A stretch of 63,473 nucleotides of DNA from Girardia tigrina (Eukaryota): the NCBI GenBank assembly GCA_001938485.1, contig MQRK01236834.1, forward strand, positions 1 through 63,473, in the 5' to 3' direction. The notes under the pieces are model-generated. The model had not been told where the DNA came from. It saw only the letters and a program-made list of their open reading frames with translations, and made no database searches. Positions 1 through 63,473 of the stretch are shown here, in pieces. A program made the position numbers and the translations under genes. The number at the start of each line of letters is the position of its first letter. Position 1 is the first letter of the stretch.

Positions 1-664
1 TGGCATTGTTTTCCGTTTGAATATTACCATTGGCTCACACTTAGCTCCATCAGCAGTACAACATAAAACTACTGTAAAATTGGTTTTTTCTGATCCAGTT
101 GTAGTTAATATGATATCCTTTTTTCGTCTTACATCAACTGTTCTCGTGTCAGGCATGTCAAAACTAACAGGTACCAAATTGAGATAAGTCAACATTTTCT
201 TTACGTTTAGAGACATAGTCTCGAAATAAAGCGACTTTTTCTTCCCAACCAGTGGGTAGTGACTGACCAACAGACGTAACTGCACGCACGGACAATTGAT
301 TTCTTTTCATAAAACGATAGCACCAATTGATTCCGCCTCTAAAGCCGTCAATACCTCTTTCGATTGCTATTTTGCGTGCCATCAATCGAATATCAACTGT
401 TGAAACTTTCCTTTTCTCTTCGCGTGTGTTTATAACCAATTGTTTTAATTCTGACTCTAATTCTGGCCAATATGGAGGACTTCATCTACGGGCACGTTTT
501 CCTCGCGGCATTACATTTAAGACATTCTTATTTTTTCTCCAATCTCGGACAATACTTTCATCCACAGAATATTCACGACTCGCACTTCTGTTGCCATTTT
601 CTTCAGCATATTTGACTACTTTTAATTTAAATTCGGTGGTATAAGACTAACGTTTCGGTGGCAT
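1..664 (-). pseudogene. pogo-family (POGK-like) transposase relic, runs off the left edge
   Basis: Minus strand reads MPPKR*SYTTEFKLKVVKYAEENGNRSASREYSVDESIVRDWRK (Brinker-type DBD), then ...GWCYRFMKRNQLS-like CENP-B HTH, then ...FDMPDTRTVD...TTGSEKTNFTVVLCCTADGAKCEPMVIFK (DDE_1). Contains in-frame stops. Confidence 0.85.
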
Positions 665-1394
665 TTTTGTTTGGTTTCAAATCCATAATATTTATAATAT
701 TAAAACAACATTTTCAAAACTATTAGATTTTATTTAAATTATTATTACAATGTAATTATATTAAAAGTACATTAATAGTACATTAATAGGTAGAAATTAA
801 ACTGACTTTATTTAAGTGCGGGTTATACATTTAAAAGTTTAGAAAATAGGAAATAAACACAAAAGTTTAAAATTAAAAATAAAAATGTTTTTATGTTAAT
901 ATGTTTATTAAATATTTTAAAATTAAAAATTAAATACTTATTTACAAATAAAAATATTTTTACAGTCATAACAATTGATATATTTTAATAGAAATTATGA
1001 AACAATTTTAAATAAATTTTAAAGTAAACTTTTAGTTTAAATGTAAAAAATTATTTTAAAAATTTAAAGTTTTAAAAATTGAATTGAAAAAAATTTTAAT
1101 AGATTAATTTTTGGTGAGAAAATTGAATTAACAAAAAAATTGTTTAAATATGTGAATTGTTGTTATAAAAAAATTTTAGCGTTGAATTATGAGTATTGAA
1201 TCTGATAATAATGAAAGTGGCATAAACTCTACTTAGACAGTCAATGTCCGTTTTATCAAAAAGTTTACTCTCGTATCCTAGTTTCATGGAATCTTCTAAC
1301 TCGGTCATTTAGGATGTCTTTCTGTCCAAGGAAACAATTAGGTCAAACAAACTGAAGTCTTATCTTTAATTAAGATTTGGATGCATATATGTAC

Positions 1395-1906
1395 TGTTAA
1401 GAGAACTCACACATTTGACAGAATCTTTATTACATTCACATTGTTTATCATCTTTATGATTGCTTTCACTTAGATCCATCAATCAATTTTCAATATCTCT
1501 CATTATAATCTGAACTATTCTTGAGAAAATTATTTTATTTAAAAATATTTAATTTAAATTTTATTGGCTAAGATAAAATATTTTTATAACCATTTTTAAA
1601 CATTAATTTGATTTTAATTATTTAAAAATTTACAAAAATAAAATCAATAGATATTTGATTGAAAAGCAATTCGTTTACTCTCAAATTTACTCTTTTAAAA
1701 AAACTATTAAAAAACTATTAAAAAGTCGCAATAATAAAAATTAAAAATTCGAATATTAAATCTAAATTTAAATAAATTAGTTTCAGATTATAAGAAATTA
1801 AATATTGATAATCCATCTGATTAGGAGAGGCACAATCCCAAATCAACATACAACATTTAAACATGCAAACACTACAAAAACAATTACACACCGCATATTC
1901 CTGACA
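1395..1906 (-). mobile_element. Solo LTR, Gypsy family A
   Basis: On the minus strand it starts TGTCAGGAATAT and ends CTCTTAACA (TG...CA). It carries the family core CCATCTGATTAGGAGAG (+ strand). Flanks TGTAC/TGTAA form a near-perfect 5-bp TSD. Confidence 0.75.
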
Positions 1907-3717
1907 TGTAATGAGCTTAAGAATTTCTTCTCGGAAAAACTTGCATGATTCAAAGGAAGGCGTCATTGAGTATTTTAGTAATCTTAAATTATACTACTGA
2001 TAAGTTCTCTTCCATTACTACTTTAGTACGAATAATAATTGTAAACATGTCTAATGAGAAAGAAAGGAAAATATTGAATTCCATACACTTTAGTAAAATA
2101 TTATTTGAGAGATTTGTTTGACCTTGGCTAAATATGTATAAAGTAAGAGAGTAAATTGGATGATATTCAATCAAACGAATTGTTTTTCAATCAAATATCT
2201 ATTTCAATAGGATCAATTTATTGTGACAATTTCTCTAAATCAACAAAGAATTTGATAAATCGAATGAAAATGTTTTAAAAAAAAAATTTGGAATTTGTAT
2301 TTTTTTAAATAAAAATGATTATTATTGTAAAAAAATGGCTTAATAAATAAGATATTAAAATGACCTTGAGGTTCTTTTAATAAATAAAATTGATATATTA
2401 TAATGAAAAGATATTTTTAGTTTTAATTATTTTGAAAGTTATGAAATTTGTTTTACTGACTTGAATAATTTTTATGAATGACATTTCGTGGCGAGAATTT
2501 TAATTGAAATTGTTGATTGTAAAGACATTTTGTGTGAACATGACTTGGCGAATTTTGTTGTGAAAGAATTTTGAATTAAATACAATTTCTGAAAAAAAGC
2601 ATTATTAGAAAATTCAAATTAGAAACAAGTTTTGAACTGAAATATAAAAGTTAATTGTCAACGAGTTATTTACTAAACAAACTTTGTTTTAAGAATGAAT
2701 GGTAACAATAGAATAACTGGTTATTTATTGGAAAATGAATGACTATAAGAAATGGTCGCAAAAGTAGTAGAAATTACCACAAAAGAATAAATTGTGTTTG
2801 TGCATTAATTAAATGAAAATCAACTTAAGGGTCAAAGGACTGGGCCGGGTAATTCTTATGTTAATATTTCGGAATTAATTGCTCAAACTTATTTTCGGTA
2901 TTCAAAATAATCTTTTTCTTTAAGTACATTATTAAAGCATTCTTATTCACATTCCCATGTAAAATATCGACCATGAACCTAGTCAGACAGACGCTCATTA
3001 TTACAAACATTAAATATTAATTTCTTAAATATTTTAATACATAAATAATGAAACATTTTCCCAACTCAATATATAAAAATAATAACAATCAAATTATTAC
3101 AAAAATAATAAAAACAGTTTTCATTAGATTAAGACCGAATTTTCTCTTCTTTGGCACGAAGCAATGTTTAAATGAAGCTCAAATTCGTTTTTGGAATGGT
3201 AATTTTTGGTCTGACTTCGATCATTAACCTTCACGAAAATTTGAAGTTTTTTCAATCTTCTTTTTACTTCTTCCTTAAATCTTTTCTTAATCTTCTAGTG
3301 ATTGAAATTTAACTGTATTTGCTATTGAAGTCCCGGCTGCCGGGCTGAGTGGCGACGGATAGCACCTCTTAATTGTGCTGGAAGTTGATGGGCGAGGAAA
3401 TCGAACTGTCGGTTGAGTGGGTGCTATGAGCCGGTCGAGCCCCATTGCCACCGGTCGGAACATCAATATGTAAAGCTGTGGCTTTCCGTACCGCGTTACC
3501 GACCCAGTGACCACCGGATCAACTCGATGAGGCGGATGATCTCGTCGACTCGTCAATCCGCGATCCATATGCACCAAGATATGTAAGGTGGCGGGATGTG
3601 TGGTTCGACCGGTCGAATCCGAGGGGTGGAGATCGTTATTTTTGTGATCATGCTTTCCGTGAAATAACCATTCGAATCGATCAATACCAATCACCGATAT
3701 CATTGCCAGACATTTCG

Positions 3718-3901
3718 CAGTGATGCACGGGAAATAAGAACCGAATTAAAAAAAGAAAATTGCTTTGGTGTTTTTAAGAAATGAGAATAAAATATATTAA
3801 ATTTAATGAATTCAAAATTGTTAGTTTTTCATAATTTCTTTAATATATTAAAACACCAAAAATCCGTTTTTTATTTCGGTCGATTGACCGGAGCACCACA
3901 G
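3718..3901. mobile_element. Degenerate MITE
   Basis: Imperfect ~50-bp inverted ends: gtgatgcacggg..accgaattaaaaaa..ttggtgtttt versus aaaacaccaa..ttttttatttcggt..ccggagcaccac. Confidence 0.4.
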
Positions 3902-4910
3902 GTATATAAATTATACACGTTATCAGTGTGGATATCAAATAACCAATTATAATACGCACTATTTCACGTTATTTACGAATATCGTTATTACTAGAATATA
4001 TATCGACAGTATATAAATAATTAAAAGAATAAATAAATAAAAATAAGAAATATTAGTTAGATATATAATTTATATGAAAAAAACAATGGTTGAGGAATGT
4101 TCTTCATCAATGAAAAAGTTTCATTTGAAATATTTTACACGGAATTTATTCGGACTCGATGTAGGTAAAACGAGTTTTTTTGTGAAATCTCCTGCAACGA
4201 ATTGTATTCGATTAAACATTGATAGTAATGTTTCGCGGTTCAGAATTCATAACTATTAGAAATATTACAGTCGTATGACTTAATGGTGATGTAACCGATT
4301 TTGATGAATTTGTTTGACTTTTTGTGTTGCTTGCTTGAGGTAGATTGAGAATTATATTCATCAGAACTGGTTTTTGTTTGACTCGAGTCGCAAATATATT
4401 AACCATCAATGATTAATTAATATTGATTCAAATTTTAAATTTATGTTTAAACTTCTATGGAAATATCAAATTTCTGTATTTCCATTAATATAATTTTAAA
4501 ATAATTATTTTTATTATATACACTTTTATATACACATATATGATCATACGTCTGGTGACAGCTGTTAAATGTGTGTTTTCCCAGAAGGAAGTGATCTGAA
4601 AAGTATAAATATAAAAATATATGTATAAGTTAATGTATTTATATACAATAAAATATTTTGAAGACCAAGTCAGCATCACTGGCAACGTAAAAATTTGGAT
4701 GGATCGTTTGGTGGTACCTTGTTTCATACTTTCTTGTACGCAATGTTTCGTTAGAAATATTTTAGAGAAATTATATTTTAATTTTTTCAAATAATGCATG
4801 TTTAAAGAAATTTCAAAAAAAAATTTTTTTATCTAATGTTAATATTAACTAATTATAAAACCTTTACCTAACCTCAGAACAGTAATAAAAGAAGTATTGA
4901 AAGTACTCAC

Positions 4911-5036
4911 CGGAAAGAACAACTGGATCAATGTGTTCTCCCTTCTTCACGAAATCTGATTCTCCAGTTAGAGAACTTTCATCTAATTTGAGATCATTAC
5001 TCTGAATGATGAACCCGTCTGCCGGTAACAGATCGC
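4911..5036 (-). CDS. ATP2B: PMCA coding exon 4 (actuator domain, TGES motif); absent from the ORF track
   Basis: Acceptor ttgcag|GC, donor G|gtgagt. Translates (G)[42 protein letters not shown], with the P-type ATPase DESSLTGES motif. 126 nt, phase 1 to phase 1. Confidence 0.96.
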
Positions 5037-6165
5037 CTGCAAATATAAACTTGTTTTAATTATGATTATTTATATTATTTTATATTTATCTTATAATATC
5101 TCAATTAATATTTACAATCATTAAGAAAACAAAATTAATATTTATTATTTATACTGTATTTAAAATAACATTTACCAAATGATATTTTGTTTAATATGTA
5201 AAGCACGAAATATTTAGGCAATAACAGAATTTTTGTGAAGTGCATTAGTTTTATTCCTAACACCTTTATAACTAAGAAATATTATTATTATTATAACTAT
5301 TATTACGATCACAATAATTGTAAGAATTATAAGTATAATTTATAAGATATTTTAATTCTCAATATTTAAATAATTATTAGTATTAATAAATATTTATATC
5401 TATATCCATTTCTATATTTATAATAAACGGTTAAAAATAGAAATACTAAAATTATCCTCAAATAAAAACAGTTGTTTAAATAAACAGGAATATTGCGTGA
5501 AAATGCAAAAATTGTAATTTAATAAATTATTTTAATGCAGTCGTATTTTTTTGTTATATAAATATTCGAAGAAACAGGAGAAATGTCTACGACCAATGTC
5601 GTTCCTAACAATAATAATTGTTTAACTTAGGTTACCGACGAGTATTGGTTGATAAAGTTTAGTTAAACTGATAATAAAAAGTGCCGAATAATATAAAAAT
5701 AATGTAAATAGTTTTCTATAACGAATTATAATAAATACAAATGACAAGATAATACAAGATAGAAGAAGTGCCTCACAAGTTTGAACCACAACAAGATGAT
5801 AGATAACTATGAATCACATATCTGACGACAATCGCCAAGCAATAAAGTTCTTTCTCAGTTAATCAGCACAAAATATGGAAACGGTCTCTATGCAATCAAT
5901 ATAATCGTTTGTGGAATATTAACTGTAAGAATTGTTCTGTCATTTTTTTATAATTCTACGAGCTCCGAAAATATAATCAGATTTTGTAGCGTTCGGATAG
6001 AAAGCGCAATAATCAATTTACCCTGATTTGTGATTGAACAAAAAATCAAGGCTCGTTTCCGCAATATTAAGTACCGGATAAAGGTTTGCAGATAGAGAAA
6101 ATAATATGGTATTTATTCTTTTTATTTTTAAATTTATTTATTAGTATCCTTAATCAATAACGTTA

Positions 6166-6557
6166 TTTTTTTGGGCCGTGGGTGCACTCAATTATGCACA
6201 AGCATATGGTTTCATGGGTTTTCATATATATTTGAATGTCTCAGTAGGCAAGGAACGTGGTGACGCCTATCTCCTCTCCAGGTATGGATGGCCGTTGGCT
6301 CCAAAAAGATCATCCACCCTTTGCAAGGTTTTGTTTTTCATCCTGCTAGGTGTCGGCACACCTCTTCATCCATATTGCTCTGGGCGAGGCAGCCGGTTAG
6401 GTCGCCTACAGGTTTACATGGTACCTGTAGCAGACAGATTGCCTAACTTGACCACTAGTCAATGGCCCCGCGATTTTCCTATTGGTCACCCAAATAAGGT
6501 TGCTTGACTTCAGAGATCGTACGAGATCCGACGTACCCAACTGCGGCCATTGACTAC
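6166..6557 (-). mobile_element. 5S rRNA-derived SINE (SINE3-like)
   Basis: Minus-strand head GTCAATGGCC..CGGATCTCGTACGATCTCTGAAGTCAAGCAAC..TTGGGTGACC..GGCCATTGAC aligns to 5S rRNA (GATCTCGTxxGATCTCxGAAGxxAAGCA, box A, box C, terminal helix I). It is followed by ~290 nt of unrelated body and an A7 tail. Confidence 0.75.
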
Positions 6558-8372
6558 TACGTCATAGATAATTCAAAATAATAATTTAATAATAATAATA
6601 TATAAAAATGATAATAATTTTTTATAATTAATGTTTCTTCCTTCTGAATGCACCATATAGGAGCGATAACTGAAAGTATGACCCCCTACAGGGACTGGAA
6701 CGGAGAGGACACAACAATAATAATATTTTTTTAAAATTTAAAAAATACATTACACAAATATTTGGTAATATAGTACTATTACTATCACTATAATAATTAA
6801 TCACTATAATTAATAATAATAATTAATCAGTTATTATTATTAATGATGCAGTGACAGAATCGGGAACAGGTGATGAACCGATCAAATTAATTGATTAAAT
6901 GTCACTCTTCACATTTCCCGTTCAATTATTGATTAACCCATTCAGATTTGTGCTCCCCCTTTTCATTTTATCCTATATTAAAAAATAATATTATTTATTT
7001 CAATAATATAATAATCATTAATAACATATTGATAAAATTTCATTTATTTTCCTTTGTAAAGATGAAAAGAAAAATCTTTTCATTTACATTAAAAATATTT
7101 TTTTAATATTATATGGAATTATTTAATGTACAATAAAAAAATAAATTTTAATTCTAAGGTGTTAGTTTTTTTTAGGATTTCAGGAAGGCACTACTTCGAC
7201 GTCATAGAGCATGGCCCAATAAACCAAAGCTCAAATGGACACAGTCTTTTGTGTACCTTAACCATCTAGGTACACGTGGAAATTACTCAATGTTCTGAGG
7301 TTACGAGCTTTGACGTCCTCATCACCTATAATTTCCATCTTACTATACTGTAGTCATAAACGTAACAATAAAAATTTGCATAAGCCTAACTTCTTTAAAA
7401 ATAAAATAAAAATAACTTTTTAGAAAAAATATTATCTTTGTCACTGCATATTGTCTTGTACAATCTCTTAACGAAAATACTAAATTTTCGTTTCCCTATT
7501 TAATGTACTTAAATGGGCAAAACGAAAAAAATAATTTCCCAAATCAGGCAGTAAACATTTCGAGTGCTTCTTCAAAGTTCTTCACGATTGTTAACATTTT
7601 TTAGTTTTGGTAATTCCGTTTTTTATTTTTTCTTTTGTATTATATTAAATCATTAATTAATTTATTGATACAAAAACTGTGGAGCCTGAATATCGTTCTC
7701 CAAGAAGGATTTTTATAGCGTTTGAAGGAAAAATAAAATCTGTTTTCCAAATAAAAAGGAAATTCTTTAGAACAGAAACAATTTCTTTTGGGTTTTATAA
7801 GTAAATTTTAGTTTTATGGTAGAATCTAGATAGAAGAAGAATTTATTTTAATTTTAAAAGTTAAGACTATTTTAATATTTAAGTAAAGGTCATCCGTCTT
7901 TAGACGACTAAAACATAGTTGGACAACTCAAAGAATGAAAGTTAAAAAAAGAAAACGACGCCGAAGGACCTCGGCAGAATATTGTGAACAACATAACAGG
8001 AAGTTCCCTGGAATCAGCTCACCAATTGCTGTCGTATACATTGCGAGCAATATTTGAAATTTACTATGTTAAAATTTTATCTTGAATTTTGTATGTGTAA
8101 TTTGGTATTTGCAAAAGTGTTTCCAAGTGGAAATTTGATATTTTGGATATTCGTGATGATTAAATGTTGGAGAATGATTTACATATTAAATTACAACACA
8201 AGATAATTAGAAAATGAAATTATTAATATTGTTAAATTATAAATTAAATTTTGAAAACCGAATTAATAATAATCATTGAAATAACTTTTAAGTATTTTTA
8301 AGTTTTTTTTTTTAAGATGAAATTATTAATTCGATCAATAGAAAGTTTTATGTTAATTTCTCTCTAATGATA

Positions 8373-9940
8373 CAGTCGAACCTCATTAATCCGAACTTCT
8401 ATAATCCAAAAACTTCATAGTGCGAAAGACATTTATTTATTTCGTCAATTTTCGAATGTTCCCCGACAAATTTGAATCATTAATCTGAAATTTCATGATC
8501 CGCAATCGGAAATCTCCTTTTGAATTAAATTTCTAATAATATTTAAAATTTTCGGATTAATGTTGTTTAAATATTTAGCTCGTTTACAATTTTAATTTAT
8601 TAAAATTAAGTATCCATATGACGAGGAAAAAACAGAAATTATAATTCAGCGAAACGTAAATATTAACAGCATCAAAATTGAATGTAAACATTTATTGACA
8701 ACACAAACAGATTCTTCGCAACAATCTTCAGAGGTCATCTTTCTTTGATTGATATAGTTTTTTGTTTATGTATTCAAATTTAAAAAAACAATGGATGGGA
8801 AATTTTTTAATATTAACTTTTAATTTCTAAAAAAAATTTCTTGGATAAAAAGACATTGCGTAATTTTTTAAATATATTAAATTTAATAAGTTCAAATCGT
8901 TTACTAAAAATAATATTAAAATTCATAATTATAAAATTTTAACTAATTAGTACTTAAAATTAATATTAGATTCAAATAATCAATCAATAAACATATCAAT
9001 CCCATCTGAGTAGGAGAGTCACAAATCTAAACAGCATACAAACAACAAACTTACAACATTCCAAATTATCCCTCACATCCCCCTCGATTTAAATGGCCTT
9101 AGCCATTCTACATTTCTTATTAGTATTTTGTCATTGTCGAGTTGAAATTCGTAACTTCTCTCATGTCTCCGTCTTATTATCATTGCAGGGCCAATAAATC
9201 GGTCGTCTTCTTTTGATGCATTTTCTCTCTTTATCAATACCTGGTCTCCAACCTTAAAAATTCTTATCGTTTCTGGAGCTTTTTCTTGTTTTCCCATTTG
9301 TTTTCTTTTATATTCTTTATTTTTCCACCAATGTCTTAATTTCCTTCCATATATTATTTCTGACAATACTTCCGTCCAATCTCTATGCATTCCATCCTTT
9401 ATTCTGATATTAAGAACATCTCTAATCGTTCTAAATTGTCGTTCTCTAATTCCATTGGTATTGTGATGATACGGGCTTGCATAAAATACTTGAAGAAACT
9501 GTCACTGGGGGAATTGCGTCAAATTATCAGAAGAGAATTGATATTAAAAAAGTGAAATTTCTACGTTATTATGAATTTTAAAAAATAAAAAGAAATGGGA
9601 AGATTGTGATAGTTCAAACCCTTGCTCCTGACGATCTTCGAAAAGTCTTTCTCTGCATTAAAATTTAATGATGGAATGGATTCAAAAAATTAAGTGACTG
9701 ATGAAATTATCATTGCAAAAGCAAAGGAATTTGGACAAAAACTAAATGTTAATGACCTGCGAATGATTGATCTATAGAATCAAAAATTGATTTATTCTGA
9801 AATTGAAATTTCTCCTCAGAAAAGCTAAATCTATGAATAATGTTGATGTACCAGCCCAAAGAAAACAAATGGTTGAAAAATAGACAGAAATTGACCCAGA
9901 CGTTTTACTCAAAGGATGAAACTGGAATTTTTTTCAAGCA
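8373..9940 (+). mobile_element. Tigger/pogo relic interrupted by a Gypsy fragment
   Basis: TA|CAGTCGAACCTC terminus with repeated TAATCC(G)AA subterminal motifs. An MTRKKQKL start precedes the insertion; DEIIIAKAKEFGQKL and DETGIF motifs follow it. Confidence 0.6.
8661..9490 (-). mobile_element. Gypsy family A 3' fragment: integrase C-terminus, PPT and 3' LTR (8661-9077)
   Basis: Reads ASPYHHNTNG..ERQFRTIRDVLNIR..DWTEV..IIYGRKLRHWW..FKVGDQVLIK..FIGP..RNVEWLRPF. The polypurine tract GAGGGGGA is immediately followed by the LTR start TGTGAGG. Matches the element at 61419+. Confidence 0.85.
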
Positions 9941-10986
9941 TTTCATTTTTATTTCATTTATACAAGCTCATATATAAAGTGATATATCATGATTCCAAGC
10001 GATGATTTTAAAAAAATATAAATATCACGATGTACTTCTTCTTCTGTCGAAAAGAAAATTTGGAGGATTAGGACCCTTCCTCTTCGTTAACAATAAGCTT
10101 AGCGTAAAAAAGGGTTAATGAGAAATAGTATTGTAATGTTAAAATTTTCATTAATACAATATTATAATTATTATTTTATTATTAATAAATCAAAAACATA
10201 TTTTTAATTAATTTTGTAGTATCCTGATCCAGCATTCGAGGTCTGTTTTAATACAATTTTGACGATGACAGAAAATACTTTAGACTGAAGAATTATTTAA
10301 TTAATAAATCTTTGAATTTTAATGTTTTTAATTAATTTTTTTCCTAATGCTGGAAGCGCAATTTGTAAGGAGTCCAATCCAGTCGTGACTAGGAGAACAC
10401 AGTTTCAGTTGTCCCAACACGGCAGGAGGATATTCCCAAGTAAAGTATTATGTGAGTCGCTATAACAACTGATACTAGGCAATTATTTTCTCTAGGAATT
10501 TTCCTACAAATTCTCTCTCGAAATACTTTTCGAAAGTCAATTTAATTAATAATTTTAAAGTAAACTTATGGCTGTTGAGCCCTCAGTCAATGATGCTTCC
10601 TGTTTTAATAAATTCACGTTTGTTTACTCTATTCTTATTAATAAATATTTTATTTTTCCCATTGAAATAGAGAAAATTGGGTTGTGTTATAGTAGAAACG
10701 TTTCATTCGCAAATTTGAGGATCTTTTGTCTATTGGAAAAATAATTAAAATATACTATTCGTAAAATATTGGGTGATAGCAAATAATATGGACTTTGATT
10801 ATGAGGGAATGTGGCAAGCAATTAGAGGATTTATAAAGATATCGTGAAGTACCACATCTATTCATCATGGAGACATGTATAAAGTCGAAAAGACGACTAA
10901 TTTAAAATGTTTAATAATATAACAAATTGAAAAAAGATGGCAATTTTTTATTATAAACAAATAAACGCCATTTTAAAATAGATTTC

Positions 10987-11029
10987 GTGATAATATATTT
11001 CGACGGTTTAACCGTCATCATCAGATAAC
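10987..11029 (-). ncRNA. Minimal type-I hammerhead ribozyme (PLE-associated)
   Basis: GTTAT-CTGATGA-T-GACGGTTAAACCGTC-GAAA-TATA-TT-ATCAC; core intact, one mismatch in helix I. Confidence 0.75.
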
Positions 11030-11958
11030 TGATTATGTTCTTTTTTATTGCTGTTATATAAGAAATGAATGAATTTACAGTGGAACAGGAAATAAACGGA
11101 AAATTAACATTCCTTGATTTGTTAAATGAAAGGAAATATGATCATTATGAAACTGAAATATATCGAAAGAAAACTGATACTGGTTTGTACACCTCCATAA
11201 ACAGTTTTTGTGAGTTTAAATATAAAAGGAATATGATCAAACGTTTTTTATACTGTTCTTGGTCTCTTTCTTCTACGTTTTCAAAATACATTGACAAAGT
11301 TATTCAATAATAACAGATACTCTAAGTCCATCATAGACAAATTCACTCGTGAGACTGTAGATAAAATAATCGAAAAAGAAAAAATCAAAAATGAACAAAT
11401 TAATAGTTTAACCATTGAAAACTGCTTTACACCTGGGTATACTCTAAGCTAACCTTACTCCGAGGGTTTTAAACACGTCAAGAATTCGATCTTGAAATCA
11501 ACAAATAATATTTTAAATTTAAAAATTATTTCTCAATCATTTAAAGTTGAGAATATGTTTTGCAATAAATCACATACTCCTTTAGGATTGTGTTCGGACA
11601 TTGTTTATCAATACACATGTAATGGGTGCAATGCCACATACATCGGAGAGACTACCCGTCATCTCTGCAAACGAGTCCAATAACACAGTCAAAAAGGTGG
11701 AAAGAGTAATATTGCTGAGCATAAAAAAACGTGTAAATGTAATATGAGCATAAATGATTTTAAGATTTTGTGCAAGCATTTTAAAAATTATTGGGAGAGA
11801 GTGTCATGTGAAGCATTGTTGATAAGATCATGTGATCCTAAAATCAAATTTCAAACAGCACTCTCAACTAATTTATTAAGAGTATTCGATTAGACATACG
11901 TAAGTGTTAGTATAATCATTCATTTCTTATATAAAATCAATAAAAAAGAACATAATCA

Positions 11959-12001
11959 GTGATCTGATGATGACGGTTAAACCGTCGAAATATATTATCA
12001 C
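11959..12001 (+). ncRNA. Minimal type-I hammerhead ribozyme (PLE-associated)
   Basis: GTGAT-CTGATGA-T-GACGGT/TAA/ACCGTC-GAAA-TATA-TT-ATCAC: helix I GTGAT/ATCAC, 6-bp helix II, palindromic minimal helix III. Confidence 0.8.
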
Positions 12002-12753
12002 AAAATATATTTTTAAATGGTGTTTATTTGTTTATAATATAAAAAATAAATATTGTTGTCCCTCCTCAACAATCCAAAAATAAAACCGATAAAAATCGCT
12101 AAATTCCGATAGAAAATCAAATAACGAATTCAAAAATTTTTATTAATCAATTATAGAAAAAAATGAATTTTTTTAAATATGGTAAACCTTTTTGCGATGA
12201 ACTTTTTAATTACATCATGTTACACTTTTTGTTTGTAGAAGGTATTTGTAAAATATTTTCTAAAATTGATAACAATCTTTTGATAATGAAATGTTTTGCT
12301 TCTGTGAATTCTCCACTGTCATTCGTTCCTCTATTTGCATTACTCTCTTTACGAATGAACAAAGAATTTCGAAATTGTAAATCGCTTTGATGAACTTTAT
12401 GAGCATACTTGGTCGTTTACCGTGCGATCAATTTTCTAATTGTTGGTAATAAATATCAGCATTATAAGTCATCATCTTGTTTATGAACCCTAAATCTCAT
12501 CAAATATAAAACTCTACTTGTGATCCGAATAGATGATAGAAAACATCTTTTCTATGATGCATAGTTTATTCATGAGTGTCGTTTACTTCCCTGGTATCAA
12601 TAGGATCAACTAGCTAACAATGCTAACTTCCTGGGACGTTAATGAACATTTTTATAATCTGCTTTTTCTTAATGAAATTAATAATGTAGATTGTTTTTAA
12701 AAAAACATAAACCTGTGCATGGCAAAGTTAAATATATACAAGGAAGAAAAATA

Positions 12754-12793
12754 GGGTGACGCGTTTCGAGAAAAGCATCTCATCATCAGGTCC
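12754..12793 (-). ncRNA. Hammerhead-like motif (second PLE-type family), helix I damaged
   Basis: GGAC-CTGATGA-T-GAGA(TGCTTT)TCTC-GAAA-CGCG-TC-ACCC: intact core, palindromic CGCG helix III and GUC cleavage triplet, but helix I does not pair. Confidence 0.55.
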
Positions 12794-12840
12794 ATTCACA
12801 CATAGCACTCAACTAGCACACTATACGGAAACAGTAATTA

Positions 12841-13050
12841 CAGTATTTTTCCGTGTATAAGAACCCCTTTTTTGTCAAAATTTAATGAACATTTTACGCG
12901 AAATTTCAAAAATTAGTAAATATTTGAAATTTTTCTCAAACACAAAATATTTAATATATTTTCTGGAATGAATTAAAGTATTTTTTTTGAACTTTTGAAA
13001 AATGCACACCCAAAAATAAGGGGATGGGTCTTATACACGGAAAAATACAG
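12841..13050. mobile_element. pogo-type MITE
   Basis: TA|CAGTATTTTTCCGTGTATAAGAACCC ... GGGTCTTATACACGGAAAAATACAG|TA; ~25-bp TIRs and TA TSD. Confidence 0.8.
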
Positions 13051-14015
13051 TAGTTGAGTAATAATACTTCAACAAGTTGTCTCTTCAACAAAATGCATTT
13101 ATTTATTGTATAAATAAGGAAAATATATCGCTAAAATGTTTAAGTACCTCCGTACAAGGTTGTAACATTGACATGTGGAATAAAAAAATATATTGCAACA
13201 ATATCAAATATATATTTTGGAAATTTAAATATCTAATGTTAAATCGAAATAATTTCTTACATAAAAATTAAAAAGAAATATTTTATTGAATACAAAATTT
13301 AATATTAACAATTTATAACAATCTTCCGAATTTCGTCATTTTTAAAATAACCCCCAAACAAATTCCGAATTTTTGTTCTTTATTGTTGATCAATTTCTAA
13401 GTTATAACATTAATATAATTTATTTTTTTATATTTTTTGTTAGATAGAGGTAACCAACAGTCTTGTACATATTCAGTGCCTCACATCAACAAATAACCCC
13501 CAAAAATATTAATATCATTTCTGTTTGCAAGTATCAGAATTTTAAACTTCTGGAAATACATAAATGTACATAAAAATGATTTCTATAAATTTATTTACTT
13601 TTTATGAGGATAAATATTTATCATTTCCCCGTAATATAGCAATCTCAATCGATGGAGCGCCCAAAATGGAATGTAAATAAATATCACTTTTTATCACATT
13701 TATTCAATAAATTTGTCAGTGACATTTTAGAACGACTTTTCCATTTCTACTTCCACTAACATCTTTTTTACCAATTATTTTTATTATTATCATCGTTTAA
13801 TAATAATTCGATCATTAATCTTCATTTAAACTTTCTGTTAAAATTTAAAATTTTTGTTGGCGTTAAAATTTTAAAATGTGTTCTGTAAAAAACTTGATAT
13901 TTTGTTTCGGTAGTAGCCAACTACTATTACTACTAATATATATGTGTGTGTGTGTGTGTAAATAAATAAAATATAAATATGAAAATCATTATTATTATCG
14001 ATCGATTCAATAATA

Positions 14016-14065
14016 CAATAAACAATAAACAATAAACAATACAATAAACAGATTCAATAAACAAT
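14016..14065 (+). repeat. (ACAATAA)n short tandem repeat
   Basis: acaataaacaataaacaataaacaatacaataaac... Confidence 0.8.
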
Positions 14066-14879
14066 CTGATGGTTGGATTTATCCGAATTTTCTTCGCCAA
14101 TTCAGTCATGACATGACGATTACATCAAATTTATCAATTTTGACATCGTGGATTTATGTTTTACAACATTCTCGATATTTTGAGTGACCCGTGTGATAAT
14201 GGGTATTCATTCGCAAGCAAATACCACCATATCATATCGATCAACAACCATCAAATTACAGTTATTCAGATTTTTGAACGATATCGCGATATGTGCCATT
14301 TCGATGTTGGAAATTTTGATAATACTGGCAGCGATCTCGAACTTAGTTCTTTATTGTACAACTTTGAAAAAGAAGTCAAAGAATTAATTGATAATGCCTA
14401 ACAACAGAGCATGATGTGACATCATACACAAAATAATATAATTCAATCGTTCCTATTCAATGTCTAAGTATTACTGTCTATCAAAGTCCGATGATTTGAG
14501 TTGAATTGGAAAAATATTCAAGCTGATTTCCGCATTGTTTTTCTGTGACGCATCCAATCGGATCACTTCATTTTGCTGGGTTTTCTGCTTTAGCCGAAAC
14601 TGGAAATTCGTATTATATGGCACTATTGCCGATGAATTTAAATGAAACTACCGGCACCTAAACCACTTACATTGCGAGTTCACCCGACTAATGTTTAGTA
14701 ACATACTAAACAGGTAAATCAGCATTTGTACAACAAATTTCGAGTGACAATTGCGGTTCACCTATTTTGAATTGGCCAGAAAGATACTTATTGTCACCGA
14801 ATGATTTGATAATTAATTATATTCATGATCATTTGGTGTCTATTGTGTAACTGATAACCATTATTCATCTAATTATTAT

Positions 14880-15137
14880 ATTATTATATTATTGGTTAAA
14901 ATAAAATTACTATTTATCATTTAAAGATATTAATTTAATTTAATAATTTACAAATTAAAATAAATAAAAACATTTAAAATTTGCAATCATAATAAATTAA
15001 AATTTTTAATATTAAATCTAAATTTGAATAAATTAGTTTCAGATGATAAGAATTAATATATGAAACATTCATCTGAGTAGGAGAGACACGATCCAAAATC
15101 GACAAACTAAACATCAACATTCCAAATATTCCTCCCA
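14880..15137 (-). mobile_element. Partial LTR, Gypsy family A
   Basis: Core CATCTGAGTAGGAGAGACAC and LTR 5' end aatattcctccca (cf. aatattcctcaca). Left boundary is approximate. Confidence 0.65.
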
Positions 15138-15482
15138 CTCCGTAATTATAAAAAGCATGGTTCTTATCATTTCTTGGCTGGTGGAGGAAGGATTTTAATT
15201 ATAATATATTTTGAAAACCTACTTCTTGATTGCTCATTAAAAGGTATCCTGAATTATAATGAAAAAACAGTCAAACAGAGATATGAAATCAGAATTGAAA
15301 CTGACTAAACACAAAATAGTTCTAAAAGAAGTTGAAAGAAGACCAACAAATCTAAACAAGATAGAAAATGTAAACTCAATAAGAAACTGTTAAATCAAGA
15401 AGGTTGAAAAATGTGTTAATTGTGGTTGGTTGGGTTGACTAAAATCGGTGTTTTACCAAATAAAATTTAATTGGCTTTTAAA

Positions 15483-16972
15483 TTAGGTTGGTCGAAAATA
15501 ATGGCGGTTTTTGAGCTTTATACTTTGTTTATCTACTTTGATATGTATATAAGTTTAAATGCATTTGTGTTAGATATTATTTGAAATCTTATGCCTAGCT
15601 GTATATTCATATAGCCATTATTAACATATTGCTGTTACTTTTTAGAATATTTACGGTGCTAAATTAATAATGGAAAAATTAAAATTCGAGCAATTTTCTT
15701 GTACGAATTTAAACTGGGTCGTAAAGCAGCAGAAACGGCTCGCAATATCAATAAAGCATTTGGCAAGGGAACAGCTTCTGAGCGCTCAGTACAACGATGG
15801 TTCCGAAAATTTTCTGATGGAGATGAAAACCTTGAAGATGAAGAAGGTCATGGTCGTCCAGTTGCTGTGAACAACGACAATTTGATGACAATGGTGGAAA
15901 CAGATCTCCGTACAACAATCAGAGAACTTGCAGAAGGGTTGAGCATTAGTCATTCAACAGTCCTGGATCATTTTAAACAACTTGGAAAAATCAAGAAACT
16001 TGATAAATGGATTCCACATGATTTGAATGAAAATCAAAAGAACCGACGCTATGAAATTTGTTCTGCTAATCATCTTCGCAATAAAAACGATCCATTTCTT
16101 GATCGTATTGTTACATGTGATGAGAAATGGATCCTGTATGATAACCGACGTCGATCTGCACAGTGGTTGGACAAAGATGAAGTACCGAAACACTTTCCAT
16201 AACACCCCGTAAGGTTATGGTGACAGTTTGGTGGTGTGATGCTGGAATCATCCACTATAGTTTCTTGAATCCAGGTGAAACAATAACAGCGGAGAGGTAC
16301 TGTCATGAAATGGATGAAATGCATAAAAAATTGAAAACCCTTTGTCCGGGATTGGTCAATCGAAAAAGTCCCATCCTTCTTCATGATAACGCTATACCTC
16401 ATATTTCAAAAGTGACTCTTCAAAAGCTTAANNNNNNNNNNNNNNNNNNNNNNNNNNNNNNNNNNNNNNNNNNNNNNNNNNAAAAGCTTAATGAGTTGGG
16501 CTATGAAACCCTGCTTCATCCACCATATTCACCAGACCCCTCGCCAACGGACTTCTACTTTTTCAGGCATTTGTACAACTTCCTACGTGAAAAAATTTTC
16601 TAAAACCAAAACGATGCTCAAAATGCCTTCCAAGAATTCGTCGCTTCGAGAACCGATGCATTTTATGCTGATGGAATAAATCAACTTGTTTCTCGTTGGC
16701 AAAAATGTATTGATGCCAACGGTTCATACTTNNNNNNNNNNNNNNNNNNNNNNNNNNNNNNNNNNNNNNNNNNNNNNNNNNGCCTTCCAAGAATTCGTCG
16801 CTTCGAGAACCGATGCATTTTATGCTGATGGAATAAATCAACTTGTTTCTCGTTGGCAAAAATGTATTGATGCCAACGGTTCATACTTTGATTAATAAAC
16901 CTTTGTTTCTGTGAATTTGCACGCCTTTGAAGTTTGTGCTCCAAAACCGCCATTATTTTTCGACCAACCTAA
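15483..16972 (+). mobile_element. mariner element, cecropia/Hsmar1-like, disrupted transposase
   Basis: TIRs TTAGGTTGGTCGAAAATAATGGCGGTTTT / AAAACCGCCATTATTTTTCGACCAACCTAA|TA. Protein YEFKLGRKAAETARNINKAFG..WIPHDL..IVTCDEKW..HDNA..HPPYSPDPSPTDF (D,D34D). Has frameshifts, stops and assembly gaps. Confidence 0.95.
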
Positions 16973-19381
16973 TATATTGCTTGGTGGGACATCCTGTATA
17001 TCATTTGAACTGTAAAATGCAAGAATTCAAAAAAAACAAAAATATTGCAATAATTTCAAATTCATTTATTTTATTGAATTAAACGTTTAGTTCATTTGAA
17101 ATAATTTTAGAACATGTTGAAAATTTTTCTATTTTTATACATTTATATTTAATTCTCATTGGAAAATTGTATTCTCCTAATCGACAAGTACATAATTTTA
17201 TTTTTAAAATTCTGCAATTTTCACAATTCCCAAAGATAAATCTCAAGTTTGGACCGAGACATTATTTACGATTCACAGACGATTGAATCTCCAAGATTAA
17301 TTAATGTCGATATAATGGAATAATTAAATTAATATTCTTTAGTCAACCAACTATATTTTTAAATTAAATTATTTAAATGAGATTCATTTGATTTAACAAT
17401 TTTTATTTCTCATTTAAATTATGAGAGCAAATTCCAATTTTCGTTTTCCTTCACCTAAAAGTTTAAATTTTAATTTTAAAATTTGACATTAAATTTGACA
17501 ATAAATAAAATCTTTGATATTACAATTTGCTCCCTGGAGAGAATCTTCATTATTATCGATCACGTACAACACACACACACACACATTGACACACAGTGCT
17601 TGACACACACACACACGCACACTTACGTAAACATACATTTTCCACACATCGACTTTCAATTGAATTATTATTCGATTTCAAACGCAAAAGAAACAAAAAA
17701 ATAATTGTCATAAAATTAAAAAAAATATTTAAATTAAAAATTTAAACAATTTATTTCTAATTTACTAATTTCATCAATTTCCGTTAAATGAAAATTATCT
17801 CCCAAGTGTTACTTAGATTATTGGTTTCTGATTAACACTAGGAAAATTATTTTGAAACGAATGTTATAGGGGAACAATTACACAGATAAAAGAAAGGAGG
17901 AGCAAAAATATTTTGTAAGACTGCAAAACACAGAAATAGCTTCACCGCAATTCTCCTGCATTTCGGTTCTAAATTTGAGACTCAAAATTATCGGAAATTC
18001 GACTAAAAATATACATGTCCTAAAAGACTTGTATCATATGAAACTAGACATTGAAAGCCTGTATTTGGATATATCTTTTATATTCGTACAATATCTGAAA
18101 ATTTTATTCCAACTTCTGTATTCATTTCAAACATAAACAGATTTGTCATGAAGCCATAAAATTTACTCATATTTTGACAGATTCTTTCAATGCAACTAGC
18201 AGTTTAAAAAAATAAAATTAACACGTATAATAATAATAATAAAATTAATAATTTTTATTATTCGAAAGAATATTAATCATTATTTAATAATTTTGAAAAG
18301 TTATAATCATTCAAATGTATTTATTTATTTCAAATTAATAAAATATAGTAAAAAATTATTTCATTGATAAAACTCTGAATTTATATATGTTGTTTTAATC
18401 AAAAAATATTTTGGAAACGAGCTTAAAGTTTAGTTTATTGTATAATAAATAATTACAATCAAAAATATTTTTTAAGGATTCGAATTGCAGTTGACAATTT
18501 AGCCATCCGAAATCGAAATAAACCATTCAACTTTTGATAATTAAGCTCTCAATAATTGATCAAATAATCTTTCGTCAAACAAAACTAAATTTCAATTCAT
18601 TCACAAAAATTCGAAAATAATTTGCCAAAAATTGAAATGTAATTCAGTCAAAAAGAATAATGAATTTGTGCCAAATGTCAAACAACTTTAATTTAATAAT
18701 CACAATTTGAAAACTTAACAGTTAATACAAAATTAATCACGTGTGTCTTATTCTCAATTTAATTTTACACCAATTCTTTTGTTTTCAAGGTCATCCAATT
18801 TTAACAATCTGATTTAGTAAAATAAATTTATCTTATTATAATTATTTAAATTATTAATAATAATATTTAAAAGCAAAATAAAACGTCTCAAATAATTCAA
18901 CTATTGCTGTCTTTTCAATTCTTGAAATGAATTTTTTGAAAAACGAATTCTTTTAATATAAATAAATGCAAAAATTAAAGCTAACAATAACAAAAAATAA
19001 ATATATATTATTTAGAATTTCGGAACTAATATTATAATTATTGTTCTTATTATTATTTGAAGTATTAGACATGGACATTTGAAAAATTATAGGAGGAAGT
19101 TGAGAATGTGATTCTATTTAAAAGAAGGTCAATTTGATCCAAAATGTCCTCAAAAAGCTTATTATCTTTCTACATTTCAAGAAAACATCGAGCTGAATTT
19201 TTAATTAAAATTACCTTATTGGGATCAGATTCTTTCGACGAACCTAGGAAAAGAGGTATTTCAAAAATTATTTCCAATTATACCCATTTTCAAAAATGTT
19301 AAAATTAAAATTGGATGTTATTATTTAAGAGTTTTTTCAATAAAATCTGATGAAAATATTTCTCAAATATTATAGTCATAC

Positions 19382-19624
19382 CGTATTTAATTTGGCATAT
19401 ATCTCCGACCAGAATGTCTCCCACAGCTATTTCCTGAGATTGTTTATTTCTTATAACTTGGAATTTGTGCTCGGATTCAATTTTGTTTTGAAGACCTCGA
19501 AACTGTCTTTCCTTCTGCCAGTCATTGAATGCAATAACAAACACTACTAGCACCACGGCGGCCAAGATCGCCACACCTTCTATCCAACCGACCTCAGACT
19601 CTTCCTCGTTGTGATCACCAAAGT
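19382..19624 (-). CDS. ATP2B: PMCA coding exon 3 (TM2 and start of actuator domain)
   Basis: Acceptor ttttag|AC, donor G|gtatga. Translates (Y)FGDHNEEESEVGWIEGVAILAAVVLVVFVIAFNDWQKERQFRGLQNKIESEHKFQVIRNKQSQEIAVGDILVGDICQIKYG. 243 nt, phase 1 to phase 1. Confidence 0.96.
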
Positions 19625-19969
19625 CTAAAAGTAAACATTTATATTATTTAAGGAATAAATACATATGAGTAATAATAATAAAAATAATTTTTAAAATAAT
19701 TTAATGAAATATGAAAATATCAAATATCTAATCTGAAAGGTAAGGGGTAAACTTGAGGTAATAACTAAAAGCAGGAGAAAACAATTGAAAAAAAGATAGT
19801 TTAGAAAAATAATAAGCAATTAGGGTAAAATTCCTGTATAGGGTAAAGCTACTTTTGATCAACTTATACTAAATCTAATGTAACGAGAATACGTGGTTCT
19901 TAAGAGGTTCACAATTCTGACCTTTTTCCTTCTTTTATATGATTAGGTTTATTTTTAAAGGTACTTTTG

Positions 19970-21707
19970 TGTTAATATTGCAAAGGTCTAAATTATTACA
20001 ACATCACAACTCGAATTGCCTCTAGGACGATTCTCCACCAAACCTTGATTAATTTAAATTCTATTTCTAAATCTCTAATTATGCGAACAAATTAATTTAC
20101 GATTCTCTACTAAAATATTTTAAGATAATTATCAAAAATATATTAATTCATTTTAAATAACTTATTGGGTTGTTCGGAAAGTCATTTCGTTTTTTAATGT
20201 ATTTTTTATATTAATAATCATTAATAATCATTGACAATATTATTTATTTTAGTAGTTGGTAATCAAGGTTAGATTTGGAAAATTTTGGAATAATTAAAAA
20301 CATTTATATTTGATTGTGGACCTATCAAAGATGGAAAGCAAGAATCAGCATTTACGGCACGTATTACTTTCTTAACTTTCGAAAAGGTAAAAATGCTGTA
20401 CAATCAAGAAGAAAATTATGCGAAGTGTATGGAGAAGATGTGTTGACAGAACGCCAATGCTAAAACTGGTTTAATAAATTTAGATCCGGAATTTTTGATG
20501 TTGAAGATTCTTTACGTTCCCGAAGGCCCATTGAGGCCGACGAAGACATAATAAAGACATTAATTGATTCAAACCGGAAAATAACAACTCGCGAAATTGC
20601 GCAGACATTACATTTATCTAATTCCACTGTCCATGATCATTTGAAGCACCTACGTTTTACATCAAAACTCGACACATGGATTCCTCATAATCTTACCGAA
20701 CGAAATTTATGTTGTCGTTTAGACATCTGCGATATGGTTCTCAAACGTCAAGAAAATGATCCATTTTTGAAGCGCATCGTCACTGGAGATGAGAAATGAG
20801 TAATCTACAATAATGTAAACTTCAAGAGATCTTAGAGTAAAAAAGATCGACTTGCTCAAAGCAGTTCGAAAGCTGACATTAATCAAAAAAGTGATGCTAT
20901 CTGTTTGGTGGGATTTCAAAGGAATCGTATTTTATGAGCTTCTTCCGGACAAAACTACGATCAATTCGGACGTCTACTGTCATCAGCTGGACAAATTAAA
21001 TGAATCCCTTAAACATAAAAGGCCAGAATTGATCAATAGAAAAGATATAGTGTTTCACCAAGATAATGCCAGACCTCATACAAGTTTGGTAACTCGCAAA
21101 AAAAGCTTTTACAGCTTGGATGGAACATCATGCCTCACCAACCATATTCTCCAGACCTCGCACCTTCTGATTATCATTTGTTCCGGTCTCTACAAAATTA
21201 TTTTGATGATAACACTTTTTGATCAAATGAAGATGTTAAAAATCACCTGGAAAAGTTTTTTAGCAGCAAAGAACAAATATTTTATGAACGTGGAATCTTG
21301 TCCCAGCCAGGAAGATGGAAGAAGGTATTGGACCACAATGGTCAAAATGTATTTCAATAAGATATTTATTCGTCATAAAAAATTGTCTTTTCCTTTAATA
21401 CAAAAAAACGAAATGACTTTCCGAACAACCCAATATTTATAATTAAATAAATCTTTATGTGTTAATCAACTATAAACATATTTTAAATCACTTTAAAATA
21501 GGTTTTTAAAATTTTTATTAAAATATTATTATTATTTATTGATTAAGATATATTGATTTAATTTTAAAGTTGTTATTTACATTTCAAAGTTTGCCAAATA
21601 ATCCGACGGTTCAAAATATCAATATTCCATTTGAATGAGAGAATTGGTTTACGGAATATGGGTTTAAAACAACATACAATTAACACGACCCGAAAATATT
21701 CCTCGCA
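19970..21707 (-). mobile_element. Solo LTR, Gypsy family A, split by a mariner insertion
   Basis: LTR 3' part (cacaactcgaattgcctctaggacgattctcc) lies left of the mariner. The core ccatttgaatgagaga and LTR start aatattcctcgca lie right of it. Confidence 0.65.
20165..21433 (+). mobile_element. Full-length mariner (mellifera-like), dead transposase
   Basis: Perfect TIRs TA|TTGGGTTGTTCGGAAAGTCATTTCGTTTTTT ... AAAAAACGAAATGACTTTCCGAACAACCCAA|TA. Protein MESKNQHLRH..FRKGKNA..WIPH..IVTGDEK..KVMLSVWWD..FHQDNARPH..YSPDLAPSDYHLF, with stops and frameshifts. Confidence 0.95.
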
Positions 21708-23472
21708 TTCCCAATTCTACCACGAGTTTCAATTTCACCTCATGTAATCAGAAATAAAAATGTTCCATGTCAAAATTTTGATGTATTTTAGAACATGTAT
21801 GAGAAATTGTGAAAAAAGAAGAGTATAACCTTTATTACTGGAAGTGCTCTTTTTTTAATTTTTCTGTAAATACAAAATAAGTATTCTAATTATTTTTCTG
21901 TAGATACAACATGCAAAACATCAAATCAAAAACAATCCATCATAATATTGAATGTTTGAACAAAGTGATTAAAAATCAGTTTTCATATTGATTTAAGGAT
22001 CATAAGATCTTATTACCAATGCTTCATACGATTCTTCTAACCTCTCTGTACCGCTTCTAATTTTTATAATGTCGTAAGTTAGAATTGTTATAATCCCTGT
22101 TCGACGTTATCTATATTTCCCAAAAAAACTTTGAAAATGTCAAAAATATAAATTAAATAAATCAAAAGCCAAAATTGATCTTTTTAAATAAGTAATAATC
22201 GTTGTAAAGTTAATTAAAAACTGTTGTTCGGTAAGGCAGTCAATCACGTCCGTTTTGCTTCATACGAAAAAAATAATTTTTTTTCAAATAAGTAATTGAG
22301 GGAAAAAAATTATTATTTTTCTGTCTTTATCATATTTTCGATGTTTGGAAAATGAAATAATTTAGATTTTGTAAAATTAAATATTATTTTTCTTGGATCA
22401 TAGAAACGACAATCATCAACCAGAAATTGTACAACATGAAATATTTAGCTGAGACCCCTTACGACTGACAGTGGGTTTGAGCTGCGTTTCCGGATTCAGA
22501 TGTCAATGTATATTTATATTTATTCCTCTTAATGAAACAATGTCAAGACTATAATTTTAATATTTAATATCTATTTGGAATTATTTATTTATCTCATTTA
22601 TAATTTGTAAATTTTAGATATTTTTTAATTACAATATTATTTAAATTTAATCTGAAACTTTATTTATCAATTTGAAATATTTTAGTTATTTTTATTTATT
22701 TATTTACTATTTATTGTAACTATAACTAAATGAATTACAGAAGTTTTGAAGAAAAATAATTTTTAAAAAAATAATAAGTTCTTTTTTAAAAATATTTTGA
22801 CAAATTGGTGAGATATTACAAAGTTAAAATTAATAATTTAATAAATTCACGGACCTAAATAATTGATTTATTGAGTAAATTTGGAATTTTTCATGAAATT
22901 ATACAGTTTATCGATTCGAAATCGATCAAATTTGGTCCTTCCTGTTAGACGAATGATGTTATTGTATGTTGCTTAGTGTGGTGCCTCTCCTACCCTCATC
23001 ATTGATTTTTGTGCTGAATATTTTGATCAGGTAAAGGTTAATCTATTTAATATTTAAGTAATTAATTATGAAACACAGTTTCATATTTATTTTAAATATT
23101 AAATAATTTTTTAAGATGGTAGAACATGCCAATAGTTTGCGGTAAAGTTGAAGGTAATGATGTAGAGTTGTATTTTGTACAAATAACTTGATTTCAGTGA
23201 GATCTTTGAACTGGCTTAATAGTAACTATTAAGAACACTAATTGGATTTTCAATACATTTATTGATGTCACAACTTGAATCGCCACTAGGACAATTCTCC
23301 ATAAAACTTTCGTAACTAGTCATCGATCTTGATTGATAAATTTAATTCTATTTTTAAACGTCTTATTATTTAAACACATTTAAATTACAATTTATTTCCA
23401 ATTCGATTTCAAAATAATTTATAATTTAAATTACAAATTAATTACTTTATTTAGAAAAATATTTTAGATATA

Positions 23473-24169
23473 CTGTAAAATCCCGAGCATAAGCTGCAGC
23501 GCGTATTAGCTGCAGAGAACGTTTTTATGAAAGTGTATTTTTTAGTCGTATAAGCTGCAGCGCGTATTAGCTGCACCATTTGCGTCGCTNNNNNNNNNNN
23601 NNNNNNNNNNNNNNNNNNNNNNNNNNNNNNNNNNNNNNNNNNNNNNNNNNNNNNNNNNNNNNNNNNNNNNNNNNNNNNNNNNNNNNNNNNNNNNNNNNNN
23701 NNNNNNNNNNNNNNNNNNNNNNNNNNNNNNNNNNNNNNNNNATTATGAGAACATCAAACATACTAAGTCCGGAAATATGAAAGCAGCTGACTGGAATACC
23801 ATTTTTGAATGGATTGTCTCCTCTAGGGAAGTGGTTAACCTTTCCACCATTTTGAATGGTTTTCGTGTTTCATTCGGTGAAGACGACGATGTTCTTGAAA
23901 TTAAAGAAAATGAAATGAATGTGAACGAGTCTGATCCAAACATTGCAGTTTTTCATGACCTTGTAGAATTTCACTTGTAGAAAATTTCAATTTTATTGAC
24001 AATGAAAAGTGTGATGGTTTTGAGGAGTGTGATGTTGAAAATTGAAATAAATAAATAATCTTATCTTCAATTTGAATTGTTTTTTTAGTTGTATAATCTG
24101 CACATCATATTAACTGCAATTCAAAAGTGTTGCCTTTATTAGCTGCAGCTTATACTCGGGATTTTACAG
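23473..24169 (+). mobile_element. pogo-type DNA transposon (gap inside)
   Basis: TA|CTGTAAAATCCCGAGCATAAGCTGCAGC ... GCTGCAGCTTATACTCGGGATTTTACAG|TA, with repeated TA(A/T)GCTGCA subterminal motifs. A pogo-like acidic C-terminal remnant follows the N gap. Confidence 0.85.
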
Positions 24170-24175
24170 TACTTA

Positions 24176-24513
24176 GGCTGTCCCAAAAGTACTCAGGTGA
24201 CCTTTAAAAACACACTAATATTTTACCAAAGTTAACAAAATTTGGACTGAATATTATTCAGACTGTCATAAATACTGTATTAAAATTTCAAAGCATAAAA
24301 TTAAAAAAAAGTAAAATTTTGTTTTATTAAAGTATTGAAATTTTAAAAGTTCAGCGAATTCAAATCAAGTGGTTTTTAACAATGGAACCAAATAAATGTT
24401 GCCAACGTTTTTTTGTTCTCACTCAAAGTAAAAGAGGATTGTCTGCTTCAGAAATTCTTCAGCAACTTCAGCAGTGTGTTTTTAGAAGTCACCTGAGGAC
24501 TTTTGGGACAGCC
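24176..24513 (+). mobile_element. mariner/Tc1-derived MITE
   Basis: ~40-bp TIRs TA|GGCTGTCCCAAAAGTACTCAGGTGACC..AAAAACACACT / AGTGTGTTTTTAGAAGTCACCTGAGGACTTTTGGGACAGCC|TA. Retains a transposase N-terminal stub (MEPNKCCQRFFVLTQSKRGLSASEILQQLQQ). Confidence 0.85.
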
Positions 24514-26899
24514 TATTATTTATGATATATTAATTTAATTTTAAAGTTAGTTCTTTAATTTTTAAAATTAAATAAATAATTCGAAAATAATTTAAATTCG
24601 AAAATAAATAAATAATTTAAAATTAAATAAATAATTAATTATTTAATTAATTAAATAATTAATTAATTAAATAATTTTTAAAATACCAATCTTCCATCTG
24701 AGTCGGAGAAACACAATCCGAAAACAACATACCGAACAACATATAATAGCACCATTCAAAAATATTTCTAACAGTAACAATTAATTTTGATAAATCGATT
24801 TGATATAGATTAACAAATTTTAAAATCGTAGAAAAGAGAAAACTAGGTAGTTTCAAGAAGTTAAAAAATATTTTGGATAATTTAATGTTACTTTTGCAGT
24901 TTTTATTACTCATATCTCTTTCGAATAATTGTTATCGTTCAGACTTACCCGGTGTTGTGAGAGTCTGTCCAAAAGCAATTCAAACAGATAAATATGTATA
25001 TTTCAGAAAATATAAAAGTTACAGCAATGAAACTTTAAATTTAAGTTGAATAGAAGTGTTATAAAATATTTATTCAAAATTATCGCCAATCGTCTGCATG
25101 GTGGCTTCTAAACGTTTCTTGAATGTGAAACAGGCTTTTGCAGATTCTTCCAAGCCTTCGTAATGAAATTCCCTAGGACCTTGACACTTGTGTGACGAGC
25201 ACGACATGCTTTACTTGTTTTAATAATAAATTGTTTTTATTTACTATCATAATAAAAATATTTGTACAACGACTTCATAAATCGATTATTGTCATGAACA
25301 TAAGTGTGAATTAACATTTACAATAACTATTCTGATTGTAATAATTATAAGTATCTTGAAGATCTTAATGAAATGAAAGATCTTAACATTAGTATGCAAT
25401 TTATCCAATTTAGTATTTTATGTAGATGAGACCAAATAATTTTTAATAGATGTGCTTAGCTATCTTTGCATTTTATAGAGGTTCAAAGTTTAACTAAAAT
25501 AGAAAATTATATTTAAAAGTTTATTGATAAGTCTTGCAAAAAAACAATAACCTTAACTTTAGATAGATAACCTACGTCTCAGAGGCGACCGCGTCGAAAA
25601 CATATCGTTGTCTCTTTTTAATTGGTGCGTGAATTTATCTGTCATTTCCAGACAACTCAGTCATCAGTGTCGTGAGATAAGTAGAAATAATTTACTAACA
25701 CAAAATACATAGGTCTAATAAGCATGCAACTTTAAAGCGCAGATTATCTTTACAGAACTTAGTCAAATGGTTATCTTTCTAGGGTTAAACTGAATATCAT
25801 TAAAAGTTTTATACATAAATGAAATTTTATTTTTTCATTTTATAATAAAATTAAATTTCTTGTCTTTTGTTCTAAATAAAGAAATAGATTTCAATGATAT
25901 GTAAGATCTTTTCTTATTTTATTGGTAATCTAAAGCGAATTTGCCGTTACGTCGTCGTCTGATCAGTCGTAGCCGAGTGGTAGAGGCATACGCTAATTAG
26001 GAGAAATATAAAATCTCTTTCTGTCTCTACACTCTTTTAGATTATTTCTCATTATCTTTTATTAAAATTTAATAATAAATGTATTAATTTAATCAAAAAA
26101 AAACAGATGTTACATGTTCACTGAAGATGTTTTTTGTTTTGATTTGTTTTTTCAATAAAAAATCGAAGACAAAACTTAACAATGTTAGACTAAGTTTTAT
26201 AAGTTTAGAAGTGGAAGTAATTTTAGAAGACATTCATTGCTACTCATGTTTGTATTTTTGCAAATCTAAAATATATTATTTTAAAGAAAAAACTTTGGAT
26301 CCCCAAAGGCGTTTCGGTAAAAGATTAGACTGACTAACGACCCAAAAGGGGCATACTGTTATAAATTTTTTTTCGTTATTGTTAGGAATTAAAAAATGTT
26401 ATGAAAATTTTTTGAAAAGTTTATAAAAGAAATTTTAAAAATTAATAAGACATAATTGAATTGTTTGGAATTAATAAATTTTCGACATAGTTTGTTTACT
26501 CGCTCGTTCCTTACTTGAGTGAATAACGAAGACACATGATCAAAAGAACAATAAAATTATCTCAAAACGCGTCGTCTAATATTTATCCCTGGTGGTAATT
26601 TGGTCTATTTCCGTATAATTACTTTGTTTCATTTTTAATTAAAATTAAGAACTGTTTTCAAAGCTTTGATAATAATAGAGAAATAAAATTATTTAAACAA
26701 ATTATTAAAAAAAATTAAAAATTAAAAATTTTCTAATATACTCTAAAATGTTTTTTTTAGATTTTCTTTTTTGCCGACCCTTTTCTGTAATATATATATA
26801 TAGATTATGTATTTGCTTCATGCCTGTGTTTCGTCCTTCGAATCTTTCTTGATCTTTATTTCTTACTTCTACCTTAACTATTACCGTATGTCCATTTTA

Positions 26900-27995
26900 A
26901 AACTTTGTGGCATCATTTTTGAATAAACTGTTTGTCTGTCCTGAAGTGTACCATTTTTATCTGCAGATCTTTTACCAAAAACAACTTCAGCTTGACTTTT
27001 TCACTTTTTTAATAGTTAAATTCAAAGTAAACTCAATTTCCAGAAGGATTTCAGTCTTTATCGGCAATGACAAAAAAAGATTGTGGGAAGGTTTTCTATT
27101 CAAAAGCCATGAATGAGTTTATTACAAGCTTTGCACTGTGGTGTTATTTTCTAGAACAGACCAGTTTCGTCGGAGTTAAACATATCACAAGACAAATATT
27201 GGCAGAGTTTATTGCTTCCATGTATCAACAACGTTATTATTGACAGATATCAAGCACTCCTACCAATAATCATTTTCTATAAAATATTAAGGCAAAGTTT
27301 TCAACACTGAATCTATGAATGATAAACAACCTCCTTAACTCAAAATTGTTTTGCAAAGAAGTTTCCTTTTGTGTTTTATAGTCCGTCATAGATTTGAATT
27401 TGAGATGAACGACATGGGGGAACTATTGTAATAAGGCTCACTCTGCGTCTGAAAATTTATGAGAAGGACGAAAACGTTTAGTAGATTTGGAAAGTCAGTT
27501 AAAACTGAGCAGGAAACGATTTTGTCTTTTATACAAGTAACAATAGCGGAAGTTTCTTTTTTTTAATTTCCAGCAATATCACCAGCCTCATTTTACATGC
27601 CGCTGTTTTGGCATTGTTGCACTCCATATCTTGAATAATCTTCAACTTTTCAGCCTTAGTGAGATCCTTCCTTTTCGGGCGTGACAACGAACAATGGACA
27701 AATGATATTTCAACATATACTTTATCACACAATTTAAGCAAAACGTTTTTTTGTAATTTAAAATAAAATATTTTATTAATTTTTCAAAAATACTGCAATG
27801 ACAAACAATAATACTTATTGTTTCTCTTCATATACCAGATAAAAATATCGAATTTAGCGACTTTCTGAGTAACTGATTTGGAAATAAACGATAGAAGAAC
27901 ATGTGATTTAACTATAGAGGCGCTGTGGCCAGCATTTCCTTTAGTAATGTCTCGTTTTTCTATTTACCCGGCTTTGTATTATCCGGACTAGACTG
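26900..27995 (-). mobile_element. Tigger-like relic
   Basis: Terminus TA|CAGTCTAGTCCGGATAATAC; RPKRKDLTKAEKLKIIQ (psq-type HTH) and FNSDETGL motif. Left boundary is approximate. Confidence 0.6.
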
Positions 27996-29137
27996 TATGT
28001 TTACCGTATCCTTACAGAGGATGTCGATGATCAAGATCTAAACGTAGCAGGAATCAAACTTTTCTTCTCATTTTGGAGGAAAGGAACCATGTAAGGTAAA
28101 GAAATACACCAAATCAACTAATAGTAAAAATAATACACAAAAAACAAAGATATTATATTCTATAAACTCTCTGTTTCTCAATTTATATTCATCATATTTT
28201 CATTTTAATTAAAGTTATTGAAAAAGAAAAACAGTTTCCCCATTCTCTCGAATAATCTCACAAATCGTCACTGATTCTGCAGCTTCCTGTTGACAACAGA
28301 TGCCGTGTTTTATAAACGCATTATTTCGACAAAGATGCATCCAGTTAGAAACATAAATCTGAAGTTATTTACAGTCTCCCTTTCTTTTCCTTTCGTACCA
28401 CTTCACAAAATAATTATTGGAAGAGCTTTGCATGGCATTATTTACACTTGTTCTTATAGGATTAGTTGAGAAAATTAATATTTAGAATATTTTATACATA
28501 TACTGATGTAGATTATTCATCACCTCTAACGGTATCGAATTACTAATAACTATATTTAACTAGATCCGATAGAGCAGATCCAATGACGGGTTTGTTTGGG
28601 AAGCGTTCGAGTACCCTTTAAATATCAGTGGAGAACATTGGTGACCCACTGTTTCCCGCAAATGCGTTGATTCTCTAGACCAACAATCACCGATTATAAC
28701 CTACATGAGATCTGTTTCTCGTTTCATGTTCCTATTAAGATAGACGATCTCCAGTTTTGCTTGAATCGTCCCTCCATATCCGTGGATGGAGAAACTGATG
28801 GTGAATATAGAAACACGAAGTATTTTATGAGGAAAGATTTCATAGTAATTAAATATAGAAAATACAGTTTCTGATAAAAAAATTGTTTTATTATATTTAA
28901 AATTTTGTGTGGTGTAACCCCAATTTACATTTTACTTAAACAAAATCAATAATTAAAAAATAAATTTTCACATATATCAAAAAAAAGTATTTTATTAATA
29001 TAATAACTGATCAAACGTCATTTTAATTTTAAATATCAAAAGGTCCAAAATCGAAACCAATTTAATCTCATAACTTAATATTCTCAAGCAACATTTTATA
29101 ACTAGTAACTCCAGAAAAATACATTCGTTTTAAATTT

Positions 29138-29760
29138 AAAAAATTCTTAAGCCAATCAAAGTTAATTAAATTCGACGGTTTAACCGTCATCGTAAGAACA
29201 AAAGATTCTTCAAACGAAATGTACTTATATAGTGCAGTTAATGATTATGTAATCAATACGTAATCAGTACATCATTTAAAAACTCTCAACAAAGTTGTAG
29301 AGAATGAAATTTGAACGTTAATTATAGGATCCAAAGATCTTATATATAATGCTTCACATGTCACTCTCTCCCAATAACTTTTAAATTGTATGCACAGAAT
29401 TTTAAAATGTTGTGAAGTTATATCTCCTTTACAATGTCTTATATGTCCTGCAATGTTACTTCCACCTTCATTTCGACTGTGTTCCTGGATTCTAAATTTT
29501 AAAATTATTAGGAGAGAGTGACATGTGAAGCGTTATATATAAGATCTTTGGATCCTAAAATAAACGTTCAAACTGCATTCTCTACAACTTTGTTGAGAGT
29601 TTTTAAATAATGTACTGATTGCGTATTGATTGCATAATCATTAACTGCACTATATAAGTAAATTTCGTTTGAAAAATCATTTGTTCTGACGATGACGGTT
29701 AAACCGTCGAAATTAATAAACTTTGATTGGCTTGGAAATTTTTTATTTGATAATTTGCCA
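29138..29760. mobile_element. Penelope-like foldback: truncated minus-strand copy plus inverted plus-strand pLTR
   Basis: ~250-bp inverted arms (29138-29386 and 29494-29745). Minus copy encodes the endonuclease tail IQEHSRNEGGSNIAGHIRHCKGDITSQHFKILC..YWERVTCEALYIRSLDP. Confidence 0.88.
29683..29721 (+). ncRNA. Minimal type-I hammerhead ribozyme (PLE-associated)
   Basis: GTT-CTGACGA-T-GACGGTTAAACCGTC-GAAA-TTAA-TA-AAC. The partner copy at 29161-29199 (-) has core mutations (CTTACGA, GAAT). Confidence 0.78.
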
Positions 29761-30074
29761 ATTTTATTTCAATTTATTCACGTTTTAAATTTATTGTAAA
29801 ATTAAGGATTCTAGATATTCAATATAACATTGTGAGTTAAATTGATTTTTCATTATTTCAGTACAAAATATTTTAATACCGTGGGGGTCAATGAATTACG
29901 TGGATTAATTGCGATTTTAACATTTTCTTTCTTTCCTTATATTATTACTGTGTGAACACATTTGCTATGTAAGTAAGAATATTATTTATCCGATTGTATA
30001 TTGTGAAGACAATATTTCCCAGGTGTGAACATCCCAAGCTTTTCTGATTGTGTTTATACATAATATAAATATAA

Positions 30075-30285
30075 ATTGGGTGGGTTAGAAAGTCATTGTG
30101 TCATTTTCTAAGACGTATATTATTCAAAAAATGGTATAACTTTACAAACACTAAGAAACGATATACTGTCTTTTATTTTCAATCACTTTCTTCGACCTTT
30201 CTTGGAGCGTCATTATTCTGGAATCATATAAATCTTGTCTTGGTGAGGAAATAAGCGAACTAGGATCGACTTACGGTCAATATCA
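30075..30285 (-). mobile_element. mariner 3' fragment
   Basis: Minus strand reads ..SSPRQDLYDSRIMTLQERSKKVIENKRQY, followed by a TIR-like end (ttgggtgggttagaaagtcatt on +). Confidence 0.5.
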
Positions 30286-30289
30286 CTGG

Positions 30290-30706
30290 CGAATGTTTTT
30301 TCTGTTTATGGATTGTTCAGAAATATAAAAAATTAAAATATCTAGTAAATTACAACGGATTTTGCGGTCCAAGACATATCGCAGACATTCGACCCAGACA
30401 GCCTGACTTGGTTGAAAATTCCAAGTCATACTAAATGAATATGGAGGAAACTGCATCATTACCAGACAATCAAACACAAGAGGAACAATCATTGAACAGT
30501 AGGCCTAGTAGAGAAAGACGAAGACCGTCTTATCTAAATGATAACATAGTGGATTCAGATTCTTCTGTGGACGAATCTGGTAGGAGTGTTGTATATTAAA
30601 TATTTTGATTATTTAAAATATTTAATATATGCTTTTTTTGATAAATATTTTGTTTAAATATTATCAATTAAACATTGTTTTGAAAATAAACTTTTCGCGT
30701 GTAACA
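30290..30706 (+). mobile_element. Gypsy (different family) integrase tail, PPT and 120-bp 3' LTR (30587-30706)
   Basis: KYLVNYNGFCGPRHIADIRP..RPSRERRRPSYLNDNIV tail; GGTAGGAG then TGTTG...AATAAA...TAACA. Confidence 0.6.
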
Positions 30707-31857
30707 GTTTCAATAAATTTTTATAGTTTTTAAAAAAGCACAAGATTTCAAAAATAATCTAGTTTACATTTAATTAAACTATATATTTATATTTACAATT
30801 TATATTGATATTATTGGTTTGTGCAAGAAAAAGGAAAGTGTTCTTCAGAAATTTACTTAAACAAAACTTGTTTAAATATTATGCTATATTGTTGATATTA
30901 AATAAAAGTTTCATCTGAGTTTTTAACAGAACACAGCCACAAACCTAACAATACTATTGCCCAAAAATATGTAAAATTATTATGATTCGTTGGCGACTAT
31001 TGATAAATATCAAATTTTAAATTAGTAAGAGAGAAATATAAATATTTTACAAAATATGTCAATTAGACTTACGATTTCCGTTTAAGGATATCGGACAAAA
31101 ATCGTCGAAGTAATTAGCACAGATTTATTGTCCTCAACGATGATGCAGTCCAGGAGAATTACAGGAAAATAATTGAAATTTTAACAAGTTTTAGAGAAGC
31201 AATTTTATTAAAATACATAGCTTTATTTTTGGAACAGGGATAAGTTAGTAACTAAGCACTTCCTAGAAAATACGACTTATGTATTTATTTACCAAAAATC
31301 AGGGGAAGCGAAAAAAATACATGTTTCATCTGTCTCTGTTTTCGTTTTCTGAGCAAGAAAGATAGGAAACGATGGAAGACTTGTTAAAGACCAAATTACA
31401 AATATGCGATATGGCAAATGAAGGAGTGAGGATTTACAGTTAGAGTTTAGGGAAGGAAAGTAATAACGAATTCGTTATATATCAATAGATGGACAGTTAA
31501 GATGCCCTAGTAGAAATATTACACTTCTTTATATTCGAAAATAATTTTAATTGAAATAGATTGATTTTGTTTTGCATATCCATTTGTATCGTTTTTTATT
31601 GACACGCCTAAAATTTTTTATTAAAGTAGAAAAAGATAATGTAGAAAAAGATAATAACTAGAAAAAAAATTGTTTACTATTGTTTGTCTGAATTCTAAGA
31701 GTTCTGCATGAGGTCGAAAATGCAACCCACTGTCGAAACAAAATCATTAACTTCCTTGTTTTCTTCCACATACACCTTCAAACAATTTACCGAAATTTTA
31801 TTACTGAGCAAAAAAAGGTAATTTATTAATTTTGCAATATATTATTTAGTTATGTAG

Positions 31858-32050
31858 TGTGAGGAAAGTTTGATGTGCTTGAATGTCGCGTGTTGATTTA
31901 GGATTGTCTCTCCTACCCAGATGGATGACTAATATTTGATTAATAATTTCTGAAATTAAGCAAGTTTTATCATTAATTTAAATCTTGATAATTTTTTTTT
32001 AAAAAACTGAAAATTAAAAATACATATTTTAATCTGATTTATAATTTGAT
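31858..32050 (+). mobile_element. Partial LTR, Gypsy family A (+)
   Basis: TGTGAGGAAAGTTTG..GGATTGTCTCTCCTACCCAGATGGATG matches 61419-61503. Confidence 0.75.
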
Positions 32051-32063
32051 CTTATTTATTCTA

Positions 32064-32490
32064 TATTAAGACTAATATGATTTTCGACACTTATCATTAT
32101 TACAAATATCATCAAAACTTTCGTAAATTTGCATCATACAATTGAATTATAATCTTTAGTCGATTACCTGAACTATTTGATACCTGAAAATTTTTTAAAA
32201 ATATTTACCACAAACTTCATTGCTTAAAACAAAAAATAAACATTATTTATTTTAAATTAATAATTTTTTTTATTTATTTAAAAATTTAAAATAACATTTA
32301 TCAAATTATGTAAAATTTTGCAATGATATTAAAGTAAAATAAATTAATATGTTATACGTAAATTTATATCGAATTAGTTTCAGATTATAAGAATTAAAAT
32401 ATTTATCAGTCATCCGAGTGTACGAGATATTCCAAAATAAACACACGACATTTAATAAATGAACATTTAAACGCAAAACATCAAACATTG
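32064..32490 (-). mobile_element. LTR, Gypsy family A (-), facing the preceding copy
   Basis: tattaagacta.. end, shared aattagtttcagattataagaatt block, degenerate core catccgagtgtacgaga. Confidence 0.6.
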
Positions 32491-33812
32491 ATCGTGTCTC
32501 TCCATTCTCTGTACCGCTCGAGCTAGTTTTCAAACTCGCCGCGTCTGTCTTAAGCAAGCACAATCTTTAGCGTCTTCATGATTCCAATTTTTTAAATGCC
32601 ACAAAAGTTTTTGGCAAAACTCAAATAAAAATTCGCTGAAAAACGACTAATTTCAATATAGTTTTCTCGTTCTCCAATTTCCCGCTTTATATCAGATTAT
32701 TCAAACAACTTAAGTTTTCCTTCGCTACCACAATTACAAATCTGAAAATATTGCACTTATATTTGAGGAATGAGAAGAACAAAAATAGATTATAATAACG
32801 TTCCCGACGATCTAATGACCGGTACTTCTAGGATTTTAATTTATTTTAATGAAACCAGATGGTGTGAAAATTACAGAAATATTTATAGAAATTTTGTCGG
32901 AGGAAAGCAAAACGACAAGCGATTTTGGATAGAAGGAACAATGGAAAATAATCGATCATTGCACATTTGCCTCCGTAGAATCAATAATAATTGACATTGC
33001 ACCCAAATTTGTGTGGTTTCATTTATTTATGTTTCCTTTTCTGATTAGAATTCCTATTTCACACAAGAAGATTTGCTGCCAACTAAAATATCAATTACTT
33101 CACATTATATATAAATATACATAAAGAACAGAAATTATCATTTATATTTATACGTATTTAATTATTTACAATGACGTGCACGTCACGGATGAGATCTAAG
33201 ACTTGATCAGCTTTTTATAAATATTATATACATTATTGGAAATGCTTATTACATTTTTCGCCTAATGGCGAACCGCGAGCAACGCGCACTACGCATGGAT
33301 ATCGCGCAACCTCAGCGACACATTAGCTGCGCTGCGATGTCATGAATCTGAAATTTCCTTTCTTCCCTTCCTTAAAATAAATTTCCACCCTACGCAATTG
33401 AATATTTATATATTTCAGTAACGAATCACATAATAATCTGACGGATGTGAGTCAGAATTTGTTACTAAGAGAGAACATTCATCAATCATTTAAATCAAGT
33501 AATTCTTGGTGTCCAAATATTTCCAAAGGGTTCAATATTCATACTACATGGAATGAGCTCTTTAAATCGCGTATCGCAGTCAACTATAAATCGCTTATCT
33601 CAAGTTATTGTATATCTCAATTTTTTTAAAATAATAATCTTTTCTCCATTGGCGTTCTCTGGCAGATTGTAAACTAAATCGCTGGTCTCAATATTCTCAT
33701 ATCTCAATTTGTTTATGGTTCTCATTATTTGGAAATAAGAGCAGTTTAATGTAGTAAAAAATAATTATAATAATAATTATCGCAATAATAATTTAAAAAA
33801 TAATATTCTTAC

Positions 33813-33986
33813 ACATTGTATATACAGACAGGCCAAGTGATATCAGAGCAGCTATAATTAATACAATAAGGGTCAGATCTTGAATAGCTTCCCACATGAG
33901 TTGTAAAAATGTTTTTGGCGGTTTAGGTGGAATAATATTTGAACCATACGTTTCAATACGTTTGGGAAAGTCATCACACTGGAGCC
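33813..33986 (-). CDS. ATP2B: PMCA coding exon 2 (N-terminal cation-ATPase domain and TM1); absent from the ORF track
   Basis: Acceptor ttctag|GG, donor T|gtaaga. Translates (G)[57 protein letters not shown], containing the PMCA hallmark [15 protein letters not shown]. 174 nt, phase 1 to phase 1. Confidence 0.95.
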
Positions 33987-34713
33987 CTAGAATGAGTAAA
34001 AAATGTATAGATAAAGTACAGATAGAATAACAGTTGAAACTTTCAAAAAATATTTTTTAATTTCAACAAAATTCCCCAAAACATGTGGATACTATTTCTA
34101 TGAACCTAAACTCCAATAATAACAACCCTACCCTTATTTGTACACGGTACCCCATGAACCAGATATACACTTACCTCAAATGTTTTTATATTTTAATACA
34201 AAATAATTTTGTTTTATAATAAAAATAATATTATTAAAAAAATTAAGAATTATTGAGGTATGAACATTATTTTTTAAATTATTTTTCAAATGATAAATCT
34301 GTAGATGAACAGAAATCGGTACGAAGAAGAAGCAAGGTTCTTTGACCTTACTTCCTGCAAAATAATTACAAGATATTAATGTTAAATTGGATCAAAATCT
34401 GCAAGTTCATGGGAAGTATTATTGTATAATACGACATATTTAGAAGAAAGAAGATCAAAGAGAACACAAAATGCTGAAGATACGGATTCTGACAAAGAAC
34501 AAAAAGAAGTTTTTAAGATACTTCTGGAAACTATTAGGTTGTAAAATATGAAATTTTTAGACATGATTGCAATTGATTATAATTTGACAATGACTTAACA
34601 ATTTGTTGCCCAGTTGTTTTGTTTGATTGCTACATATCTTGGCTAATGAACACATTAATAAAAATTAATTAAAATTATTACGAACTCGTTTTAATAATCA
34701 GTATTTTTGAAAA

Positions 34714-35286
34714 ATGGGATCGGCAGAATTTCCTACAATTGTGAAGTTCGAGTTCATATGAGGAAAGTTAGCATCAGAAGCCATGCAAAACATCAATAGT
34801 GTAATTAGACGCAATGCTACTACACAGCAGACAATCTCAAATTGGTTCACTTAATTCTTGAAAGTTAATTTTTACAACTATAATGAGGTCGCACAGGAAC
34901 ACAGGTAGACCATAACGAACTGAAGGTAACCGTAGAGTCGGATCTATTACAAATTGCCCATCATTTATCGCTAACGTTTACTGTAACAAAGCGAGCAATA
35001 TTTAATCACTTGACTGTAATAGGTATAGTGAAAATTTTTATAAAGGGAATTCCCCATTATTTGAATTACAAACAGAAACAAAAGCGTTTGGATACTTGCT
35101 TGATGATGCTTTAACGTTATAAATGTAATCACTTTTGGAAAGGTATTGTATTTTGTGATGAAAAGAGTATCCAATATGATAGTCGAAAACGTTCAGCAAG
35201 CTGGGTAGACACGAATGAAACACAAAAACACAACTCAAAGAATAACATTAATCAAAAAAAACGGAATAACTTTCCGGGCTACTCAA
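34714..35286 (+). mobile_element. Degenerate internally deleted mariner
   Basis: IVKFEFI*GKLASEAMQNIN and IVFCDEKSIQYDSRKRSASW motifs; 3' TIR aaacggaataactttccgggctactcaa|ta. Confidence 0.65.
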
Positions 35287-35869
35287 TATTTGAAGATTTG
35301 AGATGGTCTTAATTTATCAGTTTTGAATTTTCATTAGTGGGTTATAGAGTCTTTTCAATAATAAATCACGTAATTATAGCCCATTATACGAATCAGAGCC
35401 CTTCTCTAAAACAGAAAATTCATCCCTTGAAACAAAAGAGATTCAATTTGTACAATGTAACCAAATATGAAGAACCTTAAGCGATCAACCCGATTGCGAA
35501 TACTCACTAATCAGGGCTTTAATATGATGATTTGTCTCTCCAATTTATGAGTTAAATTTATTAAATTTATTCTGCCATTTATATTCATTGAAATCTTAAA
35601 AGAATAAAATTTATTACATTGTTTTATTACATTTTTTATTATCTAAGAATACATTATAGTTATGTGACTAAATACTGCGATTAAACTAAAGATCTAGTAA
35701 ACTGTTTCTATTTATCACTTTCAAAATTTCTTGTTGATTTATTTCAATATTTATTATTTTATAATGCATTAAACAAAATATTTATTTTTTGTATAATTTC
35801 TTAATTATTATCTTAATGATTAGATTCCAAATCAAATGGAATTACTACAATAAACATATTAAATAAAAT

Positions 35870-36919
35870 AACTTAGACAACTATAACATTATTTAAGCAC
35901 CATTAAGCACCAACGTTGGCTTAAATTTTTAAGGGTCTTTGGGATAAAATATGTAGACACCCTATAGAAAGGCAAGTTCTGTACAAGATGTAGATGACAT
36001 TTTTCTTGTTTTCAGAAATGATAAATTTTTGAATATCCTCCTAATATTAAATCCATAACAGAATTAAAAGTAAATAACAAACTTCCTTTTCTTGACATTT
36101 TTGTAATTAGGATTAATGGGATATATCGAACTGCATTATACAGAAATAAAACAGATAAAGCTCTCTACACAGCGCCACGGAGCTTTTGTAAGGAAAAATA
36201 TATAGATGGTGAAATAATAAGAATTTAAAATATGTCATCAAATCTTAAAATCACAGGCCTTGCTTTAAATGTGTTTAAAGGACGCTTTAGGGACAACAAA
36301 CAGATAGATCCAAACATTCATGGTATATTTCATAACAATGTACACAAACACGGCTTAAAAAAGGACTAAAGGAAGAAAACATTAAAGAACACAATATAAT
36401 ATAATATAATATTTTGATGGATTTAGAGCATTTAAGACGAATATGTCAAAGTAGTTTCTATGAAATCCAAGTTACAAGCTTTGTCTAAAATAAATATAAA
36501 ACAATTTGTGAATTGCAAGCTAATCTGGTTTATAAATTTCATTGTCACGAGTGTAAAAACTCTTATATTGGAGAGACAAATCGTCATCTCAAAACCCGGA
36601 TTAGCGAGCACTCGCAAATGAGTCGATCGAGTAAGGTTCTTGTGAATCATTATTGATAAGACGCTACAACCCATTAATCAACATTCAAAATGGGCTAAGT
36701 AAGACCACCTCAATTTTTGAAATATTCTATTTAAGTAAATAAAAATTTTGTCCATAATATTTAATAAAATCTTGAGAAAATTATATTTACTGATAAAATC
36801 TTTCATTAATTAATATTCTATTATTTTAAACATTAAATTATATTTGCTGACAACAGAAGATGTTCAAAACATGTTTAAAAATCAATTTCTTAAAAAAAGC
36901 TTTAACAAAATTATTTTTC

Positions 36920-36920
<1 letters not shown>
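35870..36920 (+). mobile_element. Penelope-like relic (family 2)
   Basis: RT VDDIFLVF, KLPFLDIFVIR, YRTALYRNKTD; GIY-YIG NLVYKFHCHECKNSYIGETNRHL; decayed hammerhead-like end near 36845. Confidence 0.75.

Positions 36921-36924
<4 letters not shown>

Positions 36925-36970
<46 letters not shown>
36925..36970. repeat. (TA)n microsatellite
   Basis: Pure TA run. Confidence 0.95.
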
Positions 36971-36975
<5 letters not shown>

Positions 36976-37899
36976 TAGCTTTCTCCTATCTTTCGTCTTC
37001 TATAAATTGAATCCACATTACATGGACATACATAAACGACAGAAATATTTTAACATAAATATTCTCTATCAAAACAGTTTTTGCCAATGGAGAATGTTAC
37101 TGGCAACACCGGTGCAAACTGTAAATTAACTGTAAAGAAGAGATGACATTTTTGTAAAACATGTCTGCATAGATTCAGATATACAATTTGTATATGTTAA
37201 GAATAAAACTAGTTTTTATTTTTGATAAGCGTCAAAGTCGATTCACCTATTAACTGAAATCGTAATTACCTTCAAACCCTTCTGTAATAAAAAAACCTCA
37301 CTGTAAAATGTCAATAAAGAGGTGTTCCTAAGCAAGGTTGGAGACATGTTTTAGGGATTGAAGGAATCAGGGAATAGAAATTCTGTAATCTGTCGTTGTA
37401 TTACGATTCATAACGATGAAGCAGAAATGTTTCCCTTTTCCTATTAAACTAATGAAGAGAATTATTATTCATTTGAATAATTCATTCATTATTACTAATT
37501 TACTTCTCCTAACTTTTCATTATTTTACATTCAGAAAGATTTTTTTCTATTTTATAAAAGAAAAAAGTATTAAAAACATTTAATGTAGGAAAAAGATAAT
37601 GATTGGAACTAAATGTTTTATTTCGATTCAGATTGCCGCCGGCTAAGGAACAGTAATGATCCCAAGTTTCGTATTTGTTATAGTCTTGTGGCAAATCTAA
37701 CAGTCTTGCTAGAGTAAAGAGCAAGAAAAGGATTACAAAAGGTTTGGAGGCATGTCGGTCTGAAAACGTCACCTTTCGTTTATAAGTTAGATACTCACAG
37801 GAGTACAAACAGTTTACCGGGAAAATTCTATGTATTATTTTGGTAAAGAAAATTTAAAACATAACATAAAAACGAAAGTTGAAAATTTCGACAACCACG

Positions 37900-38574
37900 T
37901 CGAAAATTAGCAATTGGAAAGAGAGCTTCATATTCAGAAGATTTAAGAATAACATTTTTAAAAATATCAAAAATGTTAAGATATTTTCCGTAACATCCAA
38001 AGTAAGAAGTTACTTTACGAGTAAATCCAAAACTGACAATTTAGTGAAAGCTAATCTCGTGCACAAATTTAATTGACATGGGTGTAAAACTCGTACATGG
38101 TAGAGTCAAATCGTCATCTCAAAAAAAACGGATTAGTCGAGATAGAGTCGAGTATGTAGAGTAAGGTTTTAAATCACTGCCAAGAATGAACTTTATCAAT
38201 TTCAAAAGATCAAGTTTCTATTCATTAGAAGAATTTTGATTCACATTATCAGATGTTATATTGTGAATCATTGCTAATGAGTCACTGTAACAATTGACTA
38301 ACATCCGAAATGGGAAAAGTAAAACAGCCTCAAAATTAAATATCTTTAAATAAAATAAGTAAACTTAATTAAAAAAAAGTAACCAATAAAATATCACATT
38401 AATATTATTCTTTTATATTTTGTTATCATTATATATTTTAAAATGAAATAATTATTAAAAAAACAAATAATAAGAAAATAAATTTCAACTTAAATTAAGT
38501 TGCTGAAGATGATCAAAACATATTTAACGTTGATTTTTTAAAATGTTTTATTAAATATCCATTCTAAAAATTTC

Positions 38575-38578
<4 letters not shown>
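37900..38578 (+). mobile_element. Penelope-like relic (family 2), 3' part
   Basis: Paralogous to 36440-36900 (NLVHKFN*HGCK..ESNRHL..CESLL); remnant gttg-CTGAAGA-tgatc-aaaa-cata-tt-taac at ~38499-38529. Confidence 0.7.

Positions 38579-38616
<38 letters not shown>
38579..38616. repeat. (TA)n microsatellite
   Basis: Pure TA run. Confidence 0.95.
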
Positions 38617-38620
<4 letters not shown>

Positions 38621-38781
38621 TAGTTTCAAAAGTAATAACAAATAAATTTCCATTTGTTTATTCTTTGTAAACAAAAAAACTAATATTGATTCTGAAAAAT
38701 AATACGGGAAAGAAATGAGAAAAGTAATAAAAACTAAAGATTATTTGTTATCCTTTCACGCCTCTTTTCCTGAAACATTGT

Positions 38782-39363
38782 TGTAAGTAGCGTTTATGCG
38801 ACTTTTATTATTATCAAATTTCGAAGTCATAATTTAACACCACAAAATTTATTAATCTCAACAATTCACATATTTAAACAAATTTCTCAATAATTCAATT
38901 ATTTCGCCCAAAATTAATTCATTAATTTTTTTCGATTAAATTTTGAAAATTTACGAAATTTAAACTCTAAAATATATTTACATTTTTTACGAACTTTTAC
39001 GAAATTTAAACCTTTAAATAACTTTACATTTTTACGAAAATTTTACGAAATTTAAACTTTAAAATAATTCAAACATTTTTACGAAACTTTATCATAAAAA
39101 CTAATTAATTTAAATTTACAATAAACCCTTTTATTAAAAAAATTATTTCTTAAAATATTAATCCGTTAATTATTTATTTTAAAATTTATTTAAACTTATT
39201 TCATGACTTTTATTAAAATATATCAATTGTTATTACTGTAAGCATATTTTAAATAAGTATTTAATCATATTTTTACTCTACATTTTAATTTTTTAATTTA
39301 TTTCAAATTTGAAAAATAATAAACTATTTTTGCGAAACCTAAATTTAAACTAACCCCTACTCA
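38782..39363. mobile_element. LTR-like repeat family B, copy 1, with internal TTTTACGAAATTTAAAC tandem units
   Basis: Starts TGTAAGTAGCGTTTATG and ends AAATTTAAACTAACCCCTACTCA; colinear with 47936-48488. Confidence 0.6.
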
Positions 39364-40864
39364 TTAAATATGTAAACTGTGGTAAAAAATCATCAAATAA
39401 TGATAAAGTTGGAATTTGTTTCGAAGAGAAACAGAAATCGTTCCACTTGAACTATTGGCGGGGGGTCGCACATTCTTTTGGTCGTCTTAGGGGACAATTG
39501 CATAAACTAACTCTTTCCAACTCATACAACACTTTTTTTTATAATATCTCTAATGATTTTTCAATATTAATTAACTTAAAATTATATATATTTTTATAAA
39601 ATTTCAGTTGTATAAGTACAGAGTACATAATATCAGTAAATTTTTTAATGATTATATATTATCAGATTTTTCAATATATATTATCAATAAAAAAAATATA
39701 ATATATATATAATATATAATATATAATATAATGTATAATATAATATAATGTGCAATATAATATATAATGCTCCAAATAGAGCTTCAAGATGATCAATTTG
39801 AACATTAATTTTGAGTTCCTATGATATTAGTAATAGCGTCTTCTTTTGACTTTTTTCCAATTATGCATTGCAAAATTTATTATCCCTAAAAGTCAATTTT
39901 TAGTCTATAACAATGGCCAATATACACAAATATATAGGAGTTAGAATAAGATAATATTTTACAACTTTTAAGAACTATAACAAGTTTAAACAATTTCGTG
40001 GACAGTTTAGGAGTTTGTTTGCCTATGGACAATTTTGAATGTAAGTTATTATCTGTGTAAGAAAGTTGATGTTTCTGTCATATACCTTAATGTACCTGAT
40101 GGCGAGCTTGAGCCGTCTTTCTATATACATTAAGTAAATATGGATGATACCTTAAGCCGTCTTTACCTACAAAGGAGAAGCAGAATCAACGACTACTGCA
40201 TTATATAAGAAACTTTCTTTTCAGTATTAATTTTATCTGTTCAACAAATGAAATTTAGTAAACTGTAATTCTTTTCACATTTATTATCAAAAATATAAAA
40301 AATTTTAATAAAATATCATTTCATCATTATTAAGAACATCAATCTTATTTTGTAGACTTTTCCTTTTATCACTGTTTGCATTACCTTTGAGACTGAATAA
40401 AATAAAGTTTGTTTAAATGTAAATTTTATTATTTGGAAATTTTGTATTTTTATACTGTTATATTTTATTAAAAACTCTTCGAATATTTTTATATCTTTAA
40501 TAGATATGAGATTTATTTGCAAGGTCAGATCCAGGGGACAAGCTGGGAAGAGTATTTTTATAAATAAAATAATAAAACTATAGGAGTATAATTAAATTAT
40601 TTTATTACGTTTTGAGATGATTGACCAAAAGACAGAAAGACAGACCGATATTTTCGAAAAAACCTGTGTGATGAATTGTGCAGACTTCAAAAGATGAAAA
40701 TGTTTTAATACTTTAATGCTGTTATCGAATCGGTATTAATCAGAAATAGCATAAAAATATTTACCATAAAATTCATAGGTTAACTTTAATCTAAGTGAGA
40801 CGTTGTAGCACCCTTGAGCGATTTTACTTAATGAAGAGTAAATCTTTAATATAAATTCTTGGTG

Positions 40865-41187
40865 TTTTTACAAGCTTTTATTACGTTTCATTTGTTTGTC
40901 TGTCTGGATGCATCATATCTTGCGATCGAAAATTCACCAACTTCCCGTTGACCTAGCGACATGAAACTTTCAGGACTGATGTATTCTAGGTAACAATACA
41001 CTTTTTCATTGTCACTGTTCATCTACCGCCTTTAGTTTGACCACAAAAAGTAATTAAAGTGTCGTTCTCATGTTTTCGCCTAGTAGGCTTTGATAATTCA
41101 GTCAAAAAATGTGGGAAGTGGGTGACATAGATACAGAACCGCAAACATATGACAAATTATAAAAGCTTGTACACCACATATTTTTTT
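40865..41187 (+). mobile_element. Helentron-associated / DINE-1-like non-autonomous element
   Basis: Subterminal inverted repeat TACAAGCTTTTA / TAAAAGCTTGTA, (GTTT/GTCT)n microsatellite, CTAGCGACATGAAACTT core, T-rich ends. Confidence 0.55.
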
Positions 41188-41477
41188 GGTATGATTATAC
41201 TTATTTCTTTTAATGTCTATAAACAAAATAATTCCCTTAGAAAATGGCCTTATAGTTTATAAGAATAGTGAACTCTTGAAAAAATTATAATTAAACAATG
41301 AAACATTAAGAACCAATGAGTTTTTTAGTTTTCTTTGCCAAAGCCCTCAACCCCGTTACACTGTTCTTGGTTTAAATTTGAGATTCTATGGGGGGGGAGT
41401 GATTATCTACTTTACTTATCTGCCATTTTTTGTATTTTAAATATAGTATTTAATTTTGAATAAATTGAAATAAATTT

Positions 41478-41825
41478 GGCAAATTATCAAATAAAAAATC
41501 CTTAAGCCAATTAAAGTTTATTAATTTCGACGGTTTAACCGTCATCGTCAGAACAAATGATTTTTCAAACGAAATTTACTTATATAGTGCAGTTAATGAT
41601 TATATAATCAATACGTAATCAGTACATCATTTAATAATTCTCAACAAAGTTGTAGAGAATGCAATTTGAACGTTAATTTTAGGATCCAAAGATCTTATAT
41701 ATAATGCTTCACATGTCACTCTCTCCCAATAATTTTTAAAATGAGTGCACAGTATTTTAAAGTGTTGTGAATTTATATCTCCTTTATAATGTCTTTTATG
41801 TCCTGCAATATTACTTTTACCTTAT
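41478..41825 (-). mobile_element. Penelope-like 3' fragment (same family as 29138-29760)
   Basis: Near-identical to the minus arm of the 29-kb foldback. Confidence 0.85.
41516..41554 (-). ncRNA. Minimal type-I hammerhead ribozyme, intact, sense to PMCA pre-mRNA
   Basis: GTT-CTGACGA-T-GACGGTTAAACCGTC-GAAA-TTAA-TA-AAC on the minus strand. Confidence 0.78.
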
Positions 41826-42338
41826 TTAATTTTGTAAAAACTTGCTAATCTCTGTTTAAATCTTCTTACAATTTTATCTTTAACTTCATTCTAAAAAGTA
41901 TTTAATTTACAAATTTTAGTATTTTAAGTTTTATGTTAATATTTCTTTTTTTACAATAACTTCTATTTTTTATTTTATAATATAATATTAATTTATTTCT
42001 TTGAAATGCAATTTTTTTATCTTTAGTTTATGATATTTTTTAAATGTTTTGTTAGTTTTTAATTCAAAAATCAAGGTTTTTAAATCAAAGATTTTCTCAA
42101 TATCCTCACAATCTAAACATTATATCAATTCAAAAATGGTTTTTTTAAAAAATATTTATTTAATCGATTTAAAATTTTATACTTTATAAAAAATTTTAAC
42201 ATTCAGGTATTTAAAAATTTATTATTTTATTAATTTAAAATTTTCAATATCTCATGTTGCACAATATAAAATATTAATCATGCTCGAATTTACTTATCAC
42301 AAACATCAAAAATGGCAATTTTTCGTCTTGGTGGAGAA

Positions 42339-43091
42339 CAGCGGCGGATTTAGCATGGCGGTCAGAGTGAAAATAAAAAGTAAAAAAAATAAAAAGCTAC
42401 ATGCTTGAAAAAATATTTATTTTACATGTGTCGTAACCTCGTATGAGGGAACCAGACTTGATGTATCGTTGGTAGATGGGTAATGGCGTATTGGTAACAG
42501 ATTTAGTAGAATGAATAAAAGATGGTTTATTAAGCTTCATAACTATTCCCTTTTCTTTTACCTTTATATAGTTTTATGAAAACCCAAAGAGATAAGTGAT
42601 CAATATAAAATAAATTATGTATTGAATAAATTATTCTTTAAAAGCTTACCTCTTTAGGTTAAGTCACTTTAAGGAATAATTTAAGATTAATTAACCTAAT
42701 GTAGTATTACTACAACATACAATATAAAATTAATTTCATTGTAATTTTCTTTTATTTCATACAATGCTGTAAAAAAACAAATTTTTTTAACAAAAAACTC
42801 ATTTTTACTGGCTATTATAGCCACAATAAACCAGGTCCATTGGTTCGTGGCATGCTATAAAAATTGCTAAATATTAATTTATAAATATTTCAAAAATTTA
42901 AAAAAGATTCAAAACACAACAAAAAATATTTCTTATTTACTAATCATCCTTACTAAATTCTAAGAAATTAGATAAACATTTTCCAAATAAAACGAAAGGT
43001 TTATAATAGGTGATCTTAAAAGAAATTATTCTTAAACAATCTCGGGGCCCCTGGCGACCGCCTGGTTTGACACCCATTAAATCCGCCCCTG
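42339..43091. mobile_element. hAT-type non-autonomous element
   Basis: TIRs CAGCGGCGGATTTA / TAAATCCGCCCCTG; flanks GTGGAGAA / GTGAGAAG resemble an 8-bp TSD with one indel. Confidence 0.7.
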
Positions 43092-43966
43092 GTGAGAAGC
43101 ACATTCCCAAATACTAAACTCAATATACGAATTTCAACATAGTATATTTAGAATATTCCTAACAATTATTAAAAAACAAAAGCATTAATGATAATTGAAA
43201 AAGTCATGTTAATTATATTATTTTCATTATTGTTAGAATGTTTTAATTTAATTAATATTTGTAGTTTTCGTAATAATAAAAAAAATAATATTTTTGAGCT
43301 TTTTATCCTAATTAATTAATGCTAAAAAAATCATTATTTGTAATATATAAAAACCAGAGCAAATTAATCATAAATAATACTGGTATAATTTATTGATTTT
43401 TTTGTTTAATAGAAACAGAAATTAAAATTAATTAATTTTCCAGTTGAAGAGAATCTCGGGAAATTATTCAAATAATTTGGGAATAATAAAACATATTGAA
43501 ATTTATTAAATTTGAGAAGAGATCAATTAATCAATCAATATCTGGCAGGGAATTAATTTGATAATGATGATGCTTTAGAATGGCAGGCTCTTCCACCGAG
43601 ATTCTGGCCCGTCACGGGGACCTCGAGCTGAACTGGCCATCCCTCTATTTATTATCTCTGATGCCTATACACTTATATACATAATATACGCCCTGGAATT
43701 CCCAGGCATGCTAGATAATTTTCTTTAAAATTAATATATATTATATTTTAATTTATAATTTTTTTAATATTTCTTATTTTATTTCTCATGTTAACATGGA
43801 CGCGTTGAATGAACAAAAATTCAATCTGCATATTGCTGCTGCAATAGCGGTGCCGTCAAGCGTGTTATTCACAATTGCGTGTATGACACAAAAAAATCTT
43901 TTAACCAATCATGTCAAAGTTTTACTAATTTATTGCGATGGCTCGGCGTTAATGACGCAAACTCCT

Positions 43967-44068
43967 GAAGACTCATAATACGGAAGACTAAGTGACCAGA
44001 AGGCGCAGTGTTAGGAAGACTCACTGCCCGGAAGACGTACTACCTGTAAGTTACAGAATACAGAAGTT
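43967..44068 (+). repeat. Phased 16-nt-period GAAGAC array
   Basis: GAAG(A/G)C at 43967, 43983, 43999, 44015, 44031, with degenerate units at 44047 and 44063. Confidence 0.7.
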
Positions 44069-46454
44069 TTTTTGCGACGGCAAATGTATTAAAAACAAAA
44101 GTTTTGTGCTGTTAATATTTTAATATGATATCTAATTATCATATTTTTGTTTTATACTAATTAATAAATTCTAAATAGTACATAGAAATATGATTTGATT
44201 TTTATAGATTTTATGTTTTTGCCTTGCTCACCGTTAATATTTTATAGTTTATATTACCCTTGTTGCAATTAGCGTTTGAAGGAAAGTCGATTTTGCCAAT
44301 TTATATTTTTTAGCAAATATAATCTCTGATTTTGATTTACCTGGTTTAAATAGGACAGACAAAATTGATTATATAAATTATTTATATTTTTAGAACTGTC
44401 ACAGTTTATCACTATTTAATACAAAAAATTCTTTGAACGATTTTTAGCGAAACAAAATTCGTGATGTGAATCTTTTGATTTTGCCGCCACAAAACACATT
44501 CTTCCACGCTTTCCTTCCTCATCCTTGTTTTTGTATGTAAAAGTAACGAATTTACTACCTATTTGCTAATTTGTCAAATTCACTACTTTTACCATAAATA
44601 GAAATAGTTAAACAATGACCTAACTAGGTTAATCAAAAAGAAAGAACAGTATTGGATGAACCTAGTTGTGAATGAACGTTAATAAAAAACCAATAGTCAA
44701 AAGAAAATAAAAAAACTCAGTTATCAAACAAACTTTTAATAATGAATGACATATGTGGATTACACATACTGAGAATCATATTAGGTAAGCCATAGTTATA
44801 ATAATAATTTTCGTTGATTTCAATTTTTAAATTCAAATCATCATCAATGTATTTGAATAATTTTCATTATTTCATATCACTAAATGACGACGCTGCCTCT
44901 TTGTATCACACTATATTTATCAGTCACAAATCCAGATTTTGCGTATTTACTGATAATCACATCAACCATTCGAATCATTTAATTAATTTTTATCATTATT
45001 GTAAAAGTGAGAGATTTCATTCCAAAGCTGACTTTTCTTTGGGTTTATGAGATAACATTTACCAATATATTTATGAACACATTCATAATTCTGGTATTTT
45101 TACCTTTCAATTCATTCCAAGAAAAGAAAAAATATATAATATTTATTTTATATTCTTGTAAAATTACTGAAACATATATCACATCAATCTAATTACCACT
45201 TGGATTCATCATGGTTATGATGATGAGGAGGAGGATGAAGATTATTATTATTATTATTATTATTATAGACAATTCATCATCTACATACTAGAACAGTTTT
45301 AAGTCATATTACAAAATGTCAGGGTAATAATAATGAACATGAAAAAAGTTTTAAGTTATTTTAAATAATTTTAACATAAATTGTGAAAGGATCATTGCCG
45401 AAGCATTGTTAATAAAGAATAATAAACCATGCTTAAATATGTAACGTCATTTTTAATATCAAAATTTAAAAGCGTGTGTTTTGATTTTTGTAATTCAGCT
45501 ATATAAATAGTAATTAATCTATTTGTCATTGCAACTGAAAATGCCATAATGGTGAAACGCATCTGATTTAAAACTAAATTTAATGATAAATGGCATTTGT
45601 TTTCATTATTATTAAAAATGATATTATTCATTGTAGAATATATATAATACAATTTCAGAAAATGATTTTTTATTGAGGGAAATCCTAATATTTCCTTTTC
45701 GCTGTTTCGAAAGCAAAGAGTGCCTTAGGTTAATGTTGACACAGAAAATGAAAAACAACTTTACAAAGGATAATAGTTTATTCCTTCAACGACCCCATAA
45801 TTTATCAATCAGAGATCCGGCCATTGCACTGATGAATCGTAATTCAATTAAAACAATTTCCTTAAAAGGAAAATTATCAAAGTTCAAACTATAAAAGCCG
45901 AAAAAATGGAAAAATTACCACATTTTCCCGAATTTACGTCTCCCCAGTGTTTCTTTTTTCAACATTTCTATTGAAATATTATTTATATTATATTTTGAAG
46001 AATGAAAACCATTTTCTCCTTCCATCACTTATAATTTGAATAAAATTCTTTTCTTTCTAATTATGATTTTTTTTATTAAATATTTCAAGAAACAAAAGAC
46101 TCCTCAAGGAAAATATTTGCAAACTTCAAACAGAAATAAACTATAAAATAAATTTAAGGCAAAACTTCTCGACATCGGTTGTACGCTTTGAAGGAAGGTG
46201 ATGGACGAAAGGAGTCGTGGACAGACAAATGTCGTCAATAATTCATCCACATAATTCAAAGAGAATTGTGAAAAAAATATTTCGACAAATAAATCGAAAA
46301 ATAAATTTAATGTTTCAAAGGACAAAAAGAAACATTCTTCTGAAATAAGTTATCAAAATATTTTTTAGTCAAATAACATAAATTTATTTGTTGAAGTTGA
46401 GCATATTGTTGAGCATAGGAAAAATTGTAAATATGATTTGAGTATAAATTTAAA

Positions 46455-46730
46455 AATCTAATTCTGTGCACGTATTTTAAAAATTATTGGGAGTGTCGTG
46501 TGAAGCTTTGTTAATAAGGTCTCGTGACACTAAAACTAATGTTCAAGTGACACTCTCAACCAATTAGTTAAGAGTATTCGATTAATTTTCCGTAAAAGAT
46601 TACATAATCATCAATTTCACATATATAAGCAGTAAAAAATCTAAAAATTAGTGATCTGAAGATATAAACCCGTCAAAATATATTATCATGAAAAAAATAT
46701 ATTTTGAAATGGTGTCTCTTTTGTTTAATA
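46455..46730 (+). mobile_element. Penelope-like 3' relic (family of 10948-12040)
   Basis: Similar to 11760-12040 (tattggga..tgtgaagc..ttaagagtattcgatta..gtgatctgaaga..ccgtcaaaatatattatca); hammerhead decayed. Confidence 0.7.
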
Positions 46731-47935
46731 TTTTTAAGACAAATAATTTAGATGGAACAATATTAATTGTGAATAGGGGTTCATAAACAAGTTGAAGGAT
46801 CAATAAAAATTGATCATCCCTATTTTTGTCTCTGGATCATAATGGAATAAACATTGAAATCATTATTTACAAATCAGCAACAGATTAATCTCTAGTCTCA
46901 TTACACGACAATTTAGTTTAAATAATTTTGCCATTTTTAATATAGTTTTTTAATTGTGTTTTGAGCTTTGTATCGTTGATTTGAACTACAAATATGATCC
47001 GATCTTTTGTCTGATCCGTGTTGACGGAACGTAACTCAGTCTGAATAAGCGAAGTGTGCAACACCATCTGTAAATTCACGTTTCATTTCTAATTTTATTT
47101 TTTACTTTTTCACACATTTTCCGAGTTTGTGGACTTTACGAAAGCCGTTCCTATTGCTGGTAATCGCCATTACTTCACATATTTTGTTTGACAACATAAA
47201 TTACTATGTTTTATAATTAAAAAAGTTCACTTTAGTCTAATTTTCCACATAAAAGACATAAGATTTACATAATAATTTTATTTATGCTAGGTTAGATTTC
47301 ATGATTATTTTTTCTTATGAACTGAATCGTTTACGTCTTCGCCCTAGTTCCGGGTGTTACGCTTCTGAGTTTGTTGAAGATTTCTGCAAACATGTAGTGA
47401 CAACCTTAATGTCTGATTCTATTTTTTGCAATAATTTACATGAGCGTAGTGTCACTACGATCAGTGTCGGAAAAAATTTTAACTCAGAATTAAACACCTC
47501 TTCGCTGCTTCATACGTCGGTAATTCTAACCAGTCACGATCTGTCAATTCTTCGACCGATTTTTGTTTAGACGACCCCATCACTTTTTCATCAACACTAT
47601 TACGCCCACAGGCATGGTTCATTTCGTCGAATAAAGCCACAAGCGACTGTTGCGATGAATGACGTTTCACGGATAATATCATCAGATTTGATATAAATCA
47701 TGGTAAACATATTCTTTGCAACTTAAATTTTGCATCGTGGCAGGCGTTTGTCAATAAATGAAAACTATTGTGATGGTTATGACTTTGTTTTCTTCATCTG
47801 AATTGCATTGTTTTATATTGGATGCAAACTTTCCTCAGCTCGAAGAAATAAGCGCAATGCTTTACAGCTAGTTAGATCCGTTGTTCGCAAGACCATTACA
47901 TAAATGGCTTTGGTCAATAATCTAATTAAATATAT

Positions 47936-48488
47936 TGTAAGTAGCGTTTATGTCACTTTCATTATCACTAGATTCCAAGTTCAAACCTCAACACTAAAAT
48001 TTTATTAATGACAATAATTTACATATTTAAACAAAAGTCTTGGTAATTCAATTATTTCGCCAAAATTTTGAATCCAATTCAATTTGTAAAATTTAATAAA
48101 TTTTAAAAATTTAAATTAATCAAATTCATTTTTAAATTATAACTAAAAATTTTTATAAAATGTTATCCTAAACCTAATTAATTTAAATTTACCAAACGCC
48201 TTTTATTTTATTTATTACTATTTATTTTATTTCTTAAAATATTATAAAGTTTTATCCGTTTATTATTTATTATAAAATTCTTATTTCAAAACTTTTATCA
48301 AAATATATCAATAGTTATGACTGTAAACATTTTTTATTTATATATAATTGTTGAATTTTTGATGGCTTTCTTTATAATATCTTTTAATTTTAAACTTTTT
48401 TGTATTTATTTATATTTTAAAAACTTTCAATTTTAAAAAATAATAAATTATTTTGGCGAAGTTCAAATTTAAACTAACTCCTCATACA
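47936..48488. mobile_element. LTR-like repeat family B, copy 2
   Basis: TGTAAGTAGCGTTTATG ... AAATTTAAACTAACTCCTCATACA (TG...CA). Confidence 0.6.
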
Positions 48489-49689
48489 CATGAAAGCTAT
48501 TTTTGTAACAAACTGGATTCAGTGGAGGCACTCAATAGGGCGTATTGTACACGTAAATGTCCAAAGTGATTCATCCAAATATAAATAAGTATTTTGAAAA
48601 TTGATCAATTGCAGTTGATTTGCTGATCCAATTTTTGAAAAATTATTTTAATTTTAGAAAAATTATTTTGTTTTAGATAATGATAAAATGTTGGCAATTT
48701 TTAATTTTATTTTTAGTTACTATTTATTAAAACTGATAAAAACTTTTAAATTATTTTAACATCAACTTTATCAAGAAATTTAATCTATTTAAAATTTATT
48801 TTTAATTTCAAAAAAAAAACAAAATAGAAATTTAATTTCGTAAATAAAGTCATTTTTTATTTTGAAATAATAATTTTGTAATGATTTAAAAATAATTATT
48901 TTTTTTTATATTTTGGAAATAAAAAATATTTTGTCTTGCAATCCAGAGTCGTTTGATTCCTGTAGAAAGATTACCCGAGAGAGGCAAAATAAACTGTTTA
49001 TTTTCGACAAAAAAAATTAAGCTGATTTATTTCTAAAAATTTTCATGCATCAAAAATTTTTATAAAGAAACTCAAAATTGAAAAAAAAATAAAATTTTAA
49101 CAGGCTTAAAAATTCTCTTTTTTAAAAATCGTAAAGCATGAGCCAATTCGATTTTTTAATAATTGAATCTTTTGAATTTTTGTATTTTGATAATTTGAAG
49201 TTTTAAATAATTTGTTTTTGTCGGAAACCTCTGTGAGGTAAATGGAAATCGTTTTAAAATTATAAAAATATAAATTATAAATATACATCATCTGAATACT
49301 TCTTTATTATTTCCAAAAATCCACGACACTTTTCGTTCCTAACCTAACACGATCAACTGGATCGTCCTTCTGAGATCATATTTTAAACATTCAAAACCAA
49401 ATGAAAATCTGTAACAAGCAGAATATTTGTATGAAATCTGATTGGATATAAATAACTTAAAACACCAAATAGATAATAAAAATAAATATTACATAATAAA
49501 TATTACAATAATATATTTTTCAAAAATATACACTTAATAAATTTAGTCTTTTAAAACATCCATTTTTATGCAATCTATAAAAAACAAATTCATTTTTTAA
49601 TACAAATTAAACCTGGAAATAAATAGGAAATAAATTAATAGAGGAAATTCATATAGAATCGTTCCTTAAGTTTCATGAATGAGAGTCAT

Positions 49690-50490
49690 TGACTGAGTTC
49701 ACGACTGAGGGTAATCACAAAATCTTTTCCTTGATGTTCTTGTTACTAGGATGAAGGGTAATTACGAGACAGAAATTTATAGAAAAAGAACGGTGATAGG
49801 ACTGTATTAAACAATAAACTGTTTTAATGCGGAAAAATACATAAAGAGTCTTGTCAAAGGTTGGATGCTCAAGTATGGCCCTTATCTTCAACTTTTAAAT
49901 TATCTCACAAGATCCAAACAATTTGAGGAAGAGACTGAATAAGAATATGTACTTTGACTGTGTTTTTGATAAAAGATTGAAGCAGACATTAGGAAAAGAG
50001 TATGATGGAAGAAAAAAGTGTAATATCAAGAATTATGAATCGGAGGGGGTCTCAAAACATTTGTGAAAAGACTATAGTCTGGAGGTTTTTAAAAACTAAA
50101 TTTAGCTCACGTAATTTAATTAACAACGATATAAAAGTTCTGTCTGTCACTTCGAAGGTATAATGATTTTTCTCGTTAAAACCAAAAACAGATTTGGGTA
50201 TGCAAGTTAATATTGTTTATAATTTTTTATGTCACAAATTTACATTGGAAAGACACTGTACTCGTATTAGTTTGCAATCAACCAAAACATGATACGCTTT
50301 CTGAAAGACGGTTTCTCGAGTCATTATTGATTAGCTATCTCAACTCTTTTATAAAAAGATTATACTTCATTTTTAAATATTTTCATTTATTAAAATCAAA
50401 TTTAAAATTATATTTAACTTTATACATATACAAAATTAACATCTTTGAATTCAAATGTTATTCAGGACATACTGGTATATTTTTTCAATA
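49690..50490 (+). mobile_element. Penelope-like relic (family 3)
   Basis: EFTTE..FLDVLVTRMKGNYETEIYRKR (RT thumb) and HDTLSERRFLESLLISYLN (endonuclease tail). Confidence 0.6.
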
Positions 50491-51528
50491 AATCGAAATA
50501 TTAGTATTTAAAATAAATCTTTTCAGTTATTTATCTAATCAGAATTTGAAAAATATTCTGTGTTTGATACAGGCTCGTTTTTGGTTTTAGTCTTGAATGT
50601 TTATAGATCTAATCTTTCAATGGACGATCTACCTTATGATGTCCTTATAAGAACGAAATATGTCTTGAATTTTGAAATAATAAATGGTTACTCAAAAGAT
50701 ATTTCATCGTTTTTTACACTATAAAAAAACGAATAGTGCGATAAAAATTATCAAATCTATCAAAAACGAGAAATTGTTGACATTTGAAAATTGAAAGATG
50801 ACCTCCGATTCCAAAGAATTAAATTCACAATCGCTGTTCGTGAAAAAAAAATCAATGAAATAATAATAATATTAATATTAATTTGTTTAAAAAAATATAC
50901 TAAAGTTTAAAGAAAAACAACTTATTTTATATTATATTAAATCATTAAATAAAATTAGTTATGTAAAATTAATATTAATCGATAAGTGGAATTACATTTT
51001 TATACGTACATTTATTAGTGATTGTCGCTGTGTGGCTTATTTTCTTTTATTTTATTTACTTTTCCAGAGAGAATGATTTCATGACTACTGGCCGGATCAA
51101 TCAGATATTGCTTATTGGTTTTTATTTTGAATTAAAAAAGTAATGACAAATGTTTAATTTTATAATCAACACAATTGAAAAATTTTTATTATTTCGGTGG
51201 ATTAACCTTTGCGATCTTCAGCCATAATTAACAACAATTGTACTACCATATTATACTACCACATTTCATTGGTGATTGAGCAACGAAATAAGTAATCTGC
51301 AAAAAGTTGAAGAAAGATTTGCGTGGATTAAGTGTTTCTAACAATTGTTATATTTTCCTTATATTTAAAGATACTCTGATTAATTTTCAGACTGTTCAAG
51401 CGCAATGATCATTAATGCTTTTCTCCATATAAAACAAGTAAATTTTACGTCGAAAATTTTAGTGTCAATTCTTTTTCCCATTTTTGAAGCTTTTATTTAG
51501 CAGATTTAATACACCCTTTGAAAACTTG

Positions 51529-51958
51529 TTTTATAGCATTTTTACAATGAAATTGAACTTTCGCAAAATGTAATTGAAATTTTGCAAAAACTTCAAAGTT
51601 TTTTTTGTAGAGAAAAGTCAAATAAATAAAAAAATAGAAAGAAATTCAGGGCCGACAGTTAAAATAGACACTAAGATTATTTAAAGAATAACTGAATTAC
51701 CATATTTTTTTGACACTTTAAAATAATCAAATTCGATTCTTAATATCCTTCAGTTAATGGTTGATTTGTTAGAATAAATATTTAAGTATATATTTTAGCT
51801 GTTAAGTATATATCTATAGTGGGTAAGATAGATGGGTTGGTACGGGGAAATTTAATCCAGAGAAAGTTAATCTCGGTATTGTTAATCCCGGACACTTAAT
51901 ACCGTAGTTCAATTTCATTTTGCAAAAAGTTCAATTTTATTGTAAAAATGCTATAAAA
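51529..51958. mobile_element. MITE-like inverted repeat
   Basis: ~50-bp inverted arms TTTTATAGCATTTTTACAATGAAATTGAACTTTCGCAAAATG / CATTTTGCAAAAAGTTCAATTTTATTGTAAAAATGCTATAAAA. Confidence 0.65.
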
Positions 51959-52721
51959 TCTTTTCACATACCCTTTTACGAAGAATGACTTATAAGTGGT
52001 CATTTTATTTGTTTCACGACACTCGAAAGGACTGATGATTCGATTGTAAATTATAATTTTAATTCTTTAAACTTTTAAAATTAAAAAATAATGTGTTAAA
52101 AGTGTAAACTAAAGAAAATGTCAAAAAAATAATTTCTGATGCCAAATAGATTAATTAATTTATTAGTTTCTTATTTGCAATAATTATCCAGTTTTAAGAA
52201 ATTTCAAGAATTAATAAAATTTAAAGACTATTTCTTAGCAGAGATCGGTGTTAATTCTCTGTACTAAATAAGCTGTATTGGGGTACCGTATACAAATATA
52301 GATAAAATGAGCGGATCGCGACCGTATTACCCGTAATAGTAGGCGCACGAAATTTTTTTGGGAATTTTCACATTAAATTGAAAGTAAAATTTAATATATC
52401 ATTTTTGTTTAAATAAATTTCATTGTATAAGAAAACATGTGAAACTTAATGACAACTTTATAAAACTTTATGGAACAACCACCATTACTTATATTCTGAT
52501 GGTAAGTTTTAGAAGCAGTCTTTTAACTCCACTTTTTCGTGATAGATTGCAGTAGTTCTTCTAGAATGATGAATTTTGAAAATATATCAAAGTAGCTCTG
52601 ATGATTTTAAATATTTATGAAGAAATTTTCAGTATTTCATAATGCAGCAGATAAATGGTTAAGTTAACACTGAATCCATTTTATCGATAATTAAAGATAG
52701 AACAAACTGAAATATAATTAA

Positions 52722-52914
52722 CCCCTTTACCGTGGAAAAAATTTTTTTTTTGGAAACTGTGTAATTGTTTTCTTTCATTATTTGATTTGTTATGTTGTCC
52801 TGACAAAATAAAACATCATTGTGAGTGAAAATGAGTTGACACTTAGAATTTATATATATATCTGAATTTTATATATCTGAAGACGAGTTAACTCGTGATA
52901 TACGGAAAAAGGGA
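52722..52914. mobile_element. piggyBac-like MITE
   Basis: TTAA|CCCCTTTACCGT ... ACGGAAAAAGGGA|TTAA, with a subterminal palindrome ACGAGTTAACTCGT. Confidence 0.65.
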
Positions 52915-53522
52915 TTAACAAGATTTATTTTAATTTTACTGTTTATTCAGCAGTTCAAATATTCAAAAAAATAATGCAAAGGATAATGATGTTCCTGGGT
53001 CACACATTAGGATCGGATTAAAACAAAAAGATGGATTAAATAGATTAGTAAAAGAAAGTTCATTTCAAATACAACTCCATATTTTTTTTATTTTTATTGA
53101 GTGGCACACATTTTATTAATTTATTTATTATATAAAATGAGAGCTGTAAAGAAACTTTAAAACGGATATTTGAAATTTTGTAACATAAAACTTTTCAAAA
53201 ATAAAATTATAAAATTTGTAAATCCAAAAATTTGACCGCGTTAAATAAACAATACACAAATTATTCGAATATTACTTAAAAAAATATAAAAAAATCATTT
53301 AGTTTTTTTGCTTGCGAACTGTTTGAGGCTGGACGGTTGTGATTCTTCTATATATTTTTATTAAAATTTCTAATAAAAAAGGATTATTTAACAAGATCTT
53401 ATGTTTCCTAAGTACTTAGCTATAGATATTAAAAGTAAAATGTAAAAAGATAATTAATTCTAGTTGCTGTCAGATGGGTGCGGATGTGCCAAAGTGTTAT
53501 TTACTCATACTCCATTACCAAC

Positions 53523-53724
53523 CTTCCGCCGGTGACGTTCTGAGCCCCGCGCACAGTCCTTCGATCCCGTTGTATTTCGTCTGAACGTGATTGATCGCCT
53601 CCTGTCCCCGTAACTCCATTATATCCTGCAGCTCCTTCACGGAAAACTTGAACTCGCCAACCGTCGACCGATTCCGATCGCCAGCGGCGTTACTTGTTCT
53701 CTTCATCGACATAGAGTCAGACAT
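53523..53724 (-). CDS. ATP2B: Plasma membrane Ca2+-ATPase (PMCA), first coding exon
   Basis: Translates MSDSMSMKRTSNAAGDRNRSTVGEFKFSVKELQDIMELRGQEAINHVQTKYNGIEGLCAGLRTSPAEG, a typical PMCA N-terminus (ELxxLMELRG...LCxxLxTSPxEG). Phase-1 donor G|GTTGGT with GT at 53522-53521. The start ATG is inferred. Confidence 0.93.
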
Positions 53725-54600
53725 CTTATAAGATCTACACACACAATATGATTCTTCGTCGCCGTCAATCGGACGAGATGTCTCTCGTTTATTTCATCAT
53801 CAAATAAAAATATCCACGTTAGATCAAAATGTAAAAATCCGCGATTGATTAAAACAAAATAATAATGATGATCGAAGTAATATTATAATAGAAAGAAAGA
53901 AACAGAGAGATATTTGTCCCAAACGTACCACAAGAAGACAATCTTTACGATTACTAATGATATATAATAGTAATAATCAATTTTTCTTTTCTACTAATCG
54001 TCTCGATGCAGCAGCAGCAGCAAAAGAACGGTTGTTGGACAAATTCAAACAGGCCTGCCACACGTACAACATGCATGACATGCCCACTCGGTGTACTGTA
54101 CACACCCGCCAATAAGCGTTAAAATTGGTTCAACAGCATCACTTACGCGTGTATTTGTTAGTGTGTGTGTATGTGTTTGTATGTTAATTGAAAATTTTCT
54201 CTTTCCCATTGAAATTTTTCTTTGATTTTTTTTGTTAAAAAATATCTTTTTCATTTCATCACTCGAATCAGATTGTCAATAATTGACGACAATTCTCTCT
54301 CTCCCTATCTCCGTGTCTGTCGACGAGGGTGTCAATAAATCTCCACACACCAACAAGCACCCTGTTAGACGCACACACACAAACATGAATTTCTGTCTTT
54401 TCTTCTGTGAATTGAAACCAACCAATCAGAAATCGATTAATTCTTTAAAACTATCAATCAATATGAAATTTATTCCCACACACACACACAATGTTATAAT
54501 ATTGGTTCGTGTGCGGTCAGTGTTGTGTTCTCCTCTCGTCGTTATCGTTGTTGTTGTTGTTGTTGTTGTTGTTGTGGAGCGCCCGTGATTTGATTTTATG
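53725..54600 (-). promoter_or_regulatory. Probable PMCA 5'UTR/promoter region
   Basis: GC/CpG-richer segment without recognisable transposons, directly upstream of the ATG, carrying (CA)n, (GCA)n and (GTT)n tracts. A possible UTR intron runs from donor gc|gtaagt (54146) to acceptor gtgtag| (53735). Confidence 0.45.
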
Positions 54601-56214
54601 TTTTATTTTATTTTATTTAAACATTATTTTTCGTAGACACTGAAAAAAATTATTTGTCAATAAATTTATACATGTAGTCGTAATCTTTATCATTTTAACA
54701 TTCTGTCACGTTCTGATTATGTAATACGAGTAGGTCATTTCTTTTCAGGATAAAAACTAAAGGAATAAGAATGGGGGGGGGCAGAAACGATATTTAAAAT
54801 GTGATTTATTCTCGTTTTTTTTGGAAATCGTTTAATTCTAATTCGAGCAAATTTAAATGCCATCTCATTGGGCATAATTTATGGGATCATTATGCGGGTA
54901 TTGGGTTTCCCGTTTGATTTTTCCCCATGAATTTTACGATTTTTTTGGCAAAAAATTGTTTTTTTTATTGTGTCTCTTAATTTTCTGAGAATTGAAAGAG
55001 AGAGAGATTGGTTTTTTTAACATCTTTTTTTTGAAAAAAGTTCTTAATATATGTCTATGTGGATCTCGATTGAAAATGTGATTAATTATTCCCGGGAAAA
55101 GTTATTATCTAATTTTAATACATTTTTATTCTTTTGTTATTTTTCACTGACAGAATTTGTTGAAAGAAAATCATAAAAATATCGGTTTATTTAGTGATTA
55201 TTTTTTGGTAAATATTGCTTTGAATTCGTTAACGAAAAACCGGTTTTTGCTTTTTGGATTATTTTATTTATATTTTGGTAGAATTTAAGGGAAACATCAT
55301 TTTCAGTCATGATTATTTTAATATAGATGTTAGTTATATCAGTATTTGAATTCATAAATAGCGCAATTAAGATTTTTTATTATACACAAATTTAATCGAA
55401 TTTTCGCTTTCTTTGACTAATAATCATTTTGCAAATTTCTATTATTTAAATAATCTTTCATTTTAGCTTAAAACAATCTAAAATTTTTGAATCAAAAATA
55501 TTTATTTTGATTAATATAACTTTTAAAATTCTGAAATTTTAAAATATAATTAACTAGAATTATTTCAAAATTATTTTATTTTAAATACTTAATTTTAATA
55601 ATATTTAATTAAAACCCTTTTAATTAATATTTCATTAATTTGAATTTAATATATATATTATTTTAAATTTTAATGTTTAATACAAATTATTTTCTAATTT
55701 GATAGATACATTAATTAATAAAATTTAGATTAAAAAAAATAAATAATATAATAATTTTTTATTGATGAAAATTGTATTTATTTCAATCTATTTTAAGATT
55801 TCAATAAAATGCTTACAAATTCTGAATTTTTTTGTTTATTAATATTTATTTTAATGCATTTAAAATTTTTTTGGCAAACAAAATATTTTTCAAAATTACA
55901 AATATTTTGTTTTGATAAATATTTTTTTTATTATTAAAAATAAAAAAAATTTGTTTTTTTGAGAATTTATTTTTAAAAAAACTATATAATCTAAAATTAA
56001 TCATATTTGTGACAAAAATTATAAATAATTGGGGGTGGTAAATTTGGAATCTTTTTTTTAAATATAATTGCACATGTTAGAAAAAATATTTTATTTATAA
56101 AATAAATTATTATTGTAATTCCTTCTTCTTTACAACATTCACGCCCTGACCAACAAATATTTTTTTTTAAAATTTGAAAATTACTTTGAAAAAAATTGAC
56201 TATTCCTATGTTAC

Positions 56215-56860
56215 ATTCAATGCTGCTTTTGTGTCCAATAAACTTTCATTGAGTTTGCCTTAATTGTTACTGTTATACTGGGTCATCCACGTAGCTTATC
56301 ATATAATATCTCTGTCGTTCCTCCTTTACTTAGTATCATAATCTTCGGAGTATCTTCTTCTCTGTCTTCCACTCTTGATTTCTTTATAACTCAAAATATT
56401 TTTTATGGTATTCTGTTTGTTACAGATGTTGCTATTGTTCGAACTATTTTAAATGTCTGCCATGTTTACGGTGCTCTTCTTCTTATCTTTATTTTCATTA
56501 TCATATTTTTCATTACATTCCTTATTTTCTCATTATCATTACTTCTACTATAAGTATTATTCATATTACTTTTAGGGATGGGTTTGTAATCTAAATATCT
56601 TATTGCATTGCCGAAATTGGTTCCTCCAAAACTTGGCTTCTCATATTTTCTTCATCTATTTCATCGATTTCCATTAGTGCAATTGTCTGTCCCTCTGAAA
56701 TCCTCGTCGACCCCCTCCTCTTCTTCTCTTGTCTGTTCTGAGTAATTCTCCCCCACGGTCTTTCTAGGAATCTGTCCATTGTATGATACCACATATAGAC
56801 TTTTCCTTTCGTTTTGGAGTAACAATTCTTTTTAGGTGTTATTAACCTGTTAAGTTTGGA
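56215..56860 (-). pseudogene. Degenerate Gypsy gag-protease fragment
   Basis: Minus strand has LLDTKAALNV (aspartic-protease-like DT[G]A motif) downstream of an R/E-rich gag-like stretch. Confidence 0.4.
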
Positions 56861-57128
56861 CAGTTCTCTCTAATAAGACACAACATTTTGTGCCAACAAA
56901 GCTATCATAAAGATATACCCACAGCTTTCCAGAATTTTCCGAAAATTAAAATATATTGTGCATGTGGTAATGAACGATTCCACATACTCATTTCGTTTAA
57001 ATATACCGGGTTTCAATTTTGATATTAGTTGATCCACATTCAAAGTCCGGATCGGTTCAATTTTTTTATCATAAGTTACCAAGTTATAATAATTTTGAAT
57101 TGTAGTGTTTAAATTTTCAATTATAAAT

Positions 57129-57632
57129 AGGGTTATTTATGAGTTGCTTCCGTATGGCCAAACACTAAATTCAGATCTGTACTGTCAACAACTGAACCGT
57201 TTGAAGATAGAAATTGATGAGAAACGACCAGAATTGGCCAACAGAAGAGGTGTTGTGTTCCATCATGACAACGCCAGACCACATACATTTGTAGTGACTC
57301 GCCAGAAACTCAGGGAGCTTGGTTGGGAAGTTTTAATGCATCCGGACCTGGCACCAAGCGATTACCACCTTTTTCTTGCATTGCAAAATTTCCTGAGTGA
57401 TAAGAAATTGGGATTAATAGATGATTGTGCAAATCAATTACTACAGTTTTTACCCAATAAGGACCAACACTTCTACGAGAGAGGCATTATGAAGCTACCT
57501 TCAAAATGACAACTAATTATACTACAAAACGGTGCATATTTGACTCGGACAATTTCGAGGACAATCCAAAACATCTTAAATATAGTTTTCCATTTCACGC
57601 CAAAATAATGGATTTATCTTTCCCCAACCTAA
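57129..57632 (+). mobile_element. 5'-truncated mariner
   Basis: VIYELLPYGQTLNSDLYCQQL..KRPELANRRGVVFHHDNARPH..DLAPSDYHLF; 3' TIR ..TTTATCTTTCCCCAACCTAA|TA. Confidence 0.9.
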
Positions 57633-58954
57633 TAAAAACAAAAAATAAATGACGTCTTTTTATTATAAAAATAAATAAGCTTCGATTTTGAAATGATTTA
57701 AATAAATATTATGTGGAAAATGGAAAATAAAAAGATGAAAAAATAAGCAACCGGTAACGTTGTCTTCTGATGAAGACATGACTGGGGACTCTCTCCAAGA
57801 CGATTCTATCTTAGTAAAAATTAGTGCTTGGAATATCATATTTGGTTCCGGATGTTGAATATCTGTTCAAATTACAACCGACCACTAGTGCTATTGAACT
57901 ATAACGAAGATATATTACCTCTGTGGTATGGGTTATATTCTGATGTACAATTAATAAGATTAGAGAAGAGCGGACTTACATTTCAAAAAGGTCTGCATTG
58001 AAGTTTTGTGTTATTGTCTTTGCTAGTGATGTCGTCTTACTTTTACTTTGCTTCCTGTCAATGCCGTTTTATTGACTGAAAAGGAAGAGATTGGCCGCCG
58101 TACAATTCGCACTTTTAAAAGCCCGAAACATCTAAACTCATTTATTTAACATTAATATTTATGTTATTCATTCTCATTCTCATCAACATTTTACATTAGT
58201 CTATAAATTCATAAAGTTTCCCATCTCAAAAAAGGAGAATTAAAGACTCTTGAAACCCCCAGGGATAATTAATCGGAAAAATGATTCAATAATATTGGAA
58301 TTGACCAATTCACGACCCTCTTCTCCTTCATGAAAACAATTTCTCCTTCCATAAAGAATTTGTGTGAAAAGTTTCCTCTTTTTCTCTTTGGTCGAACACT
58401 CAATAAAATTTAATTCCTGTTTTTCACAAATTTATAAATTTTTCTTTCTTTTTAATTAATTTTTTTAATTAATAATTTTCAGTAGACATTTTTTAATAAT
58501 AAATTACTCTTAGAGTGATGCTGAAGTAAACATGTTTAATTACAATTTTGATAGAATAATAAAATTTTCTGTAATATTTTAATTATTTTTTGAGTATACC
58601 ATCAATGTTATTGAGAGATTGTGACTATTTATTCTCTTTGGGAATACAAGAAGAAAGAGAGTCTTAGACTCAGACGAAGATACGTTAAGGAGCCCATTAA
58701 AATTGACAATTTCGTTCCGTGAATAAATAAATAAGATAATTTTCTCTTGAAAATATTTTAATATTTTTTCTCTCAATTTGAACCATAACTGATTGTTCAA
58801 AAGTTATTGAAGAATCTCATCTGAAACTAACTTGGATCACAAATGACTTTCTTATTTCACGCTGCCAAAAAGAGACACTGTTGAACGTAAAATACATTTA
58901 AAAGCCTTTTTTAGTAATAAATCATTCGTACAATTTTTTTATCTTTAACTTATG

Positions 58955-59400
58955 CGTGGTGCGTTCAATAAGTACCCGATCTAAGATAAAAAATGTAATT
59001 GCAAAATTTTATTTTTTTGTGTGATGAAATAAATTAATATCGGTTTTAATTTAATTGTTTTATTTAATCAAACGCATTAAAAGTTTCAGTGCTACATTTT
59101 GAATTTTCATCATTGCGATGATTTCTTTCTGATGTAGAATAAGATGGGCAGGGATATTTACGATTTTTTGCAGTTAACTTAACTACATGACTCTCCATCT
59201 CTGACAAATGTTAAATATTAGTTAAGAGAGTTTAAAGAAGGTCGCACCTTTTTTTAATAAAGAAAAATTATGTCGAACAATAGAAATTGAAACAGTTGAT
59301 GAAAATTAAAGAAAGTGGTCCGAGAATTGCGTTGAATTACCTCGAAAATGCTGTCAATGAAGCTCAACATCAGTGCTCGTAGTCAATGCATAAGGAAAGA
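58955..59400 (+). mobile_element. mariner (irritans-like) 5' relic
   Basis: TIR-like CGTGGTGCGTTCAATAAGT; SPSLTNVKY*LREFKEGRT HTH remnant. Confidence 0.5.
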
Positions 59401-59539
59401 GAAAAGAGTTTCGACCTAAACTAATTAAAGAATTTTTTCAAAAGTTTAAAATGAAGATGACAGTTTCGAATCATATCAGTTTAGCACCAATGGAATCAAC
59501 GAGAGCCAATTTAGAAATGTGCGGGAAAGGAAAATTTCC

Positions 59540-59750
59540 GGTGAAGATTATCTTCGGTAGGCAGCATAAACATTGGTGGAAAAGTACTGAAAATCCCTTA
59601 AGCAAAACAAAAGCTATAAATACTTAAAAAAGCTATAAACACAGGACAAAATCATTGAAAATAGTACAAGGAAAACTTTTGTAATTGATTACAAAGTACT
59701 GATTAAAATGGATTATCCAACGAAAGATGCTTTTGGTTTCATGGGACCAG
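59540..59750 (+). mobile_element. Decayed Gypsy family A integrase tail
   Basis: IIFGRQHKHWWK...KVLIKMDYPTKDAFGFMGP parallels the 9073-9390 ORF. Confidence 0.5.
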
Positions 59751-60955
59751 AAAAAAATACTTATCCAGAGACTTAAAATATTCAAAACTTCAGTTCTGTT
59801 GGGTTCGAGGTCAAGAATAGAATTAATAACTCCAAATATTTATTTCAATTACAATTAACTATTTCGAAACAAATTTACATGGAACAATATTTTCTTTTTT
59901 TGCACAAAACCTGATATCAGAATTTTATTATAAATATCCATACGTAAATTATAGTTTCAATTATAAATATTTATATATTAATTATAAAATTTAATGGTGG
60001 TTTTATTTTTAAAAAAATAACTGTTTTAAAAAATTAATCATTTACAAATAATTTTAAATTTAAAACATTTTTAAATAGCTTTAAAATTAAGAAAAATTAT
60101 TTGTTTTAAAAATTATTTTTTTATCAAATAAAATTTCATTTAATTTATTTTGGAGAATTACTTTATAAAATTATTTGGAGACATTTTTAATTATAACTAT
60201 TTTCAAGAACTTTTGATTTTAGATATTTGCTTATTTTAATGATTCAAAAATTTTAAAACTGCGCCATATCCTCACAATTTCGATGATGGTAGAATCCAAA
60301 TTAGAAATGTAGATTTACTTATGTCATATTTAGTCGAGCGGATGTAAGGATTTTGTCTGATAATTTTTGTATATTGATTGAAATTCGTTGAATATATTGT
60401 TCTCTCCCGTTAAATGTAAATATTTGTACGGCAATTTCAATTTAAATTAAATAATAATATAATTAATACTTGTCGTTACATTTTACCGTTTTTCAAAGAA
60501 ATGGTTTCCAAAGTAGAGTATTGTGTTTTAAAAAGCAGACAGAAACGTACGGAATAATAAACGGTGAACATAAGGAAATATAAATAAGTTGTAGAACAAT
60601 TGGCCAATAAATTATTCGATGTTTATTTATTTAATTTCAAAAATTAAATGCAAACACTCTAATAATGATTAATCCAACACTTTTTAACTAATCCTTTTCA
60701 GACAGCTATCACAAAGCATTATAAAATCTACAATTGATAACAAAACAATAATCAATCTTTCACTCTCAATCTCTCTGTCAGTTATTTCAGCTGGTTTATA
60801 TTGAATGAAGCCCGGTTGTTTGCATTGAGTTTCACAAATAAAGGAAAGTGGAACGTTTAGATGGTGAAAGGTTGCGTCACTGAAATCGAATGTTTATGTC
60901 AATTGTAATAATTATCAAAAACCTCCATTAGATTGAGTAAAAACTGTTTGATAGA

Positions 60956-61300
60956 TGTGAGGAATATTTTAAATTGTTTGAATGTGTCAATATATTGATG
61001 CTGTATGTTGATTTAAGTATGTTGAATTTAGAATGGTGATTCTCCCACCCAAATGGAAATTGATATTTTTTATTAAATTTAAAAGATTGACTATTCGAAC
61101 ATAATTAAAATAATCATTTGATAAGTTCATATTTTTAATTTCACAATTAAAATTATGTTTAATAATTTTTAGTAAAATTTAAATTAAATGCATTTTTATT
61201 AATTTGATGACATTTTTATTATTTTGGGATTTATTGAGAAATGGTAAAAATTATTATTTTTTAATTAATATTTTTAAAGGTTAAATATTTTAAAAAATAA
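60956..61300 (+). mobile_element. Partial LTR, Gypsy family A, directly upstream of the element
   Basis: TGTGAGGAATATTT..TCTCCCACCCAAATGG. Right boundary is approximate. Confidence 0.65.
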
Positions 61301-61418
61301 CTTAGAAAAATTGTTCGAATAATCATGATTAAAAACAGAAATAAGAAAAACAATTAGAACGATGGAAAATGATGAAAGACTTTCTGAGAGTTGTAATGAC
61401 TCTAAATGTAATTGCAAT

Positions 61419-63473
61419 TGTGAGGAATATTTGAATGTTTGATGTTTTGTGTTTGAATGTATATGTTGATTTGGAAATGTGTCTCTCCTACCCAGATGGA
61501 TGATTAATGTTTTAATTCTTATTATCTAAAAATATGTAATGTTTAAATTTATTTTTAATTTCANATAATTTTAAAATTTTAAATAAGTTTATTAATTTTT
61601 ATAATATTTAATAAATAAATCAAATTAATATTTTTTAAATAATTAATTATCATTTTAATTATTATCCAATAAGTTTTGAGTGAATATTTTATTTAAATAT
61701 TCAGTTCCCCATTTTCTAAAAAAGTAATGAGAATAAAACAATTAATCAATTTCGCTTGAATGCAAATGTACGAAGGTTCTGACAAAGAATGTCTTGAGGA
61801 CAATCAAAATTTTGTTTAAATAAAAATATAAAAAATCAAATTAGTGTTCTTAATATGGCGACACACGACCACATGACTCCGAATATCAAAGGTCCAGAAA
61901 CATTCGACGGATCTGAGACGAAAGTGAAAGCATTTATAAAGAATTTCAACATGTACGCGAAGATAATGGGATTTTCGGAGGTAAAGAAAATCCTTTTAGT
62001 CACGCCATACATGACACCGGATGCAATAATCAAGTATGAAACAGCGCCCGGTAAAACATGTGAAGAAAAAATAAGAGCAGCGTTCTCCAAGGAAAAAATC
62101 GTACTAGATATAATGAAAGAAATGTTAGATTTGAGAATTATCTCCAGCGATCCCACAATAATATTTAGAAAGGCAGACGAACTAATAGAGAAATTGGTAG
62201 AGAAAAAGCTAGGTAAGAAAGAACTATCGAATTTAGTATACGCTAACTTGATAGATGATGATGATGTACAAAAACAAATAGCCATTAAAGGTATCACGAA
62301 ATCTGATGAGATTGAAGAAATACAAACAAGAATGTTTAAACATTTTTTGTATGGAAAAAGATTTTTTTTGCGAACAGATCATAAAGCTATTACGTTTATG
62401 ATGACTACAAAGAACCCTATCACACCACAGTTCCAAACATGGATAAATTTTATGAGTAGTCTTGACATGAAAATGGAATATCGAAAAGGTGAAAAACATT
62501 CAAACGCTGATGCAATGTCAAGAAATTCGTGCGAACTATGCAATCAGTGTCAAACAATGCATGAAGAGGCCAAGAAAGGAAAGATTAAAACAAGAATACT
62601 GNCATTAAGTGAAGAATCAGATGGTTTTAAATGGCAGAAGAATAATAATGAAATAAAACAAATAATCGAGGACATAAGTAAAGGTAGAACAAGAAAATGG
62701 GCATTAAAGAATGATATCGTCCTAAATCTAGATAATAAATACTGGATCCCAAAGGCAGAACGAGCAAATTTTATTGAAGAAAGGCACAAATTGTTGTGTC
62801 ATGCAGGTTGTAAAAAGGTCTATAACTACCTCCGAGATGATTTCGACATGGAAAATAATTATAAAAGAAATAGTTCAAAGTTGCATAAATTGTCAGAAAA
62901 GGAAGACACTAACAACCAAAACAAAAGAAAAGCATATAAAGCAATTAGCGGATGAACCTTTCCAGAAAATATACATTGATTTTTGTGGACCATACAAAAG
63001 AAATATAAATGGATGTCAATATATATTTGCAATAATTGACCAGTTTAGTAGATATATTAGCTTGAATGCAGCAGCTAGTAAAGATGAAAAAACAGTTAGA
63101 AAATTGTTATTGGACAGATGGATATGGAAATTCGGACCACCAAAAGAAATCCACGTAGACAGAGGAAAAACATTTGAATCGGCTTTGTTGAAGGACATGG
63201 CGAAAAAATTTAAAATTGAGGTGTTTTATTCGAGTCCATATCATCATAACACAAATGGAATCGTGGAAAGACAGTTTCGTACGATCAGAGATGCTTTGAA
63301 TATTAGAATGAAAGATGGAGATCATAAAGATTGGACAGAAGTCGAGTTTATGTTAAATAGTACTGTACAAGCTACGACAAGCATGTCACCGACCGAGATA
63401 GTATTTGGAAGAAAACTGAGACATTGGTGGAAAAACAATTACAGTAGGGGAAAAATGTATGTTCTCCACCACT
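61419..63473 (+). mobile_element. Ty3/Gypsy family A element, internally deleted; 5' LTR 61419-61855; runs off the right edge
   Basis: LTR TGTGAGGAATAT...GTGTTCTTAATA, then PBS-like TGGCGAC. Gag, RNase H tail, and integrase with HHCC and DDE core (IYIDFCGP..IIDQFSRY..FGPPKEIHVDRG..SPYHHNTNGIVER). Confidence 0.92.
61855..62955 (+). pseudogene. gag::RNaseH-C/integrase-N in-frame fusion ORF (protease and RT missing)
   Basis: GPETFDG gag start; junction ~62330 to FKHFLYGKRFFLRTDHKAI..EYRKGEKHSNADAMSR; H..CH zinc-finger half; frameshift near 62860 before CINCQ and the rve domain. Confidence 0.8.

What the first reader, a model, noticed from the sequence alone, without database searches (positions are those of the whole stretch)
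6166..6557. 5S rRNA-derived SINE (SINE3-like) with a remodelled head
Seen: a GC-rich island whose minus-strand first ~100 nt aligns with 5S rRNA. Box A and box C are kept, while ~18 nt including the intermediate element are missing. A perfect 12-bp terminal stem is formed (TAGTCAATGGCC/GGCCATTGACTA). The body has an 8-bp hairpin (CTACAGGT/ACCTGTAG) and a second 5S-start-like motif (GCCAACGGCCAT), and ends in A7. Established: 5S-derived SINEs are much rarer than tRNA-derived ones. Inference: this is possibly an undescribed family in this lineage; its partner LINE is unknown.
Basis: partly seen in the sequence, partly recalled or inferred. Interest (0 to 1): 0.7.

Follow-up and report, generated by a model that had tools for sequence, protein, structure and literature searches.

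The report
5S-derived SINE-like insert in flatworm intron
This is a 390-base insert in a flatworm gene's intron that starts with a shortened copy of the 5S ribosomal RNA gene and lacks part of its promoter; it is probably an old copy of a known type of small mobile element, but its copy number is unknown.

Summary
The 5S-like head is real. Rfam aligns 6554-6457 (minus strand) end to end with 5S rRNA: 28.6 bits, below the gathering score of 38, local E 6.5e-4. The perfect 12-bp stem (3 of 1000 shuffles) is 5S helix I slightly extended, not a new invention. Box A is kept. The box A-to-box C spacer is 9 nt against 26 nt in 5 of 5 published 5S-derived elements I could view, so 17 nt are gone, including the intermediate element and the start of box C. 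The second 5S-like motif, the A7 tail and a candidate target-site duplication are at chance level, and a T5 run interrupts the body. The element lies in a 14-kb intron of a calcium-pump (PMCA) gene that groups with flatworms. A 2026 preprint reports expanded, automatically labelled SINE/5S and RTE LINEs in Dugesia planarians. No second copy occurs in the window, and no eukaryotic genome could be searched, so SINE status (many copies) is untested. Best reading: an old, probably promoter-dead copy of a flatworm SINE3 family. It becomes interesting only if the deletion is family-wide.

The parts
6166..6556 (-). Whole 5S-derived SINE-like element, about 390 nt including the A7 run
   Evidence: GC segment 6173-6563; no second copy in the window
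6457..6554 (-). 5S rRNA-derived head, 98 nt, spanning both ends of 5S with internal deletions
   Evidence: Rfam RF00001, model 1-120, 28.6 bits, E 6.5e-4
6545..6556 (-). 5' arm of the 12-bp stem (5S helix I, extended)
6456..6467 (-). 3' arm of the 12-bp stem; no T-run terminator follows it
6537..6549 (-). tRNA-type A-box-like motif with one extra base; picked after the fact, and no B box was found
   Evidence: consensus recalled
6495..6509 (-). 5S box A
   Evidence: box limits recalled
6493..6501 (-). 9-nt spacer where published elements have 26 nt; site of the 17-nt deletion (intermediate element and start of box C)
   Evidence: against sequences shown, counted by eye
6484..6492 (-). Remaining core of box C (loop D region)
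6303..6455 (-). Middle body, origin unknown; folds better than shuffles (z -2.48, 5 of 200)
6406..6430 (-). 8-bp hairpin with a 9-nt loop
   Evidence: 37 of 1000 shuffles; region 6394-6446, z -2.37
6303..6307 (-). T5 run, a possible Pol III terminator about 250 nt from the 5S start
   Evidence: the terminator role is inferred from general knowledge
6288..6299 (-). Second 5S-start-like motif; not above chance against the head
6173..6302 (-). 3' body, the presumed LINE-recognised part; origin unknown
   Evidence: z -1.79 for 6166-6308; last 48 nt, z -0.59
6166..6172 (-). A7 run; either a tail or ordinary AT-rich flank
5037..19381 (-). Host intron (14.3 kb, GT...AG) of a PMCA gene; the element is in sense orientation, 1.1 kb from the acceptor

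Best explanation
It is one copy of a 5S rRNA-derived SINE (SINE3 kind) in a free-living flatworm, probably a triclad. Shown: a near full-length 5S head without a terminator, joined to about 285 nt of unrelated GC-rich body, inside an intron. Inferred: a source copy was transcribed by RNA polymerase III from the internal 5S promoter (TFIIIA, then TFIIIC and TFIIIB) and read through into the body. A LINE enzyme, most plausibly RTE, recognised the 3' end and inserted the cDNA by target-primed reverse transcription. This copy is probably old and silent: it lacks the higher-affinity TFIIIA sites, carries an internal T5 run, and has no clear target-site duplication.
For: 5S match over the whole model. 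Head-body layout under 1 kb, not tandem. Sharp GC boundaries at both ends. Size like lepidopteran SINE3s: HaSE3 349 nt, PxSE4 and PxSE5 389 nt. The host gene groups with 13 of 14 flatworm rows, outside both parasitic-flatworm clades (SH-aLRT 94, quick tree). Dugesia genomes show expanded SINE/5S and LINE/RTE, with most TE activity old. SINEBase notes that most SINEs carry extra body sequence, unlike RNA pseudogenes, and far outnumber them. TFIIIA binds the intermediate element and box C more tightly than box A (PMC12409998).
Against: Copy number untested; no second copy in 63 kb. Target-site duplication and tail at chance level. No simple-repeat tail of the kind the RTE-dependent SINEs show. 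The conserved core of the RTE 5'-UTR domain is absent. The 5S score is below the gathering threshold. The host genus is not established, and the same preprint finds SINE/5S seemingly absent in Schmidtea. The Dugesia labels come from RepeatModeler and DeepTE and include SINE/7SL and SINE/Alu in a flatworm, which I take as a sign of unreliable labels. The tree's flatworm group also holds a long-branch yeast row and leaves out one long-branch flatworm row.
Confidence: 0.58

Rival explanations
1. A one-off chimeric retropseudogene: a LINE enzyme switched template from another RNA onto cellular 5S rRNA, and the copy has since decayed. The deletion is private to this copy.
For: The head spans both ends of 5S, as a copy of mature RNA would. 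Single copy in the window. The promoter is broken. The inner fold is no better than shuffles. Template switching is the proposed origin of HaSE3 itself (PMC3272025).
Against: A 12-bp stem that is still perfect fits poorly with decay long enough to give several deletions. Such chimeras should be rare next to SINE copies.
Confidence: 0.2
2. A host or selfish Pol III small RNA of about 250 nt: a 5S-shaped head plus a three-hairpin domain that ends at the T5 run. The last 130 nt would be a separate piece.
For: T5 at 6307-6303. The middle domain folds (z -2.48) and helix I is perfect. The 3' module is bounded by its own 7-bp inverted repeat.
Against: No Rfam family apart from 5S at E up to 10. The promoter lacks the intermediate element and no B box was found. 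GC content is about the same on both sides of the T run.
Confidence: 0.09
3. A solo LTR or fragment of a TRIM with a 5S promoter (Ajax or Cassandra kind), moved by a Gypsy element.
For: The island can be read from a TG at 6564 to a CA at the start of the A run. Ajax (421-434 nt) exists in another spiralian and has many more LTRs than internal parts, the excess expected from solo LTRs (PMC10886601). Gypsy-like RNase H and integrase domains occur in the window.
Against: No internal direct repeat above 9 nt. The 4-5 bases outside TG and CA do not match. Ajax keeps only the promoter part of 5S, with 26-nt spacing, and its LTRs are under half this length.
Confidence: 0.07
4. A 5S fragment carried by a non-autonomous DNA element or a Penelope-like element, or an orphan of a variant 5S repeat unit with its spacer.
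For: The window is rich in mariner and other mobile debris.
Against: No inverted repeat joins the two ends. No hammerhead core or HDV-like fold with my descriptors. No tandem array. No terminator after the 5S part.
Confidence: 0.06

Closest known systems
SINE3 families: HaSE3 (PMC3272025), PxSE4/PxSE5 (PMC8010984), CoeSINE5 and SINE-1_Pmo (PMC5786205)
   Same: 5S-derived head with box A and box C core, a non-5S body, length 225-390 nt, frequent intronic position.
   Different: HaSE3, CoeSINE5 and SINE-1_Pmo keep the 26-nt box A-box C spacer (PxSE sequences not seen); this copy has 9 nt. This copy keeps both strands of helix I, whereas SINE-1_Pmo aligns only to 5S 29-116 and CoeSINE5 to 18-89. 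No LINE-derived segment or repeat tail is identified here.
SINE/5S class in Dugesia genomes (10.64898/2025.12.11.693146)
   Same: Same phylum, probably the same order, and the same label. AT-rich genomes with expanded RTE LINEs.
   Different: Identity with this element is untested.
Ajax and Cassandra TRIMs (PMC10886601)
   Same: 5S-derived promoter in a short element. Both Ajax LTRs also show a tRNA-A-box-like stretch upstream of box A (by eye).
   Different: No paired LTRs and no fixed-length duplication here; Ajax keeps the intermediate element.
5S rRNA pseudogenes
   Same: Near full-length 5S outline with deletions.
   Different: A 285-nt GC-rich extension with sharp boundaries follows the head.

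Membership tests
SINE (SINEBase definition, PMC3531059) | Short (under 1 kb) and not tandem | tested here: met
   About 390 nt; no tandem array at this place
SINE (SINEBase definition, PMC3531059) | At least 100 interspersed copies per genome | not testable with these tools
   No eukaryotic genome collection; one copy in 63 kb
SINE (SINEBase definition, PMC3531059) | At least 60% identity to 5S rRNA over at least 60 nt | tested here: inconclusive
   Counted by hand: 32 of 47 aligned columns at Rfam model 7-58 and 10 of 10 at 85-94; 29 of 47 against the 5S line. The deletion breaks a 60-nt overlap, and the host's own 5S was not available.
SINE3 | Type 1 promoter: box A | tested here: met
SINE3 | Type 1 promoter: intermediate element and whole box C at normal spacing | tested here: not met
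   9-nt spacer against 26 nt in 5 of 5 published elements. This holds for this copy; the family consensus is unknown.
SINE3 | 3' end shared with a partner LINE | not testable with these tools
   No match in the rest of the window; no LINE library on hand
SINE3 | Target-site duplication and simple-repeat or A tail | tested here: inconclusive
   6 of 7 nt repeat, 153 of 1500 random sites as good; A7 runs are common
SINE3 | Pol III transcription | not testable with these tools
   No expression data
RTE-bipartite SINEs (PMC5786205) | Body derived from the conserved RTE 5'-UTR domain | tested here: inconclusive
   An 11-of-13 motif match at 6444-6432, with 0.8 expected per window; the conserved core after it is absent by eye. 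Other RTE 5'-UTR types were not aligned.
TRIMp3 (Ajax, Cassandra) | Two LTRs with primer site and polypurine tract, or a solo LTR with 4-5-bp duplication | tested here: not met
   No internal direct repeat above 9 nt; flanks of TG and CA differ
Functional 5S rRNA gene | About 120 nt, intact promoter, T-run terminator | tested here: not met
   98 nt, below the gathering score, no T run after the 3' end

The most novel reading that the evidence does not exclude
The 17-nt deletion is family-wide and the family spread after it. This would be a SINE whose head keeps the 5S outline (helices I-III, where ribosomal protein uL18 binds; recalled) but has dropped both the TFIIIA DNA site and the helix V/loop E region that TFIIIA binds on RNA (recalled). 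It would be transcribed without a normal type 1 promoter, perhaps from the tRNA-like A box at its 5' end, and could use 5S mimicry to reach ribosomes as Alu uses SRP9/14. A variant of this reading is a 250-nt 5S-derived RNA that ends at the T5 run.
Probability: 0.13. Interest if true: 0.72.

Novelty: new member of a known kind. Interest (0 to 1): 0.36.

Why it matters
5S-derived SINEs are a small minority of SINE families. My searches found none described as a family in flatworms, only an automatic class label in Dugesia. A curated family would test that label and give markers for planarian phylogeny. If the promoter deletion proves family-wide, it would show that a 5S-headed retroposon can spread without the intermediate element, and would make the role of the 5S RNA fold in retrotransposition directly testable. 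If the deletion is private, this is an ordinary dead repeat.

Tried and rejected
Second copy in the window: none (blastn word 7; nhmmer). Phage and plasmid collections: no match at E up to 1. GTDB scan for the two stem arms 75-105 nt apart: 46 loci, none similar beyond the typed arms (best E 0.044 over 18 nt), so chance hits. tRNA: none. Other Rfam families (U1, 7SL, ribozymes): none at E up to 10. Hammerhead core and relaxed HDV-like descriptor: none. Dimeric 5S head: rejected. The plus-strand 117-codon frame across the element has no Pfam match. By-eye likenesses between the body and HaSE3 (a 9-mer, an 8-mer, a 9-of-11 block): my hand score of the best local block is 18, reached by 577 of 2000 random sequences, and the 60 nt between two blocks match at 16 of 60. 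I do not accept these, though no formal alignment was run. RTE 5'-UTR origin: not supported. Host 5S sequence: not found. Host genus: PMCA exon 1 and mariner searches gave no close named relative. Not checked: viral and metagenome contig collections (closed), bioRxiv supplements (closed), Repbase, Dfam and SINEBase sequences (not on hand). The metazoan 5S survey 10.1038/hdy.2013.63 is not held.

Full report
Observation. The island is real: 6173-6563, 49% GC against 22-29% in the flanks. On the minus strand Rfam aligns 6554-6457 to the whole 5S model at 28.6 bits, under the gathering score of 38, with E 0.089 for the window and 6.5e-4 for 461 nt. It is the only hit in both searches. The 12-bp stem is perfect, and 3 of 1000 shuffles of the element hold any repeat that long. 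The alignment shows the stem to be helix I of 5S plus three pairs. The head folds with z -3.13, but without helix I the z-score is 0.57, and neither sub-domain beats shuffles. The structural signal is therefore helix I alone.

Promoter. Box A begins at 6509 and the box C core at 6492, 9 nt apart. The same distance, counted by eye, is 26 nt in 5 of 5 published 5S-derived elements whose sequences I saw: two Ajax LTRs, CoeSINE5, HaSE3 and SINE-1_Pmo. The 5S reference line has 25. So 17 nt are missing, covering the intermediate element and the first bases of box C. TFIIIA binds these two with higher affinity than box A (PMC12409998, passages), so normal type 1 transcription of this copy is unlikely (inference). 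A tRNA-like A box with one extra base sits at 6549, but no B box was found with up to one mismatch (consensus recalled).

Body and ends. The middle part (6455-6303) folds with z -2.48, 5 of 200 shuffles, and holds the 8-bp hairpin (37 of 1000). A T5 run at 6307-6303 could stop Pol III. The 3' part folds with z -1.79. The second 5S-like motif matches the head start at 8 of 10, as 505 of 5000 shuffles do, and the rest of the head does not follow it. I recall that many invertebrate 5S genes begin with this 12-mer, but I could not test that. Runs of 7 or more A or T occur 2.25 times per kb here, and the best flanking repeat (6 of 7) is matched at 153 of 1500 random sites. The ends therefore give no independent proof of retroposition.

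Context. Four exons of a plasma-membrane calcium ATPase lie on the minus strand. The element is in the 14.3-kb intron 19381-5037, in sense orientation. Of the 15 best summed tblastn scores among 99 proteins, 10 are named flatworms, 1 is a leech and 4 are unnamed, at 54-67% identity. A quick tree of 28 named proteins places the window with 13 of 14 flatworm rows, outside both parasite clades, at SH-aLRT 94. A long-branch yeast row falls inside, one long-branch flatworm row falls outside, and the careful search did not finish. Low GC, long introns and mariner debris fit a triclad, but the genus is not shown.

Related sequences. There is no second copy in the window and nothing in phages or plasmids. 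The GTDB scan gave 46 chance loci. No eukaryotic DNA collection was available, so copy number, the defining SINE feature (at least 100; PMC3531059, passages), is untested.

Literature. 10.64898/2025.12.11.693146 (passages and section 2.4; supplements closed, and they may bear on family identity) reports expanded LINE/RTE, SINE/5S and SINE/7SL in Dugesia, seemingly absent in Schmidtea, labelled by RepeatModeler and DeepTE. PMC10886601 (parts 1-4 of 6 and supplement passages) describes Ajax. PMC5786205 (parts 2-3 of 5, supplement passages and supplement part 15) shows that SINE bodies often come from RTE 5' UTRs. This body has only an 11-of-13 motif from that domain (0.8 expected per window) and lacks its core. 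I saw passages of PMC3272025, PMC8010984, PMC2770079 and PMC12681777. PMC6884822 and PMC11410931 had no relevant passage. Searches for a described flatworm SINE3 and for a SINE3 with a promoter deletion listed none. The library lacks most subscription journals, and Repbase and Dfam were not seen. I recall that the fruit-bat MegSINE has a full-length 5S head; I did not read that paper.

Mechanism and verdict. The most likely reading (0.58) is a SINE3-type copy, made by Pol III read-through from a 5S-type source and inserted by a LINE enzyme, with RTE the leading candidate only because RTE is expanded in Dugesia. The head-body layout and the intronic position are shown; multiplicity, partner and transcription are inferred. 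Because one promoter feature fails in this copy and copy number is untested, I call it SINE3-like and do not file it as a proven member. The rivals are a one-off 5S chimera (0.20), a 250-nt Pol III RNA (0.09), a TRIM fragment (0.07) and other carriers (0.06). The bold reading, a family that spread without the TFIIIA sites while keeping the 5S outline, has probability about 0.13 and rests on the perfect helix I beside a large deletion. One genome-wide search would decide it. Overall interest 0.36.

Noticed in passing
window 3290-3750: A second GC-rich island (up to 58% in 200 nt) in the next PMCA intron. No Rfam hit at E up to 5, and its 152-codon minus-strand frame has no Pfam match. It follows a pyrimidine tract and AG on the plus strand. 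Unexplained; perhaps another non-coding repeat.
   Followed up: partly
window 53724-53521, 33987-33820, 19610-19382, 5036-4903 (minus): First four detected coding exons of a PMCA gene, spread over 49 kb; no relative above about 75% identity was found.
   Followed up: yes
window 15663-16968, 20464-21442, 57099-57509, 1-481: Broken mariner transposases and a Tc5-type DNA-binding domain. The first is 95% identical to an unnamed 339-aa protein, P0100.
   Followed up: partly
window 10944-12052, 29137-29780, 41457-41827, 46403-46745: A dispersed repeat family, with two copies 92-94% alike. The translations look like Penelope-type GIY-YIG endonuclease ends (label recalled; the three frames tested had no Pfam match).
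   Followed up: no
window 61798-63472 and 9073-9501: Gypsy-like element with RNase H and integrase domains, and a similar-looking fragment near 9.1-9.5 kb (by eye).
   Followed up: no
window 16625-16731 and 16782-16888: An exact 107-nt repeat on both sides of a 50-N gap: probably a scaffolding artefact of a draft assembly.
   Followed up: no
window 6549-6537 (minus): A tRNA-A-box-like stretch upstream of 5S box A, as also seen by eye in both Ajax LTRs; perhaps convergence, perhaps chance.
   Followed up: partly
window 6307-6301 and 6174-6168 (minus): The T5 run and the A run form a 7-bp inverted repeat around the 3' module; its significance was not tested separately.
   Followed up: no

Follow-up and report, generated by a model that had tools for sequence, protein, structure and literature searches.

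Minimal hammerhead motifs of broken Penelope-like elements, very probably passive, in the introns of a Girardia tigrina PMCA gene

The PMCA gene and its Penelope-like insertions

We analyzed a 63,473-nucleotide stretch of Girardia tigrina DNA (contig MQRK01236834.1, hereafter the window), which carries four coding exons of a plasma-membrane Ca2+-ATPase (PMCA) gene on the minus strand. The exons are joined by GT-AG introns and are stop-free over 248 codons, in agreement with an initial annotation that named PMCA as the host gene. Introns are numbered as coding introns, from these four coding exons.

53523..53724, minus strand: first PMCA coding exon, found by tblastn with PMCA homologues (ATG, GT donor, in frame with the following exons)
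33813..33986, minus strand: PMCA coding exon 2
19382..19624, minus strand: PMCA coding exon 3
4911..5036, minus strand: PMCA coding exon 4; the gene extends past the low end of the window

The introns contain fragments of Penelope-like elements (PLEs), most of them assigned to two families, A and B. RT and EN denote the reverse transcriptase and endonuclease parts of the PLE protein.

11074..12044, plus strand: 5'-truncated family A PLE in intron 3, antisense to PMCA, with a pseudo-LTR lacking the tail
10927..11078, minus strand: pseudo-LTR arm belonging to that family A insertion, inverted and with tail, complementary to 11910-12044 at 93%, its low end being approximate
29137..29492, minus strand: family B PLE fragment in intron 2 (EN C-terminus and pseudo-LTR lacking the tail), one arm of an inverted pair
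29497..29781, plus strand: family B PLE fragment with tail, second arm of that pair, antisense to PMCA
41456..41827, minus strand: solitary family B PLE 3' fragment in intron 1 (EN C-terminus and pseudo-LTR with tail), sense to PMCA
46403..46745, plus strand: old family-A-like PLE fragment with a decayed hammerhead at 46651-46689, antisense to PMCA

The family A insertion retains a broken RT-thumb and GIY-YIG remnant at 11062-11893, next to the pseudo-LTR. Two of the window insertions bear an inverted, truncated second copy, and each inverted pair has one arm with a tail and one without. Copies of families A and B stop at two 3' positions ~25–36 nt apart, corresponding to the PLE tail. Pseudo-LTRs with 5' truncation and an adjacent inverted copy, together with an optional 30–40 bp tail at one end, are features of EN+ PLEs.

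Hammerhead motifs in the window

Hammerhead motifs or relics in the window, in addition to the decayed copy listed above, are as follows.

11959..12001, plus strand: intact family A minimal hammerhead, C3 at 11964, element AUG at 11970, predicted cut after 11996 (AUU), antisense to PMCA
10987..11029, minus strand: family A minimal hammerhead with intact core and a helix I mismatch at pair 3, C3 at 11024, predicted cut 10992/10991, sense to PMCA and predicted to be sequestered by the upstream antisense arm
29683..29721, plus strand: intact family B minimal hammerhead, C3 at 29686, predicted cut after 29718 (AUA), antisense to PMCA
29161..29199, minus strand: family B hammerhead with two core changes (G5, A15.1), C3 at 29196, sense to PMCA and predicted to be sequestered by the antisense arm
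41516..41554, minus strand: family B minimal hammerhead with intact core and helices I-III, C3 at 41551, AUG at 41545, predicted cut 41519/41518 (AUA)
12755..12792, minus strand: further minimal hammerhead of another repeat family, C3 at 12789, ACGCGU palindrome, GUC triplet, broken helix I, sense to PMCA
38499..38528, plus strand: hammerhead from a third PLE family, decayed and with helix II deleted, ~150 nt past a GIY-YIG remnant, antisense to PMCA
51182..51237, minus strand: weak damaged relic of another hammerhead family (CCACC-type helix II, E=0.031), sense to PMCA

The window motifs are type-I hammerheads of the minimal kind and lie where they had been proposed to lie, in pseudo-LTRs, here of PLEs truncated at the 5' end; every well-preserved motif comes after a PLE RT/GIY-YIG frame has ended. 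In the initial annotation, all four intact-core motifs, the core-mutated copy and the two decayed copies were placed correctly, and all lie within coding introns 1–3. Its positions 10987, 11959, 29683 and 41516 are outer motif ends, the C3 residues being at 11024(-), 11964(+), 29686(+) and 41551(-), and 10992 and 41519 are correct H17 positions. By C3 position, intron 1 contains the 41551 copy, intron 2 the 29196 and 29686 copies and intron 3 the 11024 and 11964 copies. Minus-strand copies are sense to the minus-strand PMCA pre-mRNA, as had been noted, and 41516..41554 is the only clean sense copy in the window.

The core CUGANGA...GAAA...UH is present in the four family A and B copies and in the 12789 copy. 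It fails in the copies at 29196(-), which reads CUUACGA...GAAU, at 46656(+), where half of helix II is gone, and at 38503(+), where helix II was lost through deletion. Helix I is damaged in the 11024 and 12789 copies. The two subfamilies distinguished by the initial annotation correspond to A and B, and its identical helix II (among the five best copies), TATA and TTAA loops and AUU and AUA triplets all agree with our reading. It had pairing kept in each subfamily, but helix I of the sense copy at 11024 reads GUUAU/AUCAC, in which the third pair is a U-C mismatch. The annotated GTGAT/ATCAC helix I occurs in window copies but is not a family trait, the shared helix being only the 3 bp GAT/ATC.

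Four strict matches in the window compare with a mean of 0.003 in 300 mononucleotide shuffles, and the genome pattern control gave 0; we therefore rejected chance motifs. An Rfam scan of the window at E<=1 returned no hammerhead family, just a weak 5S rRNA match. The four intact motifs had been called a cluster; all four are present, but they derive from just three insertions, and we rejected a specially built cluster. The window is nevertheless richer in motifs than the average, with four strict motifs where 0.97 are expected (Poisson P of 0.018, or 0.076 when counted as three insertions), and no fully intact motif was present in the 179,833 non-N bases of eleven other gene spans; both counts weigh against the explanation favoured below.

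The intact-core sense motif at 12789(-) and the weak relic at 51182-51237(-) were absent from the initial list. PLE protein remnants adjoin 3 of 13 other motif-bearing loci of the 12789 family (15 fetched, one being the window). The repeat at 12835-13055 beside this motif is a separate inverted-end element.

Genomic families, parent elements and the start codon

A relaxed core pattern has 21,934 exact matches in the genome and a further pattern count is 12,348, against 0 for the reversed control. The 37-nt family B sequence alone has 1,818 exact copies. Most copies are short (300–1100 bp), and the motif occurs on both strands at 3/29 family A loci and 9/29 family B loci. Judged from sequence, the motifs are the usual end-signature of broken PLEs, with ~22,000 intact-looking copies in the genome.

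Covariation among genomic copies, a check set beforehand, was found across ten families. In ten family representatives, 92.7% of 110 cells are paired, compared with 74.3% after shuffling and 24.5–52.7% in slid controls; these rows were picked by a core-fixing pattern (including G10.1 and C11.1) and are related by descent. Because the search pattern fixed the core, core invariance is not independent evidence. Two-sided changes occur at 8 of 11 helix pairs, including 4 of 5 in helix II. Helix III cells are 100% paired, and the palindrome is kept in 10/10 representatives through three different sequences, consistent with the earlier view that helix III is suited to dimers. Helix I is 76.7% paired and just 2–3 bp long, with the third pair unpaired in 6/10.

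Related genomic frames matched the reverse transcriptase domain PF00078 (E 1e-10 in locus L121, 1.1e-6 in L154), and the window remnant at 11074-11887 aligns with relatives of these two proteins. L154 has an 816-codon RT-EN frame with one stop, a DKG motif and, at the C-terminus, a GIY-YIG-type motif, as well as a downstream hammerhead and an inverted 5' copy. GIY-YIG endonuclease is thus C-terminal to RT in a single ORF; a match to PF01541 in another frame (L126; 21.8 bits, E 0.00024) falls slightly below the 22.6 cut-off. The L154 translation, read by eye against published descriptions (PMC8557442), has the DKG motif and no Zn-finger linker between RT and EN. These features point to the Penelope/Poseidon clade, a placement drawn from motifs, not a tree.

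No fully intact ORF was found among the element copies examined, and an apparent 1412 aa frame was discarded as mostly N. The homologue search returned 120 homologues, most of them partial, with no named PLE and no hammerhead-initiated N-terminus among them. Five partial frames taken from loci of the families had no Pfam match. A PDB sequence search gave weak matches to retron and group II intron RTs and nothing else, and an Atlas search with the relative P0133 gave RVT_1/HTH_animal/DUF8422 clusters, none named PLE.

The motif contains an AUG that would serve as the start codon of an active element. The extra base between positions 9 and 10.1 is U in 10/10 representatives, and A-U-G at 9/9.1/10.1 is invariant. 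In one family (L154) this triplet shares the reading frame of the long RT-EN ORF, and the frame downstream is open for ~30 codons in families A and B. The element's own AUG supplies the extra U of the minimal hammerhead. PAc, the Poseidon PLE of Anolis carolinensis, has this arrangement too, and its AUG likewise lies in the frame of the ORF (Frangieh et al., 2024, PMC11167929). A 2014 alignment also has rows with A at the extra-base position (PMC4209133), so this arrangement is not universal. The AUG in all ten representatives, with the frame seen in one family, is a useful extension of the anole arrangement. As in PAc, the ORF starts where stem II does, the cut site (predicted here) lies ~26–27 nt past the start codon, GIY-YIG is C-terminal and two 3' end positions define a tail. 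Unlike PAc copies, which end 111–118 nt past the AUG, those described here end at ~54–95 nt; protein dependence has been shown in PAc only.

Minimal hammerheads of metazoan PLEs were described in 2014 by Cervera and De la Pena, whose supplementary alignment includes a Schmidtea mediterranea motif with a 5-bp helix II, a 5-nt loop and a UAUA-type segment (PMC4209133). The Girardia motifs share with them type I topology, the extra nucleotide between 9 and 10.1, G10.1-C11.1, a short helix I, a palindromic helix III, thousands of copies, mostly solitary and grouped in families, and opposite-strand pairs 100–700 bp apart. The family sequences differ. Our ~22,000 pattern matches are not directly comparable with the ~2,000–9,000 per genome reported there, as the descriptors differ. 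Among the publications found on planarian hammerheads, none concerned these families by its title or the start of its abstract. Unnamed families are thereby added to a known class, which as found is of little consequence. Lunse et al. reportedly studied PLE hammerhead dimers in 2016.

Fate of the sense copies in PMCA RNA

The initial annotation proposed that sense copies could cut nascent host transcripts. This claim found no support. Two sense copies are predicted to be locked in inverted-repeat duplexes of 135 nt and 251 nt; one has the helix I mismatch and the other the two core changes. For 41516, the clean sense copy, the window offers no intact partner of its family in the same orientation. 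Inserted cores are neither conserved nor selectively lost. Folding, an equilibrium model without proteins, predicts long-range pairing of 0.999 for the 11024 copy and 0.918 for 29196, and the antisense arm is transcribed before both of these. The intact 41551 copy, with a long-range pairing of 0.13 within 800 nt, is not predicted to be sequestered.

Across inserted copies the core is no better conserved than its flanks. Changes number 9/451 in the core and 48/1927 in the flanks of family A (2.0% vs 2.5%, p=0.61) and 9/374 and 47/1598 in family B (p=0.73). The window holds five sense and five antisense motifs or relics. Selective inactivation of sense copies was rejected, as 1/5 sense and 2/5 antisense copies are clean, giving no signal. 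The 11 other gene spans (24 loci, 206,629 bases) have four sense and three antisense model hits. Neither set shows a strand bias, though the counts are too small to reveal a moderate one.

We consider the motifs very probably to be passive relics, minimal type-I hammerheads in 5'-truncated PLE copies within PMCA introns that do not cut host RNA. From these families and published PLE work, an active tandem element would carry the motif over its start codon and cleave its own RNA 27 nt past the ORF start, in a dimer formed through the palindrome and probably only when bound by PLE protein. In published work on metazoan minimal hammerheads, monomers are inactive and dimers weakly active (PMC4209133); the PAc ribozyme needs the element's protein, and read ends are absent at its site (PMC11167929). 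After insertion, the PMCA-intron copies would decay neutrally. In PMCA pre-mRNA, the two paired sense copies would anneal to the antisense arm transcribed shortly before them, and the lone copy 41516 would lack a stable helix III. Splicing would then proceed with the motifs silent. We thus infer silence in the host transcript, and host cleavage by intronic copies is unlikely.

It is very unlikely that 41516-41554 cleaves the growing PMCA transcript in intron 1, even at a low rate, whether with PLE protein in trans, with a PLE-transcript dimer partner, or with the substrate strand provided by the mutant 29196 copy 12.4 kb downstream. Its core, helix II, palindrome, 3-bp helix I and full tail are intact, it sits outside any inverted repeat, and its family is abundant (the 1,818 exact 37-nt copies). 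There are also precedents in the anole PLE ribozyme activated by its protein (PMC11167929) and in schistosome SINE hammerheads that cleave in trans in vitro (review PMC6765202). However, helix III duplexes are predicted at -0.8 (AUAUAU), -0.2 (AUUAAU), +0.1 (41551 with 29196) and +2.2 kcal/mol (family A with B). Helix III is worth ~0 kcal/mol for this copy, which on cofolding is predicted to form an inactive helix II/helix II dimer instead. The missing same-family sense partner and the absence of excess core loss also argue against cutting. The copy stops ~90 nt past the AUG, and insertion activity of the anole protein depended on the ORF's first 172 nt, an analogy that may likewise count against it. 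We hold to be highly improbable a general form in which PLE protein, if expressed, would turn on in trans the hammerheads of inserted pseudo-LTR copies, 41516-41554 among them. Intronic copies in sense orientation, thousands in number, would then become conditional sites of host pre-mRNA cleavage upon PLE de-repression. In a genome with ~15 intact cores per Mb, host cleavage, if real, would amount to a surprising, transposon-controlled layer of pre-mRNA cutting. Three contig-only runs of uncertain kind, compared with 40600-42200, cover the repeat deeply; as contigs cannot show ends, strand or locus, these runs count on neither side.

We also give little credence to a motif that is non-catalytic even in active elements and retained as start-codon context and a protein-binding hairpin. 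The A-U-G in all ten representatives and the ~30-codon open frame fit this idea, as do the 2–3 bp helix I with its often unpaired third pair, PAc insertion in vitro without cleavage (PMC11167929) and the spread of Naiad PLEs without canonical hammerheads (PMC8557442). However, coding cannot account for C3–G8, which are located upstream of the AUG. Helix I pairs, which join a non-coding with a coding base, still covary, and the palindrome persists in 10/10 through three sequences. In PAc, C3G and G8C abolish cleavage and the double mutant restores it (PMC11167929).

Non-autonomous retrozyme- or SINE-like elements moving as small hammerhead RNAs are hardly credible here and largely ruled out: most copies are short, and a preprint proposes that animal retrozymes stem from PLE pseudo-LTRs (bioRxiv 10.64898/2026.07.22.740005), but the main window copies have variable 5' ends and reach back into the EN-coding part, tails and inverted pairs are characteristic of PLEs, and the window contains no head-to-tail arrays, such as non-coding 150–450 bp repeats with a canonical hammerhead.

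The window copies also differ from known intronic ribozymes. Host-adopted examples (amniote intronic hammerheads and the CPEB3 HDV-like ribozyme) are few-copy and conserved. The window copies resemble them in placing a self-cleaving-type motif in sense inside a host intron, and are instead young repeats decaying at the rate of their flanks. Animal non-LTR retrozymes share the type I hammerhead, dimer cleavage and a likely PLE ancestry (PMC7229834; bioRxiv 10.64898/2026.07.22.740005). Unlike these non-coding tandem repeats with canonical hammerheads, the window elements are truncated coding elements with minimal hammerheads. In Xenopus, ~42–44% of retrozyme copies are intronic (bioRxiv 10.64898/2026.07.22.740005).

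Hammerhead motifs and their carrier elements

A motif scan of the window identified four copies of CUGA(U/C)GA-U-GACGGU(UAA)ACCGUC-GAAA with intact cores, at C3 positions 11024(-), 11964(+), 29686(+) and 41551(-), and a further copy at 29196(-) whose core carries two changes. Strict matches number four, versus 0.003 in shuffled sequence. These observations confirm the initial annotation with small corrections: the motifs, including the mutated copy, are present where it placed them and its cut sites at 10992 and 41519 are correct, but its positions mark the outer ends of the motifs rather than C3. An additional motif at 12789(-), absent from that annotation, has an intact core and a GUC triplet but a broken helix I. 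It adjoins a high-copy, MITE-like 220-bp element with inverted ends (12835-13055).

The Rfam scan of the window returned no hammerhead match. A covariance model trained on ten representatives of the families recovered the five best copies at E 1e-8 or better, two of the five being in its training set. Weaker matches lie at 46640-46700 (E 0.0013) and 51182-51237 (E 0.031).

Self-comparison of the window traces the four intact motifs to three insertions of two Penelope-like element (PLE) families, A and B.

PLE insertions identified by self-comparison
~10927-12044, body on plus strand, inverted arm on minus strand: family A insertion
29137-29781, both strands: family B inverted pair
41456-41827: family B solitary copy, carrying 41551(-)
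46403-46745: old copy

Every listed insertion extends back into endonuclease-coding sequence, and both inverted pairs consist of one long and one short arm. A related locus elsewhere in the genome (L154) belongs to a sister family that shares ~67% identity with the body of family A; its reverse transcriptase-endonuclease frame spans 816 codons with one stop, with a hammerhead behind and an inverted copy in front. PLE traits described in PMC8557442 include 5' truncation, a neighbouring copy in inverted orientation and a tail of 30-40 bp. The proposed identity of the motifs as minimal hammerheads of Penelope pseudo-LTRs is supported, and the window elements are additional members of an already described class. 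Judged by eye, a DKG motif together with the absence of a zinc finger in the linker points to a Penelope/Poseidon affinity.

Other repeats are also present. A third PLE family is represented by two decayed copies (35321-36968, with an inverted arm, and 37942-38616), which contain hammerhead relics near 36831-36891 and 38503. Relatives have a GAUCA/UGAUC helix II and an ACAUGU palindrome; in several of them the same deletion has removed helix II. A short PLE RT-thumb relic at 49727-49867 (+) is without a nearby hammerhead. Mariner-type transposase (HTH_48, Transposase_1) and Tc5/pogo-type DNA-binding remnants occur at 15663-16603, 20464-21442 and 57099-57509 (+) and 164-481 (-). Frames at 61798-62955 (+) and 9073-9501 (-) resemble, by eye, LTR-retrotransposon gag/pol and integrase remnants; a Pfam scan of the latter frame gave no match.

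Conservation and decay of the hammerhead

Genome-wide, 12,348 exact matches share this helix II, and leaving helix II free raises the count to 21,934; both counts include some redundant contigs, and the reversed control gave 0. Covariation was found across the families. In ten representatives (picked by hand, three of them single copies, with the core fixed by the search pattern), 92.7% of 110 cells are paired, versus 74.3% when shuffled (0/500 as high) and 24.5-52.7% in slid-partner controls. Two-sided changes affect 4/5 helix II pairs, 2/3 helix I pairs and 2/3 palindrome pairs. The third helix I pair is unpaired in 6/10 representatives, so helix I comprises 2-3 bp. The cut-site nucleotide H17 is U, A or C in this genome's families. 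The families match the minimal hammerhead described in PMC4209133 (Cervera and De la Pena), and a PLE-linked Schmidtea row in its supplementary alignment shares this build. At the family level, the hammerhead is genuine.

Inserted cores are neither protected nor purged. Family A cores differ from the family majority at 9/451 sites (2.0%) and flanks at 48/1,927 (2.5%; p=0.61; 41 copies from 37 loci, selected by protein), and 32/41 copies have intact cores. Family B gives 9/374 versus 47/1,598 (p=0.73; 34 copies from 29 loci, selected by DNA that includes the motif). One contig was taken twice in the core/flank comparison.

The window holds 4 strict motifs versus 0.97 expected (P=0.018; counted as three insertions, P=0.076), and other gene spans yielded 0 fully intact motifs over 179,833 non-N bases. 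This density counts against reading the motifs as passive relics, but carries little weight because the window had been flagged for it. Strand tallies (5 motifs or relics in each orientation in the window, two of the ten weak; 4 sense and 3 antisense model matches in 11 other gene spans) are too small to register a moderate bias.

Overlap with the element's start codon

A9, an extra U and G10.1 form an AUG in 10/10 representatives, with the predicted cut 27 nt past its A. Family A copies terminate ~69 or 92-100 nt past this AUG and family B copies 54 or 90 nt past it. In L154, the peptide read from the hammerhead AUG continues, without a change of frame, into the very 14 residues with which the long frame begins. 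The Poseidon PLE of Anolis carolinensis has the same hammerhead/start-codon layout; according to PMC11167929, its ribozyme cleaves only with its own protein, cleavage is dispensable for insertion in vitro, and RNA-seq reads are without ends at the cut site. From the AUG overlap and this parallel, the most likely role of the motif is in the RNA of the element itself.

Motifs within PMCA introns

Exons of a plasma-membrane Ca2+-ATPase (PMCA) gene lie on the minus strand.

PMCA coding exons with GT-AG ends
53523-53724, minus strand
33813-33986, minus strand
19382-19624, minus strand
4911-5036, minus strand

The exon at 19.4 kb has PMCA pumps as best homologues; those with names come mainly from flatworms and other lophotrochozoans, which suggests a flatworm-like host. 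The four joined exons form 248 stop-free codons. These bounds give introns of 19.5, 14.2 and 14.3 kb and place 41551, 29196 and 11024 sense in coding introns 1, 2 and 3, respectively. Intron 3 also contains a 5S rRNA-like sequence (6457-6554 (-), 28.6 versus an Rfam cut-off of 38 bits), likely a pseudogene. Several further PMCA-like genes occur on contigs C234032, C174896, C245662, C229146 and C123610 of this assembly, in which near-identical contigs recur.

The initial annotation proposed that minus-strand copies could cut nascent host transcripts, which the individual copies do not support. Copy 11024 has a U-C mismatch at helix I pair 3 and a 93% complementary arm 831 nt off, transcribed before it; folding predicts long-range pairing of its core at 0.999 (duplex -159.6 kcal/mol). 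Besides its core changes, 29196 has a 251-nt arm 107 nt off (predicted pairing 0.918; duplex -341.4 kcal/mol). Motif 12789, broken in helix I, has an ACGCGU palindrome stronger (-7.5) than the A-U ones (predicted duplexes -0.8 to +0.1 kcal/mol), and lacks a partner within the window.

Motif 41551 is clean and predicted free of long-range sequestration, and needs a partner for cleavage. Its sole same-family sense neighbour in the window is the mutant 29196, 12.4 kb and one exon away; family A and B palindromes are predicted unable to pair (+2.2 kcal/mol), and cofolding favours an inactive helix II dimer. AUU and AUA triplets are expected to be slower than GUC. For a schistosome minimal hammerhead, PMC4209133 and the review PMC6765202 report the single motif as uncleaved and dimers as cleaving little. 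We infer that the motifs are silent in the PMCA transcript; protein-assisted cutting at 41519 is possible.

In PMCA pre-mRNA, the inverted PLE pairs at 10944-12044 and 29137-29745 are predicted to fold into long double-stranded hairpins, which A-to-I editing or small-RNA pathways could use as substrates.
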